A stretch of 64,000 bases of DNA from an uncultured bacterium. GTDB lineage: Bacteria; Patescibacteriota; Doudnabacteria; UBA920. The DNA lies in contig CAVVMJ010000007.1 in assembly GCA_963749445.1 (NCBI GenBank), forward strand, positions 9,971 to 73,970, in the 5' to 3' direction. Within the stretch, counting starts at the first letter, position 1. Each line of letters opens with the position of its first letter. A model generated the notes under the pieces. The model was not told the DNA's origin, ran no database searches, and saw only the letters and a list, made by a program, of their open reading frames with translations. A program made the translations under genes and the position numbers. Below, piece by piece: positions 1 through 64,000 of this stretch.

Positions 1-573
1 TAAACTTTCCAAAAAATCCCTGGCGTACCACTGCCGCAAATTCCAGAGATCAACGAAAGTCTGCACAGGCGGCGTCAGTTGGCCGAAAACTTTCAGGCGC
101 GGATCCGCGGCCAGGATCGCCAGATTGGGGAAGTCGGACGAGGCCAAAGGGAAGCGCTTGATAATCTCCGGCAAAAAATTTTCGTCCGCGTAAACGTAAA
201 CGTCCGCGTAATCGGCCGGAGTTAAACGGTACTGCCGGACAAACGCGCTGAACGCGCCATAAATTACTCCGGGCGGCATTAATCCCTCTATATCCAGGGG
301 CGAGTTTACCGAAACCTTTGTCTGGTATATTATATCATTCTCCAATTTGCGGTTGCTGGCCCAGAGCAGCAAAAACTTTTCCCTGTCCCGAACCCTAAAA
401 TTCCTGCCGGTTATTTCAATTGCCCCAGCTCTTTTTGGCAAGGCCATGGCGTTATTAACGGTGGATAGCGAAAAACCCAAACGGCCCGCCAGTTCCTTTT
501 GCGTAAAAACATACTGTTTCTTTTGGAAACAATCGTTTAATATTTCTCTCCAGATTTGTTCCTTTTTGAGCAT
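1..573 (-). CDS. winged-helix/HTH DNA-binding protein, C-terminus off-window (partial)
   Basis: Runs off the left edge, so it is absent from the ORF track. Hand translation of the minus strand from ATG (cat at 571-573) gives MLKKEQIWREILNDCFQKKQYVFTQKELAGRLGFSLSTVNNAMALPKRAGAIEITGRNFRV..., open to base 1 (191 codons). HTH-like core is TQKELAGRLGFSLSTVNNA. Track ORF 347..637(+) is its antisense shadow. Confidence 0.6.
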   Translation of the reverse strand, partial: MLKKEQIWREILNDCFQKKQYVFTQKELAGRLGFSLSTVNNAMALPKRAGAIEITGRNFRVRDREKFLLLWASNRKLENDIIYQTKVSVNSPLDIEGLMPPGVIYGAFSAFVRQYRLTPADYADVYVYADENFLPEIIKRFPLASSDFPNLAILAADPRLKVFGQLTPPVQTFVDLWNLRQWYARDFLESL

Positions 574-819
574 ATCTGATATGTTTCGGTTTACTAACTA
601 TTTGATTAACCTCTTTTCTATTATATTAGAAACATAATAATTGGTCAAGTTACAAAATAATATGTGTAGTTTTTATGAGTGATATTATATTATTTGCCTT
701 ATATAAAAGGCTTTATTATTTAAATAGTTGATAAAAACCTTATTTTGTGCTATCATTGATGGTTAATTTCATAAAAGTACTTGTTTTGCTTGTGGTGGGC
801 AAAACCCTGTAAATTCATG

Positions 820-849
820 CCCCCAAAGTCTTTTTGGGGGTTTTTGTTT
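820..849 (+). terminator. rho-independent terminator-like hairpin with no obvious upstream gene
   Basis: CCCCCAAA (820-827) pairs with TTTGGGGG (833-840) around a 5-nt loop, followed by TTTTTGTTT. The T-tract exists only in + orientation. No + strand ORF lies between 640 and 820. Confidence 0.5.
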
Positions 850-1068
850 CTCCCAAACAATTCGTCTGGCATTACCACCACTAATGCTTAATGAATTGCC
901 GGGTAGAAACACAAGGAGTTATTTCCGATAAATCCGACTTTCTGATTTATCTGACTGATTCCGAATTTACCGGGTTTTCCTCTCCATAAGTCGTCCCGAC
1001 TTAATACATTCAATTTATACGGGACATTATGAGAGGGCGATGGCAATATCGCAGCGGCAATTTTATAA

Positions 1069-1797
1069 TTGAGCCGCAGACGTGCACGGCGTTTCCCGTG
1101 CGGGCACCTTAACAATCGAGAAAACCAAATGTTAAAACTAACGTCTGACCCGGTTCGGACCATGGGTCCGAACAATCACTCGGTTGTGATTGGCGTTACG
1201 ATTATCGGCGACAGAAGAACGCCGGTGGTGAACGCAGACGTGCTCCTAAAGCTGGACTCACGAGATTGGGGCACACGAAAGACAAACCGTAATGGCCAAA
1301 TCGAACCGACGGAAGTGACTGCCATCCCCGATGGCAGTTTCAATGGCAACGGCAAACTGACGGTGGAGGCAATCCGCGTCGGCGCACCGGGGGATATGGA
1401 TCGCAAGATTATTGACATCCCAATGCCTCAACCCAAACCCGAACCCGCGGCAGTGGAAAGCATTGCCGTGACCAACGCGACTGAAGGCATTGTCTTGTGC
1501 TCCGGTTTCAACGGAACGCTCGAGATCGCCTTAGGGTTTGAGCAGGGAAAGAAGTCTCGCCCTGTCAGACTGAAAGTTTCGGCCGACCACAGGGTAGATT
1601 TTGCCAACGATAAAACGGGCACGCCTTTAGGCGCGAACGTAAAGTCGTGCGCGGCAACTACTTCGGCAGACGGAGTGCTCCGTCTGCGCGTCAACTTCCT
1701 GGCCTGCGGTCGGGACGAAGTCGAGATCAAAGTATCGGTCCCGAACTCGTCCAAAACTGCTACCGCCAAACTCAAATACAAAATGTTCGAAACTTAG
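1069..1797 (+). CDS. hypothetical beta-rich protein, first gene of the G+C-rich block
   Basis: Maximal ORF starts at TTG 1069, with in-frame ATGs at 1129 and 1162. No SD and no signal peptide. Strand-like segments include VVIGVTIIGDRRTPVVNADVLLKL, GKLTVEAIRVG and RLRVNFLACGRDEVEIKVSV. No family recognised by eye. Confidence 0.55.
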   Translation: MSRRRARRFPCGHLNNRENQMLKLTSDPVRTMGPNNHSVVIGVTIIGDRRTPVVNADVLLKLDSRDWGTRKTNRNGQIEPTEVTAIPDGSFNGNGKLTVEAIRVGAPGDMDRKIIDIPMPQPKPEPAAVESIAVTNATEGIVLCSGFNGTLEIALGFEQGKKSRPVRLKVSADHRVDFANDKTGTPLGANVKSCAATTSADGVLRLRVNFLACGRDEVEIKVSVPNSSKTATAKLKYKMFET

Positions 1798-1810
1798 GAG
1801 AGATAGACTG

Positions 1811-2788
1811 ATGACTCGTCACACACCCACATCCGCTGCACCGCCGCCGGCACCACCCGTGGCAACCGCACCGGCACCCCTCGCACCCGCAGTCATCCCG
1901 GCACAGGCACCCCTCGCACCCGCCACAATTCCGATCCCGGGAGGACACCACCTTAGCGACAAAACTTTGGTGACACTCGACATCCTCGTTGGAATCATCA
2001 CCGCTCTGTTCGGCCACGAAATCGGCCGCCAAGCGGGAAAGTGGTTCCAGGGAGCCAAACGCGGCTTGCAACAGATCGGTACGCCCGGGACAGCAACCGG
2101 GGTCACCATCTCAGGCAACGCACCCGCTCACATCGACCCCACCATCCATAGCGCCCTCCTAGGCATTGGACCGTGGGACGAAGCCGCCACTGGCATGACG
2201 CTGGGTGCTGCTTTCCGGCGGGCATTTCAACGCTTGTTGGAAGCAACCGGCACGCCAATGGAAGCGCCCATCCGCGCCGCGCTTGCCCAGCTGGAACAGA
2301 CTGTCGGCTTCATCGCCAACAAGCTCAACCAGCACCAGCGCGACTTCCTCCGCGAAGTCGTCGGCAAGCTCAAGACGGCTGAACTCCAGAACCTCTTCTG
2401 GCAGGACTTGGTCCTCGCCAGCAAGGACGAAACCGGTTTCATAAACTTTATGAAGGCAATGGGGATCGTCCACGAGCCGAACGAACTCACCCAGGAACTC
2501 GCGATTGCTATTGCCTATGGTTTCGAGCAGGCGAATGTGATCCGGGTCCAAATGGTGACCACGCTCACAGTTCGCTACGACGCCCGTTCCGACGCTGCCA
2601 GACAGCGCTGGTTCACCGCACATGGGCAACTCGCTCAAGGGCAGCCCGTTCAACAAAACGCGACGCCGTTCTGGCGCCGCCGCACGATATGGCTCGTCAT
2701 TGGACTGGCCATTCTGGCAGTGGCTCTATTTCTAGGCCTGCCCCACATCTACCTCAACCTTCGAAATTGGGAATGGAGTTGGAAATGA
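1811..2788 (+). CDS. hypothetical Pro/Ala-rich protein with C-terminal TM anchor
   Basis: ATG 1811 is preceded by AGGAGA (1794-1799). Has an N-terminal tract SAAPPPAPPVATAPAPLAPAVIPAQAPLAPATIPIP, a hydrophobic segment LVTLDILVGIITALFG and a C-terminal TM TIWLVIGLAILAVALFLGL. Stop TGA 2786-2788 overlaps the next start (ATGA). Confidence 0.6.
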   Translation: MTRHTPTSAAPPPAPPVATAPAPLAPAVIPAQAPLAPATIPIPGGHHLSDKTLVTLDILVGIITALFGHEIGRQAGKWFQGAKRGLQQIGTPGTATGVTISGNAPAHIDPTIHSALLGIGPWDEAATGMTLGAAFRRAFQRLLEATGTPMEAPIRAALAQLEQTVGFIANKLNQHQRDFLREVVGKLKTAELQNLFWQDLVLASKDETGFINFMKAMGIVHEPNELTQELAIAIAYGFEQANVIRVQMVTTLTVRYDARSDAARQRWFTAHGQLAQGQPVQQNATPFWRRRTIWLVIGLAILAVALFLGLPHIYLNLRNWEWSWK

Positions 2789-4197
2789 CGAATCTAGGAA
2801 GAATCGGAAGGTCGATCGGCACAATGGTGTCCGGTCTGGAAGCGAGGATTTTGGGCTGGATTAGCGCTCATGTCTCGCTAACGCCGCGCGCCTTCGGCAC
2901 GTGGCTTGACGAACACAATTTCATCCGGCTGGAAAACGGCGCGCCTGTCACGGACTACGCCGGTTTCTTCCGCTGGACACGCAACTCGCTCCTGTCCCTG
3001 ATGGCACTGACTTTATTGCTCGAAGCCTACACCATAGTCATCGGGACATTCAACAACACCCCGCTCGGCCTCGGCATAAGCTTAGGTTTCGGTGTGGCAG
3101 TGTTCGGCATCGCGTCGGTGGTCTGGATTTGGAGGACCATCGGCCGCGTCAACGAAGGCTTGGCCTGGATTTTCACTCTGGCCACTGCCACCCTTGCCCT
3201 AATTGGCTTAGGGACTCCGACTTACCAGTACTACGCCGCGGGGAACCTCGCCAAACTTTCGGCAAAAGATATCCAAAATCTGATCGCGGCAGGCATTCCG
3301 CGAATCTGGGCTATGGCGGGCTTTTGCCTGCTCAGCCTGATCGTTCTTCCGCTTACCTGGATGACCACTCTGGGGCCCGCCCTGCTGTCCCTGGCTTTCG
3401 CCAAGACGGCAGAAGGTCTGGAAACGGCGTGGACAGAAATCCGGAAAATATTCTCGCACGATAGGGAAGTAGCGGAAGCCGCTGCGGAAAACCTCCGCAA
3501 GCGGACAGAAACACAGACCGGCCTGCTCATGCTCACATGGGCGATCCTGGCGCTGTTTACTCTCTCTATTATTCTCTCGTCCACGGTCTGGGGGCCTTTC
3601 GGCGGCTTGGTCATCGGTATGACCGCAATCGTGCCGGTATGGATACGACGGTGGAATATGTTCTTGGGAACTTTCTTAACCAAGGCACTCTACGGCGTAG
3701 CCACAGGAGGGCTGATCTTTATCTGCTTCCTGTACGGCCTTTCACTCTCGGCCTTGATGCTGATTCCCGACCAAATTTCGCTCAACGCACTGCTAGTAAT
3801 CAAGTGGGCCAGCTTCCTAATCGGTCTCGCTTCGGCAGTTGGAGTGTTGTTTACCTCCACCACGGCCAGCAAACAGAACGAACTGGAAGCCGGCATGGGG
3901 GAAATTCAGCCCTACACCAGAAAGGTCACGGGTTTCGGGACTGATGGGCAGCCGATTTTTGAAGCTGTTCACCCCAAACCGACGTCCTTCGCCTGGGTCA
4001 AGCCCACGGTCTTCGGTGCTGTTGTCATCGCTCTGGTTGCCTATGTGCACTACAACGGCAACCCGCTTTCCGGCACCAGCCCGCTCAAGCTGGTCGCTTA
4101 CACAATGGTTGTCGGCTTGATCCTTATTCTCTTTGGGATCTTTTCCGGCGGCAAGACGCAAGCCACCCCTACACAGGAGGTGCGCCATGACCACTAG
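2785..4197 (+). CDS. polytopic integral membrane protein, unknown family
   Basis: The track ORF starts at 2689, but ATG 2785 forms an ATGA overlap with the upstream stop and has GGAG at 2775-2778. About ten hydrophobic helices, e.g. LLSLMALTLLLEAYTIVIG, LGISLGFGVAVFGIASVVWIW, GLLMLTWAILALFTLSIILS, AYTMVVGLILILFGIF. Confidence 0.65.
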   Translation: MTNLGRIGRSIGTMVSGLEARILGWISAHVSLTPRAFGTWLDEHNFIRLENGAPVTDYAGFFRWTRNSLLSLMALTLLLEAYTIVIGTFNNTPLGLGISLGFGVAVFGIASVVWIWRTIGRVNEGLAWIFTLATATLALIGLGTPTYQYYAAGNLAKLSAKDIQNLIAAGIPRIWAMAGFCLLSLIVLPLTWMTTLGPALLSLAFAKTAEGLETAWTEIRKIFSHDREVAEAAAENLRKRTETQTGLLMLTWAILALFTLSIILSSTVWGPFGGLVIGMTAIVPVWIRRWNMFLGTFLTKALYGVATGGLIFICFLYGLSLSALMLIPDQISLNALLVIKWASFLIGLASAVGVLFTSTTASKQNELEAGMGEIQPYTRKVTGFGTDGQPIFEAVHPKPTSFAWVKPTVFGAVVIALVAYVHYNGNPLSGTSPLKLVAYTMVVGLILILFGIFSGGKTQATPTQEVRHDH

Positions 4198-4771
4198 GAA
4201 AAAGTGCATCGTCATCGGCACTTTAATCGTCGGCGCAGCAGCCGCTGTGCTCCTCGGCTATTACGTAGGCATTGGCAAGTACGCGCCCAGCGAACAGGCG
4301 GCCTACAACCGCCTTCACGCGGCGAACAACTGGGAGTTTGAGGGGAAAACAAGCGATGTTGAAGACAAGCAAGTTCCCCTCGCCGACAAGGTTGCTCAAG
4401 TCAACGTCCTAGCCGTGCAAAAACGCACTCTGGACGCGCAAATCGGCCACCCGGAGCTGACCAACTGCCGGACGCAACCCGGCAAGGACAAGGACGGCAA
4501 GCCAATACTGGTGTCCGAGCCGTGCCCCGGCGGCGTCTCCGCGGCAATCTACAGGGGCAAAGAGGCCGTCATAACGGTCCAGCTCCTAACTTACAGCAAC
4601 GACGAACTCCCGCTCAATGTCGCACCGACCCTCGTCGGCGACGAGCAACTCGGTGGGACAGCAGTACCCCTGGGCAACAACCGGTTCCGCGTGTCGGGAC
4701 TGGTGTATGACCAGGAAAAAATCGCCGGCGGATACAAGATTCGCGTTACGCCGGAAGGAGGAGGAAACTAA
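4187..4771 (+). CDS. N-terminally membrane-anchored protein, unknown family
   Basis: The track ORF starts at 4133. ATG 4187 has AGGAGG at 4175-4180 and overlaps the upstream stop (4195-4197). Anchor CIVIGTLIVGAAAAVLLGYYVG is followed by a soluble domain of about 170 aa. Confidence 0.6.
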   Translation: MTTRKKCIVIGTLIVGAAAAVLLGYYVGIGKYAPSEQAAYNRLHAANNWEFEGKTSDVEDKQVPLADKVAQVNVLAVQKRTLDAQIGHPELTNCRTQPGKDKDGKPILVSEPCPGGVSAAIYRGKEAVITVQLLTYSNDELPLNVAPTLVGDEQLGGTAVPLGNNRFRVSGLVYDQEKIAGGYKIRVTPEGGGN

Positions 4772-4896
4772 TGAGAGACAGGATCCCGTGGCCTCGATCG
4801 ACAATTGACAGTAATGATTGCCCGACGAGGTGTAGGGAACCGACTTGGACAGGAGAGAAAAACAAATAATTAAGCAATTATTTCTCTCCCGTCCGT

Positions 4897-4998
4897 TTTA
4901 AAAGCCGTCATAGATTAACCTTATCATTCTCCCCCAAATCATGAGGAGATACCCCGCCGAAGGCGGAACAGAGAGGTTAAACTATGGCGGCTTTTAAA
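4897..4998. other. compound stem-loop element (long rod plus two internal hairpins), candidate structured RNA
   Basis: TTTAAAAGCCGTCATAG (4897-4913) pairs with CTATGGCGGCTTTTAAA (4982-4998): 17 bp, with one G-U if read on +. TTAACCT (4915-4921) pairs with AGGTTAA (4974-4980). Inner hairpins are TCTCC/GGAGA (4928-4932 / 4945-4949) and CCGCC-GAA-GGCGG (4954-4966). Confidence 0.4.
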
Positions 4999-5000
4999 TT

Positions 5001-5027
5001 GGCCACATTCCATTTTGGAATGTGGCC
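5001..5027. terminator. hairpin between convergent genes
   Basis: GGCCACATTCC-ATTTT-GGAATGTGGCC, a perfect 11-bp stem between the + operon end (4771) and the minus pilin gene end (5061). No clean U-tract on either strand. Confidence 0.4.
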
Positions 5028-5060
5028 ATCCCGAACGAAGTGAGGAATCTATTTAACTTT

Positions 5061-5765
5061 TTAATTAGTTGTCTGGGTTGTAGTGCCCCGCTGTAAAATG
5101 TCGGAGGTCGTTAAGGTGGAGGTAATAATCGTAACAATGGAGTAAGCCAAAATTACCACTACCAAACCGACAATCGCGTTAATCAAAGCTTTTTTGCCTT
5201 TTTCCGACTGCTCCTCATTGCCCGCGGACGTAATGTACCAAAACCCGCCGACAATTAACGCGACCACCGCTATCAATCCGGAAAGAATCAATAAATACTT
5301 TATAACGACAAAAATCAAATCCACCAAGGTTCCCGCGCCTGCCGGGCTGCCGGCAGTATAAGTATTTGCCGGTACGCAAAAGCCGTTGATTTGCACCAGT
5401 CGGCTGTCGCCGCAAGGGCCACTCACCGTGGAAGGGATGGTTGGATTTAAGTTCACTCCTCCGCTATTTTGATACGCAGTACAAACCGGATCGTTCGGGT
5501 AGCTGTTGCAACAAGCTAACCCGGTTAAGCCCGAAGAGGCGCAGTCAACTTGCTTTGGCCCGACAATTCCGCCGGCAACGCAGGCACTTCCTGAATAAGT
5601 GCATCCCACTGTATTTGCGCACTGGATCGGATCAGCAATACCGGTACAATTATCGGCTTTAGCCAACAAAGGCCCACATGCCAAAAAACTAAAGGCCAAA
5701 GCAAAAACTGCAAAAAACACAAGTCCTGTCAGTTTATCAAATTGCAATTTGCTATTTTTTTTCAT
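5061..5765 (-). CDS. TrbC/VirB2-like (T4SS-pilin family) membrane protein with Cys-rich ectodomain
   Basis: Signal/anchor LTGLVFFAVFALAFSFLA, a Cys-rich N-terminal region, then the family core GGFWYITSAGNEEQSEKGKKALINAIVGLVVVILAY (two TM helices around a charged loop). Confidence 0.8.
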   Translation of the reverse strand: MKKNSKLQFDKLTGLVFFAVFALAFSFLACGPLLAKADNCTGIADPIQCANTVGCTYSGSACVAGGIVGPKQVDCASSGLTGLACCNSYPNDPVCTAYQNSGGVNLNPTIPSTVSGPCGDSRLVQINGFCVPANTYTAGSPAGAGTLVDLIFVVIKYLLILSGLIAVVALIVGGFWYITSAGNEEQSEKGKKALINAIVGLVVVILAYSIVTIITSTLTTSDILQRGTTTQTTN

Positions 5766-5774
5766 CGCGAAAAT

Positions 5775-6173
5775 TTAAACCCCGAGCCCGCCGGTAATGG
5801 TATTTTCAATGACCGTAATAATTGTATAAGCCAAAATAATAATCACAATGCCGATAATGGCATTGATTAAAGTTTTTTTGCCTTTTTCCGACTGCTCCTC
5901 GTTGCCGGACGCGGTAATGTAATAGTACCCGCCGATAATAATGAACAGCACGGCAATGGCGCCGGCAAACAGCAGCATCAGCTTAATGACATCATAAATC
6001 AAATGCGGCAAATCCGGCTCCTGGGACAGCCCGCCGATGCCGAACAAATCCCTTAAACCGCCTATGCCGGTCAGCCCCTGGCCGACCGCGCTGGTCTGGG
6101 CAAAAACCATAGCCGGCAAAAATAGCAAAGCGGAAGATATCCAGGCAAATATTTTTTTGACTGTTTGTTTCAT
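5775..6173 (-). CDS. TrbC/VirB2-like (T4SS-pilin family) membrane protein, short form
   Basis: Signal IFAWISSALLFLPAMVFA; core GGYYYITASGNEEQSEKGKKTLINAIIGIVIIILAY. Confidence 0.8.
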   Translation of the reverse strand: MKQTVKKIFAWISSALLFLPAMVFAQTSAVGQGLTGIGGLRDLFGIGGLSQEPDLPHLIYDVIKLMLLFAGAIAVLFIIIGGYYYITASGNEEQSEKGKKTLINAIIGIVIIILAYTIITVIENTITGGLGV

Positions 6174-6235
6174 AAGATTGTGCTTCTAATTATTAAAAGT
6201 TAATTAAACACCAATCAGAATGTCGGAATGTCGAA

Positions 6236-6298
6236 TTAATCGGAGGGGTCATTTCCAAAATTTTTCCAATTTGTTATTAACCGATTAATTTGTTCAGA
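6236..6298 (-). pseudogene. remnant of a four-helix-bundle (Avd / 23S rRNA IVS protein-like) gene, C-terminal about 20 codons only
   Basis: Minus-strand reading EQINRLITNWKNFGNDPSD* matches the C-terminus KQINRLITNWKNFRSDNSD* of the gene at 7966..8350. The adjacent non-coding stretch 6303-6350 matches 8362-8410. Confidence 0.6.
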
Positions 6299-6448
6299 AA
6301 CTAAGACCAATCTTTATTGCCTGTATACGTCCAACTACCCGACCTCCGATATTCTGATTTATCCGATTATTCCGACTTCTGATTCCAAACTCAGGGGCAG
6401 AACCAGTTCCGCCCGAGAGCCCGGAGCCGAAATTTTCGGCCGACCGTT

Positions 6449-6542
6449 TAGTGTCATTGCGAGGAGGCCGGGGCTTTGTCCGGCCGACGCGGCAATCCCT
6501 TCTTTTGATAAGATTGCTTCGGCTGCTACTGCAATGACACTA
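6449..6542. repeat. palindromic intergenic element (TAGTGTCATTGCGAGGAG...GCAATGACACTA)
   Basis: Terminal inverted repeats TAGTGTCATTGC / GCAATGACACTA. The internal GCGGCAATCCC...GATTGCTTCGGC motif is shared with the GAAATTGCGAGG family copies. Confidence 0.6.
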
Positions 6543-6548
6543 AATTTT

Positions 6549-6941
6549 TTAGCTGGATGACTTGGAAACCAAACCGGCCACCACGTTAACGATTACGTAG
6601 GACAAAAGAATAATGACAATACCGATAATGGCGTTAATGGCCGTGTTCTTGCCTTTTTCCGCGGTTTCCTCATTGCCGGCGGAGGTAATGTACCAGAAGC
6701 CGCCAATGATTAAGAACAACACGGCAATACCAAAGGCGATCCCTAGGAGCCAATTGATGATATTTTTAATCAACGCGTTAGCATCGGTAGTGCCGCAGTT
6801 TAATCCGGTTCCGGAGCAGTTAGGAGCGGTCAGCTGCGCCTGTCCAAAATGCAATGGGACAAACACAAAAATCGCCACCAACACCAGCTCAGCGACCACT
6901 AACCAATTGATTTTCTTGATTATTTGTTTCAAGCTGTTCAC
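6549..6941 (-). CDS. TrbC/VirB2-like (T4SS-pilin family) membrane protein, short form
   Basis: Signal WLVVAELVLVAIFVFVPLHFGQA; core GGFWYITSAGNEETAEKGKNTAINAIIGIVIILLSY. Confidence 0.8.
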   Translation of the reverse strand: MNSLKQIIKKINWLVVAELVLVAIFVFVPLHFGQAQLTAPNCSGTGLNCGTTDANALIKNIINWLLGIAFGIAVLFLIIGGFWYITSAGNEETAEKGKNTAINAIIGIVIILLSYVIVNVVAGLVSKSSS

Positions 6942-7061
6942 CCCCTCTCGTTTCCCTTTCCCTCTCCCTCGGGGAGAGGGCAGGGTGAGGGTTAATTTGC
7001 TGACATTATTATACTACGATTCCTAATTTTTGGCCATCTCTATCTTTTTGGCACACGGTTG

Positions 7062-7946
7062 TCATCTCGGGCTCGGCCCAGGCGTAGGATAGGTTAAATT
7101 CTTATTGGTGGCTTGGCCGCAAACAAAAGTTTGCACCTCCTGCCCGGGCTGTATGGGTTTCTGGGAAGCCATGGCCACGGCCCAGCCGCTTGCGTTTTGC
7201 GTATAGTTTGATTGCATATAATCCGCGCCGTCAACTTTTACGGTAAAAGAGATAGGACTTACATCGCCACATATCATCGCAATCTGTGCCAATAAATCTC
7301 TTTCGCCAGTAGAAATTGTGGAATTCACTAACAGGCCGGGATTTTTGGGCGTAATGACAATATTGTCCCCCAAATAATTTTTATTGGTGCTCCTAGCATT
7401 ACTGACATCCTGTAAACTGATGCCCGCGAACATCGGGTTGGAATAAGCATTGCCTCCTTGCGTACCCGCGACCGCCGGATTGGTGTTGGTATTAGCCGAC
7501 GGATTAGTTACTGCCGGGGTATTGCCATTGCCGGTACTGCCCCCGGTCAACCCGCTGGTTAGCAAATTAACCGTGATGCGGACTATGGCATAAGCCATAA
7601 TAATTACGACCAAACCGATAATCGCGCTGGTAATGGCCTTGCGGCCTTTTTCGGATTGCTCCTCGTTGCCCGCGGCCGTCAGGTACCAAAAACCGCCCAA
7701 AATTATGAACACTACGGCCACCAAGGCGGCAAATTCCAGCAATAACTGGATAACATTGCCCACGGCCTGCTGGGGCGTACATAGTTTGGGGAGGCCTTCA
7801 ATGGTATTTACCGGTTTGCCGTTAACGGTAATTTGAAACTGGCCAAAAAACTTGTTGCAATCAAATTGCGCCGACGCCGGCATGGCCAACAGCCAGCTGA
7901 AAAGGATTATCACCAGAAAAAATTGAAGCTTATGCGTTTTCTTCAT
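7062..7946 (-). CDS. TrbC/VirB2-like pilin-family protein with about 150-aa C-terminal extension
   Basis: Signal LQFFLVIILFSWLLAMPASA; core GGFWYLTAAGNEEQSEKGRKAITSAIIGLVVIIMAY. Followed by a Gly/Asn/Thr linker and a C-terminal domain (…ISFTVKVDGADYMQSNYTQNASGW…). Confidence 0.8.
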   Translation of the reverse strand: MKKTHKLQFFLVIILFSWLLAMPASAQFDCNKFFGQFQITVNGKPVNTIEGLPKLCTPQQAVGNVIQLLLEFAALVAVVFIILGGFWYLTAAGNEEQSEKGRKAITSAIIGLVVIIMAYAIVRITVNLLTSGLTGGSTGNGNTPAVTNPSANTNTNPAVAGTQGGNAYSNPMFAGISLQDVSNARSTNKNYLGDNIVITPKNPGLLVNSTISTGERDLLAQIAMICGDVSPISFTVKVDGADYMQSNYTQNASGWAVAMASQKPIQPGQEVQTFVCGQATNKNLTYPTPGPSPR

Positions 7947-7965
7947 AATTTTTCGGAAAATCGGA

Positions 7966-8350
7966 TTAATCGGAATTATCGGATCTGAAATTCTTCCAAT
8001 TGGTTATTAGTCGATTAATTTGCTTGGATACTATTTTATAGTGCTTGATTAGTGCTTCGCAGGTTTCGGGTTTAATATTCGGGAAACCAATGAGTTTAAT
8101 TTGTCTTAGATGGGTTATAACTTCATCCGAAGATCCCAACGCAATCCGCAAGTAACGCTTGAATTCTTTTTCCGAATTTCGTTTGGCAAAACCTTCGGTA
8201 ATTTGCGCCGGAACTCCTTTTGCCGCGCCCGTTAACTGGTCTTTTGTCCGAAACTCATTTTTTGGCAACAAATCTGCTAACCGGTAAATCGGCCTAATCA
8301 ACTTCATTGACCTTCTGATAAACCTCTAAATCCTCAACATCCTTTATCAT
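7966..8350 (-). pseudogene. four-helix-bundle protein (Avd / 23S rRNA intervening-sequence protein family), frameshifted near N-terminus
   Basis: Track ORF 7966..8307 reads ...GAAKGVPAQITEGFAKRNSEKEFKRYLRIALGSSDEVITHL. The family N-terminus MIKDVEDLEVYQK is encoded from ATG 8350 in another frame. One extra nt near 8308-8314 separates YQK from SMKLIRPIYRLA. Confidence 0.7.
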
Positions 8351-8394
8351 AATTAAAAAATTAAGACCGGTTTTTATTGCCTATATCCATCCAA

Positions 8395-9978
8395 CTATCC
8401 GACCTCCGATTTATCCGACATTCCGACATTCCGACATTCCGACATTCCGACATTCCGATTTATCCGAATCATACTCGTACTCTGGCTGACGTTTTGGATT
8501 TGCGTCTGCAAAATATATTGGACAATGGCAATGATGCTAAAGGACAGCAAAGCAATGGCTAAACCCAAAATGGCCCAGGTGATGGTCTTGCGCGCGGCCG
8601 TGACCGCCTCTTCGTTGCCCTGGGACATGACGTAGCGGAAGCCACCGATGACTATAAAAGCCACGGACCACAAAGCAATGACGCCCAAAAAGGCGCGCAT
8701 TATCAACAGCAAAGTCGCAGTCAAAGAATCCACGGGCAGGGGGTTATATAAACAATTGTTGGCATCGGGACCGGTACAATTAGCGGTGGAAGGAGTGCCG
8801 GCGGCAGAACATGTCCCTCCCGTGGCGGCTGAACATATCTGCCCGGAACTGCAAGTCCCCTGCTGCCCGGGACCTCCGGTACAAGAAGCACCAGGCGCGA
8901 CAGCCGCGGTCGGACTTACAGTAATATTAAAAGTAGTCGGTCCAACCCCATTTAACGCTGTGGTTCCGTCAGCGGCCACCGGAGTCGCGACAATTGAATT
9001 AACGCCGCTAATATTAAAACCGGAGTTTGCGTCCAAGGTAAAATTTTGGCTCCATTGTTTTGAACTGTCAAGTTTTACATCTTGATTACCCGCGTGCACC
9101 AATAAAATGCCGCCACTGGGCATATTGGTGGCAGAAATTGTTATGGTAGTTCCGGGCGCATAAGTACTATTGGCCGCAGGCGGCGATAAAACAACCGTCG
9201 GCGCGTTACCACTTGCGCCTGTGGCCTGAGTTAAAGTATAAGTTTGATCATAAATTCCCTTGCCGCTACTATCAGTCAGGACAAATCTTAACTTGTTATC
9301 CCCATTGCTAATAAATCCATTTGTGGCATTTACCGCTATTTGGTTGCCGCCTGAGTATATTGCAACAAAGTGATTATTATCGTTGACATAAATGTTTCCC
9401 TGCGCACCGGGCGGAAAATCTGTATAAGTAATTTTTAAGGTATCGCCAATTTTAGCGGTAGGCGGTGAAACTGTAAAGTTAAACCCCTCTCCTAAAGGAT
9501 TATTAGAAACATTTAGCTGTTTTCCCCAATTTTTTGTATCTCCCAAGTCACCCAAACTTGAATGAACATCCAAATAGTAAGGAAAAATGTAATCTGACCC
9601 TGACTTGGTAACATCACTCCAACGGGAAAAATTTGATAAATTAAAAGGGCAGTCAATATTAACATTGTTAGGAACAGGCGGGCTGACCTGGCACCTGGCC
9701 AAATACCAAGGGCTACCACTGATAGGGGCAATAAAATCAAACTCCATGATATTATTGGCACTACAGCCGTTTGTATTAACTATGGTATTAAATTTTGCCG
9801 AATCGCCTTTATAAATTCTGGTTGGAACTGCCTCCATAGAGGTAATTTGCACCTGGCAAATTCCTGCGGCTATTGCAGATTTTATGAATCCACGCCCAAA
9901 AACCCCGGCCAGCATCAATAAAATTATGACGCTGCTTTTTAGTGCGCTTAATATTTTATTGTACTTGTTCTGCGTCAT
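8395..9978 (-). CDS. TrbC/VirB2-like pilin-family protein with about 400-aa N-terminal ectodomain
   Basis: Signal SSVIILLMLAGVFG, a beta-rich repeated ectodomain and a Cys/Gly/Thr linker (CTGGPGQQGTCSSGQICSAATGGTCSAAG). Core is GGFRYVMSQGNEEAVTAARKTITWAILGLAIALLSF. The last about 25 codons run into the CCGACATT tandem repeat. Confidence 0.75.
   Translation of the reverse strand: MTQNKYNKILSALKSSVIILLMLAGVFGRGFIKSAIAAGICQVQITSMEAVPTRIYKGDSAKFNTIVNTNGCSANNIMEFDFIAPISGSPWYLARCQVSPPVPNNVNIDCPFNLSNFSRWSDVTKSGSDYIFPYYLDVHSSLGDLGDTKNWGKQLNVSNNPLGEGFNFTVSPPTAKIGDTLKITYTDFPPGAQGNIYVNDNNHFVAIYSGGNQIAVNATNGFISNGDNKLRFVLTDSSGKGIYDQTYTLTQATGASGNAPTVVLSPPAANSTYAPGTTITISATNMPSGGILLVHAGNQDVKLDSSKQWSQNFTLDANSGFNISGVNSIVATPVAADGTTALNGVGPTTFNITVSPTAAVAPGASCTGGPGQQGTCSSGQICSAATGGTCSAAGTPSTANCTGPDANNCLYNPLPVDSLTATLLLIMRAFLGVIALWSVAFIVIGGFRYVMSQGNEEAVTAARKTITWAILGLAIALLSFSIIAIVQYILQTQIQNVSQSTSMIRINRNVGMSECRNVGMSDKSEVG
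8415..8460. repeat. tandem octamer (CCGACATT) x5 plus partial copy
   Basis: ccgacatt repeated five times from 8415 to 8454, then ccgatt. It forms the 3' tail of the 527-aa pilin ORF. Confidence 0.9.
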
Positions 9979-9990
9979 ACTTTTTGATTT

Positions 9991-10485
9991 TTACTTCCCT
10001 GCCGGCGCGATGCCTTCTTCCACGTTATAGGAATTTGGGACGCAGGTATAACTGCTCGGGTTGGTCAAAGTAATGTAAGTCCACGGACTGGCAAAATCAA
10101 TTTTGCATTTGGACATTAATAGAATATTAACTGCGGTATTGACGAACATATACGCGGCCACGACCACAAAAAATCCTATGAATACCTGGGTTAACGCTCC
10201 CTTGTGTTTGGTAATGTCCTCCTCGTTGCCGCTGCTCGCCACCAGCCAAAAAGAATGTTCAACAATCTTGTAAACCGCGTAAAGCCCGGCCATGGCTATC
10301 AGCCAGTTGGTCACCCGCGCCACCCCGTAAAAAGCGTCCAAAACTCCGCAGGGATGATTATCCGTCGGCCCGCTGCCGCCGCAGGGAACTAGTCCAGCGG
10401 CATGGACGAAAAATGGCATAGAAAAAGCTATTGTTATTGTTAAGATTACCGCAACTAAAAGCCTTTTTTGTTTCAAGATAATCAT
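9991..10485 (-). CDS. TrbC/VirB2-like (T4SS-pilin family) membrane protein, divergent member
   Basis: Signal LLVAVILTITIAFSMPFFVHA; core FWLVASSGNEEDITKHKGALTQVFIGFFVVVAAY. First gene of the minus-strand pilin array. Confidence 0.7.
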   Translation of the reverse strand: MIILKQKRLLVAVILTITIAFSMPFFVHAAGLVPCGGSGPTDNHPCGVLDAFYGVARVTNWLIAMAGLYAVYKIVEHSFWLVASSGNEEDITKHKGALTQVFIGFFVVVAAYMFVNTAVNILLMSKCKIDFASPWTYITLTNPSSYTCVPNSYNVEEGIAPAGK

Positions 10486-10542
10486 TTTTCTACAATAACT
10501 CTACCACATTTTTGGCAAATTTTCAATTTTTGTCGCTTTGTT

Positions 10543-10619
10543 GAAATTGCGAGGGCGTGCATCCGACCGAAGCAATCCCCAAAAAATAACCGGATTGCTC
10601 CGGCCACCCTCGCAATTTC
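10543..10619. repeat. palindromic element, GAAATTGCGAGG...CCTCGCAATTTC family
   Basis: GAAATTGCGAGGG...GAAGCAATCCCC...GGATTGCTCCGG...CCCTCGCAATTTC. Same termini and core as the copies at 28170, 43436 and 48538. Confidence 0.75.
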
Positions 10620-10727
10620 ATAAAAAACACAACTTTGCAAAAACAACAACTAGTTTCCCAATTTCCAATTTTTCTGTCGTTTTGGCTTTGCATTGGAAAT
10701 TAGTAATTGGGTATTGGAAATTCGCCA

Positions 10728-12024
10728 TCACTGCCCCGCAGTGATTGCGGCCGCTTGTTGTTCGGCTTGACTAAGCGAATCCTGCGCGCTCAACCCGTTT
10801 AAAATTACGTTATCAATCGCCTTGCCGAAAATGTTGTCCATCTTGGCCTGGTCCGGGCGGTAAAAAGATTTAGCGGTAAGGTTGGCGTTGGCAAACACGC
10901 CGATGTCCGGGTCCGGAATTTGCAGCTCAATAAGGTCGCGGCGCGAAGACGGCACTTTGTTTTGCGCGTAATATTGGTCCAGGCTGTCCTTGCTCGTTAA
11001 AAATTTTACCAAATCCCAGGCTGCGGCCAGTTCTTACTCTGTTTGCTCACCACCTCTCCCCAGTAGTTGGCAAAATTCACGGATGGGTTATTCAAATCCG
11101 GCTGCGGCACGCCGGCCACGTCAAAATTCAAATTGGGAGATTTTTGTAAGATGGTGGCGCGACTATAGGAATAGCTGTACAAAAACGCGGCGCGGCCGTT
11201 GGCAAAAGCGTCAATGGAATAATCGCTTTGGGCGTTCCAGTTGTAATTAGGGCTGGAAGGATTGGCAAAAGATGTGTAAAAACTCAAAGCACTGACTCCG
11301 GGATTGGTAAAATTGCCGTTTTTCTGAACCGGGTCGGCAAAAGTCGGCTGCATGCCGGTATAAGGCATGGTGCCCTGCTGCAGCATCATCAAATACAAAA
11401 TATCCACCGCGCGATTGACATTGGCGTTAGTACCTAATGCTACGCCGCTTTGCAAAAAATAACCGTGGCTGTCCTGCCGCTTGATTTTCTGCACATCCGT
11501 TGCCAGCTCGCTCCAGGTCTTCGGCGGCGTGGCAATCCCCGCGCTGCCCATCATATCCTTGTTATAATACAGCGCCAAAGAATCCACGGACATGGCCGCG
11601 CCGTAAATTTTTCCTGGCTGGTAAAATCGTTGACCACCGCGTCCACAAAGGTATCCTTAAAATCCTTCAAAGTAAAAATGGAAGCCGGCGAAGGCGTGGC
11701 TTTGTCCAAATACTGCGGCAGCCAGGCGTTGTTGATGGAAAAAATATCCGGCCCGTTGCCTGCGGCCAAAGCGTTCAGCAAATCCTGCTGGTAAGTGTTA
11801 ATGTCTTTTTTGGTGTAGACGATGGTAATATTGGGATTTTTTTGGCGGTAAGCGTCGAGCAGCGGCTGCAGGCTTTGGCTGTCCATAAACGGATTCCACA
11901 TGGTCAGGGTAATATTCCGCTGAACCGTAGTTGTCCCTCCCCCGCCGCATCCCGCCGCAAGCAAACTAAGGCCGATGGCGGATAAAAGCAATTTTGGTTT
12001 GAAAAATTTTCTTTTTGGTTTCAT
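10728..12024 (-). pseudogene. ABC transporter extracellular solute-binding lipoprotein (family 1), two frameshifts
   Basis: Three track ORFs (11551..12024, 11006..11593, 10728..11012) are consecutive parts of one SBP. Lipobox is LSLLAAGCGG. Junction 1 ...NDFTSQEKFT / PGKIYGAAMSVDSLALYYNKD lies near 11615; junction 2 ...VVSKQSKN / ELAAAWDLVKFLTSKDSL lies near 11030. Confidence 0.8.
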
Positions 12025-12123
12025 ATGCCGCGGATATTCACGCGGATTACTACGCGGATCTACCGCTGACAGCCGCGCCTTCCGCGTCTGATCTGCGTTG
12101 CTATCCGCATTTAATCCGCAATT

Positions 12124-13038
12124 TTAAATTTTTAGACCTTTTAAAAATTTGCCAAACTCTTCCCTCAAATCCTCGTGTTTAAGTCCGAATTCCACCACGG
12201 TCTTTAAATACTCCAGCTTGTTGCCGCAGTCGTAATATTTGCCTCCTTTAATCTCCAGGGCGTGGCACGGCTTGCCTTTTTCCAGCAAAATATTGACGGC
12301 GTCAATGTAAACCAGCTCTTTCGGCGTGTTGTCCTCCTTTACCCGCCACATGGCTTCCTCAATAGCGCCAAACATTTCCGGCCCGTAAACCGCTCCGGAA
12401 ATCACCGCGTAGTCGGAATCAATTCTGCCGGGCCCGGGTTTTTCTATCAACCGGTCAATTTTCAAAAGCCCCGGCTTGATTTCTTTGCCGACCGCGTAAC
12501 CGTAGCGCTTGTAATCTTCGTCTTTGTTCATCCGAATGCTGGCCAGCATGGCGCTGGAATCGCTTGAGCCAAAAGCTTCCACCAATTGCCGGCTCCGCGA
12601 AGGCTCGGCTTCTATAAAATCATCTCCCCACAAAACCAAAAACGGCTCATTGCCAACAAAGTCCCGCGCGTTCCAAATCGGCGTGGCATTGCCCAGCGGC
12701 CCTTTTTGCCGGACAAAATAAAAGTTGGCCATGTTGGCGATGTTGCGGATTTGTTCCAGCTCCTCGTATTTGTTGGCTTCTTCCAACCGTTTTTCCAGTT
12801 CAAACGGATAGTCAAAATGGTCCTCAATGCTGCGCTTGCTCTGGCCGGTGACGATAATGATGTCTTCAATGCCCGCGCTCACCGCGTCTTCCACCACGTA
12901 CTGAATAATTGGCTTATCCACTATGGGCAGCATCTCCTTTGGCTGGGCTTTGGTGGCCGGCAAAAACCTGGTCCCATACCCCGCCGCCGGAATAATAGCT
13001 TTTCTGATTTTCTTGTTCATGATGATATTATACATCAA
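12124..13038 (-). CDS. galU: UTP--glucose-1-phosphate uridylyltransferase
   Basis: AIIPAAGYGTRFLPATKAQPKEMLPIVDKPIIQYVVEDAVSAGIEDIIIVTG is the GalU signature. The likely start is MNKKIRK at 13020. Confidence 0.85.
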   Translation of the reverse strand: MMYNIIMNKKIRKAIIPAAGYGTRFLPATKAQPKEMLPIVDKPIIQYVVEDAVSAGIEDIIIVTGQSKRSIEDHFDYPFELEKRLEEANKYEELEQIRNIANMANFYFVRQKGPLGNATPIWNARDFVGNEPFLVLWGDDFIEAEPSRSRQLVEAFGSSDSSAMLASIRMNKDEDYKRYGYAVGKEIKPGLLKIDRLIEKPGPGRIDSDYAVISGAVYGPEMFGAIEEAMWRVKEDNTPKELVYIDAVNILLEKGKPCHALEIKGGKYYDCGNKLEYLKTVVEFGLKHEDLREEFGKFLKGLKI

Positions 13039-13041
13039 CTT

Positions 13042-13122
13042 CTACTAAATACGAAAGTGGCTAAAAATACTAAACTTATGGTTTATAAGTTTAGTATTTT
13101 TAGATAATTTAGTATTTAGTAA
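13042..13122. terminator. long nested hairpin built from ACTAAAT-type words
   Basis: A perfect 19-bp stem: CTAAAAATACTAAACTTAT (13061-13079) with ATAAGTTTAGTATTTTTAG (13085-13103). It is nested in outer arms TACTAAATAC / GTATTTAGTA. Lies downstream of comM and upstream of galU. Confidence 0.5.
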
Positions 13123-13125
13123 AGA

Positions 13126-14631
13126 TTATTCCGTCTTCGGGCGGTACTGAATGGCTTCGGACAGATGTTTGATGATGATATTCTCGCTGCCGTCCAAGTC
13201 GGCTATGGTGCGGCTAACTTTGAGTAGGCGGTGCATGCTGCGGCCGGAAAAATTGTAGCGTTGCATGGCGGTTTTCATCAGCTGCTGGCCGGCCTGGTCC
13301 AGCCGGCAAAATTCCTTCAGCTCCACCAAGCTCATTTCGCTGTTGGTCTTGGCGCGGCCATAACGCGCGGTTTGGATTTCCCGTGTGCGCTCCACGCGCA
13401 GTTTAATATCGGCTGATTTTTCACCGGCTTCAGGCTGCGACATTTTATCGTAAGAAAGGCGCGGCACTTCCACGTGCAAATCAATGCGGTCAAGCAATGG
13501 ACCGGAAATTTTTTTCTGGTATTTAAAAATCTGCCCGGGGGTGCAGGCGCACGGCTTGCTGCCGTCGCCCAAATAGCCGCACGGGCAGGGATTCTGCGCC
13601 GCTATTAGAGTAAACTTGGCCGGAAAAGTAAAACTGCCCGAGGCGCGCGCCACAGTGACCACGCCGTCTTCCAACGGTTGCCGCAGCGCTTCCAAAACAT
13701 TGCGCGGAAATTCCGGAAATTCATCCAAAAATAAAATTCCCCGATGGGATAACGTCACTTCCCCGGGTTTAGGGTTGGCGCCGCCGCCCACCAACGCCAC
13801 GTTGGAAGTAGTGTGGTGCGGGCTGCGCACCGGCCGGCTGGCCACAAACGAACCGGTTAGCTTTCCCGCAATGCTGTAAATTTTGGTCAGCTCCAAAGCC
13901 TCTTCCAAAGCCAAATCCGGCAACAGGCCGGCCATGGCGCGGGCCAGCAAAGTCTTGCCGCTGCCCGGCGGGCCCGAAAGCAGCACATTATGCCCGCCAG
14001 CGGCCGCGATTTCCAGCGCCCGCTTGGCCAGTTCCTGCCCGGCAATATCGCTCATGTCCAAAGCCGGCGCGGGATTAATTAAAATTTTCTCCAAATCAAT
14101 AGGCGGCTGTTTGGTCAAATTGCCGCTGCCTAACAAATGCTCCAATAACCCTTTCAGGTGGGCCACCGGAAAAATTTTCAGTCCACTAACCAGCGCCGCT
14201 TCCCGGGAATTTTCCCGGGGCACAAAAATTTCCTTAAACCCCAATTCTTTGGCCCTAAGCGCCGCGGCCAAAACCCCGGGCACCGGCCTGACCTGTCCGT
14301 CCAGGGACAATTCTCCCAAAAACAGTTTACCTTTGCCGTCAAAACTGATTTGCTCCGAGGCCGACAAAATCGCCAAGGCAATCGGCAAATCAAACTGCGT
14401 GCCCAACTTTGGCACGTCGGCCGGCGCCAAATTCACGGACACGCGCGTCGGCGGATAAAAACAGCCGGAATTTTTTATCGCCGCCTTGACGCGCTCGCGG
14501 CTTTCCTGCACCGCCGTATCCGCCAGCCCCACGACAACCGTAGCCGGAAGTCCGTTAGTAATGTCAGCTTCCGTTTCCACCAATTCCGCGCCCAAGCCCA
14601 CCACGGCCGCGGAATAAATTCGCGCGATCAT
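13126..14631 (-). CDS. comM: YifB/ComM family Mg-chelatase-like ATPase
   Basis: N-terminal Lon-like domain MIARIYSAAVVGLGAELVETEADITNGLP, Walker A LSGPPGSGKTLLARAM, and C-terminal ...HRLLKVSRTIADLDGS. Confidence 0.9.
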   Translation of the reverse strand: MIARIYSAAVVGLGAELVETEADITNGLPATVVVGLADTAVQESRERVKAAIKNSGCFYPPTRVSVNLAPADVPKLGTQFDLPIALAILSASEQISFDGKGKLFLGELSLDGQVRPVPGVLAAALRAKELGFKEIFVPRENSREAALVSGLKIFPVAHLKGLLEHLLGSGNLTKQPPIDLEKILINPAPALDMSDIAGQELAKRALEIAAAGGHNVLLSGPPGSGKTLLARAMAGLLPDLALEEALELTKIYSIAGKLTGSFVASRPVRSPHHTTSNVALVGGGANPKPGEVTLSHRGILFLDEFPEFPRNVLEALRQPLEDGVVTVARASGSFTFPAKFTLIAAQNPCPCGYLGDGSKPCACTPGQIFKYQKKISGPLLDRIDLHVEVPRLSYDKMSQPEAGEKSADIKLRVERTREIQTARYGRAKTNSEMSLVELKEFCRLDQAGQQLMKTAMQRYNFSGRSMHRLLKVSRTIADLDGSENIIIKHLSEAIQYRPKTE

Positions 14632-14706
14632 TTTTGAATGGAATTATGAATCAAAAATTATGAATCATGGGCCAAATCCCCTAATTCTTAATTCCTGATT
14701 CCTGAT

Positions 14707-15150
14707 TCAATCTTTATCCGCAATTCCCTTTTTATTCCAACCGGATGAGAAAAATAAAATAACTATGCCAATAATAATATATCCGTCCGCCAAATTATAA
14801 ACCCCCACCCACTTCCAAAAATGGATATAAATAAAATCCCGGACGTAACCCAAAACCAAGCGCTCGCCGACGTTCAAAGCGGCACCGGTAAAAATCAACA
14901 GCCAGGCCAAACTCTGCCCAAAACTAAATTGCCGAAAGTTTTTTGTACAATAAATTACCATGCCCAAAATTACCACAGCGTAAATTGTAAACATCAATCC
15001 GTTCGGCAGCGGCAGGCTGAACGCGAATTGCCTGTTCAAAAATTGATGGCTGACGATTTTTTTGGAGGCTTGATCAAAAACAATCAACAAAGCAAACAAA
15101 AAAACACCCAGCCCCCAAAAGCTCCTGGATGTTTTTTGAAAATTTTCCAT
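14707..15150 (-). CDS. lspA: lipoprotein signal peptidase II
   Basis: Four TM segments. Has FDQASKKIV and the C-terminal VRDFIYIHFWKWVGVYNLADGYIIIGIVILF motif (FNxAD). Confidence 0.8.
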   Translation of the reverse strand: MENFQKTSRSFWGLGVFLFALLIVFDQASKKIVSHQFLNRQFAFSLPLPNGLMFTIYAVVILGMVIYCTKNFRQFSFGQSLAWLLIFTGAALNVGERLVLGYVRDFIYIHFWKWVGVYNLADGYIIIGIVILFFSSGWNKKGIADKD

Positions 15151-15172
15151 TCCGGATTCTGAAATGAATGCT

Positions 15173-15268
15173 TTCCATTTCGACCGAATGCACCTGAGGG
15201 AGAAATCTATTAACTTCTAACTTCGGATATTAACGGATCTCTCCTCGACTGCACTCGTCGAGATGGGA
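15173..15268. repeat. CCATCCCGA-type imperfect palindromic element (family X)
   Basis: Left half TTCCATTTCGACCGAATGCACCTGAGGGAGAAATC is mirrored by GGATCTCTCCTCGACTGCACTCGTCGAGATGGGAA. Related copies at 38231, 57900 and 62440. Confidence 0.6.
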
Positions 15269-15284
15269 AAAAATATGCTAAGTT

Positions 15285-15638
15285 CTATAATGCCTTATCA
15301 GCCCACGGCATAGCGCGCAAACGGGCTTCGGGTATCTGTTTGCCTTCGTCGTCCGTCCCGTAAGTCCCCTGGCCGATTTTCGCCAAGGCTTTGTCAATTT
15401 TGGCCAAATCCGCCTGCATTACGGCAATCACGTCCTGGCTGGCTTCGTCCACGTTAATTTCCTCGGCATTTTCGTCTTCTTCGTCGCCCATTTCAGTATG
15501 AGCCGAAAGGCCGGCCAAATCATTCTCCAGTTGCCGCTTTTTTTGCAGCAGCTGTTTTTTCATTTCTTCGGTAAAAGATTGCGATAGCATATTTTTTTGA
15601 TTATCTGATGTAATTTCATTATAGCCGATATCCGTCAT
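15285..15638 (-). CDS. DksA/TraR-family protein lacking the C4 zinc finger
   Basis: A coiled-coil N-terminal part and a C-terminal GQGTYGTDDEGKQIPEARLRAMPWA, which aligns with the CxxC...IPxxRLxAxP region of DksA/TraR but has the Cys residues replaced. Confidence 0.6.
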   Translation of the reverse strand: MTDIGYNEITSDNQKNMLSQSFTEEMKKQLLQKKRQLENDLAGLSAHTEMGDEEDENAEEINVDEASQDVIAVMQADLAKIDKALAKIGQGTYGTDDEGKQIPEARLRAMPWADKAL

Positions 15639-15653
15639 TTATCAAAACTCTCG

Positions 15654-15822
15654 GGCAGGGCTTACGCATTGGCCAAGTGCGAGGCATTTTGCGAGGATGT
15701 TTGGAGGCGTACTAAAGGTACGACGACAAACACCGCAGCAAAATAACGAAGCAATTGGCCAAAGCCACTTTTTTGGAACCCGGACTTCCTCTGCCAAAAA
15801 ACGGCGGTGCGTAAGTCCTGCC
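15654..15822. ncRNA. candidate structured RNA (169 nt, three-way architecture), class unknown
   Basis: Closing helix 15654-15667 / 15809-15822: 14 bp, with one G-U on + (A-C on minus). Next helix is built on TTGGCCAA at 15669-15676 and 15755-15762. Further helices: ATTTTGC/GCAAAAT, GTTTG/CAAAC and hairpin CGTAC-TAAAG-GTACG. A side hairpin TTTTTTGG (15769-15776) / CCAAAAAA (15794-15801) carries a 17-nt loop. Confidence 0.5.
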
Positions 15823-15851
15823 AAAATTGAAAAAGCGCCCCGGTTAGGGGC
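15821..15851 (-). terminator. terminator-like hairpin
   Basis: GCCCC (15837-15841) pairs with GGGGC (15847-15851). On the minus strand it is followed by GCUUUUUCAAUUUUGG; the + strand tail is weaker (CGUUUAUAAAAU). Confidence 0.45.
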
Positions 15852-16486
15852 CGTTTATAAAATAAAATGCCCACGCGAGGCGCTTGTAACCCGAAATTAA
15901 TCGGATACGCTTCGCGCAAACGAGTTGCGCAAAGAATACCACACTGTTAATTCCAGGCCTTCCCAACTTTACAGTCGGGAGAAAGCGTCTGAAGTCCAAT
16001 CGCATTTCAAACTGCACTCTAAACTTCTCTTGTGGTAGTTTAACAACTACCTAAAAACTTTGATTGCCTATTTTGGGCAATTAATGCTAATCCATTGGGG
16101 AATAAATTAGCCTACATTTTTGTTTTTGTTTTTCAAACAGCTTAGATTGGAATAAGCTATGACGAGAAGTTTAAAGGAAAATACCCTCAAATATCAAAAT
16201 TAAGAGCAACTTCCTTTAGTTCAGTTTACCTCGACCTTGCGTCGGGGTTTGAAATCAATTTTTAAAGTGCTTTTGTTTCCGAATCTGCTTGAATAACTGT
16301 GTATTTATCATAGCAATGTTTGCCTAAAATGTCAATTACTGACGTCTTTTGTAACTAAACTCCTTTTAAATAAAAGCGATTTAAATTTTGCTGATATAAG
16401 TTGGCTTGCTTTACCGAATTTTTGATTATTTTATCTTTTGGGGATAACCCATATAAACCTTTTAATTATGCCGGGAATAGGAAAAT

Positions 16487-18799
16487 TTAATCACCTTTGG
16501 TCAGCCTAATCCTAAAAAGAGATTTTAAATGGTTCTGATATAATTCCTTATATTTAAAAGCTTTTTTTGCATCTAGAATTATAATTTGTTTCAATTTGGC
16601 TGTATAAAAAAATCGCAGTAAACTTTGAAAGTCATACATGCTCCGCGGCAAGAAAAACTCCCTATCCGGATCAGCAGACTTTTGAGCCAAAGCTTTGCTA
16701 TAAGGATCAGCTACTTTCATACTTGGCCACTGCGAAAAAATGACGGTTTTTGCCTGCAATTGGGCCACCGGCTGGACCTGCTGGACGGAGCGCAAAAAAT
16801 TTAAAACCCCGCTGCTGCTTATTAAAAGCAAGCTGTCTTTATGGATACTGAAATTGCGGAACAGTCTGTTGCTTCCTCCGCCGCTGCGTTCAACCAATAA
16901 AAACGCGCGCTTTTTCAGTTCTCCGTAATATTCTTTGTAAAGCTTCGTAATTTCCGCCGGCGAGTCAAACACCATTACTGCCGGCAAGTCGGCTTTGCTT
17001 AAAATTTTGACGGGATTTGAATCGACGGCCGGCGTAATCCGGCAAATCGGCTGATGATGCAGAATTCCGACTAATTTGCTTCGTAATTTTTTTACCGGCC
17101 ATGGTATCAAAGAAAATTTCCCCATACCGAGGCGATTAATAAAATAGTCGAGCGCGACTTGTTCTCCTTGCGGTTCAATGACGCAAACCTTTTCAAAGCC
17201 TGAAAAACTTTTGCCAACGATGCCGCCAATATCTAGCGGCAAGGAATGGAAACTGCAGGAACGCTCCCCAAAACTTATCCATTTTACTTCCGTAGGCCTA
17301 TCCTCAAAAAAATCCTTGAGGTTACTGGCAAAGTCCGTGAGGCTTTGGAGCTTTAAACTTTGGTTTGCCGATGATAACTTTTCCGTAAAATTTTCCGCGG
17401 CACTCATAATCTTTAAAAATTCTTCGGAATTTCTTAATTCATCCGTTACGCTCACTTCGCCCCAGCCTTTGTTAAATTTTAACAATAGCGCGTTGGTCAA
17501 ACCAAAAAATAAATCCGCGTCCGAAAGCAATCGGCTGATAATATCTCTATATTCGGCATCGCCAAAGCCGGTTTCCGGATCGTAAACGGTTTTTAATAAA
17601 TAAGATAAAAAGCCCCAGCTGCTGCGCTGCCCAATAGTAGCCGTGATTACGGCCTCAAAATCACCAAGACCGATAACAATCAGGCCGCGCTGGCGGAATA
17701 GCTCGGAACTTTTCAATTCTAAAAAAGTTTGCTGGTCGCAACATAACACCCTATCGGGTAATTTCTCCGGCAGTTGCCGGCCTGAAACCAAACCCTGAAA
17801 CTGACCGCCGAAAAATGACAGATTCAAATCCAACAAGCACTCCGTTTGCCAATTTGTGGCCTGCCAAACCAAAAGCTTCATTAAAAACCTAGCCTGCTCC
17901 GGATTTTGGATGTCCTGATGAAGCAGTACTTCAAATTTTTGGCGGTCAAACATATGCCGCGGCTGGAAAATTCCCCGCGCCAAATTTTGCCGCCATGTTT
18001 CCAAAACCTGATAGCGCTTGGGTACCACAATCAGCAGTCGCTCGGCTGTCCGGCTGACAATTTGCCCGATAATATCCTCAACGGGAACAAAAGGGTCAAC
18101 GATGTAAACCGTTTTGTCCTGCATAACAACAGAGCCCAAGCGTGATTTAGCCACTGATATTTTTTTGACTGGTTTGGCTGGCTCTAATTTGTAGGGTTTG
18201 ATTTTTGCTTTTAACAAATCCGACCACGGAGCCTTGACGCGTTCCGCCAGTCCGGTAATCTGGGTCTTAGCTTCGTTGGGCAAACTTTGATAAACGCCGA
18301 GCAGCCGCTCCAGCAACTCCATGGATGCCATGGCGTCCGCCAAAGCGCGGTGCGCGTTTTTGTGCGAAATTTTAAAAATACTCGCCAAATTTTCCAAATT
18401 GTAACTATGATGCGTAGGCAGCAAAAACTGCACCAAGTCCATAGTGTCAATTACCGGCCCGAAAAATTTTATGCCGCACTTTTGCAAAAACTTAATGTCA
18501 AAACCCACGTTATGCCCAACTATCGCCGCCGTCCCCAGCTTCCCCTGCAAAAAAAACAGCTCGTCCGAAATCGCGCCGCCTTTTTCTAGGTCGGCTGATG
18601 TGAGTCCAGTCAGTCCCAAAACATGGTGCGACACCTCGCCCTTTGGCTTAAACACCCTGTCCCATTTTTCAACAATCCGAAATCCGAAATCCGAAATCCG
18701 AAATCCGGCTATCCCCACTTCCAAAATCTCATTGGTTACCGGGTCAAACCCGCTCGTCTCAATATCCAAGCTGTAATAAATTTTTTCTTGATTTGCCAT
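16487..18799 (-). CDS. DnaQ-like 3'-5' exonuclease fused to a DinG-like C-terminal region
   Basis: DEDDh motifs YYSLDIETSGFDP, GHNVGFDIKFL and HRALADAMA. About 560 aa follow in which I see no Walker A. ATG 18799 (MANQEK) avoids overlap with the upstream TrmB gene (the track start 18844 overlaps it). Confidence 0.75.
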   Translation of the reverse strand: MANQEKIYYSLDIETSGFDPVTNEILEVGIAGFRISDFGFRIVEKWDRVFKPKGEVSHHVLGLTGLTSADLEKGGAISDELFFLQGKLGTAAIVGHNVGFDIKFLQKCGIKFFGPVIDTMDLVQFLLPTHHSYNLENLASIFKISHKNAHRALADAMASMELLERLLGVYQSLPNEAKTQITGLAERVKAPWSDLLKAKIKPYKLEPAKPVKKISVAKSRLGSVVMQDKTVYIVDPFVPVEDIIGQIVSRTAERLLIVVPKRYQVLETWRQNLARGIFQPRHMFDRQKFEVLLHQDIQNPEQARFLMKLLVWQATNWQTECLLDLNLSFFGGQFQGLVSGRQLPEKLPDRVLCCDQQTFLELKSSELFRQRGLIVIGLGDFEAVITATIGQRSSWGFLSYLLKTVYDPETGFGDAEYRDIISRLLSDADLFFGLTNALLLKFNKGWGEVSVTDELRNSEEFLKIMSAAENFTEKLSSANQSLKLQSLTDFASNLKDFFEDRPTEVKWISFGERSCSFHSLPLDIGGIVGKSFSGFEKVCVIEPQGEQVALDYFINRLGMGKFSLIPWPVKKLRSKLVGILHHQPICRITPAVDSNPVKILSKADLPAVMVFDSPAEITKLYKEYYGELKKRAFLLVERSGGGSNRLFRNFSIHKDSLLLISSSGVLNFLRSVQQVQPVAQLQAKTVIFSQWPSMKVADPYSKALAQKSADPDREFFLPRSMYDFQSLLRFFYTAKLKQIIILDAKKAFKYKELYQNHLKSLFRIRLTKGD
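18677..18707. repeat. tandem heptamer (CCGAAAT) x4 inside the exonuclease CDS
   Basis: ccgaaat x4 (18677-18704) plus ccg. Encodes GFRISDFGFRI between exonuclease motifs I and II. Confidence 0.9.
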
Positions 18800-18809
18800 A
18801 ATTGTTACT

Positions 18810-19547
18810 TTAGGCAGGTAAACTGATTTGCCAAAGCGCTTCAAATAAGTAACCCAAATTCTGGTTCAGCTCCGCGCTTTCAACAATCATGCCAAAATTT
18901 TCTTTTGTTGAAGAAATAATCCCAACTTTATCGTCATAGATATATAAGGTCATGGCAAAAATCATATTTGCTGGGGCGTAACGCAATAACCTTAATTCAG
19001 AAGGGTCGGTCGGCCAAGTTTCTTTTACATCTTTTTGCTTGCTTCTAACAACCCTCAAAGCATAACCTGATTTAATTCTCCGCGCAACATATTCTTTCAT
19101 AAATCTTTCGCCGGGGATTTTAAATAAGTCAACTATCGATAACACGCCTCTTATATTTTTGTCCGGGGTTGAAATTGTATCTTCTAAAACCGTTTTAATT
19201 CCCTCCACTCCTTCGTAAAAAGAAGTTTTCGGCTTAGACTTTAAAGTATTGTAAACAGACTTAAGTTCCGGCAACAAGCTGTCAAAAGTTCGTTGTTTTT
19301 CGGCCAAATTCCGTTTAATTTTTTCCGGGTCATTGGCGATATAATACCGGACTTTATGTTTTTCATATGCCCCCACTAATCCTTCTTCCGCGAGTTTTTC
19401 CAAAAGATCGTAGGCAGTCGGCCTGGCCACCTTGGCTCTCAAAGCAATCTCGTGGGCCTTGGCCTGCCCCATTTCCAAAAGCGCCAAATAAACCCGCGCT
19501 TTTTTATCGTCCAAACCGAATTCCTTTAAGTCTTCTTTTAATGCCAT
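18810..19547 (-). CDS. TrmB-family transcriptional regulator
   Basis: From MALKEDLKEFGLDDKKARVYLALLEMGQAKAHEIALRAKVARPTAYDLLEKLAEEGLV (TrmB-type wHTH) plus a C-terminal domain. The track start 19685 adds an AT-rich, implausible leader. Confidence 0.8.
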   Translation of the reverse strand: MALKEDLKEFGLDDKKARVYLALLEMGQAKAHEIALRAKVARPTAYDLLEKLAEEGLVGAYEKHKVRYYIANDPEKIKRNLAEKQRTFDSLLPELKSVYNTLKSKPKTSFYEGVEGIKTVLEDTISTPDKNIRGVLSIVDLFKIPGERFMKEYVARRIKSGYALRVVRSKQKDVKETWPTDPSELRLLRYAPANMIFAMTLYIYDDKVGIISSTKENFGMIVESAELNQNLGYLFEALWQISLPA

Positions 19548-19718
19548 AAAATTGCGTTTACGATGCTTTTTTGATATTTGTCGAAACTTTTCGACTACAT
19601 AAATATTATATAATAATGCCTTATTTATGTCAACTATTGATAATAAAACTGTTATTAGTCGAATATTATTAACATCGTACGACAAAACTGTTATGCTTGC
19701 AGATTATAAGGAGGAAGT

Positions 19719-20102
19719 ATGCGCTTTGAATCCCAACAGACTACACACGGTCTACCGACAGTTGCCATCGACGACTTCGAAAAGCTCGGCAAAGGAGAGC
19801 TTCTCTGGTTTTTCCTTTTACGGATACAACGCCGCTGGAGACCATGGACTAACCGACGTCTTATGAGAGTTAGCTCAGACAATGGTGTGGTGTTCGTCAA
19901 CAACTTTCTTAACAGATTGCCGAAAGAACTGATTTGCTCCGGGGGTGAGGGAACCCACGGTCTGATCTGCAAAGGTGATGACGGCAAAATAAACGTGCTC
20001 TTGGGCTCTTGGGGGCCAGAACTTTCACTCCCCCTTGCGAAACAGGCTGTTCAGTTGCTGTCCGAAGCCGGCCTACCAGCCAAAATCTTCGGAAAAGAAT
20101 AG
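19719..20102 (+). CDS. hypothetical protein (SD-bearing orphan divergent from TrmB regulator)
   Basis: ATG 19719 has AGGAGG at 19709-19714. 127 aa with no recognisable family. Followed by a strong terminator. Confidence 0.5.
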   Translation: MRFESQQTTHGLPTVAIDDFEKLGKGELLWFFLLRIQRRWRPWTNRRLMRVSSDNGVVFVNNFLNRLPKELICSGGEGTHGLICKGDDGKINVLLGSWGPELSLPLAKQAVQLLSEAGLPAKIFGKE

Positions 20103-20138
20103 CCTCCAATCCCTGCCGTCTGCCACTAAAAAACGCAA

Positions 20139-20208
20139 AACCGCCCCGGGCAACCTGTCCTCCGTAGCTTTATGCGGAGGAGGGATGCGAAGGGCGGTTG
20201 TTTTTTTA
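20139..20208 (+). terminator. compound rho-independent terminator
   Basis: Outer stem AACCGCCC (20139-20146) / GGGCGGTT (20192-20199), inner CCTCCG/CGGAGG, then GTTTTTTT. Confidence 0.65.
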
Positions 20209-20214
20209 TACATT

Positions 20215-20478
20215 TTACGGTTTATATTCCAGCCCAATCTTGGAGCCGGCTTTTGTAATCCAATTTTCTGTGGTCGTGACTCTGCTGTTTACAACCAAAA
20301 TTTCATCGGCATTTTTCTTTGTGCCAACCGCAAAGGATTCCACGGACGCTTGGAGGTTATTAAAATCCTTGCGCTGACCTTCAAACTTTTCATCCATTTC
20401 CAGCTTATCGTAAAATAACTGTTTGTTGGCCTCAATCACCTTATTCACAATTTTAGTTGTGTCTTCGTCGGTAATCAT
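20215..20478 (-). CDS. hypothetical small protein
   Basis: 87-aa ORF MITDEDTTKIVNKVIEANKQLFYDKLEMDEKFEGQRKDF..., co-oriented with and downstream of recA. No family recognised. Confidence 0.5.
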   Translation of the reverse strand: MITDEDTTKIVNKVIEANKQLFYDKLEMDEKFEGQRKDFNNLQASVESFAVGTKKNADEILVVNSRVTTTENWITKAGSKIGLEYKP

Positions 20479-20486
20479 ATACGCGG

Positions 20487-20660
20487 CTATTTATTTTTTG
20501 GTTTTTCGATTAAATGATGACTATTTAAAAATCTTATTACGGGCTTGCCGCAATTCAAACAAAAAGTTAAACTAGACAGTTTGCCCGGGGGAGCGACATT
20601 AACTTCCTTGTTATAATCTTTAATTTGCTTTTTACAAATATCACATTTTGTAACATGCAT
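20487..20660 (-). CDS. small zinc-ribbon protein (57 aa, below ORF-track cutoff)
   Basis: Hand translation: MHVTKCDICKKQIKDYNKEVNVAPPGKLSSLTFCLNCGKPVIRFLNSHHLIEKPKNK*. Has CxxC...CxxC pairs. Sits between recA and the 87-aa ORF on the same strand. Confidence 0.5.
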   Translation of the reverse strand: MHVTKCDICKKQIKDYNKEVNVAPPGKLSSLTFCLNCGKPVIRFLNSHHLIEKPKNK

Positions 20661-20728
20661 ATGATTTTATTTTAAGGCTTGGGATAAAATCATAAACCCA
20701 AGAAAACTTTCCGTCAACTGTGGAAAAC

Positions 20729-21832
20729 TTATTCCGCCGCGTCTTCTTCCTCGGCCGGCTTGGCGGCCACAACGACTTCGCTTTCTTTGACGCGCTTACG
20801 CACTTCGGCATCTATTTCTTTAAAAACTTTGGGAGTTTCTTTAAGGAAAGCTTTGGCATTCTCGCGGCCCACGCCCAATTTAACGTCTTTGAACATAAAC
20901 GTGTTGCCGTTCTTTTCTATGGCGCCAATTAACACGCCGGTATCCAGCAAATCGCCGGAAGCGGAAATGCCTTCGTTGTACATAATGTCAAATTCCGTGG
21001 TGCGGAAAGGCGGCGCCACTTTGTTTTTGACGACTTTGACCTTAACGCGGTTGCCCACAACCTTGTCGCCGTTTTTGATTTGCGCCGACCGGCGGACTTC
21101 TATCCTGATTGAAGCGTAAAACTTAAGCGCGTTGCCGCCGGTGGTGGTTTCCGGATTACCGAACATCACGCCGATCTTCATACGGATCTGGTTAATGAAT
21201 ACCACGGTGGTCTGAGTTTTGCTGATGATAGCCGTAAGCTTGCGCAAAGCCTGCGACATTAGCCGCGCGTGCAAGCCCATATGGCTGTCGCCCATTTCGC
21301 CCTCAATTTCGTTGCGCGGGGTCAGCGCGGCCACGGAATCAATCACGATTAAATCCAAGCCGTTTGAGCGCACCAAAGTTTCGCAAATATCCAAAGCCTG
21401 CTCGCCGTTGTCCGGCTGGCTAATCAACAAATCTTCCAGTTTGACGCCGATGCGCTTGGCATACTCCGGATCCAGCGCGTGCTCGGCGTCTATAAACGCG
21501 GCGAGTCCCCCGCGCTTTTGCACTTCCGCGATCATATGCAAGGTCAAAGTGGTTTTGCCCGAACTTTCCGGACCGTAAATTTCAATGACGCGGCCTTTGG
21601 GAAAACCGCCCACGCCCAGAGCCAAATCCAAAGAAATGGAACCCGTGGGAATGGAAGCCACGTCCATAGTTCTGGAATCAGACAACTTCATGATGCTGCC
21701 AGCGCCGAACTTTTCCTGGATTTGGTCCATGGCGCTGGTCACGGCCTTCCATTTGCCTGTCTCGGGCTTAGCCGAGGAACCGGAATCCGCCGGCGCGGTT
21801 TTTGGTGTTGGTTTGGTCATAAATTTGCTCAA
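20729..21832 (-). CDS. recA: recombinase RecA
   Basis: [20 protein letters not shown] (Walker A), [17 protein letters not shown], and an [31 protein letters not shown]2 region. Confidence 0.97.
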
Positions 21833-22014
21833 ATTCTAATTTCTAAAGCCTAAAATCTAAACAATATTCAAATCCCAAATTTTCAAAGTTTAAACTGTTT
21901 GATATTTTGGGTTTTAGAGTTTGTTTAAAATTTAGCGTTTCGATTTTAGATTTTAATGATTACTTATATAGTATACAATCGTTCACCATATGTCAAATAA
22001 TCCCTGTGGATAAT

Positions 22015-22968
22015 TCACGGCGCGCTGCTGGTAGCGGTATTTTCCGCGGTAAACGGGATATCGGACAGCTGTTCGCCTCGGCGGCCGAGCGGCCCCAGGC
22101 GCTGGCCGTTCAAAGTGGCCGCGGTGGCGCCGGCATTGCTGGTGGAAATGACGATTTTATTCTGGCCCGTCAATGTTTTGACGTCGCCGGCATGAAAAGA
22201 AATCTGCTGAGACGGGCTGTTATCAATAGCGTAGGTTAAACTGCCGTCAGCGGAAAATTCCAATTTTAAACTGACCTGGTTGGGGGAGCTCGGCAAGTCC
22301 GCCTGGCCGATTACCGACATTTTTGCCGCAGCGGTTTTGCCCATCTTGTTATCGGCCACAATGTTAATTTCCTCAGGGCCTGGCTTTAAGCTGAGCTGGG
22401 TCTGAAAATTCCCGCCGCTGTCCACGAACACGCTCTGCCCGTTTACGGTCACGCTGGAGCCCGAATCGGTTTGGCCGCGCACGTTGACAAAAGAATCCTT
22501 AATAATTTGCCCGTCACGCGGCTGGAAAATTTCCAACGACGGAGTTTTATTAATGGATAAAACTTGCCAAACAATATAGAGCAATGTCAGGGCCACAAAC
22601 AAGCTGCCTACCGTGATGCTCAAAACTTTCGGCGTTATCACCAGCTTGCCAAAATGACGGCCCGCCCAGCTCTTACGGACAGCGGTGGAACGCTGCATTT
22701 GGTTGGCAATGGCCTTTTCTTTTTTGTACTGGCTGATCAGCGCCAAGCCGTCCACGGCATACAGTTCGGCCAGCTGGCGCAAAAATCCAAACACATAGAC
22801 ATCAGGAGGCAAAGCGTTAAACTCGCCGGCTTCTAAGGCCCGCAAAAATTCCAGTCTTATCCCAGTCTGCCCGGCGGCGGTCTCCACGGACAGCCCATGT
22901 CCGCTTCTTATGGCTGACAGATATTCGCTTAGGGTTTCGGCCTGGATTTTTTTCTTTTCAAAAGACAC
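22015..22968 (-). CDS. RodZ-like HTH/transmembrane protein
   Basis: N-terminal HTH TLSEYLSAIRSGHGLSVETAAGQTGIRLEFLRALEAGEF, a single TM VLSITVGSLFVALTLLYIVW, and a beta-rich C-terminal domain. Confidence 0.7.
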   Translation of the reverse strand: MSFEKKKIQAETLSEYLSAIRSGHGLSVETAAGQTGIRLEFLRALEAGEFNALPPDVYVFGFLRQLAELYAVDGLALISQYKKEKAIANQMQRSTAVRKSWAGRHFGKLVITPKVLSITVGSLFVALTLLYIVWQVLSINKTPSLEIFQPRDGQIIKDSFVNVRGQTDSGSSVTVNGQSVFVDSGGNFQTQLSLKPGPEEINIVADNKMGKTAAAKMSVIGQADLPSSPNQVSLKLEFSADGSLTYAIDNSPSQQISFHAGDVKTLTGQNKIVISTSNAGATAATLNGQRLGPLGRRGEQLSDIPFTAENTATSSAP

Positions 22969-23050
22969 AAATTAATTGAACAAGATTGACATGATTGATC
23001 AAGATTGACAAGATTGCCATTCCCAAATCATGCTCAATCTTTTAATTCTT

Positions 23051-25276
23051 TTAAATCTTGTCAATCTCTTCTATTCCATACTCCGCCTTCTCATCCCGCG
23101 GCACTACCCCATAGACTTCCCTCGGTTTGGCTCCCTCGCCAGGGCCGATGATTCCTCTCCCTTCCAAAATATCCAAAACCCGCGCCGCGCGCGCGTAACC
23201 GATTTTCAAACGCCGCTGCAGCAGCGAGGCGCTGGCTTTGCCCGCGCGCCGCACTTCTGCTATGGCTTCTTCCAAAAGCGGCTCATCATCATCGCCTTCG
23301 CCTTCAAATCCGGGCACGCCAATTCCCCGCTTGGGCTTTTCCAATATCGCCTCATTATAAATAACCGCACCGGTCTGCTGCTTAAAAAAATCCACCACGC
23401 GCCTGACTTCTTTTTCGCCGACGAACGCGCCCTGGATACGCCGCGGCTTGTTGAATTCCGCGGAAATATAGAGCATATCGCCGTTGCCCAAAAGTTTTTC
23501 CGCGCCGCTACTGTCCAAAATGGTGCGGCTGTCAATCTGGCTGGCCACGGCAAAGGCAATGCGCGAGGTAATGTTGGCCTTAATCAAACCAGTGATAATA
23601 TCCACGGACGGGCGCTGGGTCGCCACCACCAAATGGATGCCCACGGCGCGCGCCATTTGCGCCAAACGCACAATGGCCGCTTCCACGTCGACCTGGGCCA
23701 CGGCCATCAAATCGGCCAACTCATCCACCAAAATCACAATGTACGGCAATTTCAAACTTATTGCTTCATTGTATTCAATGATGTTGCGCTTGTTGGCTTC
23801 GGACAAAAGTTTATAACGGCGGTCCATTTCGGCAACCGCCCACTTTAAGGCATTGACCGCTTTCTCATGGTCAATGACCACGGGCGTCAGCAAATGCGGG
23901 ATGCCGTTGTACAAATTCAGCTCCACCCTTTTGGGGTCAATGACAATAAATTTAACGTCCTGCGGCGTGTTGCGGTAAAGCAGCGAAATAAATAAAGAAT
24001 TGATGGCCACGCTCTTACCCGTGCCCGTGGCGCCGGCGATAAGCAAGTGCGGCATCTTGGCCAAGTCCGCCACCATGGGCCGGCCGGCCACGTCGCGGCC
24101 CAAAGCCATGGCCAGCTTGCTCTTGTGATCCACAAAATCTTTGGTCTGCATGACCTCGCGAAGGCGCACGATGGCCGTGGCTTTGTTAGGCACTTCAATG
24201 CCCACCAAGGCCTTGCCCGGGATCGGCAATTCCATGCGGATGCTGTGCGCGGCCAGGGCCAAAGCCAAATCGTTCTGCAAAGTGGCGATCTGCGACAATT
24301 TTACCCCCACTGTCGGCCGCAAAGTGTATTGCGTCACCGTAGGCCCGACATTAACCTCGCCCATTTCCACTTCAATGCCAAAATCCGCCAAAGTTTTTTT
24401 AATAATGGCCACATTGGCCTCAATGTTACCGCTGTCCACCGCGGTCTGGTTGTCATCCAACAAATCAAACGTCGGCAGTTTCCAGTCTTTGCGCTCCAGC
24501 GGCAGGGTTTCAATCTGCGGGCCTTTGGATTTTTGATTGGTGTTAATAACTGTGCCTTTGGGTTTTTCCGGCTCATCCTGTTCTTCCTCATCTCCAACAA
24601 TGGCCTGGTTTTTGCCGGCCACCTTTTCGCTCACAAACCCCTGCGTACCCATGGCATTAATCTTCAATGTAGGCAAAGCGGTTTGCGCGACCGCGGTTGA
24701 TTCGGCAGGCTCTTCTTTTGATTTAGAAAAGAACGCGCGCAGCGATATGTCAAAAGCAATTAAGATGCCAATGACCAATAAGGCAAATAGCACCAAACTG
24801 CCCGCCCAAAAACCCAAAAAATTATAGGCAGGCGAGGCAAAAATCGCGCCAAAATAACCGCCGGCGCGGCCCTGGGACGCCAAATCAAACGCGCTCGCGC
24901 CATTGCCCAAACTAAAAATATGGATTAACCCCGTAATGCCCCCAATCAGCAAAATCGCGCCAAGATAAGTCCGCGCATAAGCGCCGCGGTGCTCCAGCTG
25001 TTCATCCGTTTGCCGATAAAGCAGCACAGCCACCATAATCAAAAGCAGCGGCACAATGTAAACCATCACCCCGAACATTTGCGCCAAAAAGCCAAATAAA
25101 GACGCGCCGAAACTGCCGGCCAAATTTGCCAAACCGAGCAAACAAACAAGCGCCAAAACCACAAACACCACCACTACAATCCCGCGCTTGGTTTCGGCGG
25201 ATAAATTTAAAGTCGGCTTCTCGCGCCTTTTCTTGGCCTGCCTTTCTTCTTCCTTGTCTTTTTTGTTTCTCGCCAT
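23051..25276 (-). CDS. ftsK: DNA translocase FtsK/SpoIIIE
   Basis: N-terminal TM helices, Walker A LLIAGATGTGKSVAINS, VILVDELADLM, ATQRPSVDIITG, and a C-terminal gamma wHTH ASASLLQRRLKIGYARAARVLDILE. Confidence 0.95.
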   Translation of the reverse strand: MARNKKDKEEERQAKKRREKPTLNLSAETKRGIVVVVFVVLALVCLLGLANLAGSFGASLFGFLAQMFGVMVYIVPLLLIMVAVLLYRQTDEQLEHRGAYARTYLGAILLIGGITGLIHIFSLGNGASAFDLASQGRAGGYFGAIFASPAYNFLGFWAGSLVLFALLVIGILIAFDISLRAFFSKSKEEPAESTAVAQTALPTLKINAMGTQGFVSEKVAGKNQAIVGDEEEQDEPEKPKGTVINTNQKSKGPQIETLPLERKDWKLPTFDLLDDNQTAVDSGNIEANVAIIKKTLADFGIEVEMGEVNVGPTVTQYTLRPTVGVKLSQIATLQNDLALALAAHSIRMELPIPGKALVGIEVPNKATAIVRLREVMQTKDFVDHKSKLAMALGRDVAGRPMVADLAKMPHLLIAGATGTGKSVAINSLFISLLYRNTPQDVKFIVIDPKRVELNLYNGIPHLLTPVVIDHEKAVNALKWAVAEMDRRYKLLSEANKRNIIEYNEAISLKLPYIVILVDELADLMAVAQVDVEAAIVRLAQMARAVGIHLVVATQRPSVDIITGLIKANITSRIAFAVASQIDSRTILDSSGAEKLLGNGDMLYISAEFNKPRRIQGAFVGEKEVRRVVDFFKQQTGAVIYNEAILEKPKRGIGVPGFEGEGDDDEPLLEEAIAEVRRAGKASASLLQRRLKIGYARAARVLDILEGRGIIGPGEGAKPREVYGVVPRDEKAEYGIEEIDKI

Positions 25277-25406
25277 CTTTGTTGTTTCCCTTCTCCCCCT
25301 CTGGGGGAGATGTCCCGCCTTTGGCGGGACAGAGAGGGTGCATTAAATAAAATTAATCGATTATAATTTCTCGCCTCCCTATTTTACCATTTTTTTACCC
25401 GCCTTA

Positions 25407-26168
25407 CTAGCCTAAACTTTTCCAAATTAACTGGTACATCACCTTAACCACTTCCACTACCTCTTTGCTCTTTATTACCGCGGCAAAAGGCTTGTTTTCA
25501 AGATTCAAGATGGCCAGTTTGTCTTCATAAATAATAAAACCCGTTCCCACGCTTATTACCCCGGGCAAAATTTTCATTTCCCGCCACGGGGTTTTGGTTT
25601 TTTGCCATTCTTTCCCCAAAGCGAAAACCCCGGAATCCGTAATTATATAAATTTTTGGCCGGTCAGGATTGCCGCGCAAAGCCCAGGCCTCATTTAGGAT
25701 ATCCATTCTTTTTGATTTAACCAGTTTATCCAAAATTTTCGCGCCTGAGCCAAAAAAAAGCCAGGAAGTCGGGCACGCCGATATTTCCAAAGCGATATTT
25801 TTTAAGCCTTCCACCCCGGAATAAAAACTAACCTTTGGCTCTTCCGCGTATTGTTTAGGAAATTTAATAAGCCCGGGTAAAATACTTTCCAATAAAATTT
25901 CCGCATCAACAACCTGCCGCCGCATCCGCTTGGTCAGCTTTCCCAGCTTTTGCGGCTTTTCGGCTTCAAACAGCCTTTTCTTTCCGGCAAAACTTTCTAT
26001 AATCAACCCTTGTTTAATAAGATTCTCCAACGCCAAATAAACCGTCGGCCGCTTTATGCCTGACTGCTCCGATATTTGCCATGCCGATGAAGGCCCCAAA
26101 CTCAAAGCCGCCAAATAAACTTTGGCTTCGTGCTCACTTAACCCCAATTTTTGCAGTTCTTCTTCCAT
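25407..26168 (-). CDS. TrmB-family transcriptional regulator
   Basis: From MEEELQKLGLSEHEAKVYLAALSLGPSSAWQISEQSGIKRPTVYLALENLIKQGLI. Paralogous in architecture to 18810..19547. Confidence 0.8.
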   Translation of the reverse strand: MEEELQKLGLSEHEAKVYLAALSLGPSSAWQISEQSGIKRPTVYLALENLIKQGLIIESFAGKKRLFEAEKPQKLGKLTKRMRRQVVDAEILLESILPGLIKFPKQYAEEPKVSFYSGVEGLKNIALEISACPTSWLFFGSGAKILDKLVKSKRMDILNEAWALRGNPDRPKIYIITDSGVFALGKEWQKTKTPWREMKILPGVISVGTGFIIYEDKLAILNLENKPFAAVIKSKEVVEVVKVMYQLIWKSLG

Positions 26169-26329
26169 ATATATTTTGTCATCAAATTCTGACAACAATA
26201 ATATAACATAATCATTCAATGTTTGCAAGCAAGTTAATCCAATTTATATGAATTAGTCATAAAATATTGATCATAAATTCAATCGTATGGAATAATGACT
26301 AGTTGTAAACCTTAAGGAGGAAGAAAAAA

Positions 26330-27091
26330 ATGGAAATAAAGGAAATCTGCGAAGCGTACTCCGCGAGTGATGACGTCGCGTTGTTGAAAGCTTTGAACGA
26401 ATTCAGCCTTCGGCTGTCTTATTCTTGCCATTCGATTGGGCCAGCCGCCACGGCAATGCAGTTGCGCGAAACTCATCTGCTTGGGATCTTAAACAAGACC
26501 GCGGCTGAGGCAGAAGATAAGCCGGGGGGGTCTTTAGCTTTGGTAGTTGGACGCCTCTCCGCTTACATCCATTTTGTTGGACTAATCGCTGACCGTGAGC
26601 GTGTAGATTCGGTGGTCGCCCAGCTGTCTGATCTCCCTAACGCCGACTTGACTAACTTTTTCCTCAGAAATAGCTTCTGCCAAGGAGGACTGCGTCGTGA
26701 ACAGTTAGTTTACGCAGCCGCACGCTTTATCAAAGTCAAGGACGTTTTGGCGAGGTCTCGGTTCAGGCAACTTTTACGGATGGAGATGATTGAGTCATTC
26801 AAGGTGTACGAGACGCTGGAGGCGCAAGCGGAGGATCGGGCAGTGTTGCATTACAAGATAACCCATCTTGGCGAGGCAGTCCTGGAGCGCCTCATGCACC
26901 CGCACGAACTTGCGCTGTGGTTTGTAGATGAAGCGGCGTTTAATCCAGAACTGCGCGCCGCGATGAGGAACGAGATTAAACACACGTGGCCACTGGAAGA
27001 CCTGACGGTGCCTGACGCGGAACTACGCGCCATAACCGCAAGGCGGGATGAGATTAAACGCAAATGGTCATCAGATGAGCCGTCCGTCTGA
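26330..27091 (+). CDS. hypothetical protein (SD-bearing orphan divergent from TrmB regulator)
   Basis: ATG 26330 has AGGAGG at 26315-26320. 253 aa, helical, with a possible wHTH-like stretch RFRQLLRMEMIESFKVYETLEAQAEDRAVLHYKITHLGEAVLERL. No family recognised. Confidence 0.55.
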   Translation: MEIKEICEAYSASDDVALLKALNEFSLRLSYSCHSIGPAATAMQLRETHLLGILNKTAAEAEDKPGGSLALVVGRLSAYIHFVGLIADRERVDSVVAQLSDLPNADLTNFFLRNSFCQGGLRREQLVYAAARFIKVKDVLARSRFRQLLRMEMIESFKVYETLEAQAEDRAVLHYKITHLGEAVLERLMHPHELALWFVDEAAFNPELRAAMRNEIKHTWPLEDLTVPDAELRAITARRDEIKRKWSSDEPSV

Positions 27092-27130
27092 ACGGAATTA
27101 GGTTGTCCTGTTCGACGGGACAACCATCTT

Positions 27131-27174
27131 AAAACTGCCGGTACGCGTACCACGCCCCGGCAGTTTTTCTTTTG
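27131..27174 (+). terminator. rho-independent terminator
   Basis: ACTGCCGG (27134-27141) pairs with CCGGCAGT (27157-27164), followed by TTTTTCTTTT. Confidence 0.7.
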
Positions 27175-27290
27175 GTATTTTCACCCCTCCCTAACCCTCC
27201 CCCTCCAGGGGAGGGGAATAAAGAACGAAAAATCCCGCTCCGAATGGGGCGGGATTCCTATATGCTAATTACTAAATGCTATCTGCTAAT

Positions 27291-27888
27291 TACAAGCCCT
27301 TAACTTTAACCTTCTTCGTCTTCGCCTTCGCGGCCTTGGGGATTATTACCGTCAATATCCCGTCCTTCAAATCCGCCTCTATCTGCTCGCTGTCAATGTC
27401 TACCGGAATTATGACCGAGCGGGAAAATTGCCCCAGTAGCATTCCTGGTAAAAATAATCGTCCTGAACAATGGCTTCCTCTTTTTTGCGCGCGCCACGGA
27501 TAGTCACCATGTCGTTGGCCACGGTGATGTCAATGTCCTCGGGTTTGACGCCGGCAATGGTGGACTTGATAATCACGTTGTCCTTGGTCTGGTACATGTC
27601 TATGTTCAGCTGCCCTTCAAAATCCGACATCCATTCCTCGCCGCCGTTATTGTTGGCCCCGGCCGGAGCCACAACCGCGGGCTTGGCCGCCGCCGGAATT
27701 TCCGTAACCTGCTCCTCTATTAACACAGTTTCCTGCTCGTCGTCGTCGTCGGCATCGGCACCCAGCTCTTCGGCCTCCACAGTTTGCTGCGCCATGCCCT
27801 GTGAAACGCGCGGCTGTTGGATGTCTTCATCTGTCACACTGCCCCCCATAATTTTCCCGAAAAACGAAGCTCTGTCTTTCTTGGCCAT
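27291..27888 (-). CDS. Hsp20/alpha-crystallin small heat-shock protein, interrupted by a 1-nt frameshift as sequenced
   Basis: The track ORF ends ...VTIRGARKKEEAIVQDDYFYQECYWGNFPARS*. A second frame continues QFSRSVIIPVDIDSEQIEADLKDGILTVIIPKAAKAKTKKVKVKGL* to stop 27291-27293. Shift near 27412-27425. Confidence 0.8.
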
Positions 27889-28169
27889 AGATTTATAATT
27901 ACTGATAATTGTTCTTTGCCTCCGCTTTTGTTTTAGTTCAAAATCTCAGATTTAGCTTATGCCTGTATAATAAAGCATTTGATTACATCCGTCAAACCCC
28001 CACACCAATTCCCCAAAACATCAGTTTGGTTGATAAACTGGGGTAGAATGGTGCTTTTTGAAAATTAAAATATAACCAAAATTGGTGCGGAGGCCAAACC
28101 CCATAAAACAATGTGCAACATCTGAGTATTAAAGCCACCGGAGTGGTGAAACTCCCGCAACTCTAAAAT

Positions 28170-28265
28170 GAATTTGCGAGGAGCCAGGGCTTTATCTGGC
28201 GACGAAGCAATCCCAAAATTTGAATGGGATTGCCGCGCCCCTCTCTGCATCGGGGCTCGCAAATT
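28170..28265. repeat. palindromic element, GAAATTGCGAGG family
   Basis: GAATTTGCGAGGAGCC...GGCGACGAAGCAATCCC...GGGATTGCCGCGCCCCTCTCTGCATCGGGGCTCGCAAATTC. Near-identical to 48538..48637. Confidence 0.8.
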
Positions 28266-28279
28266 CTGTTATTTGATAT

Positions 28280-29367
28280 TTAATTCCCGCCGGCCAAGTA
28301 CTGCGCCAAACTAGCGGCTGCGGAAGGGTAAGCAAGCAGCTGATGAGCGGCCGGATTATTTTCCAAAGACTGCCGAAAGTCACCGGCATCCAGCTCCTGC
28401 CTGATTTGTTGCAAAACATCTTTGGCCTCGGGCATAATCAAACGTTGCCTTCGCAAATATTCCAAATTCAACTTTTCCTGGCCGGGCAGCATAGAAGTTA
28501 TAATCATCGGTAAACCAAAACGCAAAGCTTCGGACGTGGACAGGCCGCCGGGCTTGGTTAAAAAAATATCCGCGATGGCGTAAAGCTCATCCATGGGTTG
28601 ATAAAAGCCGACTACGGAAATGTTGGCATGATGATGCCGCCCCGATAATTTTTCGCGGATGATTTGATTATTGCCGCAAACCACTATGGTATGCCAATTT
28701 GGGCGCGCGGATAATTGGGCTAGCAGACGATTATTAAGGCCTATGCCGAGTGAACCGCTACCTAACACTATAACTTTTTGATTATCGCTGATGTTAAACT
28801 TGGCGCGCACCGCCTGTTTATCAACGGCTAAAGGCGTGGACAAATTGAATCCGGTGACAAAGATTTTATTTGCCGATATACCCGCGTTAACCATTTGCTG
28901 TTTTTGCTCCTCGATGTTCACCAAATAAAAATCCGCCTGACGATAAAGCCAATACGGATGCAAATGGTAATCACTAAAGGCAATACCAAATGGATTTTTG
29001 TAATATCCTTTCTTCTTTAAATACGCAATGACTGCCGAAGCCGCGGTCTGGGTAGTAATAATAATATCGGGCTGATATTCATCAACCAAAACCTTGGCGC
29101 TTTTATAATTAAACCCCGCAATGTATACGCGGAAAGGCAAAATTAGATAATGCCCAAAACGGTAAATAAAGCCCCAGACAAACGGCAAGTACTTATTGAT
29201 AAACTGATGAATGCCAACGACGATCTGTTCAAATTTACCCTTTTGCACAGCGCCGATATCGGCCAATTTAACCTCAAACCCGCCCTCTCTTAAAGACCGG
29301 CCGATGTTTTCAGCAATGGTCTTGTGTCCAGGCCTACTGAAGTGTGTACAATTAAAATTCTTTTCAT
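28280..29367 (-). CDS. GT28-family glycosyltransferase (MGDG synthase/UgtP-like), N-terminal frameshift as sequenced
   Basis: The track ORF starts at ...KLADIGAVQKG. Upstream, ATG 29367 gives MKRILIVHTSVG, then another frame gives PGHKTIAENIGRSLREGGFEVKLADIG. Shift near 29323-29336. C-terminal FLTKPGGLSTSEAL motif. Confidence 0.7.
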
Positions 29368-29372
29368 AATCT

Positions 29373-29473
29373 CTACTAAATACTAAAGAATACGAAAGGT
29401 ACTAAATACGAAACTTAATGGCATGCTGATAGTTTCGTACATTTTAGTATTTCGTATCTTTAGTATTTAGTAG
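29373..29473. terminator. about 40-bp imperfect hairpin built from ACTAAAT/ACGAAA words
   Basis: CTACTAAATACTAAAGAATACGAAAGGTACTAAATACGAAACT faces AGTTTCGTACATTTTAGTATTTCGTATCTTTAGTATTTAGTAG. Lies downstream of the SH3 gene on the minus strand. Confidence 0.5.
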
Positions 29474-29536
29474 AAAAACAAGTCCCATCCCGACCAACCG
29501 GCCAAGACGGGACATATCAAACTTTATATTAAATTC

Positions 29537-30403
29537 CTATTTCACGACCTGAACATACTGCCCCGTGACCCAGCCCTGGCTGCCGTCTGAAAGTGTAATG
29601 TAATACCAGCCGTTCTTGGTTTGGGTGTAAGTATAAATTTCGCCGGGATGGACTTTAGTCAAAAGTTTGCCCGAAGTGGAAGGCGCGTTTCTGACGTTGA
29701 GGTAGCCGGTCGGGGTATTGCTGATTTTTACCTGAGTGAGGTTAGCAACAGGGGTGGAAGTCGGGACCACGACAGGAGTTGAGGTCGCGGCCGGAACAGT
29801 TACAGGAGAAGGGGTCGCCGCAACGGGATTTTGCGGGGCCTGATTGACCGGAACATTGGGCCGTTGGGGAAACAGGCTGAAATTCTGGCCGGCATTGCCG
29901 CCGCTTTTATTGTTGTACCAAAGCAGCAGGCCGAAAACCAGGCATACGGCCAGCAGGGAAATCAACAGGCTCCAGCCGATTTTGCGGACCGAAGAAGACT
30001 TGGTCGGCAGGCTGATTTTTTGGGAAGTGGACGGGGTGGGAAAAATTTTTGGCTTGGCCGCGGGCACGCCCGTAAACGAAGGCGAAGCCGGCTCTTCTAT
30101 GAGCTGTTTTTCTGAATTGGTGAGGGTAATCTTTGGCGGCACCACAATGCTTTGCCCCTGCATCGCGCCGGCAGGCACAGGTTCCGGCTGGATCGGAGCC
30201 GGAGCCAGCGACACAGGCGCCGGCTCGCCGCCAACAGGCGTATTAATGCCTTCCACTAATGGCTTCGGGCTTTTCCGCGCACGGGCCGGCTTAATATCGC
30301 CGGTATCGGTCGGCCTTTGCGGCACTTTATCAACTTCGGGGATCAAATCGCTTGCCGAAGCGGTCGGCTGGACGGGGAAGTCATTTTTTTTGTCTAGAAC
30401 CAT
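29537..30403 (-). CDS. membrane-anchored Pro-rich protein with C-terminal SH3b domain
   Basis: TM IGWSLLISLLAVCLVFGLLLW. C-terminal GYLNVRNAPSTSGKLLTKVHPGEIYTYTQTKNGWYYITLSDGSQGWVTGQYV (bacterial SH3). Confidence 0.7.
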   Translation of the reverse strand: MVLDKKNDFPVQPTASASDLIPEVDKVPQRPTDTGDIKPARARKSPKPLVEGINTPVGGEPAPVSLAPAPIQPEPVPAGAMQGQSIVVPPKITLTNSEKQLIEEPASPSFTGVPAAKPKIFPTPSTSQKISLPTKSSSVRKIGWSLLISLLAVCLVFGLLLWYNNKSGGNAGQNFSLFPQRPNVPVNQAPQNPVAATPSPVTVPAATSTPVVVPTSTPVANLTQVKISNTPTGYLNVRNAPSTSGKLLTKVHPGEIYTYTQTKNGWYYITLSDGSQGWVTGQYVQVVK

Positions 30404-30490
30404 AAAAAGTAATGCTAAAATTTAACGTTGGATAAATCCATTATACCACCTTTTTAAAAAATGTTTAAATTTTGTCAAACTGGTTTGATT

Positions 30491-31108
30491 TTATCCAACT
30501 TTCGCCACGACCCGGCAGGGTGCCGCGTCGGTCGCAAGCTTCATCGGCAGGGCGACAACCTCAAAATTTGGATGGCCGATGAGGGCTGCCAGGTTAATCA
30601 GGTTTTCAATAATTAAAATATCGCGCCCAAACAAAATTTTGTGTGTGCTGTAAGGAGCGCGGTCGGGGCTTGGCGTGTCCAACCCGACTATCGAGGCACC
30701 GGATTCAGCCAACTTTTTGGCAAAGCCCTCACTAAGTTCGGGATAGTTTTGGTAATATTCCTCTTCCTGGAATTCGCTGGACCAGCCAAAACAAACAAGG
30801 ACAATGTCACCGCGATGAATATCAACATGGGATAACAAATTTTCTCCAGCCGATGTCTTTCCCCGAGCGTCGATGATGATGCCGCGGCCAAAAAACTTTT
30901 CGGACGGATAATCGGACAACATTTTCCCGCCGGAGAGCATATGCGCCGGCCCTTCCATATGCGTACCCACATGCATGCCGGTTTTAAGTTCGTAGTCAAC
31001 AAACCCGTCTTTGCCTATATCAGCAATCCGGTGAAGCGCCGGCGCGGGATCGCCCGGATATACCGGCGCCTGATCGGTAAAAATATGGGTTAAATCAGTG
31101 TATTTCAT
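30491..31108 (-). CDS. cyclase-family protein (kynurenine formamidase-like)
   Basis: MKYTDLTHIFTDQAPVYPGDP...GMHVGTHMEGPAHM, a cyclase-family HxGTHxDxPxH-like motif. Confidence 0.7.
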   Translation of the reverse strand: MKYTDLTHIFTDQAPVYPGDPAPALHRIADIGKDGFVDYELKTGMHVGTHMEGPAHMLSGGKMLSDYPSEKFFGRGIIIDARGKTSAGENLLSHVDIHRGDIVLVCFGWSSEFQEEEYYQNYPELSEGFAKKLAESGASIVGLDTPSPDRAPYSTHKILFGRDILIIENLINLAALIGHPNFEVVALPMKLATDAAPCRVVAKVG

Positions 31109-32411
31109 TTTTGTTCAAAAGCAAATCTTTTAATTCTTTGTAATCATTTTTTATTATAACCAATCTCTTTTGCTTTTTCATTGCCGCCCGGAGCTGTTTA
31201 GGCAAAACAAGCTTGCGATGAATTACGGGCTCCACAATTTCCCTGAATTTGGCCGGATGGGCTGTGGCAAGCACGACCAGCGGATGAATGTCTTCCGATG
31301 ACTCCCTATATCGTAACGCCGCGGTGATTCCCACGGCCGTATGCGGGTCGCAAACATAACCGGTTTGTTCATAAATCTTTTTTATAGTTTTTCGCGTCTC
31401 GGTATCGCTTATGCCGATTCCAACAATGTCCTTGCCCATCTTCCTATAATCGTTACCATACAATTCCAACATACGGACAAAATTACTTGGATTGCCCACA
31501 TCCATGGCATTGGATATGGTCTTTTTGGATTTTTTTGGATTAAAATCGCCCGTACGCAAGTATTTTGGCACACTATCGTTAATATTAGTAGCGGCGATAA
31601 ATTTGTAAACCGGCAAACCCATTTTTTTGGCAATTAAGCCTGAGGTTAAATTGCCAAAGTTGCCGCTTGGCACAACAAAAATCGGCGGCTGATTTATCCC
31701 TTGCCTTCTAAGTTGCCCCGTCGCCCAAAAATAATAGAACGATTGTGGCAATAACCGGCCAAAATTTATTGAATTTGCCGAAGAAAAAACCATAATCTTG
31801 CTTAAACTCGCGTCTAATAAAACCTGCTTAGCCAATTTTTGGCAATCGTCAAAACTGCCCTTAACTTCAATTGCCGTAATATTGTGTCCGTAAGTTGTCA
31901 GTTGCTTTTCCTGAAGTGGACTGACCTTGCCGCTCGGGTAGAGAATAAATACCCCGATGTTTGGCACTTTAAAAAATCCGCCGGCCACCGCGCTGCCGGT
32001 ATCTCCGGAGGTGGCCACGATAATATTTAAAATTTGGTTTTGATTTTTTAAAAAATAACCCAAAGCGCGGGCCAATAACCTTGCGCCGAAATCTTTAAAA
32101 GCCATGGTCGGGCCATGGAATAATTCCAGCACGAACAAATTGGAACCTATCTGTCTTAAAGGAACTGGAAAATTAAAAGCATCCCTAATGATTGCCTTTA
32201 ACTTTTTTTCGGGGATTTCTTTTATAAAATTCCCGGCAACGGCAAAGGCAATTTGCTTAAAACTTAAACTGTCCAAATCCGCAAAAAAATCCCGCGGTAG
32301 CCTCGCCCAGCGGTCAGGCATAAAAAGGCCCCCGTCGGGAGCCAAACCTTTCTGTAAAACTTCGGGCAAACTAAAATTTTTTGACTTTTTATTGGTGCTG
32401 TGAAATTTCAT
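31095..32411 (-). CDS. thrC: threonine synthase
   Basis: PLP-lysine motif HGPTMAFKDFGARLLA, plus ATSGDTGSAVA. 438 aa. Confidence 0.85.
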   Translation of the reverse strand: MKFHSTNKKSKNFSLPEVLQKGLAPDGGLFMPDRWARLPRDFFADLDSLSFKQIAFAVAGNFIKEIPEKKLKAIIRDAFNFPVPLRQIGSNLFVLELFHGPTMAFKDFGARLLARALGYFLKNQNQILNIIVATSGDTGSAVAGGFFKVPNIGVFILYPSGKVSPLQEKQLTTYGHNITAIEVKGSFDDCQKLAKQVLLDASLSKIMVFSSANSINFGRLLPQSFYYFWATGQLRRQGINQPPIFVVPSGNFGNLTSGLIAKKMGLPVYKFIAATNINDSVPKYLRTGDFNPKKSKKTISNAMDVGNPSNFVRMLELYGNDYRKMGKDIVGIGISDTETRKTIKKIYEQTGYVCDPHTAVGITAALRYRESSEDIHPLVVLATAHPAKFREIVEPVIHRKLVLPKQLRAAMKKQKRLVIIKNDYKELKDLLLNKNEIH

Positions 32412-32938
32412 ATATTTTTAAGCGTAAAGTTTATTCCCGCTGCCCGCAAGCCGGCAATAACTTTCTCGGCCATCTCTTGCTTGGTCTGCTCCGCGGAATC
32501 AAAAATGTAATCCGCATATTTTTCGTACAAAACCGCCCGCTCCGCCATCAATTTTGGCAGTCCTTTTCCTTCCAACCCGATGATGCCGTTTTTGTACAAG
32601 CGCTCTCCCAGACGTTTTTCCACAATCCCCGGAGTGGTCCTTAAATAAACAACCAGGGAATCCCGCTTGATTCTTTCCATGGCCCGCTCCGCGTAAACCA
32701 TGCTGCCGGGCGGGGCAAAAACGGCATTTTGCAAATCCAGCGACATAGCGTATTGCTCTTCCAACTGGCTTAAAGACTGTTCTCCGTTGCGCTTCATATA
32801 TTCATGGTGGCTAATGCCCTGCCTTTCCAGAATAATTTTGTCCAAATCCCAAAATTGCCAACCCAAAAGTTCAGCCATAGACCTGCCCACGGCGGATTTG
32901 CCCGCTCCGGCCATGCCGATTAAAGTTATGCCGTTCAT
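32408..32938 (-). CDS. aroK: shikimate kinase-like P-loop kinase
   Basis: ITLIGMAGAGKSAVGRSMAELLGWQFWDLDKIILERQG. ATGA overlap with the thrC start. Confidence 0.7.
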   Translation of the reverse strand: MNGITLIGMAGAGKSAVGRSMAELLGWQFWDLDKIILERQGISHHEYMKRNGEQSLSQLEEQYAMSLDLQNAVFAPPGSMVYAERAMERIKRDSLVVYLRTTPGIVEKRLGERLYKNGIIGLEGKGLPKLMAERAVLYEKYADYIFDSAEQTKQEMAEKVIAGLRAAGINFTLKNI

Positions 32939-32947
32939 GAATGAGCC

Positions 32948-34267
32948 TTAACTTATTTTTACCAATTTATCAAATTCCTTATTGGTCAGCCATTCTTTCT
33001 CCAGCACCACCTCGCGCAAAGTTTTGCCCAAAGCCAGCGATTCTTTTACGGCTAAAGCGGCGTTGTCGTAGCCGATTTTCGGGGAAAGCAGCGTGGCAAA
33101 AGCCGTGGAATTTTCCAAATGCTTTTTGCAGTTTTCGCGGTTGGCTTTCAGCGTCTTTATGCAGGATCGGGTGAATTTGTCCAGGACTTCCGCGGACAGG
33201 GTCAGGCTCTGCAGCAAACGGTCGGCCAAAATGGGGAACATTACCCCCAGCTCAAGCTGGGCCGCATGCGCCGCGTGCTCAATGCTTAAATTATTGCCGG
33301 AAATCAGGTAGTAAAATTGGTTCACGGTTTCCGGCAAAATCGGGTTGATCTTGCCCGGCATTATGGAAGAGCCTTTTTGCAGCTCTTGGAGTTTTATTTC
33401 GCCCAATCCCCCGCGCGGGCCGCTGGCCAGCAGGCGCAAATCACTGGCAATTTTGGAACAGTCAACCATCAGGGCCGTCACGGCCTGCGATATCGCCAAA
33501 AAATCGGTCTGGCTGGAAGTTTGGGACATTAAATTTTTGGCCGGATGGAATTTTTGGCCCGTAATTTTATTGAGCTCGCGGTAAACCGCCCGAATGTATT
33601 TCGGACTGGCATTCAGCGAATTGCCAATGGCCGTGCCGCCCAGGTTCAATTCCTGGCAATAAGCGACCACGCGGTTTATTTTTTCCTGGTGCCATTTGAC
33701 AATGGCGGCATAAGACGCGAATTCCGCGCCCAATGTGGTGGGGATTGCGTCCTGCAAATGCGTCCGCGCCAGTTTTTGGATATTTTTATACTGGCGCGAC
33801 TTTTGTTCCAGGACTTCCACCATATGGCCCAAGACCTGCTGCAAATTTTGGGTCAGGCCGATGGAAGCGATTTTTATGGCCGACGGGTTGGCATCGTTGG
33901 TGGACATACTGCAGTTAACGTGGTCGTTGGGATGGACCGTAACGTTTTTGCCGGCTTTCGCCAGAATCTCCGTAGCCCGCCCGGCCAGAACTTCGTTGAC
34001 ATTCATGTTAATGGACGTGCCTGCCCCTCCCTGCAAAGCCGGCAAAGGGAACTGGCCGTCTAACCTGCCGGCCAGGACTTCATCGGCCGCCTTGACAATG
34101 GCGTCGCTGATGTCGCGGTGGAAATTTCCGGCTTCGTGGTTGGCTATGGCGGCGGAACGCTTAATCTTCGCCAAGGCGGCAATAAATTCCTTGTGCACTT
34201 TGTACACATGGAACGGAAAATTTTTTATGGCTTTTTGCGTTTGCGCGCCGAAGTATTGTTTGGTCAT
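32948..34267 (-). CDS. class II fumarate hydratase / aspartate ammonia-lyase family enzyme
   Basis: Fumarate-lyase signature GSSIMPGKINP, plus GGAGTSINMNVNEV. I cannot separate AspA from FumC by eye. Confidence 0.8.
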   Translation of the reverse strand: MTKQYFGAQTQKAIKNFPFHVYKVHKEFIAALAKIKRSAAIANHEAGNFHRDISDAIVKAADEVLAGRLDGQFPLPALQGGAGTSINMNVNEVLAGRATEILAKAGKNVTVHPNDHVNCSMSTNDANPSAIKIASIGLTQNLQQVLGHMVEVLEQKSRQYKNIQKLARTHLQDAIPTTLGAEFASYAAIVKWHQEKINRVVAYCQELNLGGTAIGNSLNASPKYIRAVYRELNKITGQKFHPAKNLMSQTSSQTDFLAISQAVTALMVDCSKIASDLRLLASGPRGGLGEIKLQELQKGSSIMPGKINPILPETVNQFYYLISGNNLSIEHAAHAAQLELGVMFPILADRLLQSLTLSAEVLDKFTRSCIKTLKANRENCKKHLENSTAFATLLSPKIGYDNAALAVKESLALGKTLREVVLEKEWLTNKEFDKLVKIS

Positions 34268-34323
34268 AAAATAGAGGTTAAATATCTGACTTAACTATAC
34301 TCTTTTTGAGATTGGGATTCAAG

Positions 34324-34483
34324 GATTATTTGCGGAGCATCCCCTCCTATCTTAAGCTCTTTATTAGCACATAGGAGGGGTGTCCCGACTTGTCGGGACG
34401 GGGTGGTATCGTCATAATTTTCTACCACCTCCCCCGCCTGCGGCGGGTACTCCTCCTATAATAGGAGGAGGGGCTCCGCGGTT
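34324..34483. repeat. composite GC-rich palindromic block bounded by GCGGAGC...GCTCCGCGGTT
   Basis: Contains CCCCTCCTAT...ATAGGAGGGG, GTCCCGACTTGTCGGGAC, CCGCCTGCGGCGG and CTCCTCC-TATAATA-GGAGGAG, then GGGCTCCGCGGTT. The same tail occurs at 55112-55124 and 60274-60286. Confidence 0.65.
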
Positions 34484-34548
34484 GTCCTTTAATACAGTCA
34501 CCGCCGAAACCTTGGTGTAGATGGATGGCCGAACCGATAATCCATAAG

Positions 34549-35707
34549 CTATACCATCGCCCTCGCCACCGCTGCCACCGCGGATTTATCCAAAGGGCTC
34601 GGAATAATGTTTGCCGGATTTAGTTTGGTTACGCAACCCGCCAGGTTTTTGGCCGCCCTAATGAGCATCGGCTGGGTAATTTGTTTTATCTGATTGTCCA
34701 GCGCGCCGCGGAAGATTCCCGGAAAAACCAAAACATTGTTAATCTGGTTGGGAAAGTCCGACCGGCCCGTGGCCACAATAAAAGCTCCGGCCCGCTTGGC
34801 CGAAACGGGATTTATTTCCGGATCCGGATTGGCCATGGCAAAAATTACCGGGTCTTTGGCCATGCTTTTAACCATCCGCTGGCTTAAAATATTCGGCGCG
34901 CTCACGCCAATGAAAACATCGGCTGATTTTAAAGCGCCTGATAAATCCCCGGCAATTTTACAGCCGGTCAGTCTTGCCAGCTGGCGTTTGTGCCAGTTCA
35001 AGTCTTTGCGATGACGGCCGATGATTCCCCTACTATCACATACGATAACATGCCGGAAACCGTATTTCATCAGCAATACGGTAATGGCCGTGCCTGCCGC
35101 GCCTGCACCGCAGATGACCACTTTGGTTTTTCCAGCGGTCTGACGTTTTAGCTTTAGCGCGTTAATCAGCCCGGCCAAAACCACCACGGCCGTGCCGTGC
35201 TGGTCATCGTGCATCACCGGTATATCCAGTTCCGCTTTGAGCCGCCGCTCTATTTCAAAACAGTGCGGCGCCGAAATATCCTCCAAGCTTATGCCGCCAA
35301 ACGCCGGCGTGATATTTTTGATGGTGCTGATAACGGCTTCGGTATCCTGCGTGTCTAGGCAAATGGGGACAGGCGTCAACTCCAGCCAACCGTTTAAATA
35401 AAACACACTTGCCTTCCATAACCGGCAACGCCGCCAAAGGCCCCAAATTCCCCAATCCCAAAACCGCGCTGCCGTCTGTCACCACGGCTACGGTATTTTT
35501 TTTGATGGTATAAATTTTGGCCAGAGATTTATCTTGAAAGATTTTTTGGCAGACATCGGCCACGCCCGGGGTATAAGCCAAAGAAAGATCCCTACGGTTT
35601 CGCAGGGGTATTTTGCTTTTTATTTCCAGTTTCCCGCCGTGCTTTTTGTGCAGGGCTAAAGATTGTTTGCCGAGGTCGTTCATTTTTTTTATCAACACCG
35701 TGCTCAT
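34549..35707 (-). CDS. NAD(P)-dependent malic enzyme, interrupted by a 1-nt frameshift as sequenced
   Basis: The N-terminal part ends ...PVMEGKCVLFKRLAGVDA, then goes out of frame. The C-terminal part resumes VPICLDTQDTEAVISTIKNITPAFGGISLEDISAPHCFEIERRL. Extra nt near 35368-35375. Confidence 0.85.
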
Positions 35708-35853
35708 TTATGGATAACCGATGATAATCGTGTGTTTCCTTCTCCCCTGCCTGTCCGCCAAAGCCTTGGCGACGGCGGGGCGAGGGGAGATGCCCACACC
35801 CGGACTCACGAGGGGCAGAGAGGTCGAACGGATGACAATCCTAAACGATACCA

Positions 35854-36555
35854 TCACCGCGCATTAAACAGCTTCCCCAATTTTTCCACACTCAATCCGG
35901 AAAAATCCTTTATTACCAAATCCGCCTGCCTTAAATCTTTGGCTTTATTGGTAGTAGTTATGGCCACAATTTTCATTCCTGCCCTTTGCGCCGCCTTTAT
36001 GCCATTTAAGGCATCTTCAAACACCACGCAATTTTGTGGTTTGGCTTTTATCAGCTTTGCGGCTTTTAAGAAAACTTCCGGGTTGGGCTTGCCTTTTTTG
36101 ACCTGGGATGAATCTATAATTTTGTCAAAAAACCTTCCCGTTCCCGTTTTGCCCAAAACGAATTTGATATTTTCCGCTGGCGCGGACGTAGCCATGGCAA
36201 CTTTAATCCGATTTTTCTTCAGGGTCGATAAAAAACCGACCAATCCTTTCACCGGTTTTATAAACTTTTTGTAGCTGTCCCTATAGAATTTTTCCTTTTC
36301 GCCGGCCAGACGGGCAATTTCCCGCGCGGAAACTTTTTCTTTTGCGATAATTTTGACGTCTTCTTCCGCCCGCCTGCCGTTGATTCTGGTTTTAAAAAAT
36401 TTCCAGGTCAGCCTTACCCCAAACTTTGCAGCTATAAACTGCCAGGACTTAAAATGATACTTTGTGTTATTAACCAACACGCCGTCCATGTCAAATATCG
36501 CGGCAAATTCTATTTTTTTATCTTGATGAGTCCCAGTTTCTTTTTTCTTGGCCAT
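35854..36555 (-). CDS. HAD-superfamily hydrolase (beta-phosphoglucomutase-like)
   Basis: Motif I AAIFDMDGVLVNN; later SAPAENI and KGKPNPEVFL...VVFEDALNGIKAA. Confidence 0.8.
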   Translation of the reverse strand: MAKKKETGTHQDKKIEFAAIFDMDGVLVNNTKYHFKSWQFIAAKFGVRLTWKFFKTRINGRRAEEDVKIIAKEKVSAREIARLAGEKEKFYRDSYKKFIKPVKGLVGFLSTLKKNRIKVAMATSAPAENIKFVLGKTGTGRFFDKIIDSSQVKKGKPNPEVFLKAAKLIKAKPQNCVVFEDALNGIKAAQRAGMKIVAITTTNKAKDLRQADLVIKDFSGLSVEKLGKLFNAR

Positions 36556-36755
36556 TTTTTTACTTCCATTTCCCGCCGCAACGCCTTGCTTAATGTCCTA
36601 AACTTTTCCGAATAAACAATTTTCCCGCCGCCGCGGCTCCTGACATATTTGGATCCTTTGCCGCTGTTATGTAACATCAATCGCCGCGCTAAGTCTTTCG
36701 CGCTCCCGCTGTACAGCGTCCCGTCTTTGCATTTAAGGATGTAGAAATAAAACAT
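36510..36755 (-). CDS. GIY-YIG nuclease-family small protein
   Basis: MFYFYILKCKDGTLYSGSAKDLARRLMLHNSGKGSKYVRS...EKFRTLSKALRREMEVKKW. Confidence 0.8.
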   Translation of the reverse strand: MFYFYILKCKDGTLYSGSAKDLARRLMLHNSGKGSKYVRSRGGGKIVYSEKFRTLSKALRREMEVKKWPRKKKLGLIKIKK

Positions 36756-36757
36756 AA

Positions 36758-37093
36758 CTAGCCAATAGACAAGAGCACGATGGATATTACCGCCAACACC
36801 ATTCCAGAAATGCCAACAATGCTCAATTTTTCTTTAAACACCGCAATGCCGATTAAAACCGTGGCAAACAAACTTAATACCGACCAAATGGTGCCCGCTA
36901 TGGAAAGCGAATTTTTTTGCAAAATCGCCGGCAGCCAGGCCAGCGTCCCTAAAATATAGGCTAAAAGGATCAGCAGCGCCAGCGTAAACCTTGGGCCGAG
37001 GGCGAACTTTTTTGAAAAAAATTCGCCGACGGCAAAAAACACAGCCGACAGCACCAGCCAATATAAATAATTTATTGATAACAAAAATTTCAT
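36758..37093 (-). CDS. small four-TM membrane protein (SMR/EamA-like)
   Basis: 111 aa with four hydrophobic helices and a conserved Glu in TM1 (FFAVGEFFSKKF). Confidence 0.55.
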   Translation of the reverse strand: MKFLLSINYLYWLVLSAVFFAVGEFFSKKFALGPRFTLALLILLAYILGTLAWLPAILQKNSLSIAGTIWSVLSLFATVLIGIAVFKEKLSIVGISGMVLAVISIVLLSIG

Positions 37094-37097
37094 ATAT

Positions 37098-37127
37098 TTG
37101 TATTATAACCTCTTTTCCAGGTATAAT
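37098..37127 (+). promoter_or_regulatory. sigma70-like promoter for tRNA-Ser
   Basis: TTGTAT (37098-37103), an 18-nt spacer, then TATAAT (37122-37127). The tRNA starts 12 nt downstream. Confidence 0.45.
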
Positions 37128-37139
37128 AAATAGCGGCTC

Positions 37140-37229
37140 GGAGAGGTGCGAGAGTGGTTGAATCGGGCGGTCCCGAAAACCGCTAGCTCCGCAAGGGGCT
37201 CGTGGGTTCGAATCCCACCCTCTCCGCCA
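37140..37229 (+). tRNA. tRNA-Ser(CGA), type II with long variable arm, CCA encoded
   Basis: Acceptor GGAGAGG/CCTCTCC. Anticodon stem GCGGT/ACCGC with loop CCCGAAA (anticodon CGA; position 33 reads C, not U). Variable arm TAGCTCCGCAAGGGGCT, T arm GTGGGTTCGAATCCCAC, then GCCA. Confidence 0.85.
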
Positions 37230-37341
37230 AGACAATTTCTTATCGGAGCAACCCGATTAATCGAGAGCGAGTTGCGACCCGAGTAGTTAAATTTTGTAAT
37301 TTTTCTATCCATGTGAAAGAAGTCATGGTAGAATTACACAT

Positions 37342-37788
37342 ATGAAAGAAATTACACTTCATGATCAGTGGCTTGTTAAAGCACCTGTTGAAGATGTATT
37401 CAGGATGATGACAGACTTCGAGAAATTTCCGGAGCATTTCCCGAAGGTTGCCGAATCAATACAGGTGAAGAAACGGGAAGGAAATTATGTAGAAATGGAT
37501 GCAATTGTCAGATCGTTCGGCAAAAAATTTCCGGTACAAATGAAAACCCACATTCTCCCGGGGGAAGGCTTTATTTCAGACAATGACAGTTTTAAATTCG
37601 GAACTTCCGGACATGAAGAGATGCTACTTTCCAAATCCCCCGAAGGAACCTTAATTGATTACACCTATCGCGTTTCAATTCATAAGGCATGGCTACGCGT
37701 AGTTGCAACGCCACTTATCCGCTGGTATTCGATGAAGTACTGGGAAAAAGCAGTTATAAGCGAATTAAGGAAGGCGCTTGAGAAATAA
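37342..37788 (+). CDS. SRPBCC (START/polyketide cyclase-like) family protein
   Basis: 148 aa: HDQWLVKAPVEDVFRMMTDFEKFPEHFPKV...; typical SRPBCC N-terminus and length. Confidence 0.65.
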   Translation: MKEITLHDQWLVKAPVEDVFRMMTDFEKFPEHFPKVAESIQVKKREGNYVEMDAIVRSFGKKFPVQMKTHILPGEGFISDNDSFKFGTSGHEEMLLSKSPEGTLIDYTYRVSIHKAWLRVVATPLIRWYSMKYWEKAVISELRKALEK

Positions 37789-37950
37789 CGGTTCCAATTC
37801 TGGAATTTCAAACCATTCTGGCTTATCCCTGTAAATTCTCCTCAATTTCTGTATACTTTTATCAATAACCGCGAAGTTTAGGCGTTTTACCGGTTCAAAG
37901 TTCCGGCAATCGTCTCCGCCAGAAAAAAATCCCGTGTTTCGGAATTTTTT

Positions 37951-38664
37951 TTATATCAGGTGACTGCAAAAAGTTAGACGATGGATATCACTCAACCCGT
38001 GCCTAATAATCATTGTTCGATGAAACAACGTGCCGTAGCCTTTATGCTGGGCGAAGTTATAGATTGGATATTGCTGATGATATTTTTTCATCAAGTCATC
38101 GCGGAAAACTTTGGCCACAATGGACGCGGCGGCAACTGATAAAATTTTGTTGTCGCCGCCGACCACGGCTTCCTGGGCAAGGTTGACGCCGGGGATGGTG
38201 AACTTGCCGTCGATAAACAAAAATAGGCCGCCACCCCGACCGACGAGTGCATCCGAGGAGTGGAGGGGTCTGTTTATCTGTGTCTTTGACAGATTCCTCG
38301 ACTCGTCCGGCTGATGATGTTCCAATGCGGACTCGCTCGGAATGGAAGCTAATAAATTCTCTGCCGCCCTTTTCATCGCCAACAATGTTGCGTGGTGAAT
38401 GTTAACTCCATCAATAATTTTTTCATCCACCACCCCAATTCCCCACCAAGCGTGCTTTTTTATCGTAGACGATAATTCCTCGCGCTTCTTTGGTAATAAC
38501 AGCTTGCTATCCCTTATTCCCCGCTTCATATTCCATGTTTCAGGCTTCAAGATTACTGCCGCCGCTACTACCGGTCCGGCCAAACTTCCCCTGCCCACTT
38601 CATCGCAGCCGATAACGTAAGTATAGCCTTGTCTAAATTTTTGATTTTCGTATTTTGGAGACAT
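37951..38664 (-). CDS. rnhB: ribonuclease HII carrying an in-frame repeat-derived insertion
   Basis: From MSPKYENQKF...VIGCDEVGRGSLAGPVVAAAVIL, then IHHATLLAMKRA, DGKF, and SVAAASIVAKVFRD. The track start 38718 (MILDPGSRLHSAGMD) is read from an upstream repeat. Confidence 0.85.
   Translation of the reverse strand: MSPKYENQKFRQGYTYVIGCDEVGRGSLAGPVVAAAVILKPETWNMKRGIRDSKLLLPKKREELSSTIKKHAWWGIGVVDEKIIDGVNIHHATLLAMKRAAENLLASIPSESALEHHQPDESRNLSKTQINRPLHSSDALVGRGGGLFLFIDGKFTIPGVNLAQEAVVGGDNKILSVAAASIVAKVFRDDLMKKYHQQYPIYNFAQHKGYGTLFHRTMIIRHGLSDIHRLTFCSHLI
38231..38345. repeat. family X palindromic element inserted inside rnhB
   Basis: CCACCCCGACCGACGAGTGCATCCGAGGAGTGGAGGGGTCTG...CAGATTCCTCGACTCGTCCGG...GCGGACTCGCTCGGAATGG. 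It translates in frame as IPSESALEHHQPDESRNLSKTQINRPLHSSDALVGRGGG. Confidence 0.7.
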
Positions 38665-38890
38665 AAAAAATGTGTCCATCCCGGCCGAGTGCAGCCGAGA
38701 GCCGGGATCCAGAATCAAGCTTTATACTGGATCCTGGATATTTTTCACAGCCCTAAAAAATTCCAGGATGACTGCAATAAAGCATCGGCAGCTATCCGCA
38801 TATCCGGATCGGTTTTACATCAAACTCACCACGTGGAAAAAGGTTCCACCGTCTTTTTGGCTTATCTGCAACCCCGTGGCTGATGAAACA

Positions 38891-40091
38891 CTATTGCAAT
38901 TTCGCTGATCCGAATTTTTTTGAATTTAGGTGTTTGAGCACGTTTGATTCAAAAGTAAACGTCACGCTACGTTTTTGCTGATACCTTGCCTCGGCGAAAG
39001 CTATCAATTTTTGCAGCAACTGGCCAAATTCCACTCCGCTGGCTTTCCATAAATGATGATACAGCGTGCCGGGCAAAGGATTAACCTCATTGGCAAAAAA
39101 TTTATTGGATGATTTGTCCAGCAAAAAATCCACGCGCGCGATGCCGCAGCAGCCAAGCGCGCGGTACACCTCTTTGGCTGTATTTTGAATCGCCGATGTT
39201 ACGCCCGCATCCAGCCGCGCCGGAATTATCACCCCGCCCTGCGATTTGCCCAATTGCGCGCCCCCGCCTTTTAAGTATTTTTCCTCAAAATCAAACAAAT
39301 CGGAAGCAAACGTCGATTCCTGCAAAGCTGATGCCGTCAAGTCGTCGTTACCGATAATACAACACGTCACATCCATCACATTTTCCACGCCCTCTTCCAC
39401 CAGAACCTTGTTATCATAATGCAGGGCCACCTCAACCCGGAATTCCAAATCTTTCAAGTCCTGATTTTTGACTTTGGCGATGCCAATGGACGAACCCAAA
39501 TGCACCGGCTTTACAAACAGAGGGTATTTTAATTCACTAATTCTCTTATTCACTAATTCTTTATTTCTCTCCCATTCGTTTTTAGTAAAATAAACAAATT
39601 TTGTGGTCGGGATGCCCGCCTGCCGCATCACGATTTTCGTCAGCGCCTTGTCCATGGAAACGGCGGACGACGGCACATCGCAGCCCACGTAAGGGATGCC
39701 GAACATTTCAAACAAACCCCTGGATGGTGCCGTCTTCGCCGTAAGAGCCGTGCAGCGCGGGAAACGCCAGGTCGATGGTTATTGATTTTCCCATCAGCCC
39801 TTTCTTTCTGAATACCATTTTTCCGATTGATTCTTCAAGATCCAAATAATACCGCGCGTAGGCCGGCTTGCCCTCCGTAGCTTTAGCGAAGGAGGGGTCC
39901 GTAAATAACTTCATATTGCCCAAATCCTCGCCGAGCATCCACTTACCCTGCTTGGTAATGTAAACCGGCGTCACTTGATAGCCCAAACCTTTTAGCCCGG
40001 CGATAATCAGCTGGCCGGTAATAATGGACACGTCATGCTCCGGCGATCCACTTCCAAAAAACACCCCGATATTTTTGTTCAATTTTGTCAT
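38891..40091 (-). CDS. ddl: D-alanine--D-alanine ligase, interrupted by a 1-nt frameshift as sequenced
   Basis: The N-terminal part ends HGSYGEDGTIQGFV*. The C-terminal part starts (L)FEMFGIPYVGCDVPSSAVSMDK. The expected GEDGTIQGLFEMFGIPYVG is restored by removing one T in GGGTTTGTTTG (about 39708-39720). Confidence 0.9.
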
Positions 40092-40109
40092 TTATGTCAA
40101 TTTTGTCAA

Positions 40110-41571
40110 TTATAAATACTGGTCTCCCCAGTCATTCTGGAACACCACCACGTCGCCAGGCTGCACGATGTTTTTTAACGACTCATGCATGTCCAGCGCC
40201 GTGTCAAACCAGACGATTTGTGGTTTGTCTCCACCCTTAGCCCTTAGCCCTATACCCTCTGCAATCCACGGCGTCGCGCTGTCCCTAATCAGTATAACCA
40301 CATCGGCCACCGCTGCCAACTGCCGGCCGATTTGCCGGTGGACTTCGGCCGTAGCGGCGCCGATTTCCACCAGACCGGGCGTAATGTAGATTTTGCGCCG
40401 GCCATTAAAGCGCGACAAAACACTTACGGCCTCGGCCGCGCCGGCCGGGTTACCGTTATAACTGTCGTCAATCACCAAAACCCCGCTGGCCGAAATTATG
40501 GGCTTCAGCCGGTGCTCCACGGCCCGGACCTGCGACAGCCCAACCTTAATGTCCACAACGCTCAACCCCAAATGTTCGCCCACGGCCATCGCCGCCACGG
40601 CCGCGCCAATGCTGTATTCGCCGAGCAAAGCCAAGGAAAACGCGCCGTGATTTTTGACATTAAAACTCCAGGCCAGCTGACTTTGGTCAAATTTTTGGTC
40701 ACTGACAAAATAATCGGTCCGACCGCCTTCGCGGCCGGAATAAAAACGCACTTCCCGGCCACCGGTATAGTCCTTAAAATGGCTCACCACCCGCTCGTCG
40801 TCGCCGTTCATAATCACCAACGCTTCCGGCTTGGCGAATTCCGCGGCTTCAAAAATCGTGGCGATGATGTTACCCAAACTGCCCATGCGCTCCAAATGCG
40901 CTTCGTTAATGCCCGTGATTATGGAAATATCCGGCCGCGCGATGTCGCACAACTCTTTAATGTCGCCGCGGTAATGCTCGCCCAGTTCCAAAATTAATAT
41001 TTTCGTGTCATCGCCGACTTTATTCAAAATAAACCGCGCAATACCCACCGGCGTATTCACGCTCTCCGGTGGGCTAAGAACTGCGTACTGTGTACTGAGC
41101 ACTGATCGCAGCACTTCACTTCACCGTAGTCTTGCCATAGCTGCCGGCTATGCCGATAATCTTTAAATCTTTCAATCTTTCAATCTTCAATCTCGCCTGT
41201 TTGGCCAATTTATTTTTGGCGTAACCGTCCAGCGGCCGAATCAAAATCAGCGCAATGCTGTACCATAAAAAATAAAGCCAAAAACCGGCTATAAAACAAA
41301 CAATCACAAAAATTTGCGCCCCGTCAGTCCCGCCAAAAACCAAAAACGAGGCCGCTGCCGGAAAAATCGCAAACAGCAAATGCAAAGCAACGGCCATAAC
41401 CATCAAAGCTTTGGCCTTGGCCGTCCACACCAGCTCTTTTCGCTGCGGCTGGTGCTTGTCCGGAAAAAATCCCTTAATCTTAAGCAATTTCCAATACCTC
41501 CCCAGCTCATAATTTTCCAGTTGGAGCAGGTAAAGTTGATATTTGATGAATTTTGGGACAAATATGTCCAT
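40110..41571 (-). CDS. murF: MurF-like Mur ligase with N-terminal two-TM domain, interrupted by a 1-nt frameshift as sequenced
   Basis: N-terminal part: TM helices ALMVMAVALHLLFAIFPAAASFLVF and IFVIVCFIAGFWLYFLWYSIALILI, then IIGIAGSYGKTTVK*. The C-terminal part from GTG 41114 reads VLRSVLSTQY...NTPVGIARFIL...DDSYNGNP. Junction GTGAAGTGAAGTG at 41108-41120. Confidence 0.8.
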
Positions 41572-41617
41572 AAGTTACTGAGCATGGGCTAATTCGTGCG
41601 AATAAGCCTATGATGAG

Positions 41618-42398
41618 TCAGGTGATAAATTTTTTCAAAATCTCTGCAAACTCCTCCGGCTGGTCCAAAAAACTAAAATGCCCGGCGTTTTTTAGAATTG
41701 CGAATTGCGAATTGCGAATTAACGAATTCATTTTTTTGCCAAAACTGACAGGGGTGTCCGCGTCGTTTTCACCGCTGATAATTAAGGTTGGACATTTTAT
41801 ATTTTCCATATCGGACGATAAATCTTCGCCTGTGATGTTAACAAACGTTTTTTGCAGTTCCGGCGTAGCCAGGTAATCTTCCGCGTCGATTTTTTGGTAG
41901 ATTTTTTTCCTCAATCCTTGCATAAATGCCGACTTAAAAAACGGTTTTGCGATTTTTGCCGCGGACCGATAAAAATTTTTCTTGGGTGTGTCCATGGCAA
42001 ACCCCGCGCTGTCCACCAAAACCAATTTTCTGACAAGTTCCGGATGCGCAGATGACAATTTTATCCCAACCCTTCCCCCAAACGAATGACCGATAACAAT
42101 TACGTCAGTCAAATCCAATTTTTTTATAAACTCCGCCACCACTTCCGCATAATCCCCCACCGTCATCGGCAACTTCAGGAGCCTGTGATCCGCCAAACCC
42201 GGGTAAATCTATAGCAAACAATTGACGATTGACGATTGACGATTGACTCATCACGTTCGCCCAAACTTCCTTGCTGCTCCGCCATCCGTGCAAAAACAGC
42301 AGAGTCCCCGCGCCCTGGCTTTTATCCTCGCTGTAGCTGATTAACAAATCCTTGATGATTATCTGCTTATCCATATCTATATAATACCATTGCTTCAT
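41618..42398 (-). CDS. alpha/beta-fold hydrolase, interrupted by a frameshift as sequenced
   Basis: The N-terminal part reads LLFLHGWRSSKEVW...FAIDLPGFGGS. The C-terminal part reads ...MTVGDYAEVVAEFIKKLDLTDVIVIGHSFGGRVG (nucleophile elbow GHSFGG) ...AGHFSFLDQP. Shift near 42185-42200. Confidence 0.8.
41695..41720. repeat. tandem heptamer (GAATTGC) x3.7 inside hydrolase CDS
   Basis: gaattgc x3 plus gaatt. Encodes NSQFAIL in the minus-strand gene. Confidence 0.9.
42221..42247. repeat. tandem heptamer (ATTGACG) x3.9 inside hydrolase CDS
   Basis: attgacg x3 plus attgac. Encodes QSSIVNRQ in the minus-strand gene. Confidence 0.9.
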
Positions 42399-42435
42399 CT
42401 AAGATAAAACCCCCAATAACTTGGAGGTTTTATCA

Positions 42436-42509
42436 TGGTCGGGATGCTGGGAATCGAACCCAGTCTCCACGCACCCGAAGCGTGTGTACTACCGGTATAC
42501 TACATCCCG
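42436..42509 (-). tRNA. tRNA-Pro(CGG), CCA encoded
   Basis: Minus-strand read: CGGGATG TA GTAT..GTAC A CACGC TTCGGGT GCGTG GAGA CTGGG TTCGATT CCCAG CATCCCG A CCA. 74 nt. Confidence 0.9.
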
Positions 42510-42632
42510 ATATCTTGTTTATTGTTCCGGACAAAAATAACCCTTATTAGGGTTCAATTATTAGCGGTTTGGTCAAAGCCCGTTAGGGCGCAGACCGCGA
42601 GCGAGTCCCGATATCAATCGGGATGAGTGAAG

Positions 42633-42706
42633 TGGTGGACCTGGGGGGAATCGAACCCCCGACTGAACTATGCCATAGTCCCGTATTACCATTATACTAC
42701 AGGCCC
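42633..42706 (-). tRNA. tRNA-Ala(GGC), CCA encoded
   Basis: Minus-strand read: GGGCCTG TA GTATAATGGTAATAC G GGACT ATGGCAT AGTTC AGTC GGGGG TTCGATT CCCCC CAGGTCC A CCA. Has the G3:U70 identity pair. Confidence 0.9.
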
Positions 42707-42882
42707 TTATGAAAATAACGATGAACAATTAACCATTCACGATTAACCATTTATGTTCGGGTTAATTGTCAATCGTAAATTGTTAATTGTATTTGGGTAT
42801 TTTACTGGTTTTGATTGATTTCGGCAAGAGCCAATCCCCTATTGCGTCACATTGACCTTATATTGCTGGCCGTTGGGCAAAG

Positions 42883-43197
42883 TTACGGTTGTCGCTCCCC
42901 GCCGGCCGGCTGACTGGGGTTGGAAGATTTTTGATCTGTGGGAATTAACTTTTTTGCCGAATCCACGAGGTCGGTAAAATTTTTCACCTGGGCCTCAAAC
43001 GCCGGCAACAAGCCTGTCCTTTGCAAAATCCAACCAAGGATGACAACCACAATTGCCAGCCCGGCAACATACCCCAAAGCGCTGAACACACCGTTAAAAA
43101 ACGACCTCCAAATGCCGGTTTTACCGCTTTTTTTGTTGATTTGATTTAAATTTTCGGTGATAGAATCCAGCTGGATTTTAAGCTCCGGGTCGATCAT
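42883..43197 (-). CDS. small membrane protein (DUF5665-like)
   Basis: 104 aa: GIWRSFFNGVFSALGYVAGLAIVVVILGWIL, a single hydrophobic hairpin after an N-terminal helix. The family call is from memory and tentative. Confidence 0.5.
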   Translation of the reverse strand: MIDPELKIQLDSITENLNQINKKSGKTGIWRSFFNGVFSALGYVAGLAIVVVILGWILQRTGLLPAFEAQVKNFTDLVDSAKKLIPTDQKSSNPSQPAGGERQP

Positions 43198-43326
43198 TCA
43201 CCCGCCTAAATTTTGCCCAAACTGCTTGGGCAAACTTAATTTATAAAAAAATTAAACAAAAGGCTAACTTTTTCAAATCCCCGGCAAAATTTTGGCGGGT
43301 AAATTTATTATATCATAGATAACTTT

Positions 43327-43401
43327 TGGTCTCCTCGGCAGGAATCGAACCTACATCGTCTCGTTAGGAGTGAGATGCTCTATCCATTGAGCTACGAGGA
43401 G
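43327..43401 (-). tRNA. tRNA-Arg(CCU), CCA encoded
   Basis: Minus-strand read: CTCCTCG TA GCTC AATGGATA GAGC A TCTCA CTCCTAA CGAGA CGAT GTAGG TTCGATT CCTGC CGAGGAG A CCA. Has a C1:G72 pair and one A-C mismatch at 31:39. Confidence 0.8.
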
Positions 43402-43435
43402 ATACAAAATTCAAATTGCAAAACTTAAAACAAGC

Positions 43436-43550
43436 TGAAATTGCGAGCCCCGATGCAGAGGGGCGCGGCAATCCCATAAAATTGACGGGATTGCTTCGCC
43501 CGCCTTCGCTGAAGCTTCGGCGGATAAATCGGATGCACTCCTCGCAATTT
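43436..43550. repeat. palindromic element, GAAATTGCGAGG family, inverted orientation with internal insertion
   Basis: GAAATTGCGAGCCCCGATGCAGAGGGGCGCGGCAATCCC...GGGATTGCTTCGCCC...CCTCGCAATTTC. Confidence 0.8.
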
Positions 43551-43724
43551 CTGATGGAAAGAAAGGCTTAAAAGCCCCAAAATTATAACATAGATGGAGA
43601 ATTTGTGCTAAAATGGCCTTATAAAAGCAAAAATGGCACTCCAATGGCCATTATATATATTATAGCATAATTATAAACTATTGTCAATAGATTAAACAAC
43701 AAACCTTTCTTTCTGTCAAATATT

Positions 43725-45068
43725 TTGTTACATATGGAACACTTTTTTAAAAAATCGGTAAATCCTCTTAACATAGCGACAATTTTCCTATTTTTGTTTA
43801 TTTTAAGCTTATTTTTTCCTATAAGATATGTTTTCCCTAGTAATTTTAGCTTAATTACAGGCATTTATTCGGACTTTACCAGCTTTTCTTTATATTTAAG
43901 CGACATTTTCTTAGTATTTACCTTTATTTTTGTTTTAATTGATTCAGCAAAACTTTGGATTTTCCACGTGAAAAAGCTAAAATGGCTCGTTCTTTGGCTA
44001 ATTTTGGCTTTTATCGTTAGTTTTAATGCAAACCACAAGGAAACCATATATTATCTACTTAAATTCCTGGAATTGGTTGTTGCATATGGAACGATTGCCA
44101 CGATCTTATCAAAAAAACCCATAAAAACGGCGCTGTTAACCTTTTTTGTTTGTTTGTCAGCCTTTCAAAGCTTGATAGCACTGTTGCAATTCTATCTCCA
44201 GCACCCAATTGGGTTGTTCAAGCTGGGAGAGCAACAAGTTTACCCCTGGCAACAGGGGATTGCCAAAATCATCCTAAACGGCCAAGCCTATGTCCGGGGT
44301 TACGGGACCTTTTTTCACCCCAACCCCTTGGCCGCTTTTTTGCTGGCCGGAATTTTCTTTAATCTTTATTTGTTTGCGATAGCAAAAAAACGCTTTGCCC
44401 AAATCCTCCTAAGTTTGACACTTTTGATCAATATTTTGGGGATGGCTGTCACATTTTCCCGCGCCGCTTTTTTGGCTTTGGCAGTCGGCCTGGTAATTTA
44501 TTTTGGGTTCCTAATGATGAAAAAAATTGAATTGAAAAAAACTTACCAGTCCCTGGGTTTGGTAATTTTAGGATTGCTGATTGCGCTGTTTTGTTTTAAA
44601 TCTTTTCTTTTGACCCGGGCGACTGTCACCGATTCAGCGTCGCTCGATAGAATTACCTACGACAAAATCGGTTTGCGGATAATTGTCAGCCACCCGCTAT
44701 TCGGCGTCGGGCTAGGGGAGAGCGTGCCGCTGATGAATCAGTATTCCCCGATAAAGCTCCTGCCCTGGGACATCCAGCCCATCCACAACTACTTCCTCCT
44801 CGCCGCCGCGGAACTCGGCATCCCCGGCGCCCTGATTTTAATTTGGATATTTTTGTCTCATTTAATAAAAATCACCAAACACGAGCTGGCTACTAACTAC
44901 TTACTACTAACTACTAGCCTGGTTTGCATCCTAATCCTGATGATGTTTGATCATTATTTTTATACCCTGCAACAAACCCAAATGCTCCTGTGGCTAATTT
45001 TAGGCTTAATTGCGGCGGAAATTTTTCCTAACAAATATGACCAAAGCCCAAAAAGTCAATCTGATTGA
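43725..45068 (+). CDS. O-antigen ligase/polymerase (Wzy_C) family membrane protein
   Basis: Polytopic, with about 11 helices. The loop FSRAAFLAL and motif IQPIHNYFLLAAAELGIPGAL are typical of O-antigen ligase-like proteins. Confidence 0.75.
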   Translation: MLHMEHFFKKSVNPLNIATIFLFLFILSLFFPIRYVFPSNFSLITGIYSDFTSFSLYLSDIFLVFTFIFVLIDSAKLWIFHVKKLKWLVLWLILAFIVSFNANHKETIYYLLKFLELVVAYGTIATILSKKPIKTALLTFFVCLSAFQSLIALLQFYLQHPIGLFKLGEQQVYPWQQGIAKIILNGQAYVRGYGTFFHPNPLAAFLLAGIFFNLYLFAIAKKRFAQILLSLTLLINILGMAVTFSRAAFLALAVGLVIYFGFLMMKKIELKKTYQSLGLVILGLLIALFCFKSFLLTRATVTDSASLDRITYDKIGLRIIVSHPLFGVGLGESVPLMNQYSPIKLLPWDIQPIHNYFLLAAAELGIPGALILIWIFLSHLIKITKHELATNYLLLTTSLVCILILMMFDHYFYTLQQTQMLLWLILGLIAAEIFPNKYDQSPKSQSD

Positions 45069-45435
45069 AGGAACAATTTTTATTGCCCTGATGGCTTACG
45101 GATACTACCGCCATCCGGTTTTAGATTTTTGGACAATTGCCGGCGGCGTGCTGTTCATAGTTGGAGCAATATTGGGCGTGACGGCTCGCCACGAGTTGGC
45201 GGAGTGTTTTTCGGGCACGCCAAAAGCCAAGAGAATCGTCCATTCCGGAATTTATGCCAAAATCCGCCACCCGATTTATATCGGAGGATTATTAATTTGC
45301 GTTAGCTTATGCCTGCTGTACCGGAATTTGATTTTTTATTCCGTTTTATTAATTATCTTTGTTATCCAAAGTATTCGAGCCAGAGCAGAAGAAAAACTTT
45401 TGCTCAAAACCTTTGGACAAGAATATATAAATTAG
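45037..45435 (+). CDS. isoprenylcysteine carboxyl methyltransferase (ICMT/PEMT) family protein, C-terminus truncated by IS insertion
   Basis: GIYAKIRHPIYIGGLLICVSL...RARAEEKLLLKTFGQEY. The present stop TAG (45433-45435) is formed at the IS junction. The pre-insertion reading would continue YKKSTWF*. Confidence 0.75.
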   Translation: MTKAQKVNLIEGTIFIALMAYGYYRHPVLDFWTIAGGVLFIVGAILGVTARHELAECFSGTPKAKRIVHSGIYAKIRHPIYIGGLLICVSLCLLYRNLIFYSVLLIIFVIQSIRARAEEKLLLKTFGQEYIN

Positions 45436-46462
45436 GCTTAATGGTAAATATTAGTGCTTAGATTTCGGCGTTTGTGCCATACTTAAGATAAATAATTAAC
45501 TTTGATTATGTATGGCTTGTAAAAAAAGTGCCCAAGATGCCGTTCTTCGGCAATTATTAAGAAAGGGAAACAGTTAGGGCTCCAGCGTTACCAGTGCAAG
45601 AATTGCGGAAAGAATTTTGAGAATAAACGGCGTAAACAGAAACTTCAACGCGCCCTCTGGCGGCAATACATCTGGGGCAAACAAACAGTTAAGCAGCTGG
45701 TTAAAAAATATCAGCGGAGTGAAAAGTGGATTCGGCAGCAGCTGGATAAAGCTCCTACAAAGTCATTTCGCCTTTATCCGCAACCTGTAGTTGCCATCGC
45801 TGATTGCACATTCTGGGGTCGGGGTTACGGGGTGTTGGTTTTTAGATCCTTTGACCTTAAACAGAACCTGTACTGGACGGAGGTTAAAACTGAAACGGCT
45901 GATGTGTATCGGGAAGCCAGACAACTGCTGGAAGAATTGGGCTACACCTTTGAAGCAGTGGTCTTAGACGGTAAAAAGGGCGTCAGAGAAGTGTTTTCCG
46001 ACATTCCGGTACAAGTCTGCCAGTTCCACCAAATGGCCATCGTTACCAGGTATTTGACCAAACGGCCGAAGCTGGAAGCGGGAAAAGAACTGCGGATGAT
46101 TGCCTTGGCTTTAACTGAATTAACTGAAAACATGTTGCTGTTGTTGCTGGATGCCTGGCATGAAAAATGGGGAGACTTTTTAAAAGAACGAACCGTTAAT
46201 CCCTTTAATCCTAAAAAGTGGTTTTACACCCACAAGCGAATTAGGTCTGCTTATCGGAGTTTGAAAACCAACGCGCCTTACCTGTTTACTTACCAACGAT
46301 ATACCGGTTTAAATATTCCCAATACTACGAATTCTTTAGACGGCAGTTTTAAATATCTTAAACAACTGATTGGCATCCATAGCGGTCTGAAACGCGACAG
46401 GCGCTGGCGGTTAATCGAGGAAGTTTTAGCCGGTTTCAAGCACTAGAATTTACCATTAAACC
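45435..46462 (+). mobile_element. IS element (IS1/IS1595-like), 1028 bp, with 8-bp target-site duplication
   Basis: IRL GGCTTAATGGTAAAT (45435-45449) faces IRR ATTTACCATTAAACC (46448-46462), a 14/15 match. Flanking direct repeat ATAAATTA at 45427-45434 and 46463-46470. Confidence 0.85.
45512..46446 (+). pseudogene. DDE transposase with N-terminal zinc ribbon, frameshifted in an A7 run
   Basis: ATG 45512 gives MACKK; the A7 run is at 45521-45527. The next frame reads CPRCRSSAIIKKGKQLGLQRYQCKNCGKNF...AIADCTFWGRGYGVLVFRSFD...VVLDGKKG...NTTNSLDGSFKYLK to stop 46446. One extra A would join the frames. Confidence 0.8.
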
Positions 46463-46576
46463 ATAAATTACAAAAAATCCACTTGGTTTTAAAAACCCCT
46501 CTTTACCAAAAAGGGGATTAAATGGGTTATCTGCGGTTATCCGTATATCCGTATCCTATCCGTACTCCGTAGACGT

Positions 46577-47047
46577 TTACTTGTGATACTCCCGACCAGC
46601 TAAAATCATGCACGCGCGATATACCTGCTCTTCCAAAAGCACCCGAGCGAAGTTGTGGGTAAAAGTGAGAGGGGAGAGCGACACCGAATAATTGCTGTAC
46701 TGCTTTAGCGACTCGTGCAGACCCAAACCGCTGCCGATGACAAATACCAGCTCCTTGCCCAAACCGCCGGTACGCTGTAAAAACGCGGCAAAATCTTTGG
46801 AATTGCGGAGAGTGCCTTTTTCTTCCAGCAAAATAACCATCGCGCCGGCCGGCAGCTGCTTGGCGATCATCGCGGCTTCTTTTTCTTTTATCTGATTGAT
46901 ATCATCCTTGGCGCGATAAGAAACTTCCGGCAATTCCACCACCTTGATTTTGGCAAACTGATGAAGGCGTTTTAAATATTCCTTTTCCAAATCCAAAAAC
47001 GCCTTCTCCTTAAATTTTCCCAGCGCGATAATCTTTATTTTAAACAT
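46577..47047 (-). CDS. rlmH: 23S rRNA (pseudouridine1915-N3)-methyltransferase RlmH
   Basis: 156 aa, SPOUT fold: MFKIKIIALGKFKEKAFLDLEKEY...VFVIGSGLGLHESL...LSLSPLTFTHNFARVLLEEQVYRA. Confidence 0.85.
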   Translation of the reverse strand: MFKIKIIALGKFKEKAFLDLEKEYLKRLHQFAKIKVVELPEVSYRAKDDINQIKEKEAAMIAKQLPAGAMVILLEEKGTLRNSKDFAAFLQRTGGLGKELVFVIGSGLGLHESLKQYSNYSVSLSPLTFTHNFARVLLEEQVYRACMILAGREYHK

Positions 47048-47100
47048 AGCTTTACTACTTTACCATATCCAGATAAAATACAATAGATACCTCTAAAACG

Positions 47101-47730
47101 ATGGAAATAAAAACAAAATCTGGATTTACCTTAATAGAATTATTGGTGGTCATAGCAATTATCGGCCTGCTGGCATCGGTGGTGTTGGTGGCGTTAAATA
47201 ATGCCAGAAACAAGGCAAAATCGGCACTAGCCTTGACTAATCAAAGACAACTGCAAAAAGCAGTGGAAATGTACAATCTTGATGTGGGCTTTTACCCGCC
47301 AGACGTAAACAGAGGATGGGATCCGGGTATTGCCAAGCCTCTTCCTTCAAATAAGGATCTGGGATTTGATTGTAATATTGACGCAACTGCCTGCACCTGC
47401 CCCAGCACTGATTTTCCCCCATGCTCCATCACACCATTTCCTTTACCGGCAGACTGGATGAATCAAGTAAAAAATAACTGGAAAGGTCCTTATGTGGCTG
47501 TCTGGCCAAATACGGCACCCTGGGGGGGCAAGTATGACTTCAATAATTGGAATGTACCTACGGTACGATATGGCTGCACCGTGCCGGCCGGCATTTACAT
47601 AGGCACCCAAAGAAACTACGATGATAGTAATCCTATTCCCCAAGATCAGGAACAATGGTTTTTGGATCAAAAAATGGACGCGGATAATTGCCTAAACGGC
47701 GAGGTTCAACTTATGCTTATTAAATATTAG
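47101..47730 (+). CDS. type IV pilin / T2SS pseudopilin-like protein
   Basis: Prepilin cleavage/methylation motif KSGFTLIELLVVIAIIGLLASVVLVAL, followed by a Cys-containing globular domain. Confidence 0.85.
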   Translation: MEIKTKSGFTLIELLVVIAIIGLLASVVLVALNNARNKAKSALALTNQRQLQKAVEMYNLDVGFYPPDVNRGWDPGIAKPLPSNKDLGFDCNIDATACTCPSTDFPPCSITPFPLPADWMNQVKNNWKGPYVAVWPNTAPWGGKYDFNNWNVPTVRYGCTVPAGIYIGTQRNYDDSNPIPQDQEQWFLDQKMDADNCLNGEVQLMLIKY

Positions 47731-47806
47731 CCGGATTTACCAGGTAGGCATAATCGGCTAAGATTATTCGGTAGAGACTGTATTAATTGTTAATTACTCC
47801 TGATAA

Positions 47807-47880
47807 GGGCCTGTAGTAAAGTGGTATTACGCGGCATTCGCATTGCCGAGGCGGGGGTTCGATTCCCCCCAGGTCCACCA
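47807..47880 (+). tRNA. tRNA-Ala(CGC), CCA encoded
   Basis: GGGCCTG TA GTAAAGTGGTATTAC G CGGCA TTCGCAT TGCCG AGGC GGGGG TTCGATT CCCCC CAGGTCC A CCA. Has G3:U70. Acceptor and T arms are identical to the tRNA-Ala at 42633. Confidence 0.9.
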
Positions 47881-47883
47881 AAG

Positions 47884-47918
47884 AAAAACGCTCAAAATTT
47901 TTTGAGCGTTTTTCTTTG
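47884..47918 (+). terminator. rho-independent terminator after tRNA-Ala
   Basis: AAAAACGCTCAAAA / TTTTGAGCGTTTTT, then CTTTG. Confidence 0.7.
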
Positions 47919-47940
47919 TCTCAGACTGAGAGATTATATT

Positions 47941-48510
47941 TTAGATTTCTTTTTTCAGGCGTTTTGATACCAGCCATTTGGCAAAAAAGTAAAGGCCGAT
48001 AAATATTAACGGGATTACTTCCGCAAACCGGAGATAATTTTTAAATTGATGGTAAGAAGCGCTAAAAATAAATCCTAAACTGCCGATTATGGCCAGCCAA
48101 ATTACCCCAATGTAAGCGGAGTCTTTCATAAATTTTTTAAAAGGCAACCTTATCATACCGCTTCGAATAAGTAGGCCGTGATGCAGGCCGTAAATAAATT
48201 TGGATATCAGCAGAGTATGGAAAGGCCGCGCCAGCAAATGCCGGTCAAACGGCGCGGCGACTTTATTGGCCCATTTGGCCAGCCATTCCCGCTTGGATAA
48301 TTTCATCCCCAACCAGTAAAACCCCAACTGCTCGGCAAAAATCCCGAGCAATAAAACCAAAAGCCCCGGCGCGATGCCGATAATTTTATCGGCCATCAAA
48401 AAAACCGCAGCAAACACGGTCAGTGCGGCGTCAATGAACATCCCGCAAAATAGGGCAAAATAGATGTAATTTTGCAACTGGTGCGCCTGGATAAAATGGA
48501 CGATGTGCAT
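47941..48510 (-). CDS. DedA/VTT-family membrane protein
   Basis: From MHIVHFIQAHQL...; pattern FAEQLGFYWLGMKL...FDRHLLARPFHTLLISKFIYGLHHGLLIRSGMIRLPFKKF. The track start 48633 (MRAPMQRGARQS...) is read out of the adjacent repeat. Confidence 0.6.
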   Translation of the reverse strand: MHIVHFIQAHQLQNYIYFALFCGMFIDAALTVFAAVFLMADKIIGIAPGLLVLLLGIFAEQLGFYWLGMKLSKREWLAKWANKVAAPFDRHLLARPFHTLLISKFIYGLHHGLLIRSGMIRLPFKKFMKDSAYIGVIWLAIIGSLGFIFSASYHQFKNYLRFAEVIPLIFIGLYFFAKWLVSKRLKKEI

Positions 48511-48537
48511 AAATATTGATGGATCATCTAAGCAGAT

Positions 48538-48637
48538 GAAATTGCGAGGAGCCGAGGGCTTTTTATCTGGCGACGAAGCAATCCCGATACTTAACTGGGA
48601 TTGCCGCGCCCCTCGCTGCATCGGGGCTCGCAATTTC
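48538..48637. repeat. palindromic element, GAAATTGCGAGG family
   Basis: GAAATTGCGAGGAGCCGAGGGC...GGCGACGAAGCAATCCCGATACTTAACTGGGATTGCCGCGCCCCTCGCTGCATCGGGGCTCGCAATTTC. Confidence 0.85.
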
Positions 48638-48692
48638 CGGGCATTTGGGATTTTGCAATTAAAGACTGACTCTACCTATCAAGGAACATTAG

Positions 48693-51128
48693 CTAGTCAG
48701 AAAACCGCCGGTAAAAACGGCGCTTAATCAATTCCACCAAAACCAGGTAAACCGCGGTTATCAAAATAATTCCGCCTACCGCAGTTACCGGCAATACAGC
48801 AAATTTAAATACCGCGCCAAACCTTGACAGCGCCACCCACCAGCCCGCGGCAATGGCGGCCAGCACGGAAAACGCCAAATACTTGGACGGATTGCTTTGC
48901 AGGAACGGAATTTTTTTGGTGCGGATAATAAAAATCACCAAAGCCTGGGTGGCTAGGCTTTCTAAAAACCAGCCGGTCTGAAACTTACTGCCGGAAAATT
49001 TAAATACCACGAACAGCAAATAAAAAGTGGCAAAATCAAACACGGAACTGACCGGGCCGAACACCAGCATAAACTCCTTAATGAATTTTAGGTTCATTTT
49101 GCGCGGTTTCTGAACCTGTTCGTGATCTACCCGGTCAAGGGGAATGGTGAATTGGGAAGAATCGTATAAAAGATTGTTAAATAATATTTGCGTCGGCAGC
49201 ATGGGCAAAAATTTAAAAAACAGCGAAGCTCCGGCCATGGAAAACATATTACCGAAATTGGATGACAGCGCCATCATTAAATACTTCATGGTGTTGGCAA
49301 ACGTCTGCCGTCCCTGGATAACGCCGTTGGCCAAATCACGCAGGCTTTTGTGCATTAAAATCAGATCAGCCGAGTCTTTGGCCACATTGACCGCGTTGTT
49401 CACGGAAATGCCCACGTCCGCGGCTTTCAGGCTCGGCGCGTCATTTATGCCGTCACCCATATATCCGACCGTGTGGCCGTTTTTTTGCAAGGCTATGATG
49501 ATGCGCTTTTTCTGCTCCGGATTGACGCGCGCGAAAATCGTGGTGGCCTCAACGGCTTTAACCATTTCGTGGTCGGATAACTTTTCTATTTCCTCGCCGA
49601 GCAATACTCCTAAAACCGGCAGCTCAATTTCCTGGGCGATTTTTTTGGTCACCAAATCGTTATCACCGGTAATAATTTTAATGCTAATGCCGTAATGTTC
49701 CAGCAATTTTAAAGTTTCCGTAACGGTTTTTTTGGGCGGATCCAAAAACGCCACAAAGCCCAAAAATATCATAGCTGATTCATCCGCTTTATCGTAAACT
49801 CTTTTGGATTCACTAATGGGTTTGTAAGCGATGCCGAGCACTCGAAATCCGTCCTGACTTAATTTCCGGTATTCATCTTCCAGTTCTTTTAACACATGCG
49901 GTGTAAGCTTGGTCTCTTCGTTTTTATAATGACCACAAGTCGTCAATAACCCCTCGGGCGCGCCTTTGGCCACCAGCTCTTTGCCTGCCGCGGATTCCAC
50001 CACCACGCTGTCCCGCCGGCGGTCAAAGTCAAACGGGATTTCATCGAGCTTCTGATAATGTTTGGTTTCGATCTTTTTAAATTTCTTGATGGCGGCATCC
50101 AGCGGGTTATGGAAACCGCTGCGGAACGTGCTGGTCAAATACGCATACTCAAAAATTTTCTCATCCGCCTCGCCCTTGGCATCCAAATATTTTACCAGGA
50201 CAATGTTGTCCTCGGTCAAAGTTCCGGTTTTGTCCGTGCACAGTACGTCCATACTGCCGAAGTTTTGGATGGATGATAGTTTTTTCACGATAACGCCGTG
50301 CTTGGACATATTCAAACTACCTTTGGAAAGGTTTAACGCGATAATCATCGGCAATAACTCCGGGGTCAAACCGACTGCCAGCGCGGCCGAAAACAAAAAC
50401 GATTCCAAAATGTTGGCCTTAAGCAGGGCGTTTATCAAAAAAATGCAGATTACCAAAACAAAGGTAATCTTCATAATCAAATAACTAAAATCTTTGATGC
50501 TGCGGTCAAATTCCGTGGGCTGTTCGCTGCCTTCCAGAGATTGCGCAATATGGCTAAACTTGGTTTGCCGGCCGGTAAGCTCCACTTCCATGGTCGCCGT
50601 GCCGCTTATGACGCTGGTGCCCAAAAACAGGGGAGTACCCGGCTCTTTTTCCGTGGGGAACGATTCGCCGGTCAACGCCGACTCGTTCAGAAAAAAATCT
50701 TTGGCCTGCAAAATTTTGCCGTCAGCCGGCACTAAATCGCCGGCTTCCAATTCCACCGCATCGCCGGGCACGATTTGCCGAAGCGGTAAATCAACGGTTT
50801 TGCCATCGCGGATGACGCGCGCCAGGACCTGGACTTTTTCCTTTAATTCCTCTGCCGCGCGGCTGGACCTAAAAGTATTAATAAAATCCAGCAGCACGCT
50901 TACCAAAATAATGGCGATGATAATCGTGGCGCTCACCGGATCGCCGGTCAAAGCCGATATGCCGGCCGCAAACACCAAAATCAAAACCAGCGGATTCTTA
51001 AACCTTACCAAAAAATCCACCAACCCTGAAATCTTTTTCCCCTCCGCCATCTGGTTCGGCCCATACTGCTTAAACCGCTTTACGGCTTCGGCTGATGTTA
51101 AACCTAAATTTTGATTTGTTTCTCCCAT
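48693..51128 (-). CDS. cation-transporting P-type ATPase (MgtA/Ca-ATPase-like)
   Basis: CTDKTGTLT phosphorylation site, TGES, ITGDN, MGDGINDAPSLKAADVGISV, and ten TM segments. 811 aa. Confidence 0.9.
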   Translation of the reverse strand: MGETNQNLGLTSAEAVKRFKQYGPNQMAEGKKISGLVDFLVRFKNPLVLILVFAAGISALTGDPVSATIIIAIILVSVLLDFINTFRSSRAAEELKEKVQVLARVIRDGKTVDLPLRQIVPGDAVELEAGDLVPADGKILQAKDFFLNESALTGESFPTEKEPGTPLFLGTSVISGTATMEVELTGRQTKFSHIAQSLEGSEQPTEFDRSIKDFSYLIMKITFVLVICIFLINALLKANILESFLFSAALAVGLTPELLPMIIALNLSKGSLNMSKHGVIVKKLSSIQNFGSMDVLCTDKTGTLTEDNIVLVKYLDAKGEADEKIFEYAYLTSTFRSGFHNPLDAAIKKFKKIETKHYQKLDEIPFDFDRRRDSVVVESAAGKELVAKGAPEGLLTTCGHYKNEETKLTPHVLKELEDEYRKLSQDGFRVLGIAYKPISESKRVYDKADESAMIFLGFVAFLDPPKKTVTETLKLLEHYGISIKIITGDNDLVTKKIAQEIELPVLGVLLGEEIEKLSDHEMVKAVEATTIFARVNPEQKKRIIIALQKNGHTVGYMGDGINDAPSLKAADVGISVNNAVNVAKDSADLILMHKSLRDLANGVIQGRQTFANTMKYLMMALSSNFGNMFSMAGASLFFKFLPMLPTQILFNNLLYDSSQFTIPLDRVDHEQVQKPRKMNLKFIKEFMLVFGPVSSVFDFATFYLLFVVFKFSGSKFQTGWFLESLATQALVIFIIRTKKIPFLQSNPSKYLAFSVLAAIAAGWWVALSRFGAVFKFAVLPVTAVGGIILITAVYLVLVELIKRRFYRRFSD

Positions 51129-51247
51129 ACTTTGTGCTTTTCTTTATTTTAGCACAAAAAAACCGAACTTTGCTCCAAATAGCTCGGCCTCCTGAACGAC
51201 GTTCGTACCTGTGTGGAAATTGCCCCGGTTTAACCCCGACTAGTACT

Positions 51248-52245
51248 TTAAACTTGGTTATCTAAATCTTTAGCATTAACACCCATTTTTTTATAATAGC
51301 AATCAGCCAGTTCCTGTAATTTTTTTAAGTTGGACAACATTTCTTCTTCTAAAAGCAACGGCCTATAAGTATCCATTATAATCCTAATAAGTAAACCGGC
51401 CACAAAAATACAATCTACGTACGCGTTCTGGACATCTTTGTCTGATGAACTGCCCCCAACGTTTATCCGAACCTGTAAACGTCCGTCTTTGACACCGCCT
51501 TGTGTAACCTTTGATTGAATGTACTTAAAAGTGGCGTGGAACCCATTTCTGAAAATTTGCTATAATATTCGTCTCGGGCTGGCTTACCTAATTTTTTTCT
51601 TACGGCAGCAGGTTTTAACTCTTCCCAACGTTCTTTTGTATCTTCGCCGGCCCAAAGTTTTATAAGTTCAGGACGCAGATTGAATAGCTCTATTTTATCA
51701 ATAATGTCTAAAACAATTCTCGTATGCGCTATGGATTGCGGCGCAAATCTATGCTCTGCCAGGTGATATGCGACAACAATTTCATCTATAGCGGAGAACA
51801 ACAAACCCAACTTCGCCATATCTGCTGACTTTAAACCGCTGTCCGAAACGTCAGAAAGATAATTAAGTAAAGTTTGCCCTATAAAAATAAAAATCTCTTT
51901 TGCTTCCGCAGCCAAGTTAGTTGTTGGGTTGGGCGCTTTATTTAAACTATCCAGGAAAGTATTCAGGTCAAAATGTTCATTTTTAACTTGTTTGGATAGC
52001 CGCAGGGCTTTCCTTTTGTCTAAACTGTCTGGCTTACTTTTCCAAGTTTTAGTAATTTCATCATTTGCTTCTTCCAGAAGTTTAATTTGTTTATCAATCA
52101 GCTCTTTTGCCTCGGGTGTTAACTCTTCATAATGTTCCGACGCAAATTTGAGGTGTTCGGATATAGCATTAGCTAAATCCGCTTCTGTCTTGGCTTGTGT
52201 TGCTGCGTCTTTAAGTTTATTTTTTAAGAAATCGGCATCAATCAT
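51248..52245 (-). CDS. hypothetical helical protein (DUF5677/AbiV-like, tentative), C-terminal frameshift as sequenced
   Basis: The track ORF ends ...KTDVYRFG* at 51463. Another frame continues VGGSSSDKDVQNAYVDCIFVAGLLIRIIMDTYRPLLLEEEMLSNLKKLQELADCYYKKMGVNAKDLDNQV* to stop 51248-51250. The segment VVAYHLAEHRFAPQSIAHTRIVLDIIDKIELF recalls HEPN-type AbiV/DUF5677. Confidence 0.45.
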
Positions 52246-52347
52246 TTTTATAGCGCCATTAGTTCTATGGTAAAATTTAGCCCCCAGCCCAACTCATGGT
52301 ATCTTTGGGGAGGTTCACGGGGTTCACTGATTCACGTTCTTAAATGT

Positions 52348-52563
52348 TTATTTTCTTAAAAAATAAGCTAATAAATATCCAACAATGGCTGTCGCAACAA
52401 TCGCTATAATAATCTTATAGCTTTTACTAAGTATGTCTTTAGCGAGTTTAGAAATGCCCTTCCAAATTCCCCAAAAAATTAGCATGATGGGTGCCAAAAT
52501 ATAATTTAGCAGAAATTCTATAACACTTATTTTTTTATCGTATTTGTTCCATCTTTTTTTCAT
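52348..52563 (-). CDS. small two-TM membrane protein
   Basis: From MKKRWNKYDKKISVIEFLLNYILAPIMLIFWGIWKG...IIIAIVATAIVGYLLAYFLRK. The track start 52641 would overlap the upstream gene. Confidence 0.5.
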   Translation of the reverse strand: MKKRWNKYDKKISVIEFLLNYILAPIMLIFWGIWKGISKLAKDILSKSYKIIIAIVATAIVGYLLAYFLRK

Positions 52564-52573
52564 AATGGTCTGA

Positions 52574-52786
52574 TTATGGCTTTCTCCATTTATCCCGGCC
52601 ACCGACTTTCGTATCCCGCACTCGTTCAACATGCGGAGCAACGCCGGGGTTTAATTCTTGAGCTATCTCGATCGCTTCTTGCTGGGTAGGAGCGGTTGCG
52701 GAAGCCCTATCCGCGTCCGCCCTTCTCACGGCGTAATCGCCTTGTTCGCGCCGCTCCACATACAATCTTTTGTCCGATTTACTCAT
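52574..52786 (-). CDS. DUF2188-like small protein
   Basis: MSKSDKRLYVERREQGDYAVRRADADRASATAPTQQEAIEIAQELNP...HVERVRDTKVGGRDKWR. A G+C-rich patch inside an AT-rich island. Confidence 0.55.
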   Translation of the reverse strand: MSKSDKRLYVERREQGDYAVRRADADRASATAPTQQEAIEIAQELNPGVAPHVERVRDTKVGGRDKWRKP

Positions 52787-52805
52787 AAGTAACAAAGTTA
52801 ATTTT

Positions 52806-54311
52806 TTAGGTAGTGATTTTTTCTTTCTTCTTTTGACTTAAATTTTCTTTTGCCAAGTCTACATTATTACAGAAGAAAGAATATAATTCATCGAAACTAG
52901 CAATGTATTCTTGAGGTGTAAGTTTTTCGTCGTCTTCTGGTACTGCCAACTGTATAGCGGCAGTTTCTATAAGATATAGGATTTGACCTCGGCTGGCTTT
53001 ATAACCTGAAAATAAATTGTTTATTACCAAAGTTTTTTTACTATTAACTTCCTCAATCATACTTCTGAGACTTTCATCCATAGGCCTAATATCCCAGTCC
53101 AAAAATTCCTTGAGCCTGCGGCGCTTTCCAGTTGCATCAGGTGGAGGGGGTGTTCGTGGGTTGTACTTTCGATTTAAGATTTCAGGTTTGGGTTTGGGAT
53201 CAACGGGTTCCACAGTCTTGATGCGGGGTTTTTGACCTTGGGTAAACGTATCCATTAAATTGGAACCTTTTATGTCCTTGTTACGCATTTTCATTAATTC
53301 GGCAACCAAATCTTTAGCGTTCTTTACCCGGTCTTTTTCTTCATCTGTTGCTTCTTGTATTTCCCTACCGAGCAAATCATCGATATGGGGTTTGAGAACC
53401 TCAAACATAAGCTGGCTAACCTCCTGCCACTCATCTGTATCCCTGTCAAAATCAGTTTTATTGGTTGTTGCGTGAACGTGGTTGAGGTAAACTTCGCCAA
53501 ATAGTGAATTAAGTGTTTGTTTATAATGAGCGTCGGGGTGTCCGAAATACTCTCTATCGCAGATAAGCCGACCAAGCTTATAACATCTTATTCCTCCCTT
53601 AACTCCGGTTCTTGGGGCAAGCCTGCCAACCCATCCCTTAATTTTTTTATAATGTTCATCACCAAACCGTAGAGGAAACTCGAATTTTTGAATTTTAAAT
53701 GACTCCTCAAGGGGAAAGTCTTTGGTTTTAACTAATTCGTCATTAATTCGAAATTCAACCTCGTAGTTATCTATAAGCGGTTTGTATCTATCGACAACTA
53801 GCAATTTTAATTCGTCGTTCTTAACTTTACGTTTTAATTTATGCACTTCGACTGAGACAAATCCGTCTTGATTGTTTGTATCAAATTGTTCAACTTGAAA
53901 TTTTTTAAGTCTGTAGTCGTGAAGATTATCGTCCTCAATTTGATAAACTATTTTGCTTTTGTCCGGAGAAGCCTTAACAATCATAGTACCACCCAAATAA
54001 CCCATAGCCGCTTTACCACCTTGTGAGTACGCTCCTAAATCGTGAGACTCCCTCTCTTTTATTTTTCCCCAAGCCAAAAAATCCTGTAATTGATCCGGGC
54101 CCATTCCCTTGCCCCCTTTGTTTGTAATAGAAATAAATTTTGGAGAAGTGAGTATTTCAACAATTAGTTTTTTCCCAATTATCCGATTACTAACAGCATT
54201 GTCTAGTAGTTCCAAAACAGCCTCTTCCCAATTTTTAAAGTTGGAGTAAAGGGAGTGTTTTAGCCCACCTTCGAAGCTTTCTTGTAATATTAATTTTTTA
54301 TTCTTTTTCAT
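52806..54311 (-). CDS. GHKL-superfamily (HATPase_c_3 / MORC-Hsp90-like) ATPase with uncharacterised C-terminal half
   Basis: N box ELLDNAVSN, G1 NKGGKGMG, G2 GAYSQGGKAAMGYLG. The C-terminal 250 aa are unassigned. 501 aa and intact. Confidence 0.7.
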   Translation of the reverse strand: MKKNKKLILQESFEGGLKHSLYSNFKNWEEAVLELLDNAVSNRIIGKKLIVEILTSPKFISITNKGGKGMGPDQLQDFLAWGKIKERESHDLGAYSQGGKAAMGYLGGTMIVKASPDKSKIVYQIEDDNLHDYRLKKFQVEQFDTNNQDGFVSVEVHKLKRKVKNDELKLLVVDRYKPLIDNYEVEFRINDELVKTKDFPLEESFKIQKFEFPLRFGDEHYKKIKGWVGRLAPRTGVKGGIRCYKLGRLICDREYFGHPDAHYKQTLNSLFGEVYLNHVHATTNKTDFDRDTDEWQEVSQLMFEVLKPHIDDLLGREIQEATDEEKDRVKNAKDLVAELMKMRNKDIKGSNLMDTFTQGQKPRIKTVEPVDPKPKPEILNRKYNPRTPPPPDATGKRRRLKEFLDWDIRPMDESLRSMIEEVNSKKTLVINNLFSGYKASRGQILYLIETAAIQLAVPEDDEKLTPQEYIASFDELYSFFCNNVDLAKENLSQKKKEKITT

Positions 54312-54329
54312 AAGATTGTTTTTAACTGG

Positions 54330-54554
54330 TTATAACCTAAATTCTCCTTTTTGCCTAGGAAAATAAAATTTTGTCTTTATATCCTTTGTGGCTCTTTCTA
54401 TTTCTGAAAATATTTTGTTTATCTCTTCCGGAGTGTAGTCGTAAGCGCTACGATTCGAGCAATTACCTAAAACCCTAAGCTTTTTTAAGACCTCGTTTGT
54501 TCTATAAACTGCCAGCCTTTTAAACCTTTCCTTTTTATTATCAATGGATACCAT
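54330..54554 (-). CDS. hypothetical small protein upstream of the GHKL ATPase
   Basis: 74 aa: MVSIDNKKERFKRLAVYRTNEVLKKLRVLGNCSNRSAYDYTPEEINKIFSEIERA... An 18-nt gap separates it from the ATPase start. Confidence 0.5.
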   Translation of the reverse strand: MVSIDNKKERFKRLAVYRTNEVLKKLRVLGNCSNRSAYDYTPEEINKIFSEIERATKDIKTKFYFPRQKGEFRL

Positions 54555-54786
54555 ATATTTATATCCTGTGTATATTTAATGCTTATACGGTAATAGTATA
54601 CTCCTATTGCGTATTTTGTCAATAGGTACTTTTAAAAATCAAAAAAGTACCTCATTTAAAACATTTTGTTATCATTTACCTTTACCTAAGGCTCGCTCTC
54701 CAGGAGAGATGAAAATGCCAAGGCATTTGACAAACCCAGTAACAACAAGTAAGATTAAGTCATACTCATTAATTAACCATAAATTT

Positions 54787-54996
54787 ATGCGCACGACGCA
54801 AACCATGACAATTTCCCTGCCGCCGCAGATTATGGAATACTTGGAAACTTACAGAAAAAAACACGATTTTACCCGGTCGGAACTAGTAAGACACGCTTTG
54901 CGGGAATTATTCAATAAACAATCTCCTGTTAATAAGCCGACAAAATCCGAGCAAGTATACCCAAAAAGGTTGGGGAGAAACAAAAAACACTACTAA
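54787..54996 (+). CDS. ribbon-helix-helix (CopG/Arc/MetJ-like) protein
   Basis: MRTTQTMTISLPPQIMEYLETYRKKHDFTRSELVRHALRELF, an RHH pattern. The track ORF from 54607 has an implausible leader. Confidence 0.65.
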   Translation: MRTTQTMTISLPPQIMEYLETYRKKHDFTRSELVRHALRELFNKQSPVNKPTKSEQVYPKRLGRNKKHY

Positions 54997-55033
54997 AATC
55001 CCGCCCCGAGCGAAGCCGAGGGGCGGGATTTTA
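54995..55033. terminator. bidirectional terminator hairpin
   Basis: AAATCCCGCCCC ... GGGGCGGGATTT, flanked by A-run and T-run. Lies between the convergent RHH gene and murA. Confidence 0.7.
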
Positions 55034-55122
55034 AACAGTTAATTAGATGGCAACCAATACACCTCATCTGTCGCTCCGATGCAGTCGCGACATCTTCCCC
55101 TCCAGGGGAAGAGGCTCCGCGG

Positions 55123-56694
55123 TTAAACCCCGCGCAATAATTCTATTTTGGCGCCAATCTTGCGCAGGCGCGAGACGAGGTCTTCGTAGCCGCGGTTGAT
55201 GGAGTAGGCGTTGCGGAGGATGGAGGTGCCTTTGGCCGCCAGCATGGCGACCAGAATGTTGGCGGCCGGGCGCAGGGCGGGAGGACAAATGACTTCTGCG
55301 CCGCGGAGCTCGGTCGGCCCTTCAATGTATACCCGATGGGCATCGGCCAAAATTATATTGGCGCGCAGCTTGGTTAATTCCATATAGTAAATTGCGCGGT
55401 TTTCGTAAACCCAGTCGTGGATTAAAGTTGTGCCCTTGGCCTGCGTGGCAATGGGCACAAAAAACGGCAAATTGTCTATATTTATGCCCAATCCGCCGGG
55501 CAACGGGTGCAATTTTTCCTCCAGCGCCTTGAGTTTGGAAGGAAAAGCTTGCACATCGGCCAAATTGGTTATGCCGTTATAACTTTTGTACTGTTTGATA
55601 ATTTTATAGCGGAAACCCATTTTTTCCAGCTTTAAAAGTTCAAGCTCCAAAAAATCAATCGGGCAACGCTCAATCGTCAGCGAAGAATTCGTCGTGGCCG
55701 CGATGGCCAAAAACAGCATTGACTCAATCGGGTCTTCGCTTAAATAATAACTGACGGTTTGGTTGATATGCGGTTTGCCGTGGACAACAAGAGTGGAAGA
55801 ACCGACCCCGTCTATTTTTACGCCCAGGGCAATAAGGAAATGGCACAAATCCCGCACCATATAATTGGCGCTGGCCATTTTGATGATGGTAATGCCGGGC
55901 AAGCGCGCGGCAGCCATTAAGGCATTTTCCGTAACCGTATCACCGGTTTCATAAAGTACGATTTCGGAGGTTTTCCCGCCGGAGGCGGATCCGCCTTTGG
56001 CGGAAAGTCCAACCGATGTGACCTGGTAATTATCATGGGTGGTTTTAACTTTAACGCCCAGTTTTTCCAAAGCGAACAAATGCGGCCGCACCGTGCGCGC
56101 GCCAAGGCGGCAGCCGCCGGGGTGGGGAAGGGCAAAATTTTGCAGCAGATGAACCAGCGGCCCAAGCAGCATCAGCACGCTGCGCGTTTTGGCCGCGGAC
56201 TCCACGTCCATAGCCTTTAAATTCAGCCTTTTTGGCGGAATAATTTGCAAATCCCGGTCTTTCCATTTCACATCCACGCCAATGCTTAAAAGAACTTCCA
56301 CCATCCGATAGACCTCTTCAATCTTGGGAACTCTTTTGAGTATGGTCTTGCCCGAATTGAGCAGGCTCGCGCACAGCAGAGCCACGGCCGCGTTTTTAGA
56401 GGTGTTGGTGGTTACTTTGCCGGAAAGTTTAAACCCACCTTCAATTTTAAAATTAACGCTTTGGCCGCCCAAAGTAATAATTTCCCGCCCCAGCACGGCG
56501 CTGATTTTAGCCAGGGTTTCCGTTGTTAAATTCTGCAAACCGTTTTCCATGCGGGCCACGGCCGATTGGGAAGTTTTCAGCAGCACGGCAAACTCCGCCT
56601 GGGTCAAGCCCTTTTGTTCGCGCGTCTGGCTAATAAACCGGCCGATTCTGGCCTGTTCTTGGGCGATATTTTTAGTTAAAGCCACATTTGGCAT
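55123..56694 (-). CDS. murA: UDP-N-acetylglucosamine 1-carboxyvinyltransferase with N-terminal XRE-type HTH domain
   Basis: N-terminal FISQTREQKGLTQAEFAVLLKTSQSAVARMENGLQN (XRE HTH). Then the MurA body: KIEGGFKLSGKVTTNTSKNAAVALLCASLL...GGCRLGARTVRPH...IIKMASANY...IHDWVYENR. 523 aa versus about 420 for typical MurA. Confidence 0.9.
   Translation of the reverse strand: MPNVALTKNIAQEQARIGRFISQTREQKGLTQAEFAVLLKTSQSAVARMENGLQNLTTETLAKISAVLGREIITLGGQSVNFKIEGGFKLSGKVTTNTSKNAAVALLCASLLNSGKTILKRVPKIEEVYRMVEVLLSIGVDVKWKDRDLQIIPPKRLNLKAMDVESAAKTRSVLMLLGPLVHLLQNFALPHPGGCRLGARTVRPHLFALEKLGVKVKTTHDNYQVTSVGLSAKGGSASGGKTSEIVLYETGDTVTENALMAAARLPGITIIKMASANYMVRDLCHFLIALGVKIDGVGSSTLVVHGKPHINQTVSYYLSEDPIESMLFLAIAATTNSSLTIERCPIDFLELELLKLEKMGFRYKIIKQYKSYNGITNLADVQAFPSKLKALEEKLHPLPGGLGINIDNLPFFVPIATQAKGTTLIHDWVYENRAIYYMELTKLRANIILADAHRVYIEGPTELRGAEVICPPALRPAANILVAMLAAKGTSILRNAYSINRGYEDLVSRLRKIGAKIELLRGV
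55976..56003. repeat. 28-nt GGATCC-centred mini-palindrome inside murA
   Basis: CCGCCGGAGGCGGATCCGCCTTTGGCGG. In the gene sense it encodes SAKGGSASGGK. A near-identical copy lies at 63182-63209. Confidence 0.8.
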
Positions 56695-56875
56695 ATTTTA
56701 TCCGCCTAAATTTTATATTTAATAGAATAAAATTAAACTCAATTATCCACCCTAACTTATTGGGTGTTTGATAATAAACAACCAAAATTTTGCGGATTTA
56801 TATCACCTATGATATTTATTGCATTCTAATTATAGCAAATCTAACTAATTCCGTCAAAATATACCATATATGACA

Positions 56876-56897
56876 AAACCCGCACGTAGGTGCGGGT
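56876..56897 (-). terminator. terminator hairpin
   Basis: AACCCGCAC-GTAG-GTGCGGGTT. On the minus strand it is followed by TTTTGTC. Lies downstream of the small membrane protein gene. Confidence 0.55.
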
Positions 56898-57017
56898 TAA
56901 AGTTTTAAGTTATAAGTTGTGGCGGCCGGTACGGTCATAGGGATATGGTTTTAGGCGACTTACAACCTATTACCTACAACTATACTGGCCGCCATACCTT
57001 ATAACCTATTCCCCATC

Positions 57018-57227
57018 TTAAAAATGAAACAGCTTCCCAAACCAGTGTTCCAAATACTGCGAGCGCTGGTTAGTAAAATAAACCACTAACAACGCAGCAA
57101 GATAAATCAAATTCAAATACAACACCTTCCATAAATCATGCCGGATAATCCGGTATTCTGCCGCGTGCATTGAGCCGCCGGAAACGGTTACGTTTTCCTG
57201 GACGATTTTTTTGTGCTTTTTGGACAT
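57018..57227 (-). CDS. small membrane protein
   Basis: From MSKKHKKIVQENVTVSGGSMHAAEYRIIRHDLWKVLYLNLIYLAALLVVYF..., with one TM. Confidence 0.45.
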   Translation of the reverse strand: MSKKHKKIVQENVTVSGGSMHAAEYRIIRHDLWKVLYLNLIYLAALLVVYFTNQRSQYLEHWFGKLFHF

Positions 57228-57371
57228 AAATAGTAGCGTTCCCAAATATACAAATCAACACAAATATACAAATTACTGACAGTGCTATAGATTTGTATAT
57301 TTGTTAAAATTTGTATATTTGCGATTACTACAATTATAGCATTTGAAAGGATTTGAACGCAAGCCGCCGGA

Positions 57372-57881
57372 GTGCTACAATACCAAAAGCTTATGACTTC
57401 ACCGCTTCTCAGTTTAGCCGCTTTAATCATCGGCATTTTGGCTTTAACCGTGGCCATTGTCGGCTGGTTAAGTTTGCGTTCCTTTAACCGCCTGCGGCAA
57501 ACGTTTTTTACCGGCAGCGGGGGAGCCAACCTGGAGCATATCCTCAATAGCCTGGCCGCAGATTTCCGGCAACTGCAAAGCCAACAAACGGCCCTGGAGC
57601 AGACCTTATTAAAGCTCAAAAAAGATTTCGGTTTCGCCGTGCAGAAAATCGGCGTGGTGCGCTTTAATCCGTTCGCGGACGGCGGCGGCAATTTTAGTTT
57701 CACTCTGGCCCTGCTCAACGGCCACGACACCGGGGTGGTCATAACCAGCATGCACGGCCGCGAGCAGAACCGAATTTATACCAAAAAAATCCAAGACGGA
57801 AAAAGCGAAACAGCGCTGACCGAAGAAGAACAGCAGGCCATTGAACGCGCGGTTGACCAGCATCGCAAACAGATGGAATAA
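57372..57881 (+). CDS. DUF4446-family protein
   Basis: N-terminal TM LLSLAALIIGILALTVAIVGW, then VVRFNPFADGGGNFSFTLALLNGHDTGVVITSMHGREQNRIYTKKI...LTEEEQQAI. Confidence 0.7.
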   Translation: MLQYQKLMTSPLLSLAALIIGILALTVAIVGWLSLRSFNRLRQTFFTGSGGANLEHILNSLAADFRQLQSQQTALEQTLLKLKKDFGFAVQKIGVVRFNPFADGGGNFSFTLALLNGHDTGVVITSMHGREQNRIYTKKIQDGKSETALTEEEQQAIERAVDQHRKQME

Positions 57882-57899
57882 TATTTCTCCACCCTTGGA

Positions 57900-58027
57900 T
57901 TCCATCCCGAGCGAGTCCTCAATGTACTCTCAAGACGAGCCGAGGGATCTATCCAATATAGCAGATCCCTCCACTCCCCCTCGACTCGTCCGCTTCGCGG
58001 TGCTCGCTCGGGGTCGGTCGGGATGGA
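57900..58027. repeat. family X palindromic element
   Basis: TTCCATCCCGAGCGAGTCCTC...GAGGGATCTATCCAATATAGCAGATCCCTCC...CTCGCTCGGGGTCGGTCGGGATGGA. Confidence 0.7.
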
Positions 58028-58118
58028 CACTTATCTAGACAAGTTATGAAGTTGTTAAATCAAAAAGGTAAATAAAACAAAACCGGTTATCAGCAATTAA
58101 TCATAGAAAGGAAAAACA

Positions 58119-58562
58119 ATGGACAAAACGTTGAGTGACGAAAATTTAAGCCAGCAGGCCGAGACCGTGGTCGGGCCGTCCGTAAAAATTCAGGGCGACC
58201 TGAATTCCGAAGGCAACATCCGCATAGAAGGCCAGGTCAGCGGCAAAGTCAAAACCAGCCAAAGCGTGTTCGTCAACCAGGGCGCCAAAATCGCGGCCGA
58301 CGTTGTGGCCGGCAACGCCGTCATCGGCGGAGATGTCCAGGGAAATCTTAAAATTTCCGGGCACTTAATTCTCCAAACCACCGCCAAAATTACCGGCGAC
58401 GTCACTTGCTCAATTCTGCGCGTGGAAGACGGCGCCCAGTTTACCGGCAAATGCGCCATGAACGGCGCCGTGGCGGGAGCCCAACCGCCCACCAACGGCC
58501 ATACTGAACGCGGCGCCAGCAAAAAAACCGGCCGTGAGGAAATTTTGGAGATGGAAGAATAG
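58119..58562 (+). CDS. bactofilin-family cytoskeletal protein
   Basis: Beta-helix repeats: VKIQGDLNSEGNIRIEGQVSGKVKTSQSVFVNQGAKIAADVVAGNAVIGGDVQGNLKISGHLILQTTAKITGDV. Confidence 0.85.
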   Translation: MDKTLSDENLSQQAETVVGPSVKIQGDLNSEGNIRIEGQVSGKVKTSQSVFVNQGAKIAADVVAGNAVIGGDVQGNLKISGHLILQTTAKITGDVTCSILRVEDGAQFTGKCAMNGAVAGAQPPTNGHTERGASKKTGREEILEMEE

Positions 58563-58662
58563 ATAGCGATACTAATATACGAATGCATACGAATGATACT
58601 AATAATACGAATTCGTATTATTCGTTTCATTAGTATCAATTAGTATACTGGTATCTTTTAAT

Positions 58663-59505
58663 ATGTACTACTATATTCTCGACCAAGGCAATCTGCCTCT
58701 TGAAAAATACGAGAAGCTGCAAACCCAACTTTCGGGGCTGTTGGCCGAGTTTAAAATTTCCGGCGAAAACGCCCGCGTCACGCCGCTGCGCAGCATCACC
58801 GATTTGGTGGATACCGCCAGCCAGCGCGGCACCAACACTTTGGTGGCCTGCGGTTCGGACGATACCTTTAACGTCATGCTGGCCGCGCTCAAAGGCCGCG
58901 ATTTTACTTTGGGTTTTATTCCCTTGGACGAAAATTCCATTTTGAGCACAATCTTAGGCATCCCAGATTTGTTTACCGGCGTCAAAACCATTGCCGCGCG
59001 CCGCATTGAAAAAATTGATTTGGCCAGAATTTCCGGCAGCTACTTTATCAGTTTTTTGGAATTTGGCGTTATGAGCCAGCGCCTGCAATCCGCCGGGCTG
59101 TGGCAGTCGTTAAAACTTCTGTCCAGCGAATCCAAAAACTTTACCATCCGGATTGATGATTCTTACACCGTCAACTTAAGCGGGCTCGGGGGGCTCGTGG
59201 CCAACATCCGTTCCAACTCCGGCAAAGACCAAAAAATCGCCAACCCCACGGACGGCAATTTGGATTTATTGATGCTGGAACGGCTGAAAAAAACCCAAGT
59301 TTTGGCTTACCGCCGCAGCATTGTGGACGGCCTCTTGGAAAAAGTGCCCAAGACCACGGTCATCAAATGCAAAAAAATCCAATTTTTGGAGCCGCGCGGT
59401 TTCCCCTTAACTATGCTTGGCCGCATGGTGACCAAATTCCCCGCCACCGTGGAAATTATTCCCAACCGGCTTAAAATGATTGTGGGGAAAAACCGGACAT
59501 TTTAA
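58663..59505 (+). CDS. diacylglycerol/lipid kinase catalytic-domain-like protein (YegS/BmrU-like, degenerate)
   Basis: NTLVACGSDDTFNVMLAAL sits in place of the GGDGT motif. Overall length and pattern fit DAGK_cat proteins. Confidence 0.55.
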   Translation: MYYYILDQGNLPLEKYEKLQTQLSGLLAEFKISGENARVTPLRSITDLVDTASQRGTNTLVACGSDDTFNVMLAALKGRDFTLGFIPLDENSILSTILGIPDLFTGVKTIAARRIEKIDLARISGSYFISFLEFGVMSQRLQSAGLWQSLKLLSSESKNFTIRIDDSYTVNLSGLGGLVANIRSNSGKDQKIANPTDGNLDLLMLERLKKTQVLAYRRSIVDGLLEKVPKTTVIKCKKIQFLEPRGFPLTMLGRMVTKFPATVEIIPNRLKMIVGKNRTF

Positions 59506-59726
59506 GTTCACGGATACGCGGATTGAATCAGATATCGCGGATGTAGCGGCACGCCGTGGCGTGCCGCTTTGTTTACGATCTCACCCGCCCGGTGTAGTGT
59601 GCCGATTTATCGGCTCTGACGTTACCCGCTGTAATACGGGCCCGTGGCCTGCTTTTTTTATCCAAAACAAAACCGGCGGGGCTCGCTTGCGAACCAACCG
59701 CCGGTTTCATTATCTAAACATAATTT

Positions 59727-59962
59727 TTAATGTATTGGCGGGCCGTCAGGCGGATTCTTGCCGTTGGTAACCACAAAGCTCACGCAATCGCCCTGGTTCT
59801 TGAACGTATCGCCAAAGTCTCGCCAGTCGTCTTTCTTGCACTGGTCTTTGCTGGTCGGCACAGTCGGCGGGGGGGCGGCGTAAAATCCGCCAAAGCTGTC
59901 CCGGCGGCGACAAACAAGCTTGCCGCGGCCAGCAAAGAGGAAACAACAATTTGTTTTTTCAT
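59727..59962 (-). CDS. small secreted Cys-containing protein, frame broken in a C7/G7 homopolymer
   Basis: Signal MKKQIVVSSLLAAASLFVAAGTALA DFT(P)PP, then the poly-C run (G7 at 59869-59875 on +). The next frame reads PPPTVPTSKDQCKKDDWRDFGDTFKNQGDCVSFVVTNGKNPPDGPPIH* to stop 59727-59729. Confidence 0.65.
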
Positions 59963-60168
59963 TTTTGATTTCTTTCCGAAAAAATAATCTTTTCGACCTT
60001 TTACAATATTATATCATAGAAAAAAACCGGCAAGTTTACCCCGTACCGTCCCGACTTGTCGGAACCAGTGCGGGGTTATTCATACGTAACTATCGGAAAG
60101 CCCAAAAATCGCTTATAGCGAGCGCAAGAATTTTGACATCATTTGGGGACTGACAACCGCGGCAAACG

Positions 60169-60197
60169 CTTGATTTTATTAGAGTTTGCAAGTATAA
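60169..60197 (+). promoter_or_regulatory. sigma70-like promoter upstream of infB
   Basis: TTGATT (60169-60174), a 17-nt spacer, then TATAAT (60192-60197). About 130 nt upstream of the infB ATG. Confidence 0.55.
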
Positions 60198-60329
60198 TCA
60201 ATGGGTTAAACATTATTTTCCCTCCAACCACCCCGTCTCGCGAAGCTCACCACCCCTCCTCAGCAAGGAGGGGAAGCTCCGCGGTTCAGCGACATATCAG
60301 CGTCCCTATCAGCGACGTATCAGCGGAAT

Positions 60330-62249
60330 ATGAATTTATCCAGCCTCTCGTCACAATTAAATATGTCCATCCAAGACCTCCGCCTCAAAGCCAAGGAGAA
60401 GGGGTATTTTATTTCACCCAAGGCCAACAAGGTGGACAATTACGTGGCCAGAAAAATGATGGAAATTTTCGGCAAGCCGGCGCCAACTCCGTCGGGACCC
60501 AAAGAAATCAAAAAAATCAAACTGCCGGGCTTCATTAAAGTGCGCGACTTGGCCGACTTGCTCAAACTGCCCGTCACCGAAGTCATTAAAACTTTAATCA
60601 AAAACGGCGTCATGGCCACCATCAACGAAGAGGTAGATTTTGACACGGCCAGCATTGTGGCCCAGGATTTGGGTTTTGAAGTGGAAACCGAAGCCGACCA
60701 AACGCACAAAGAATTCGGCTTGGGATTCTTGCAGGAAATTTTAGCCAACGAAAAAGAAGAAAATTTAAAGCCGCGCTTTCCGATTGTCACCATAATGGGC
60801 CACGTGGACCACGGCAAAACCACGCTGCTTGATACCATCCGCAAAACTAAAGTTGCCGAAGGCGAAAGTGGGGGCATTACTCAGCACATCGGCGCCTACC
60901 GCGTGCAAAAAAACGGCAAGTGGATTACGTTTTTGGATACCCCGGGCCACGAAGCGTTTTCCGAAATGCGCGCCCGCGGCGCCAATGTTACGGACATTAT
61001 CGTGCTGGTAGTGGCCGCGGACGACGGCGTCAGGCCGCAGACTTTGGAAGTCATCAACCGCGCCAAATTTACCGAAACGCCGATGATTGTGGCCATCAAC
61101 AAAGTGGACAAGCCCGAAGCCAACGTCATTAAAGTCAAACAGGAGCTGGCCGGCGTTGGGGTTTTAACCGAAGAATGGGGTGGCAAAACCATTGCCTGCG
61201 AAATTTCCGCCAAACAGGGTTTGGGCATAGACAATCTTTTGGAAATGATTTTACTGACCGCAGAGTTGGAAAATTTACGCGCCAACCCGCAAGGCAAGAC
61301 AATCGGCACGGTCATTGAAAGCAAAATTAGCCAAGGTATGGGAGCCACGGCCACGGTGATCATCCAAAACGGCACCTTAAAAATCGGCGATATTTTTGCC
61401 GCGGGAACCGCTTTTGGCAGAATCCGGTCGCTGGAGGACGAAAAAGGCCGCAAGCTTAAAGACGCCGGCCCTTCCATCCCGGTGCAAATCTCCGGCCTGT
61501 CCGAAACGCCCAAGGCCGGCGACATTTTGCAGGTTATGGAAAATTTGGACGAGGCGCGGCAGATTGCCATGTCCGCCAAAAAAAAGGAGCAAAGCCACCG
61601 CTTTGCGCGCCACGGCCTGGCCGGGGACATAACCAGCAAAAGCTTAAATTTGGTTTTAAAGGCCGACGTGGCCGGCAGTTTGGAAGCCATTAAGCAAAGC
61701 ATTGCCAAATTAAAAAATGATGAGGTAAAAATTAATATTTTGTCCGACGGCGTGGGTGAAATAAACGAGTCCGATGTCCTGCGGGCCTCCAGCGCCAAAG
61801 CCACCGTTTTGGCGTTTCGCGTCAAGACCAATCCCAAAGCCGAAAGCCTGGCCAAACAAAGCAAGGTTACGATTGACAGCTACGAGGTTATTTACGAACT
61901 GCTCGAAGACGTAACTTCGGCGGTCATTAAAATGTTCACGCCCGAGCTGGAAAAAGTCGCCTACGGCACGGCCAAAGTTTTGGCGATTTTCCGCACGGAA
62001 AAAGGCGTAATGATCGTGGGCGGCAGCGTGCTCTCCGGCCAAATCAAAAAAAACAGCCGCATCGCGATTTTTAGAAATGACGTTGAGTTGGGTCGAGGCG
62101 AAATTATGGAACTCCAGCAAACCAAAGTCGCCGCCAAAACCATCGGCATCAACGAAGAATTCGGCATCAAACTAAAAACCCCGGTCAAAATTTTAGTCGG
62201 GGATATTTTGGAAAGCTTTGAGGAGAAAATAAAGATAAAAACTTTGTAA
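60330..62249 (+). CDS. infB: translation initiation factor IF-2
   Basis: G domain [28 protein letters not shown]. 639 aa. Confidence 0.97.
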
Positions 62250-62439
62250 AGAAATTGGTAGAAATATGCCCCGATAAATCGGGACGAAATTTATTGAAAT
62301 TGGTTGCTGTAGGGGCGGGTCTAGACCCGCCCTTTTCTTTGCCCGAAAACGGATTTAGCCTGCCCTTGCCCAAACTGTGGAAATTGATTATACTATGGGG
62401 CTGATATAATAAATATTGAAGCGAGATTATCTAGTTGTG

Positions 62440-62509
62440 CCATCCCGACCGAAGTGGATGGATCTATTATTAACAGATTCCTCGGCTCGGATGCACTCGA
62501 TCGGAATGG
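62440..62509. repeat. family X palindromic element, short form
   Basis: CCATCCCGACCGAAGTGGATGGATCTATTATTAACAGATTCCTCGGCTCGGATGCACTCGATCGGAATGG. Ends 9 nt before the rbfA start. A half copy lies at 5025-5055. Confidence 0.7.
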
Positions 62510-62517
62510 AATAATGT

Positions 62518-62880
62518 ATGAGACCAGTAAAAAAAGACACCAACCGCATTGCCAAGGTCAATTCGCTAATTAGGCGCGAGTTGGGACCGATTTTGTTAGT
62601 GTTTTTACAGGGGATGGAGGGATTAGTGACCATTACCAAAGCCGACACCAGCAAGGATATGAAGTGGTGCAAGGTTTGGATTTCCATTTTGGGCGGAGAT
62701 GATGATAAAATTTTAGGTTATCTTGCAAAAAATATTTACGACATCCAGGGCGAGCTGAATAAATATTTTTTCACTAAAATTATCCCGCGGATTTCCTTTC
62801 ACCTGGATACCAGCCCAAGGTACGCGCAGCATATTGATGAAGTGATACGGAAGATACACGATGAAGAAGAGACAATTTAA
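62518..62880 (+). CDS. rbfA: ribosome-binding factor A
   Basis: RIAKVNSLIRRELGPIL...VTITKADTSKDMKWCKVWISIL...IPRISFHLDTS. Canonical position after infB. Confidence 0.9.
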   Translation: MRPVKKDTNRIAKVNSLIRRELGPILLVFLQGMEGLVTITKADTSKDMKWCKVWISILGGDDDKILGYLAKNIYDIQGELNKYFFTKIIPRISFHLDTSPRYAQHIDEVIRKIHDEEETI

Positions 62881-62946
62881 GAATTACGGATTGCGGATTA
62901 CGAATTCGTAATGCGCAATCCGTAATTAATAATTCCTATTAAGTTA

Positions 62947-63932
62947 ATGCAGCAAGATTTTATTAAAGCCAAACAACTAATTGACCAATCCCAAAACATC
63001 CTCCTGACAATGCATGAGCGGATGGACGGGGATGACGGCGGCAGCGTGCTGGCCGTTTTTCATCATTTGGCCAAAAACGGCAAGCAGGTCACCTGCGCCA
63101 TCAAAAAGGGCGTACCGCTCGCTTTGCGTTTTCTGCCCGGCAGCGAAAAAATCGCCGATGACATCAGCCATCAAAATTTTTCCGCCGAAGGCGGATCCGC
63201 CTCTGGCGGAGACTTTGATCTACTGATAATGTTCGGATGCTCTGCCAAAGACCGCTGCGGCAGCGAAGATATTATCAATTTGAACGTGCCTACGATTAAT
63301 TTTGACCACCATCCCGACAACTCCCATTTTGCCGACGTGAACGCCGTGGATCCGGCCAAATCTTCCGTGGCGGAGATAATTTATGACTTTTTCCGCTTCC
63401 ACAACTGGCCCATAACCCCCGAAGTCGCCACTTGTCTTTTGACCGGAATTATTACCGACACAGGCTCATTTATGCACGCCAACACCAAAAACTCTACGCT
63501 CAAAACCGCGGGCGAGCTGATGCGCAAAGGCGCCCAAACCAACCTTATCATTAAACACACTTCCCTGGGCAAAAATCCCCAAATTTTAAAAGCCTGGGAC
63601 AGGCTTTGGAAAACTCGCATTACGATAAAAAACACAAAATTATTTACGCTGTAATGACGGGAGAAGATTTACTCAATTTTAAAAACCTGCCGCAGGCGGC
63701 CTTTGAAGGATTCGTGGAAACGTTGAATACTTACCCGGATGCAAAGTTCGCCATGTTTTTGCGGCAGGACGGCGACGTAATTAAAGGCAGCCTGCGCTCC
63801 GACCCTTATAAAAATATTGATGTTTCCCAAATCGCCAAAGCCTTTGGCGGCGGCGGCCACAAACTGGCGGCGGGGTTTTCGCTGGCGGGAAAACTGACTA
63901 AGGACGAGGCGGGAAAATGGCGCGTAATTTAA
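62947..63932 (+). CDS. DHH-family phosphoesterase (NrnA-like), interrupted by a 1-nt frameshift as sequenced
   Basis: The N-terminal part has HERMDGDDGGSVLAV, FDHHPDN and GIITDTGSF. The C-terminal part (track 63606..63932) has SLRSDPYKNIDVSQIAKAFGGGGHKLAAG. Joined as QILKAWGQALENSHYDKK by adding one G at 63596-63598. Confidence 0.85.
63182..63209. repeat. 28-nt GGATCC-centred mini-palindrome inside the nrnA-like gene
   Basis: CCGCCGAAGGCGGATCCGCCTCTGGCGG encodes SAEGGSASGGD. It differs at 2 of 28 positions from the murA copy. Confidence 0.8.
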
Positions 63933-63961
63933 TTGAACAAAATTAAATAAAATTTAAAAAA

Positions 63962-63993
63962 TTGACATAATTGCCAACCGGTAATTATGTCAA
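63962..63993. terminator. hairpin after the nrnA-like gene
   Basis: TTGACATAATT-GCCAACCGGT-AATTATGTCAA: 11-bp arms and a 10-nt loop. Confidence 0.45.
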
Positions 63994-64000
63994 TTCTGTT

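Follow-up and report, generated by a model that had tools for sequence, protein, structure and literature searches.

Host-restricted bacteria such as Mycobacterium leprae and Sodalis are examples of recent pseudogenisation, and the reduced, host-dependent lifestyles of CPR bacteria count in favor of such a process here. Known cases of frameshifting or slippage comprise poly(A) slippage in endosymbionts, prfB, dnaX and the IS1/IS3 transposases, with both transcriptional slippage and programmed -1 frameshifting known from several IS families. Long-read or otherwise unpolished assemblies are, moreover, known to carry gene-fragmenting indel errors (Watson, 'Mind the gaps', bioRxiv 10.1101/285049; Kastor, PMC12007338). 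The DNA analysed here (the window, 64,000 nt) belongs to a 76,034-bp MAG contig whose source, a Patescibacteria/CPR bacterium, is related to Doudnabacteria.

The window resembles error-prone assemblies in that single-base indels break up intact genes into neighbouring ORFs that lie in different frames, that essential genes are among those affected, that many sites are short homopolymers and that an alternative assembly disagrees at one of the two sites it covers; it differs in three non-homopolymer insertions and in one site that is reproduced in a second assembly. With M. leprae and Sodalis it shares many frameshifted genes and a reduced genome, whereas nonsense mutations and deletions are lacking, only one gene is hit more than once, constraint is kept, the lesions reach cell-wall genes expected to be essential and a second assembly of the same strain lacks one of the frameshifts. 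As in prfB, dnaX or IS1/IS3, a one-base frame change is needed for the full protein and two runs of seven bases are involved, but there is no conserved signal, shifts occur in both directions and the orthologues use a single frame. We regard it as very probable that most or all of the frameshifts are residual single-base consensus indel errors of a metagenome-assembled contig.

Frame changes and their repair

The initial annotation had reported thirteen single-nucleotide frameshifts in twelve otherwise intact genes, and all thirteen are confirmed in the window sequence. Gene coordinates, strand and lesion are as follows.

7966-8350, minus strand: 4HB gene (23S rRNA IVS protein, PF05635); one extra base at 8315
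10728-12024, minus strand: solute-binding protein gene, first shift; one base missing at 11608-11614
Same gene, minus strand, second shift: 11021-11036; one base missing in a 28-nt interval, 11006-11033
27290-27888, minus strand: hsp20; one base missing at 27424-27433
28280-29367, minus strand: GT28 / MGDG-synthase-like glycosyltransferase gene; one base missing at 29328-29329, codon 13-14
34549-35683/35707, minus strand: malic enzyme gene; one extra base in the G4 run 35365-35368 (C4 on the gene strand)
38891-40091, minus strand: ddl; one extra base at 39714-39720 in CAGGGGTTTG (G4 or T3 on the gene strand)
40110-41571, minus strand: murF-like ligase gene; one extra base at 41118, AAG[T]GAAG, possible range 5 nt (41116-41120)
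41618-42398, minus strand: alpha/beta hydrolase gene; one extra base at 42170-42183, between ...GGSQ and LPMTV...
45512-46446, plus strand: IS256-family (Zn-binding variant) transposase gene in the IS element 45435-46462; one base missing in the A7 run 45521-45527
51247-52245, minus strand: DUF5677-like gene; one base missing at 51538-51544 (CC or GGG on the gene strand)
59727-59962, minus strand: small secreted protein gene; one base missing at 59869-59875, G7 on the plus strand (C7 on the gene strand)
62947-63932, plus strand: nrnA-like DHH/DHHA1 phosphoesterase gene; one base missing at or near GGG, 63596-63598

One-base edits at the thirteen sites, two of them in the solute-binding gene (the only one with more than one shift), yield twelve ORFs of full length whose only stop is the terminal one, and the repaired proteins align continuously with Pfam/NCBIfam models, homologues or syntenic orthologues. 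A base is missing at eight sites (both in the solute-binding gene, hsp20, GT28, IS, DUF5677-like, secreted protein, nrnA) and extra at five (4HB, malic enzyme, ddl, murF, hydrolase). The switch points of a homology-free codon-usage Viterbi analysis agree with the listed shifts, and the same analysis found no further frameshifts in the window. Two positions given earlier had to be corrected, namely those of the DUF5677-like gene (51538-51544 instead of 51462) and of the hydrolase (about 42170-42183 instead of about 42190). Strand and position could also be specified for hsp20 (minus strand, 27424-27433), the secreted protein (minus strand, C7 on the gene strand) and 4HB (exactly 8315).

In-frame stops, larger deletions and second lesions were found in none of the affected genes, in line with the earlier statement that they show no decay; the spectrum consists of the thirteen single-base indels. 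Genuine frameshifts, i.e. very recent pseudogenisation in the CPR lineage or in the dominant strain of the sample that left the broken genes inactive, are very unlikely. Genome decay should have produced mixed lesions and relaxed constraint, whereas only single-base indels and similar sequence identity before and after the shifts were found. Moreover, about one in five genes would have to have lost function at the same time and only very recently, among them, as already pointed out in the initial annotation, cell-wall genes expected to be essential, namely the single-copy ddl and murF.

At about eight of the thirteen sites the lesion could be a change in a run of three or more bases (runs of 3-8 identical bases), while such runs make up about 25% of all positions in the window; real slippage mutations share this bias, and replication slippage at these sites would also suit pseudogenisation. 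Several sites had earlier been noted as short homopolymers; three sites, 4HB, murF and hydrolase, clearly lie outside runs. That these three are not homopolymer errors counts against the explanation by consensus errors.

Evidence at the individual sites

In the solute-binding gene the first shift lies within or beside a T5 run (11608-11612, A5 on the gene strand), as seen from three-frame tblastn of P0137, P0139 and P0140 and a Viterbi frame switch at 11602/3. Around the second, where no run exceeds three bases, homologue HSPs stop at 11036 and restart at 11021-11030, with the Viterbi switch at 11033/4. The repaired protein matches SBP_bac_1 over 8-304/307 with 114 bits, compared to 51.6 and 39.4 for the pieces.

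Orthologues from the syntenic relative L018 give two-frame tblastn pairs on the window with contiguous orthologue coordinates, and homologues of ddl, murF and the solute-binding protein are likewise contiguous across the frame pairs. For hsp20, the first tblastn segment covers orthologue residues 1-138 and stops at 27424, and the second (residues 136-182) begins at 27433, with ECYWGNFSRSV in the orthologue; on the gene strand a T5 was probably called as T4 (A4 at 27424-27427), and repair raises the HSP20 match from 27 bits for a piece to 72 bits (2-101/102). In the GT28 gene, GGG in place of GG yields SVGLGHK, where the orthologue has MKKILILYTAVGMGHKSIAENIGRS; orthologue residues 14-354 map from 29329, and the NF010135 alignment of the repaired protein begins at residue 2. 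The L018 malic enzyme matches in one frame up to 35366 (residues 1-106) and in another from 35367 onwards (residues 106-377), with Pfam domain matches found in the pieces as well as in the repaired protein.

The two Pfam domains of ddl lie in different frames, the switch falling at 39717 both with the orthologue and with homologues of 83% identity, and deletion from either run gives the same protein (...TIQGLFEM...). For murF the orthologue reads GSYGKTTMKEVL, whereas the window encodes GSYGKTTVK* and then EVLRSVL; after repair, Mur_ligase_M is matched over 1-199/200 with 94 bits instead of 71 for a piece. The hydrolase site contains no run longer than two bases. Here, the match to the orthologue covers residues 1-67 up to 42183 and then, in the other frame, residues 61-254, and the repaired protein scores 90 bits against Abhydrolase_1, compared to 59 and 23 for the pieces.

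The best-fitting repair of the DUF5677-like gene reads SEMGSHATF; position 51462 is the stop codon that arises from the shift. Homologues of 330-375 aa cross the junction in one stretch, with residues 1-240 of P0175 ending at 51538 and residues 239-326 starting at 51544. The C7 run of the secreted protein lies within a poly-proline stretch, and the repaired protein (78 aa) and its homologues of 74-79 aa align over their whole length at identities of up to 78%, those of 78 aa giving 100% coverage. In the nrnA-like gene, DHH is encoded in one frame and DHHA1 in the next, with a Viterbi switch at 63594/5; three nearby runs would each serve as the site of the missing base.

The A7 run of the transposase gene is located five codons past the ATG, and A8 is required to encode MACKKKCPRC...; in the main frame there is no start codon before 45832. 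Assignment to the IS256 family called for a family transposase that scores above its curated cut-off, for terminal inverted repeats and for a target duplication of 8-9 bp. The repaired transposase matches NF048019 over 2-300/304 with 322.8 bits (cut-off 150), and the element 45435-46462 has 25-nt inverted repeats (88% complementary) and is flanked by a perfect 8-bp target duplication, ATAAATTA; by all criteria tested it is an IS256-family element (Zn-binding variant). Since the inverted repeats are intact and the target duplication is perfect, the element looks recently active, and a dead transposase is thus unexpected.

This A7 run would be the most plausible single case of recoding, i.e. of programmed ribosomal frameshifting or transcriptional slippage, and the C7 run of the secreted protein would suit such a mechanism as well. 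As an explanation of the frameshifts, recoding is nevertheless extremely improbable. The sites share no common slippery heptamer or stimulatory element, their contexts are heterogeneous, both +1 and -1 changes occur, and the murF and 4HB sites offer no repeated base for slippage. Orthologues or homologues of hydrolase, murF, ddl, malic enzyme, GT28, hsp20, the secreted protein and the DUF5677-like gene encode their proteins in a single frame, so that in none of these eight genes do relatives share the frameshift. In IS1 and IS3 the shift lies at the junction of orfA and orfB, whereas the run at codon 5 does not fuse two ORFs, and the repaired transposase fits a single-ORF model from position 2.

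Comparison with Logan contigs and the closest relative

Logan contigs are built per SRA run straight from the reads, with Cuttlefish2 unitigs from which once-seen k-mers are dropped, Minia3 contigs and Prodigal calls (PMC12424806). Six contigs of run ERR10755942, from the same strain and possibly the run behind the window's own assembly, cover 14,952 nt of the window and include two of the thirteen sites (4HB and DUF5677-like). Over this length, four substitutions and two indels separate the two assemblies. Of the two indels, one corresponds to the extra G that the window has at 8315: contig L014 is otherwise identical over 1,481 nt, has TATCAAAGG on the gene strand where the window reads TATCA[G]AAGG, outside any homopolymer, and carries a gene call for an intact 127-aa PF05635 protein. 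At the other, 26352, it is Logan that lacks a base, whereby a gene that is intact in the window (253 aa) is truncated to 211 aa. When each of two otherwise identical sequences carries a private frameshift of its own, this is the signature of consensus noise.

The four substitutions are clustered in the fumarase gene and show strain microdiversity, so the difference at 8315 could in principle be a real polymorphism. The window might be a mosaic consensus of co-existing strains with real indels or alignment ambiguity, in which minority or chimeric states were chosen; more than one haplotype in the fumarase gene and the disagreement at 8315 and 26352 would fit such a collapsed mixture. We consider it very unlikely, as real frameshift polymorphisms in coding DNA are expected to be far rarer than SNPs, whereas two indels accompany four SNPs in 15 kb. 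It would, in any case, remain an assembly artefact and not a property of any single genome.

At the DUF5677-like site, contig L001 carries a frameshift identical to that of the window, which argues for pseudogenisation of this gene. Being seen in both assemblies, this shift goes back either to a systematic error or to a real mutation, and one or two sites (DUF5677-like and the IS A7 run) could be real. It is highly improbable that the frameshifts, or a substantial subset such as the DUF5677-like one, are real while functional Ddl, MurF and others are produced by error-prone transcription or translation; if true, the genome would tolerate widespread single-base frameshifts in essential genes. 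Support for the DUF5677-like shift from recurrent k-mers in the reads behind L001 is a point against the consensus-error reading.

Gene order in GCA_964474825.1, the closest complete relative, is that of the window. In this genome hydrolase, murF, ddl, malic enzyme, GT28 and hsp20 are uninterrupted and syntenic, and the orthologue of the secreted protein is uninterrupted as well; the comparison with the closest genome proposed earlier thus yielded intact copies of all orthologues tested, contrary to what pseudogenisation of the lineage would suggest. Identities to the orthologues before and after the shift amount to 72.6/72.4% (malic enzyme), 51.0/50.4% (murF), 55/62% (hydrolase) and 76/91% (hsp20), and no drop in conservation downstream of the shift was found for these four genes. 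Together with the 4HB shift missing from Logan, the private frameshift of Logan and the lack of other lesion types, the intact orthologues uphold the earlier preference for consensus errors over pseudogenisation, a choice that the initial annotation held the sequence by itself unable to make and that evidence from outside it now favours.

Consequences for annotation

With consensus error as the cause, the genes of the organism would be intact, the assembler or polisher having mis-counted one base per site, and because of this mis-count gene callers would return two or three fragments per affected gene. The reads behind the contig would presumably be indel-prone (long-read or low-coverage), and the same cause may be assumed to act at the eleven sites outside the Logan contigs. 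Most likely, the finding is thus an ordinary one that reflects no real biological feature, and the sequence needs polishing. Were the frameshifts real, a CPR bacterium would have lost peptidoglycan synthesis or would possess a recoding mechanism; the evidence points against this.

Fragment mis-annotation concerns about one in five genes of the window (which holds very roughly 60), including ddl, murF, malic enzyme and hsp20. MAG-based metabolic reconstructions, pseudogene counts and completeness estimates would be wrong, and if the rate of about one indel per 5 kb applies to the genome at large, the entire MAG probably suffers in the same way. Public protein collections already contain the fragment proteins, as singleton clusters.

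Frameshifts and their repair

The thirteen single-nucleotide frameshifts in twelve genes proposed in the initial annotation were confirmed. Every listed gene appears in the ORF list as neighbouring ORFs on the same strand in differing frames, and halves of single Pfam domains or of domain pairs fall in differing frames for the solute-binding protein (three pieces), malic enzyme, ddl, murF and the alpha/beta hydrolase. For each shift, the final stop in the downstream frame and the terminating stop of the upstream frame served as bounds, and a one-base repair was then made per gene. This gave full-length ORFs for 12 of 12 genes, and the Pfam matches of the repaired proteins are single, unbroken and higher-scoring.

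Affected genes: base change in the window; match of the repaired protein; identity to the orthologue before/after the shift
Four-helix-bundle gene (23S rRNA IVS protein), 8315: extra base, CA[G]AAGG
Solute-binding protein, 11608-11614 and 11021-11036: missing base, twice; SBP_bac_1 8-304/307, 114 bits
hsp20, 27424-27433, minus strand: missing base, T4 for T5; HSP20 2-101/102, 72 bits; 76/91%
GT28 glycosyltransferase, 29328-29329: missing base, GG for GGG; diglucosyl-diacylglycerol synthase model, aligned from residue 2
Malic enzyme, 35365-35368: extra base, C4; 72.6/72.4%
ddl, 39714-39720: extra base, G4 or T3
murF, 41118: extra base, AAG[T]GAAG, possible window 5 nt only; Mur_ligase_M 1-199/200, 94 bits; 51.0/50.4%
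Alpha/beta hydrolase, about 42170-42183: extra base; Abhydrolase_1, 90 bits; 55/62%
IS transposase, 45521-45527: missing base, A7 for A8; NF048019 (IS256 family, Zn-binding variant) 2-300/304, 323 bits
DUF5677-like gene, 51538-51544: missing base
Small secreted protein, 59869-59875, minus strand: missing base, C7 for C8
nrnA-like gene, 63596-63598: missing base, GGG; DHH plus DHHA1

The DUF5677-like gene and the small secreted protein have no match in Pfam or NCBIfam. The junction of the former is crossed in one stretch by homologues of 330-375 aa (full HMMER search), and the repaired secreted protein is 100% covered by homologues of 74-79 aa. Searches by tblastn with homologues and with six orthologues from the relative GCA_964474825.1 returned two-frame HSP sets (three-frame for the solute-binding protein) with contiguous query coordinates, which pins the site positions. 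Two of the originally listed coordinates had to be corrected. In the DUF5677-like gene, the alignment of the homologue P0175 stops at 51538 for residues 1-240 and resumes at 51544 for residues 239-326; the position first given, 51462, is where the shifted frame meets a stop. The hydrolase shift maps between GGSQ (42183) and LPMTV, and not to a nearby G5 run.

A codon-usage Viterbi model trained on long ORFs, in which homology is unused, recovers the same switch points as homology and yields no further frameshifts, the remaining same-strand switches being ordinary gene boundaries. Candidates of this model at 2762, 4184, 15294 and 18836 are normal gene boundaries or overlaps. Likewise, the DUF2188 gene (52574-52795) is complete, and an apparent upstream extension of the fumarase gene only reflects the far-upstream start called in the relative.

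Consensus error or gene decay

Residual consensus indel errors are very probably the cause at most or all sites; this explanation, preferred from the outset over pseudogenisation, is supported most directly by a second assembly and indirectly by the lesion spectrum and by intact orthologues. The lesions are single-base indels only, with one base missing at 8 sites and one base extra at 5, and nonsense codons, deletions or second lesions were not found in the twelve genes beyond the two shifts of the solute-binding protein. Identity to orthologues is equal on both sides of the shifts, with no decay downstream. The broken genes include ddl and murF.

The closest long relative fetched was GCA_964474825.1 (contig CAYYWQ010000001.1, 1.21 Mb), whose gene order equals that of the window from 42.4 kb down to 27 kb. 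The comparison with the closest genome proposed at the start shows all six affected genes of this syntenic block uninterrupted (255, 470, 394, 377, 358 and 182 aa), as is the orthologue of the secreted protein. Ddl is nearest to Patescibacteria/Doudnabacteria proteins (best full-length match 83% identity), and a scan of GTDB species representatives with a murF piece gave no close MurF, with 28% identity at most.

The observation that several sites lie in short homopolymers holds for, e.g., the hsp20, GT28, IS and secreted-protein runs, but not for the four-helix-bundle, murF and hydrolase sites, which are non-homopolymer. No motif is common to the 13 sites, and the shifts go in both directions. 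Homopolymer runs in the window number 69 at 7 bases and 9 at 8 bases, and none reaches 9. We considered whether these counts indicate compressed runs and rejected the idea; the same shape recurs in the GCA_964474825.1 locus, in the Logan contig L019 and in unrelated MAG loci, and thus reflects biology rather than an artefact.

A second assembly of the same strain

The window is part of a 76,034-bp contig recorded in NCBI and ENA. In Logan, each SRA run is assembled alone from its reads, with unitigs free of once-seen k-mers, Minia3 contigs and Prodigal gene calls (PMC12424806). Six Logan contigs of run ERR10755942 were compared with the window. Paper searches for this run and for GCA_964474825 gave no hits.

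Logan contigs and the window positions they cover
L014: 6962-8443
L017: 25308-27210
L015: 29474-33683
L013: 35766-37167
L016: 43522-45464
L001: 48609-52622

Over 14,952 nt the two assemblies differ by four substitutions and two indels. All substitutions (32999, 33394, 33443 and 33452, against L015) fall in a stretch of about 450 nt inside the fumarase (Lyase_1) gene, with none in the remaining roughly 14.5 kb compared, pointing to microdiversity among strains or to a short recombined tract. The first indel coincides precisely with the four-helix-bundle site as predicted: an extra G stands at 8315 in the window, and the Logan gene is intact, encoding a 127-aa PF05635 protein. The second is one A at 26352 that Logan lacks (GCGAGCG vs GCGAAGCG), giving a truncated gene call of 211 aa; in the window the gene (26330-27091) is intact at 253 aa and follows a strong AGGAGG ribosome-binding site. 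Thus both assemblies of this strain have a private frameshift, each in a gene that the other has intact, a pattern typical of consensus noise.

The Logan contigs cover two of the 13 sites, the remaining 11 falling between contigs. At the second covered site, within L001, Logan shows the same DUF5677-like frameshift as the window, which leaves a systematic error or a real mutation as its origin. This site could individually be real, the IS site less so. The fragment proteins ddl-N, murF-N, nrnA-N and hydrolase-N occur only in the NCBI/ENA record, consistent with the position of the 11 sites between contigs; of the intact genes that were tested, about half are in Logan too. The fragments ddl-N, malic-N, hsp20-N and P0091 were not found in the contig index. 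A chimeric query built from the junction segments of nine sites matched only proteins of 520-840 aa and none of the known fragments, an uninformative outcome because the search apparently filters by length. Exact look-ups of the repaired ddl, secreted protein, transposase and hsp20, with queries approximate at the junction, gave no match; these negatives are uninformative because junction guesses can be one residue off, as at the four-helix-bundle junction (YQRSM in Logan, YQKSM in the guessed repair).

On this explanation the MAG assembly would be indel-prone, probably long-read and low-depth. Residual indel errors in assemblies are a well-known problem (bioRxiv 10.1101/285049; PMC12007338). 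The biological interest of the frameshifts is low, and the contig, and probably the MAG as a whole, should be polished before its gene content is interpreted.

The IS element and other features

The transposase belongs to a small complete IS element of 1,028 bp (45435-46462, within 45427-46470), of the IS256 family, Zn-binding variant. Its 25-nt terminal inverted repeats (45435-45459 and 46438-46462) and perfect 8-bp target duplication (ATAAATTA) make it look recently active, which fits a true A8. The A7 run lies five codons past the ATG and thus does not act as an orfA/orfB fusion signal; no other start codon precedes 45832. A PEMT/ICMT-like methyltransferase gene carries the element at its extreme end, and the stop codon of that gene now straddles the IS boundary. 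L016 stops 30 nt into the left repeat, suggesting that the element is multi-copy in the sample; this contig end at 45464 is a repeat break (30 nt, k-1), with no causal role for the A7 run.

Short tandem repeats with a period of 7 or 8 nt occur at 8396-8467, 18674-18707, 41158-41193, 41695-41720 and 42221-42247, three of them 100% perfect and none coinciding with a frameshift site. Several lie within coding sequence (exonuclease-domain protein, murF, hydrolase (SSIVNRQ...)); another, (TCCGACAT)x5.6, is located just upstream of the four-helix-bundle gene, where L014 ends. Beside this 23S-rRNA-IVS-type gene is a group of three closely spaced genes with T4SS_pilin (PF18895) domains, of 234, 132 and 294 aa (5061-6173 and 7062-7946).

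In two stretches of 0.65-0.9 kb (15639-16522 and 19560-20217), the codon-usage model gives no convincing coding signal and Rfam gives no match at the gathering threshold. Four tRNAs are the only RNAs to pass in Rfam, and ARAGORN reports five. A block at 1811-4771 has raised G+C (0.577 at 2001-4000, about 0.46 elsewhere). Three overlapping proteins are encoded there (about 325, 470-500 and 195-212 aa), all membrane-rich and none matched by Pfam; the block may be foreign or fast-evolving. The MurF-like ligase (40110-41571) has a hydrophobic, apparently membrane-spanning N-terminal region of about 140 aa and no recognisable Mur ligase N-domain. Its 470-aa orthologue in GCA_964474825.1 aligns from its own residue 1, and this region thus appears common to both ligases.

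What the first reader, a model, noticed from the sequence alone, without database searches (positions are those of the whole stretch)
12025..12123. Intergenic hairpins assembled from locus-specific short words in direct and inverted arrays
Many gene ends are followed by long imperfect hairpins made from one repeated 6-9-mer and its reverse complement. The word differs from locus to locus.
- 12025-12123: CGCGGAT at 12029, 12041 and 12053 (12-nt period) faces ATCCGC(G) at about 12081, 12103 and 12114.
- 13042-13122 and 29373-29473: ACTAAAT/ACGAAA words.
- 22975-23067: AAGATTGAC versus TCAATCTT.
- 21840-21960: TCTAAA/TTTAGA.
- 14640-14706: ATGAATCA and TTCCTGATTC.
- 46520-46575: ATCCGTA.
- 57240-57330: CAAATATACA.
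- 58561-58640: ATACGAAT/ATACTAAT.
- 62880-62935: ATTACGGATTGCG.
- 63962-63993: TTGACATAATT.

They sit where terminators are expected but mostly lack U-tracts. Their word-array construction is not what point-mutation drift of a hairpin would give.
Basis: seen in the sequence. Interest (0 to 1): 0.5.

Follow-up and report, generated by a model that had tools for sequence, protein, structure and literature searches.

The report
Gene-less relics of intervening-sequence cassettes
The odd hairpins between genes in this candidate-phyla-radiation bacterium are real. They are most likely the paired ends of tiny selfish cassettes, the kind called "intervening sequences" when they sit in ribosomal RNA genes, and most copies have lost their small gene; they are not transcription terminators.

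Summary
The window comes from a Candidatus Doudnabacteria (CPR/Patescibacteria) genome.

**Observation.** It holds up. The window has 18 long inverted repeats against 0.18 expected. Ten of the eleven listed sites fold far better than shuffles. About ten hairpins have arms built from repeated 6-9-mers.

**Terminator reading.** It does not hold up:
- None has a U-tract.
- One hairpin lies downstream of the conserved recA promoter, one in a divergent spacer and one just upstream of a tRNA.
- Relatives have 0-17 nt spacers at the same gene junctions.

**What they are.**
- The window holds a full cassette at 7950-8470: word array, four-helix-bundle gene (PF05635, the rRNA "intervening sequence protein"), inverted word array.
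- It also holds an internally deleted copy (6214-6383) that looks like just another hairpin.
- The focal hairpin (12025-12123) sits where a relative carries a GxxExxY-gene cassette. The arms share the same 12-nt period and nearly the same word.
- All ten independent cassettes examined are flanked by inverted word arrays (p = 6e-8). One of these lies inside a 16S rRNA gene. The same holds for four of six non-CPR four-helix-bundle genes checked on plasmids, one apparently in an Azospirillum 23S gene.
- The Coxiella 23S intervening sequence is published with heptamer repeats and RNase III excision.

RNase III processing of these stems is inferred, not shown.

The parts
12025..12123 (-). Focal hairpin between the stop of the NTP-transferase gene (12124-13038, -) and the ATG (12024) of a lipoprotein solute-binding gene. 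Read on the - strand, the 5' arm has GCGGAT-type words, the centre reads ACGCGGAAGGCGCGG, and the 3' arm has ATCCGCG x3 at a 12-nt period.
   Evidence: dG -45.2, z -4.7. The 3' arm aligns in register with the 3' arm of the L041 GxxExxY cassette and its L045 remnant. The centre matches the array upstream of a Sphingomonas GxxExxY gene.
7950..8470 (-). Full cassette. The 5' arm at 8470-8396 holds (A/T)GTCGGAA / AAATCGGA octamers, about 8 copies. A roughly 60-nt leader follows, then a four-helix-bundle gene at about 8350-7966 whose N-terminus is frameshifted. The 3' arm at 7985-7950 holds TCCGAT(A/T)A x4 and abuts the ATG of the next pilin gene.
   Evidence: Pfam PF05635 E = 3.6e-17. NCBIfam TIGR02436 E = 1.8e-19. 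Sequence read. Flank complementarity score 45 against a control median of 25.
6214..6383 (-). Internally deleted copy of the same cassette. It keeps the same 5' arm and leader, only the last ~22 codons of the gene, and the 3' arm. My scan scored it as a 170-nt hairpin.
   Evidence: tblastn finds IVP residues 92-113 at 77% identity at 6239-6304. 6215-6246 is 91% complementary to 8403-8434.
13034..13129 (-). TACTAAA/TACGAAA-family hairpin that fills the whole ComM-to-NTP-transferase spacer. Its termini are CTACTAAATAC...GTATTTAGTAG.
   Evidence: z -9.5. The termini are shared with 29372-29474 and with L048 and L043 at other junctions.
29372..29474 (-). Second TACTAAA/TACGAAA-family hairpin. It lies just downstream of a canonical terminator at 29513-29482.
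   Evidence: (z -10.7).
14638..14711 (-). Hairpin in the LspA-to-ComM spacer, built from ATGAATCA / AATTCCTGATTC words.
   Evidence: p 0.004-0.012; z -5.2. It shares TAATTCTTAATTCCTGATTC-type words with the arms of the L064 four-helix-bundle cassette. The two genes overlap, with no spacer, in L038 and L039.
21831..21954 (-). Hairpin in the recA 5' leader, downstream of the conserved promoter and LexA-like box at about 21961-22014.
   Evidence: z -4.0.
22974..23075 (-). Hairpin in the FtsK-to-RodZ spacer, built from AAGATTGAC / TCAATCTT words.
42712..42803 (-). Hairpin built from ATTAACC / GTTAATTG words, 6 nt upstream of tRNA-Ala (42633-42706, -).
   Evidence: z -4.4.
57229..57335 (.). Hairpin built from CAAATATACAAAT words. 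It lies in the divergent spacer between a MurA-like gene (55123-56694, -) and a DUF4446 gene (57372-57881, +).
   Evidence: (z -7.6).
58568..58655 (+). Hairpin built from ATACGAAT / ATACTAAT words, between the bactofilin gene and a DAGK-like gene. The L001 ortholog spacer also holds a hairpin, made from different words (TAATTA / TTATCA).
   Evidence: z -5.8.
62877..62932 (+). Hairpin built from TTACGGA / TTGCGGA / TTACGAA words, between rbfA and a DHH-family gene.
   Evidence: (z -8.8).
46520..46575 (.). Direct TATCCGTA array only. It is not a significant hairpin and lies next to the end of an IS256-family element.
   Evidence: z -0.56.

Best explanation
The hairpins are the two ends of small selfish cassettes of the type known as rRNA intervening sequences.

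**Architecture.** A complete cassette has three parts:
1. A left array of a 7-12-nt unit whose 5-7-nt core word is typical of the cassette lineage.
2. A small gene, either a four-helix-bundle S23p/IVP protein (PF05635/TIGR02436) or a GxxExxY protein (PF13366/TIGR04256).
3. A right array that is the reverse complement of the left one.

**State in this genome.** Most copies have no gene. In at least one this is through internal deletion. The two arrays then lie next to each other and read as a 55-170-nt imperfect hairpin with 20-40 pairs. The focal hairpin is the gene-less counterpart of a GxxExxY cassette that a relative carries at the same gene junction.

**How it most likely works (inferred).**
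- When a host transcript runs through a copy, the arrays pair into a long double-stranded RNA stem. RNase III cuts this stem, as shown for intervening sequences in 23S rRNA.
- This would explain why copies are tolerated inside operons, 5' leaders, next to tRNA and tmRNA genes, and in rRNA.
- Because each arm is a run of the same word, unit gain and loss by slippage changes stem length without destroying pairing.

**Shown.** The architecture, the homology of hairpin arms to cassette arms, the deletion derivative, presence/absence variation among relatives, and the features that argue against a terminator.

**Inferred.** RNase III cleavage, slippage dynamics, the way cassettes move, and any role for the encoded protein.
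For: 1. The window holds both a full cassette (7950-8470) and an internal-deletion copy (6214-6383). The copy keeps the arms, the leader and the last 22 codons.
2. At the focal junction, L041 carries ACGCGAA(T) x4, then a GxxExxY gene, then (A)TTCGCG x4. L045 keeps the last 22 codons (77% identity) plus the 3' arm. The window's 3' arm aligns with both in the same 12-nt register. L038 and L042 have 11- and 17-nt spacers that keep only the last unit.
3. All 10 independent cassettes (9 PF05635, 1 GxxExxY, from several CPR lineages) score >= 45 for complementarity between the upstream and downstream flanks. The 208 control genes have a median of 25 and a 95th percentile of 34.6. Mann-Whitney p = 6e-8.
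4. The word family follows the protein subfamily to non-orthologous loci:
   - TCGGA words occur with the L043-type protein at the pilin locus (window, L043, L047, L042) and between tmRNA and a tRNA in L137.
   - TTTC(C/A)AA words occur with the L041-type protein, including L081 in a distant lineage.
   - ACGCGAAGG occurs with GxxExxY genes in L041 and in Sphingomonas, and at the focal centre.
5. A 54%-identical homolog sits inside a 16S rRNA gene (L129). It is flanked by GACGGAA/GACAGAA arrays and their complement.
6. An Azospirillum copy with the same words lies in unannotated sequence that reads like 23S rRNA; I did not verify that placement.
7. The Coxiella 23S intervening sequence is published with tandem GACAGAT heptamers of strain-variable number next to the S23p gene. 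It has a 28-bp terminal stem, and RNase III cuts within that stem (PMC4990558, read).
8. Four-helix-bundle genes on Nostoc (two species) and Riemerella plasmids are also flanked by inverted heptamer arrays.
9. The TACTAAA family has conserved termini at four loci in three genomes.
10. Hairpins come and go at fixed junctions among relatives.
Against: - Most gene-less hairpins (13034, 22974, 29372, 57229, 58568, 62877) have no detectable gene remnant. No gene-bearing relative was found for them, so they are assigned by shared architecture only.
- The focal hairpin has no remnant of the GxxExxY gene. The gene could instead have inserted into a pre-existing hairpin.
- The empty sites in L038 and L042 still contain one copy of the word. 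This also fits growth of the arrays in place from a local seed.
- Perfect heptamer arrays occur inside ordinary genes, in frame and with no length change against orthologs. The cassette model does not explain these. They hint at a genome-wide array-making process.
- Some cassettes outside the CPR have direct rather than inverted flanking arrays (Pseudanabaena, Prevotella, Persicobacter). One (Calothrix) has none.
- No transcript data were available, so RNase III cleavage is untested. I did not check that this genome has RNase III.
- No target-site duplication or mobility enzyme was identified.
Confidence: 0.62

Rival explanations
1. The hairpins are transcription terminators or 3'-end stabilisers of an unusual U-tract-less type. 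They are selected at gene ends, as REP elements protect upstream mRNA in E. coli.
For: Most lie within 0-10 nt of an upstream stop codon. The stems are long and stable. Classic GC-stem plus T-tract terminators are only modestly more common than chance in an 20-kb stretch: 43 found against 30.6 +/- 5.3 expected.
Against: - No hairpin has a U-tract.
- One hairpin is inside the recA leader, downstream of the conserved promoter, in the genomes compared.
- One is in a divergent spacer and one lies 5' of a tRNA.
- One follows a canonical terminator.
- The focal hairpin leaves no room for a promoter before the next ATG.
- Relatives have 0-17-nt spacers or overlapping genes at the same junctions.
- There is no G-U bias on the sense strand.
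- AT-rich arrays carry stop codons, so any gene reading into one ends quickly. This may be why the hairpins appear to start at stop codons.
Confidence: 0.12
2. No mobile element is involved. The arrays are made in place by repeated replication slippage and strand or template switching, seeded by a short local sequence. Small genes then insert preferentially into the resulting hairpins.
For: - Empty sites in relatives keep exactly one copy of the word.
- The copy number and orientation of the same word differ among orthologous junctions.
- Perfect in-frame heptamer arrays lie inside conserved genes, 4 against 0.07 expected.
- At the same MurF codons, L001 has the reverse-complement word of the window's array.
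- Copy number varies between strains in Coxiella.
Against: - The same word family accompanies the same protein subfamily at non-orthologous loci and across phyla: GACAGA/GACGGA in Coxiella, Azospirillum and Uhrbacteria; ACGCGAAGG in Sphingomonas and Doudnabacteria; TCGGA in L137.
- The TACTAAA family has conserved termini at different junctions in different genomes.
- The deletion derivative at 6214-6383 shows that at least one hairpin arose from a gene-bearing cassette.
Confidence: 0.18
3. The word arrays are binding sites for host DNA-binding proteins, that is, operator or iteron-like arrays regulating the neighbouring genes.
For: In the focal hairpin the words are better conserved than the spacers between them. 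The 12-nt period is close to one helical turn.
Against: There are at least eight different word families in 64 kb of a small genome with few regulators. The arrays are absent from the same junctions in relatives. The arrays flank selfish genes and occur inside rRNA genes.
Confidence: 0.03
4. The hairpins are TIGR or CRISPR-like guide RNA arrays, which are known from CPR bacteria.
For: The organism is a CPR bacterium. TIGR arrays are described as poorly conserved in sequence.
Against: TIGR arrays are 5-15 tandem 36-nt units with alternating edge and loop repeats, next to a Nop-domain Tas gene (PMC12045711). Here the periods are 7-12 nt, each site has two inverted half-arrays, and no Nop-domain gene appeared among the roughly 50 window ORFs scanned.
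Confidence: 0.01

Closest known systems
Intervening sequences (IVS) of bacterial rRNA genes that carry an S23p / four-helix-bundle gene (Coxiella, Leptospira, Brucella; gene-less in Salmonella)
   Same: - Complementary termini form a long stem.
- The loop may hold a PF05635 gene, which decays readily.
- Tandem heptamer repeats of variable number lie next to the gene (GACAGAT in Coxiella, PMC4990558).
- Gene-less versions of about 100 nt exist.
- Distribution is sporadic.
- A 54%-identical homolog of the Doudnabacteria cassette protein (the L043 query) lies in a CPR 16S rRNA gene with word-array arms.
   Different: - The elements here lie between protein-coding genes, in 5' leaders and next to tRNA and tmRNA genes, not in rRNA helices.
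- They occur at about 3-6 per 10 kb.
- Arms made entirely of word arrays, with the word tracking the protein subfamily, have not been described in the papers I could search.
- RNase III excision is not shown here.
Heptamer tandem repeats of cyanobacteria (STRR) and the TAACTGA-type intergenic arrays of Beggiatoaceae, Cyanobacteria and Bacteroidetes (PMC4679880)
   Same: - Both are intergenic arrays of 7-nt units, 2-6 or more copies, often abutting start codons.
- Relatives have shorter spacers without the arrays.
- No mechanism is known.
- The taxa overlap with those where I found four-helix-bundle genes flanked by heptamer arrays: Nostoc and Riemerella.
   Different: Those arrays are described mainly as direct repeats of one genome-wide word. 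They were not linked to a cassette gene or to hairpins. Here there are many word families, arranged as inverted pairs.
REP/BIME, ERIC and Correia-type palindromic elements and MITEs
   Same: All are small intergenic palindromic DNA, co-transcribed with neighbouring genes, gene-less, and present or absent between relatives. From my own knowledge, Correia elements are RNase III substrates.
   Different: Those families have many near-identical copies with a fixed consensus. They are mobilised by a known transposase (RAYT or IS). Here copies are few per family, the arms are arrays of short words, and the associated genes are not transposases.
Intrinsic (Rho-independent) terminators
   Same: A stem-loop just after a stop codon.
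   Different: There is no U-tract. The stems are 20-40 pairs, AT-rich and full of internal loops. Several lie where termination would block an essential downstream gene.

Membership tests
rRNA intervening sequence (IVS) element | Inserted in an rRNA gene (classically helix 25 or 45 of 23S) | tested here: not met
   The focal hairpin and all window copies lie between protein or tRNA genes. Rfam finds no rRNA in the window. A homologous cassette in L129 is inside a 16S rRNA gene.
rRNA intervening sequence (IVS) element | Complementary termini that form a stable stem | tested here: met
   for the hairpins. for the gene-bearing cassettes (scores 45-91 against a control median of 25).
rRNA intervening sequence (IVS) element | Loop may carry an S23p / four-helix-bundle (PF05635) gene | tested here: met
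   The gene is at 7966-8350 and a remnant at 6239-6304. For the focal site the gene in the orthologous cassette is GxxExxY (PF13366), and no remnant survives in the window.
rRNA intervening sequence (IVS) element | Tandem heptamer repeats beside the gene, variable in number (Coxiella, PMC4990558) | tested here: met
   The units here are 7-12 nt.
rRNA intervening sequence (IVS) element | Excised from the transcript by RNase III | not testable with these tools
   No transcript data were available. I did not check for RNase III in this genome.
Intrinsic terminator | GC-rich stem followed by a U-tract | tested here: not met
   At most 5 T in the 10 nt after any stem. Most stems have 5-10 GC pairs out of 20-40.
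Intrinsic terminator | Lies at the end of a transcription unit | tested here: not met
   The sites include the recA leader, a divergent spacer, the 5' side of a tRNA, and operon joints that are 0-17 nt long in relatives.
REP / REPIN | Many near-identical 20-40-nt palindromes per genome, with a RAYT (Y1 transposase) gene | tested here: not met
   All-against-all BLAST of 82 hairpins from 8 loci gave 10 similar pairs, only three of them within a single locus. No Y1 transposase appeared among the roughly 50 window ORFs scanned. L001 does have a REP-like palindrome present 3 times, and L039 has a Y1_Tnp gene.
REP / REPIN | GTAG or CGTC tetranucleotide at one end (PMC3733652, abstract only) | tested here: inconclusive
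   The TACTAAA family ends in CTAC...GTAG. The focal hairpin and the other families do not.
MITE | Terminal inverted repeats, target-site duplication, and a parent element that encodes a transposase | tested here: inconclusive
   Inverted ends and gene-less deletion derivatives are present. No target-site duplication was seen, and the parent genes are not known transposases.
TIGR array | 5-15 tandem 36-nt units with edge and loop repeats beside a Nop-domain Tas gene | tested here: not met
   Periods are 7-12 nt. No Nop-domain hit appeared.

The most novel reading that the evidence does not exclude
Heptamer-array arms together with a four-helix-bundle or GxxExxY gene form one previously unrecognised class of tiny mobile cassette, spread across bacterial phyla.
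- The arrays would be the cis sites that the cassette protein recognises, so word and protein co-evolve.
- A copy that lands in an rRNA gene is what has been called an intervening sequence.
- Gene-less relics would account for the unexplained heptamer tandem repeats of cyanobacteria (STRR), Bacteroidota and Beggiatoaceae, as well as for the intergenic hairpins of CPR genomes.
- The same activity might also write the in-frame heptamer arrays seen inside ordinary genes.
Probability: 0.25. Interest if true: 0.8.

Novelty: new variant of a known kind. Interest (0 to 1): 0.6.

Why it matters
- About one intergenic spacer in three in this reduced genome holds one of these structures, so they shape operon transcripts, leaders and gene boundaries in an uncultured lineage.
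- Tying them to intervening-sequence cassettes gives a concrete, testable prediction of RNase III processing at defined stems.
- It suggests that rRNA intervening sequences are only the best-known landing site of a much broader element family.
- The link between two small "hypothetical" gene families and flanking heptamer arrays was seen here in CPR, Cyanobacteria, Bacteroidota and Proteobacteria. It offers a lead on two old puzzles: where intervening sequences come from, and what makes heptamer tandem repeats.
- For annotation, these stems should not be called terminators. The arrays can also falsely extend or truncate neighbouring ORFs.

Tried and rejected
- A local-MFE scan with an energy threshold gave 352 multibranch "hits" and was useless. 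I replaced it with a single-hairpin alignment scan.
- Rfam at gathering thresholds found only four tRNAs in the window.
- The sense-against-antisense stability test for RNA-level selection gave no signal, 20 against 19.
- An exact-protein look-up of the window's ComM found nothing. The closest relative (89%) had no DNA available.
- The single metagenome scan returned only two relatives above 70% identity, so recent gain and loss events could not be watched.
- MAFFT alignment of the 5' arms was uninformative because of the repeats.
- The 9-10-mer ACGCG(G)AAGG is not rare in itself: 14 hits in 3.2 Mb counting both strands. Only its position beside GxxExxY genes is informative.
- BLAST of long-range inverted repeats missed most split arrays. 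A word-cluster search worked better but has many low-complexity false positives.
- TIGR arrays, integron attC sites (the neighbours are housekeeping genes) and operator arrays were considered and set aside.
- The literature searches found no description of these hairpins in CPR genomes, and no general link between heptamer arrays and these genes beyond Coxiella. The library covers only open-access papers, so prior description elsewhere cannot be excluded.

Full report
**Source and setting.** The largest gene of the window, a P-type ATPase, is 82% identical to one in a Candidatus Doudnabacteria genome, and the other hits are Patescibacteria. ComM homologs gave six syntenic Doudnabacteria loci: L038, L039, L041, L042, L043 and L045. 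L001 is syntenic with window 40-61 kb. The focal stretch 12025-12123 lies on the transcribed (-) strand. It sits between the stop of an NTP-transferase gene and the ATG of a lipoprotein solute-binding gene.

- The focal 99 nt fold to -45.2 kcal/mol (- strand) and -40.6 (+ strand), with z about -4.7 on both. None of 200 shuffles does as well.
- Three CGCGGAT words at a 12-nt period pair with three ATCCGC words. The spacers between words form internal loops.
- Across the window, a single-hairpin alignment scan finds 18 inverted repeats scoring >= 45, against 0.18 in block-wise dinucleotide shuffles. Nearly all lie between genes.
- Nine of the ten other listed sites fold significantly better than shuffles (z from -2.5 to -10.7). 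46520-46575 does not (z -0.56) and is only a direct array.
- Word repetition within arms exceeds shuffles in about ten hairpins.
- None has a T-rich tail.
- The words are not strictly locus-specific. The TACTAAA/TACGAAA family, with termini CTACTAAATAC...GTATTTAGTAG, marks hairpin ends at two window loci and at other junctions in L048 and L043. That is 5 hits against 0.7 expected.

**Are they terminators?** The positions say no.
- In the RodZ-recA spacer, a block with TTATCCACA, a TTGACA-17-TACTAT promoter and a GAAC...GT box recurs in the relatives compared. The hairpin lies downstream of it, in the recA leader, with a different sequence in each genome.
- 57229-57335 is in a divergent spacer.
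- 42712-42803 is 6 nt upstream of a tRNA.
- 29372-29474 follows a canonical terminator.
- At the focal junction L038 and L042 have 11 and 17 nt. At the LspA-ComM junction the genes overlap in L038 and L039.
- Sense and antisense strands are equally stable in 42 hairpins with known orientation (20 against 19, p = 0.32). The symmetry is therefore at the DNA level, with no G-U signature.

**The cassette link inside the window.** Read on the - strand, 8470-8396 is an array of (A/T)GTCGGAA / AAATCGGA octamers. A four-helix-bundle gene follows (PF05635 E = 3.6e-17; TIGR02436 E = 1.8e-19). Then 7985-7950 is the inverted array TCCGAT(A/T)A x4, which runs into the gene's last codons and ends at the next gene's ATG. 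A second copy at 6383-6214 has the same left array and leader, only the last 22 codons of the gene (77% identity), and the right array. My scan had listed this copy as a 170-nt hairpin. So at least one hairpin is a gene-bearing cassette that lost its gene.

**The focal hairpin.**
- At the same junction L041 has ACGCGAA(T) x4, then a GxxExxY gene (TIGR04256, E = 1e-27), then (A)TTCGCG x4.
- L045 keeps the last 22 codons of that gene (77% identity) and the right array.
- The window's right arm aligns with both in the same 12-nt register, down to the ATG of the next gene.
- The short spacers of L042 and L038 correspond to the last unit only.
- The centre of the focal hairpin, ACGCGGAAGGCGCGG, matches ACGCGAAGGCGCGAGG directly upstream of a GxxExxY gene inserted between fabD and fabG in Sphingomonas. 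The motif alone is not rare, so this is supporting evidence only.

**Generality.**
- Profile and tblastn searches of all fetched loci found ten independent cassettes. All have complementary flanks, with scores of 45-91. The 208 control genes have a median of 25 and a 95th percentile of 34.6; p = 6e-8.
- The word family follows the protein subfamily:
  - TCGGA goes with the L043-type protein, including a copy between tmRNA and a tRNA in L137.
  - TTTC(C/A)AA goes with the L041-type protein, including the distant L081.
  - AATTAGGA / ATGAATTA goes with the L064 protein. These are the words of the window hairpin at 14638-14711.
- A 54%-identical homolog lies inside a 16S rRNA gene of an Uhrbacteria genome. 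It is flanked by GACGGAA/GACAGAA heptamers and their complement.
- Outside the CPR, four-helix-bundle genes on plasmids of two Nostoc species and Riemerella are flanked by inverted heptamer arrays. So is an Azospirillum copy in unannotated sequence that reads like 23S rRNA, which I did not verify and which again has GACGGA/GACAGA words. One Pseudanabaena copy has direct arrays and one Calothrix copy has none.
- GxxExxY genes in Prevotella, Persicobacter and a Fusobacteria plasmid have direct repeats on both sides.

**What is published.** The Coxiella 23S intervening sequence is a 428-nt selfish element with an S23p gene in the loop. It has a 28-bp terminal stem, which RNase III cuts in the middle. 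It carries two or three tandem GACAGAT heptamers, strain-variable in number, next to the gene (PMC4990558). PF05635 genes have been noted in CPR rRNA insertions, without mention of repeats (PMC11270868). Heptamer arrays in Beggiatoaceae, Cyanobacteria and Bacteroidetes are described as unexplained (PMC4679880). In the searchable library I found no paper linking these genes to flanking word arrays in general, and none describing gene-less copies between protein genes.

**Mechanism.** I commit to the following, with about 0.6 confidence for identity and about 0.4 for the RNase III step.
- The hairpins are the paired word-array ends of intervening-sequence-type cassettes, and most are gene-less.
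- In a read-through transcript they form 20-40-pair double-stranded stems that RNase III cuts. This makes insertions in operons, leaders and stable-RNA genes tolerable.
- Arrays change length by slippage without losing pairing.
- How the cassettes move is unknown, as is whether their proteins recognise the words.

**What does not fit.**
- Perfect heptamer arrays lie inside ordinary genes, in frame. The exonuclease array has no length change against orthologs:
  - AATCCGA x4.9 in the RNase T-like exonuclease, where the encoded GFRISDFGFRI aligns without gaps to orthologs.
  - GAATTGC and ATTGACG in an alpha/beta hydrolase.
  - An octamer array in MurF, where L001 has the reverse-complement word at the same codons.
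- Empty sites keep one word.
- These points keep alive a rival in which arrays are written in place by a slippage and template-switch process (about 0.18). The two ideas may both be partly true.

**Verdict.** The terminator reading is not supported. The structures are best filed as a new variant of a known kind, namely intervening-sequence-type cassettes and their gene-less relics outside rRNA. There is a broader, untested lead that connects two small gene families with heptamer repeat arrays across phyla.

Noticed in passing
window 18674-18707, 41695-41720, 42221-42247, 41158-41193: Perfect 7-8-nt tandem arrays lie inside ordinary genes (an RNase T-like exonuclease, an alpha/beta hydrolase, MurF) and are translated in frame. 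Orthologs align across the exonuclease array with no gap. L001 has the reverse-complement word at the same MurF codons. The arrays at 41172 and 42239 are inverted relative to each other and bracket the hydrolase gene. There are 4 perfect arrays against 0.07 expected.
   Followed up: partly
window 21961-22014 (- strand): Upstream of recA there is a DnaA-box-like TTATCCACA, then a TTGACA-17-TACTAT promoter overlapping a GAACGATTGT LexA-like box. The block recurs in the Doudnabacteria genomes compared.
   Followed up: partly
L039 11170-11184, L041 11665-11680, L043 11640-11657, L045 2220-2236: The spacers upstream of the NTP-transferase gene end with a conserved CGTATTATAATA only 5-8 nt before the start codon. 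This suggests a leaderless mRNA. The window has CGTATTTAGTAG at that place, as part of the hairpin arm.
   Followed up: no
window 11006-12024, 38891-40091, 40110-41571, 41618-42394, 8307-8350: Several genes are split into two reading frames: the solute-binding protein, D-Ala-D-Ala ligase, a MurF-like ligase (a GTGAAGTGAAGTG duplication sits at the break), the alpha/beta hydrolase, and the N-terminus of the four-helix-bundle gene. These are either indel errors of the assembly or pseudogenes.
   Followed up: no
window 45435-46462: An IS256-family transposase gene (45832-46446; NF048019, E = 1e-67) is bounded by 25-nt inverted repeats at 45435-45459 and 46438-46462.
   Followed up: partly
window 6447-6544, 10530-10632, 15172-15269; L045 7000-7590; L042 17329-17432 and 20491-20590: A GC-richer palindromic element family has the form GTCATT(C/G)CGAGG...GGAATCCCTT...AAGGGATCCCTCGG...CTCGGGATGAC. 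In L045 four copies flank a GIY-YIG gene, and the whole set is nested inside TCGGA word arms.
   Followed up: partly
window 56906-57008; L041 114-229; L045 2086-2190: Another palindromic family, TTATAAGTT..GGCGGCCAGT...ACTGGCCGCC..AACTTATAA, is present at three different gene junctions in three genomes. This implies mobility.
   Followed up: no
L001 2113-2165, 12437-12477, 15357-15395: The related genome carries a REP-like perfect palindrome, ACAATGGGCACCATTGTGCAGCACAATGGTGCCCATTGT, three times in 22 kb. The window has no copy.
   Followed up: no
L150 (Pseudanabaena galeata plasmid) 385-1062: A four-helix-bundle gene sits between cas6 and cas4. It is flanked by CTAAAAG x14 upstream and CCAAAAG x10 downstream, both in direct orientation.
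   Followed up: no
L085 2700-3134: In another CPR genome, TACTAAT/TACGAAT word arms (the same family as window 58568 and 13043) flank a ~380-nt insert with no long ORF. The insert has a promoter-like TATAAT and GC-rich stems, so it may be a non-coding RNA cargo.
   Followed up: no
L137 2010-3400: TCGGAT/ATCCGA arrays occur at four places. They bracket smpB, the tmRNA gene and the four-helix-bundle gene in turn, so arrays can flank ordinary genes and stable RNA genes as well.
   Followed up: no

What the first reader, a model, noticed from the sequence alone, without database searches (positions are those of the whole stretch)
18810..20208. TrmB-like regulator divergently paired with an SD-bearing orphan gene (module A)
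The TrmB gene (18810-19547, no SD) faces a 171-nt AT-rich control region containing:
- the inverted repeat GTCGAAA-CT-TTTCGAC (19580-19595);
- two AAAACTGTTAT direct repeats (19645-19655 and 19684-19694).

Then comes TAAGGAGGAAG plus ATG 19719, opening a 127-aa gene of unknown function that ends in a strong compound terminator. The same layout recurs at 25407-27174, down to the TAAGGAGGAAG ribosome-binding site. The wHTH gene with the GC-rich operon at 1-4771 is a looser parallel. Strong SD sites are otherwise rare in this window, so the cargo genes look imported and placed under dedicated regulators.
Basis: partly seen in the sequence, partly recalled or inferred. Interest (0 to 1): 0.55.

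Follow-up and report, generated by a model that had tools for sequence, protein, structure and literature searches.

The report
TrmB repressor socket with swappable cargo
A small regulator gene and its conserved two-way promoter act as a fixed "socket" that drives a different neighbouring gene in each related candidate-phyla bacterium; here that gene is a 127-residue protein of unknown function.

Summary
Every coordinate is exact, and TAAGGAGGAAG occurs only twice in 64 kb, both times in front of a cargo gene. Only 3 of 66 genes in the window have a strong Shine-Dalgarno (SD) site.

Both regulators carry the TrmB winged-helix domain. The 127-aa ORF is a real gene (dN/dS 0.26-0.40) from a five-member orphan family with no detectable fold.

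Across 19 related loci the control region is conserved:
- an operator O1 (GTCG-N8-CGAC) at the regulator's transcription start;
- a weaker operator O2 overlapping the cargo -35;
- two sigma-70 promoters;
- an SD for the cargo only.

The cargo itself changes between loci, with at least 11 unrelated families. This happens even at the same chromosomal position next to ftsK. Module B has the same architecture with a different half-site.

Most likely this is an autoregulated local repressor cassette that keeps an accessory gene silent until an unknown signal arrives.

- "Dedicated regulator" is supported.
- "Imported cargo" is not supported by composition, only by cargo turnover.
- The AAAACTGTTAT repeats and the inner part of the palindrome are not conserved.

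The mechanism is ordinary. The plug-in architecture in an SD-poor genome is a new variant.

The parts
18810..19547 (-). TrmB-A regulator gene (245 aa). It has an N-terminal TrmB winged helix, a helical arm and a conserved ~140-aa C-terminal domain with the motif KENFGMI(I/V)ES. It has no SD. Its stop codon lies 10 nt upstream of the ATG (18799) of a DnaQ/DinG-like gene.
   Evidence: Pfam PF01978, E = 1e-14. A profile of 18 clade members hits P. furiosus TrmB 3qph (3e-6) and TrmBL2 5bpd (6e-5). Orthologues are 76-81% identical in L001 and L002. No PF11495 sugar-binding domain was found.
19580..19595 (.). Operator O1, GTCGAAACTTTTCGAC. The conserved core is GTCG-N8-CGAC with a T-rich right centre. 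It lies 9 nt downstream of the regulator's -10, so it covers roughly +2 to +19 of the TrmB-A transcript.
   Evidence: It is present in 19/19 related loci at a fixed position next to the -10. It is the only GTCG-N8-CGAC in the window. The inner pairs are not conserved and there is no covariation.
19605..19633 (-). Promoter of TrmB-A: TTGACA (19633-19628), 17 nt, TATAAT (19610-19605).
   Evidence: It is the only 12/12 consensus match in the 9.1 kb scanned. TGTCAA and the -10 are conserved in the alignment of 16 loci.
19658..19673 (.). Operator O2, GTCGAATATTATTAAC. It is a degenerate copy of O1 (nnCG-N8-TRAC). Its right half lies inside the cargo -35 hexamer.
   Evidence: A 16-mer ending in the -35 has CG at positions 3-4 in 17/19 loci and GTCG in 10/19. 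It always sits at the same register.
19669..19697 (+). Cargo promoter: TTAACA (19669-74), 17 nt, TG-n-TATGCT (19689-97).
   Evidence: Promoter scan. A -35 TTRACA, a 17-nt spacer and a -10 TAnnnT are conserved in 19 loci.
19645..19694 (+). Two exact AAAACTGTTAT direct repeats (19645-55 and 19684-94). The second overlaps the cargo -10.
   Evidence: Both are exact in the window. They are not conserved in L001 or L002, so they are probably not functional units.
19707..19717 (+). Shine-Dalgarno site TAAGGAGGAAG. The AGGAGG core ends 4 nt before ATG 19719.
   Evidence: The motif has two copies in 64 kb, both at cargo genes. AAGGAGG-type SDs precede the cargo in about 15 of 17 related loci.
19719..20102 (+). 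Cargo A, a 127-aa protein from a five-member orphan family of unknown function. Public gene calls truncate it to 79 aa.
   Evidence: Orthologues are 67% identical, with dN/dS of 0.26-0.40 and an excess of third-position changes. Distant members are L010/P0014 and the second cargo gene of L014. No Pfam, NCBIfam, PADLOC or PDB hit. AF2 pLDDT is 40.
20127..20208 (+). Compound intrinsic terminator. A nested hairpin is flanked by an A-run and U7, so it probably works in both directions, including for the convergent 87-aa gene.
   Evidence: Folding gives -42.3 kcal/mol with z = -2.97.
25407..26168 (-). TrmB-B regulator (253 aa), a paralogue of TrmB-A.
   Evidence: PF01978, E = 1e-16. It is 24% identical to TrmB-A over the full length, E = 6e-26.
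26177..26272 (.). Module B control region. O1-B is TGTCA-N8-TGACA (26177-94), next to the regulator's -10 (26200-05). O2-B is AGTCA-N8-TGATC (26255-72), overlapping the cargo -35 TTGATC (26267-72).
   Evidence: Both sites are conserved in L001, L004 and L006.
26313..27091 (+). SD TAAGGAGGAAG (26313-23) and cargo B (26330-27091, 253 aa). Cargo B has a helical N-terminal domain and a PadR/MarR-like winged helix at residues 105-177.

Best explanation
Module A is a self-contained, autoregulated expression cassette from a candidate-phyla (Parcubacteria-like) bacterium.

Proposed mechanism:
- A TrmB-family one-component regulator is transcribed leftward from a consensus sigma-70 promoter.
- As a dimer it binds the operator GTCG-N8-CGAC (O1), which sits on its own transcription start. 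This limits its own synthesis.
- It also binds a weaker copy (O2) whose right half lies inside the -35 of the rightward cargo promoter. This keeps the cargo off.
- An unknown signal, read by the conserved C-terminal domain, releases the protein.
- The cargo mRNA has a short unstructured leader and a near-perfect SD, which is exceptional in this SD-poor genome. It is then translated efficiently and ends at a strong terminator.

The regulator together with its control region is the conserved unit, or 'socket'. The gene plugged into it differs between related genomes. In this genome the cargo is a 127-aa orphan protein of unknown biochemical function.

Shown:
- the gene identities;
- that the cargo ORF is coding;
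- conservation and positions of the promoters, operators and SD;
- cargo turnover.

Inferred:
- that TrmB-A binds O1 and O2;
- the sign of regulation (repression);
- the existence of an effector.
For: - TrmB domain in both regulators, with a profile match to solved TrmB and TrmBL2.
- A 12/12 consensus promoter for the regulator, with O1 directly after its -10.
- O1, O2, both promoters, the 17-nt spacers and the cargo SD are conserved in 16-19 loci whose regulators are 41-81% identical.
- O1 is anchored to the promoter, not to the start codon. The O1-to-ATG distance varies from 6 to 35 nt.
- The cargo promoter is near-consensus on its own, so it needs repression rather than activation.
- Known TrmB proteins bind palindromes such as TACT-N7-8-GAGTA. 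They repress when the site lies at or after the core promoter or transcription start (PMC4158304).
- Paralogous module B has the same geometry with a different half-site, GTCA.
- Each palindrome is unique in the 64 kb.
- There are at least 11 unrelated cargo families under orthologous regulators.
- Cargo replacement occurs at one syntenic site upstream of ftsK-rodZ-like-recA: a 127-aa orphan in L001, a receiver-like protein in L011, and a radical SAM gene plus a cargo-A homologue in L014.
- Cargo A has dN/dS of 0.26-0.40.
- SD census.
Against: - There is no binding or expression data. The operator assignment rests only on conservation and position.
- The inner palindrome positions are not symmetric in most loci. 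O2 is degenerate.
- No effector can be named. The C-terminal domain does not match the TrmB sugar-binding domain PF11495.
- In this window the regulator is followed after 10 nt by a DnaQ/DinG-like gene. It may therefore also drive that gene.
- Other operator copies elsewhere in the genome cannot be excluded.
- The biochemical function of cargo A remains completely unknown.
Confidence: 0.6

Rival explanations
1. TrmB-A activates the cargo promoter rather than repressing it. Bound at O2, just upstream of and overlapping the -35, it would recruit RNA polymerase in the manner of a class II activator. At the same time it would repress its own promoter at O1.
For: The strong half-site of O2 lies upstream of the -35. 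Archaeal TrmBL1 and Tgr activate when their site lies upstream of the core promoter (PMC4158304).
Against: The cargo promoter already has TTRACA, a 17-nt spacer and TAnnnT, often with an extended TG. It should therefore be active without help. The weak half of O2 occupies the -35 hexamer itself, which favours occlusion.
Confidence: 0.15
2. The inverted repeat acts as a 5'-terminal RNA stem-loop that stabilises or regulates the regulator's mRNA, and is not a DNA operator.
For: The leader folds into a 6-bp hairpin in the window (-6.7 kcal/mol, z = -1.96) and in L001. L001 carries an apparently compensatory A-to-G / T-to-C change.
Against: Across 19 loci only 4 outer pairs are kept. Pairs 5-7 are broken in 8-11 of the loci. 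Covariation is no better than in shuffles. A related half-site recurs at the cargo -35 on DNA that is not part of that transcript.
Confidence: 0.08
3. The modules are cassettes of a defence or host-interaction island. On this view TrmB-A plays the role that BrxR/CapW-type regulators play next to variable defence systems. The cargo, including the orphan, would then be immunity or effector genes that are induced on attack.
For: - One conserved regulator has many unrelated cargoes.
- Modules cluster in a variable ftsK-hsp20 interval together with HicB and GIY-YIG genes.
- Cargo A diverges fast: 26% identity where the regulators are 80% identical.
- The radical SAM cargo gives a weak pVip hit.
Against: - PADLOC finds nothing for cargo A or B.
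- The pVip and viperin scores are far below the cut-offs and are generic radical SAM similarity.
- Some cargoes are plainly metabolic, such as argininosuccinate synthase and a solute-binding protein.
- No relatives were found in viral collections.
Confidence: 0.12
4. There is no dedicated link. TrmB-A is a general regulator that merely sits beside a recombination hot spot, and the neighbouring gene has an independent constitutive promoter.
For: The regulator's downstream neighbour and its chromosomal position vary. Only 64 kb of this genome could be searched for further operators.
Against: The spacing and register of O2 relative to the cargo -35 are kept in 19 loci, whatever the cargo. Both palindromes are unique in the window.
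Confidence: 0.05

Closest known systems
Archaeal TrmB / TrmBL1 / Tgr and Halobacterium TrmB (VNG1451C)
   Same: - The same N-terminal winged-helix family (PF01978) followed by a helical arm.
- Palindromic operators with short half-sites. TACT-N7-8-GAGTA is the nearest in geometry to GTCG-N8-CGAC.
- Repression when the site lies at the core promoter or transcription start.
- Autoregulation has been proposed.
- Control of an adjacent operon, as with the TM operon (PMC4158304).
   Different: - This is a bacterial sigma-70 context.
- The protein is about 245 aa and lacks the sugar-binding EBD (PF11495 not detected).
- The C-terminal domain is a distinct, highly conserved ~140-aa module.
- The half-site sequence differs.
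- The targets are not sugar genes but a changing set of unrelated genes.
Classical divergent repressor-target pairs (TetR/tetA and PadR/MarR-type local regulators)
   Same: - A divergent gene pair shares one intergenic region with back-to-back promoters.
- Operators overlap both promoters.
- Autoregulation occurs together with repression of the neighbouring gene.
   Different: - The regulator belongs to a different family.
- The regulated gene is not functionally tied to the regulator. It is exchanged between close relatives while the regulator and operators stay the same.
BrxR/CapW (WYL-domain) regulators next to diverse defence systems (comparison from my own knowledge of that literature, not tested here)
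   Same: One conserved local repressor family is found upstream of many unrelated cargo systems, in variable genomic islands.
   Different: There is no WYL domain. No recognised defence genes occur among the cargoes, and no evidence links the module to DNA damage or phage.
Integron gene cassettes
   Same: Single-gene cargo units are exchanged at a fixed platform that supplies the promoter. In L001 and L002 a conserved structured element follows each cargo.
   Different: - No integrase or attC was seen in the loci read.
- Each cargo has its own regulator and promoter copy.
- The 3' repeats look like ordinary terminators and are absent from the window.

Membership tests
TrmB family of transcription regulators | N-terminal TrmB-type winged helix-turn-helix (Pfam PF01978) | tested here: met
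   Scores are 54.6 bits (cut-off 25.6) for 18810-19547 and 61 bits for 25407-26168. A clade profile hits TrmB 3qph and TrmBL2 5bpd as the best PDB sequences.
TrmB family of transcription regulators | Helical dimerisation arm after the wHTH | tested here: inconclusive
   The profile alignment to TrmBL2 extends over query positions 8-143, which includes the arm. No structure model of the regulator was made.
TrmB family of transcription regulators | C-terminal sugar/effector-binding domain (Pfam PF11495), as in TrmB sensu stricto | tested here: not met
   No PF11495 hit at E <= 0.1. NCBIfam TrmB, TrmBL1 and TrmBL2 equivalog scores are 15-42 bits against cut-offs of 500-650. These are TrmB-domain proteins, not orthologues of any named TrmB.
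TrmB family of transcription regulators | Palindromic operator at the regulated promoter | tested here: met
   This is in silico evidence only. GTCG-N8-CGAC lies at the regulator's transcription start in 19/19 loci, and a degenerate copy lies on the cargo -35. Binding was not tested.
TrmB family of transcription regulators | Release from DNA by a sugar effector | not testable with these tools
   This needs biochemistry.
Known anti-phage defence systems (PADLOC) | Cargo or regulator matches a defence-system protein model | tested here: not met
   Cargo A and B give no hit. The regulator matches only the HTH part of the Csa3/CasR models. The radical SAM cargo gives a generic 36.7-bit pVip hit and scores 20-30 bits against the NCBIfam viperin cut-off of 180.
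Integron cassettes | Tyrosine-recombinase integrase and attC sites flanking cassettes | not tested
   No integrase-like gene appears among the called genes of L001, L002, L004 or L006. No dedicated attC search was run.

The most novel reading that the evidence does not exclude
In Parcubacteria-type CPR genomes, TrmB-A/B-like regulators would form a family of plug-and-play expression sockets. The regulator, two operators, two promoters and an SD form a fixed platform. Accessory genes are exchanged into it by recombination between the conserved 5' control region and terminator-like 3' elements. SD-dependent translation would be reserved largely for these inducible accessory genes, in genomes whose core genes initiate without an SD. 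The 127-aa orphan family would be one such fast-evolving accessory function, sometimes partnered with a radical SAM enzyme.
Probability: 0.3. Interest if true: 0.7.

Novelty: new variant of a known kind. Interest (0 to 1): 0.5.

Why it matters
CPR/Patescibacteria have tiny genomes, few regulators and almost no experimental genetics. A conserved regulator, operator and promoter unit that recurs with interchangeable cargo would matter in four ways.
- It would be the first inferred cis-regulatory code for this group (operator GTCG-N8-CGAC together with sigma-70 promoters).
- It would point directly to the accessory genes these organisms switch on under some common signal.
- It would offer a natural inducible expression cassette for future genetic tools.
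- The near-exclusive use of strong SD sites on cargo genes, in a genome that otherwise lacks them, bears on how translation initiation works in Parcubacteria. The anti-SD motif was detected in only 48% of Parcubacteria 16S rRNAs (PMC9297842).

The finding also corrects a public gene call, in which cargo A is truncated to 79 aa.

Tried and rejected
Function of cargo A:
- Pfam, NCBIfam and PADLOC gave nothing.
- PDB sequence-profile searches with 4- and 5-member profiles gave nothing.
- AlphaFold2 on a 3-sequence alignment gave pLDDT 40, which is unusable, so no fold search was run on it.
- Exhaustive HMM search of 1.84 billion representatives returned only the known orthologues plus three tandem-repeat proteins. 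Reading their sequences showed these to be spurious.
- A second word-indexed search with the widened alignment added only P0014.

Other tests that led nowhere or were rejected:
- RNA element: no Rfam match at E <= 1 in 18500-27600. The cargo 5'UTR is not structured.
- RNA hairpin reading of the IR: rejected, because the pair counts show no covariation.
- Direct repeats as operators: rejected, because they are not conserved.
- 'Imported' by composition: rejected.
- Phage or mobile origin: no relatives in IMG/VR or INPHARED.
- The L001/L002 terminator and palindrome repeats are absent from the window.
- A mixed TrmB-A/B/C alignment was too divergent for the locus finder.
- The afdb50 fold library was unavailable.
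- The source organism could not be named from the cluster look-ups. The closest named relative of the regulator is in a Candidatus Doudnabacteria MAG.
- No paper in the library mentions TrmB together with CPR, Patescibacteria, Parcubacteria or Saccharibacteria.
Full report
OBSERVATION

Reading 18600-20400 confirms every coordinate in the finding.
- The regulator ORF runs from ATG 19547 down to stop 18810 on the minus strand.
- The spacer is 171 nt (19548-19718).
- GTCGAAA-CT-TTTCGAC lies at 19580-19595.
- AAAACTGTTAT lies at 19645-55 and 19684-94.
- TAAGGAGGAAG lies at 19707-17.
- The cargo ORF runs from ATG 19719 to stop 20102.

TAAGGAGGAAG, and even the 8-mer TAAGGAGG, occurs exactly twice in the 64 kb. 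The copies are at 19707 and 26313, each in front of a cargo ORF. The 3' element folds into a nested hairpin of -42.3 kcal/mol (z = -2.97) followed by U7. The second module at 25407-27174 has the same layout. Its regulator ATG is at 26168.

THE GENES

Both regulators carry the TrmB winged helix (PF01978; 54.6 and 61 bits against a cut-off of 25.6). They are full-length paralogues at 24% identity, E = 6e-26. A profile of 18 clade members finds P. furiosus TrmB (3qph) and TrmBL2 (5bpd) as the best solved relatives.

The TrmB sugar-binding domain PF11495 is not detected. NCBIfam equivalog scores are far below their cut-offs. These are therefore TrmB-domain proteins of a distinct bacterial clade, with a very conserved C-terminal domain (motif KENFGMIIES).

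Cargo A (127 aa) and cargo B (253 aa) are unrelated to each other. Neither has a Pfam or NCBIfam match.

Cargo A is a real gene.
- Two orthologues are 67% identical and have exactly the same length.
- Changes are concentrated at third codon positions (52 against 29 and 24).
- dN/dS is 0.26-0.40.
- Public gene calls split or truncate it into 79-aa pieces. The conserved N-terminal 48 residues show that this is an annotation error.

CONTROL REGION

The promoter scan finds one perfect sigma-70 promoter on the minus strand: TTGACA 19633-28, a 17-nt spacer, TATAAT 19610-05. A plus-strand promoter reads TTAACA 19669-74, a 17-nt spacer, TG-n-TATGCT. The palindrome begins 9 nt after the regulator's -10, so it lies on the transcription start.

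I recovered relatives of the regulator without reference to their neighbours.
- Three loci came through cargo A.
- One came from a Candidatus Doudnabacteria MAG.
- Twenty-four came from metagenome contigs.

Sixteen intergenic regions were aligned, and 19 loci were scanned by motif. The regulators in these loci are 41-81% identical to TrmB-A. Every locus has the same series of elements:
- the regulator start;
- O1, G[TA]CG-N8-YG[AT]C;
- the motif TACA;
- the regulator's -10 and -35 (TGTCAA on the plus strand);
- a variable spacer;
- a 16-mer, nnCG-N8-TRAC, whose last four bases lie inside the cargo -35 TTRACA;
- a 17-nt spacer;
- TAnnnT;
- usually AAGGAGG;
- the cargo ATG.

I call the second site O2 (19658-19673 in the window). 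It is a degenerate copy of O1 placed on the cargo -35.

O1 keeps its distance to the promoter but not to the start codon, where the distance varies from 6 to 35 nt. A pair count over 19 O1 sequences shows that only the outer GTCG/CGAC is kept. Inner pairs are broken in 8-11 loci, and covariation equals that of shuffles. The conserved feature is therefore a DNA sequence, not an RNA helix. The perfect 7-bp palindrome of the window is a local peculiarity.

The AAAACTGTTAT repeats are not conserved, even in the closest orthologues.

O1-to-O2 distances fall into classes of 67, 78-79, 88-92 and 145 bp. These steps of about 11 bp hint at helical phasing. Because the loci are related, they amount to only about four independent observations.

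Module B repeats the whole geometry with a different half-site. O1-B is TGTCA-N8-TGACA at 26177-94, next to the regulator's -10. O2-B is AGTCA-N8-TGATC at 26255-72, on the cargo -35. Both are conserved in three other loci. Each palindrome is unique in the window.

CARGO TURNOVER

Behind this constant platform the first cargo gene differs between loci.

| Cargo | Loci |
|---|---|
| 127-aa orphan family | window, L001, L002, L010 |
| Radical SAM | L014, L015, L018 |
| Haem-oxygenase-like / CADD-like | L009, L016 |
| Receiver-like proteins (three) | L012, L024, L026 |
| 98-aa zinc-ribbon-like protein | L017 |
| 170-aa unknown | L020 |
| Sigma-r4 plus alpha-CTD fusion | L022 |
| Argininosuccinate synthase | L023 |
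| 185-aa unknown | L025 |
| Nothing, or a 16-codon ORF | L021, L032 |

That makes at least 11 unrelated families among 16 loci.

Synteny shows replacement at one chromosomal site. In L001, L011 and L014 the regulator (70-76% identical to TrmB-A) lies directly upstream of ftsK-rodZ-like-recA. Yet it faces the orphan, a receiver-like gene, and a radical SAM gene respectively.

Modules also move and accumulate.
- L001 carries three TrmB-cargo modules and a hicB between ftsK and hsp20.
- L010 also carries three modules there.
- In the window that interval holds only module B. Module A lies on the other side of recA.

SD USAGE

Of the 66 ORFs in the window, 29 show no SD complementarity at any plausible start. 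Only three reach 8 nt: cargo A, cargo B and the ATG near 4187 in the GC-rich operon. recA, ftsK, hsp20 and both TrmB genes have A/T-rich, SD-less leaders.

In 96 kb of related loci there are only about 25 SD-led ORFs. Most of them are TrmB cargoes or later genes of cargo operons, including cargoes of other TrmB paralogues.

The literature reports that the anti-SD motif was detected in only 48% of Parcubacteria 16S rRNAs (PMC9297842). No rRNA lies in the window, so the anti-SD of this organism could not be checked.

WAS THE CARGO IMPORTED?

Composition does not say so.
- Cargo A and B have 51% and 53% GC, like recA and ftsK at 53%.
- The TrmB genes are the low-GC outliers at 38% and 42%.
- Regulator and cargo A have diverged in step, at 72-75% against 73% nucleotide identity.

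The evidence for exchange is comparative, not compositional.

WHAT THE CARGOES ARE

Cargo A belongs to a five-member family. The L010 protein P0014 aligns over its full length (hhalign E = 8e-5). A 152-aa ORF in L014 links both subgroups, at 46% and 25-27% identity (hmmsearch E = 6e-22). The L014 member has its own SD and follows the radical SAM gene in the same operon. That is the only functional hint.

Nothing else was found in 5.8 billion clustered proteins or 1.84 billion representative proteins. The extra hits are tandem-repeat artefacts. No family, defence or PDB match exists, and the AF2 model is unusable at pLDDT 40.

MECHANISM

The best explanation is an autoregulated local repressor.
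- A TrmB-A dimer on O1 blocks its own promoter at the transcription start.
- A dimer on O2 occludes the cargo -35.
- An unknown signal, read by the conserved C-terminal domain, relieves both.
- The SD then gives strong translation of the cargo only.

Positions and conservation are shown. Binding, the sign of regulation and the effector are inferred. They agree with what is known of archaeal TrmB proteins, which bind palindromes such as TACT-N7-8-GAGTA and repress when bound at or after the core promoter (PMC4158304).

The rivals are activation from O2, an RNA hairpin, a defence-island role, and no dedicated link. Each is weighed in the rival section.

COMPARISON AND NOVELTY

A divergent repressor-target pair is ordinary, and TrmB-domain membership is clear. 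Three things are not described in the searchable literature (no paper joins TrmB with CPR, Patescibacteria, Parcubacteria or Saccharibacteria):
- this bacterial TrmB clade;
- its operator and promoter code;
- the socket-like exchange of unrelated cargo under one conserved regulator, coupled to near-exclusive SD use in an SD-poor genome.

I rate it a new variant of a known kind, of moderate interest.

Noticed in passing
window 18674-18707: A perfect heptanucleotide tandem repeat, AATCCGA x 4.9, lies inside the 5' part of the DnaQ/DinG-like gene (16487-18799, minus strand). There it encodes FRISDFGFRI. A unit of 7 nt is not a multiple of 3, so gain or loss of a copy would shift the reading frame. 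It may be a slippage switch.
   Followed up: partly
window 23051-27888; L001 1-7638; L010 900-7744; L012; L004; L006; L007: The interval between ftsK and hsp20 is a variable region in this lineage. It holds one to three TrmB-cargo modules, plus a hicB antitoxin gene in L001 and a GIY-YIG-like ORF in L010. The window has only module B there.
   Followed up: partly
L001 2257-2359, 4596-4702, 6852-6903; L002 1-40 and 1410-1450: In L001 and L002 each cargo unit ends with the same ~50-nt terminator, CCTGTACCAGAAATCCGCAAGGATGnCTGGTACAGG followed by a T-run. It is often followed by a 44-nt perfect palindrome, AAAATTACGGAAATAG..CTATTTCCGTAATTTT. Both are absent from the window. They could be recombination handles for cassette exchange.
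   Followed up: partly
L014 1031-1486 (minus strand): A 152-aa homologue of cargo A, with its own SD (ACAAGGAGG), follows the radical SAM cargo gene in the same operon. This suggests a functional link between the orphan family and a radical SAM enzyme.
   Followed up: partly
window 19719-19743; L001 1800-1824; L002 969-993: The first 25 nt of the cargo A ORF are identical in all three orthologues, although synonymous divergence elsewhere is about 0.8-0.9. This implies a nucleotide-level constraint at the translation start.
   Followed up: no
L003 948-1423 (same sequence as window 19627-20102): Public gene calls split cargo A into two 79-aa ORFs, and the NCBI/ENA record keeps only the C-terminal 79 aa (P0003). 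The conserved SD-led 127-aa frame is the real gene.
   Followed up: yes
L021 (upstream of 1250) and L032 (upstream of 915): These two sockets have the conserved operators and cargo promoter but no normal cargo. L021 has about 60 nt followed by a terminator. L032 has an SD-led 16-codon ORF, MVKSKSPEMLEDLTSL.
   Followed up: no
window 1-4771: A Crp-like HTH gene (1-573, minus strand; PF13545, 3.5e-6) lies 555 nt from a four-gene operon with 55-61% GC. The operon's proteins have no Pfam match. Its last gene carries the window's third strong SD (AGGAGGTG before the ATG near 4187).
   Followed up: partly
window 22975-23016: A tandem repeat, ATTGACAAG x 4.4 (or a 19-nt unit x 2.2), lies in the short spacer between the rodZ-like gene start and the ftsK stop. 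It contains repeated TTGACA-like hexamers.
   Followed up: no
window 18799-18812: The TrmB-A stop codon lies only 10 nt upstream of the ATG of the 770-aa DnaQ/DinG-like gene on the same strand, with no terminator between them. In this genome the regulator's autoregulated promoter may also feed that gene. This linkage is absent in L001, L011 and L014.
   Followed up: no
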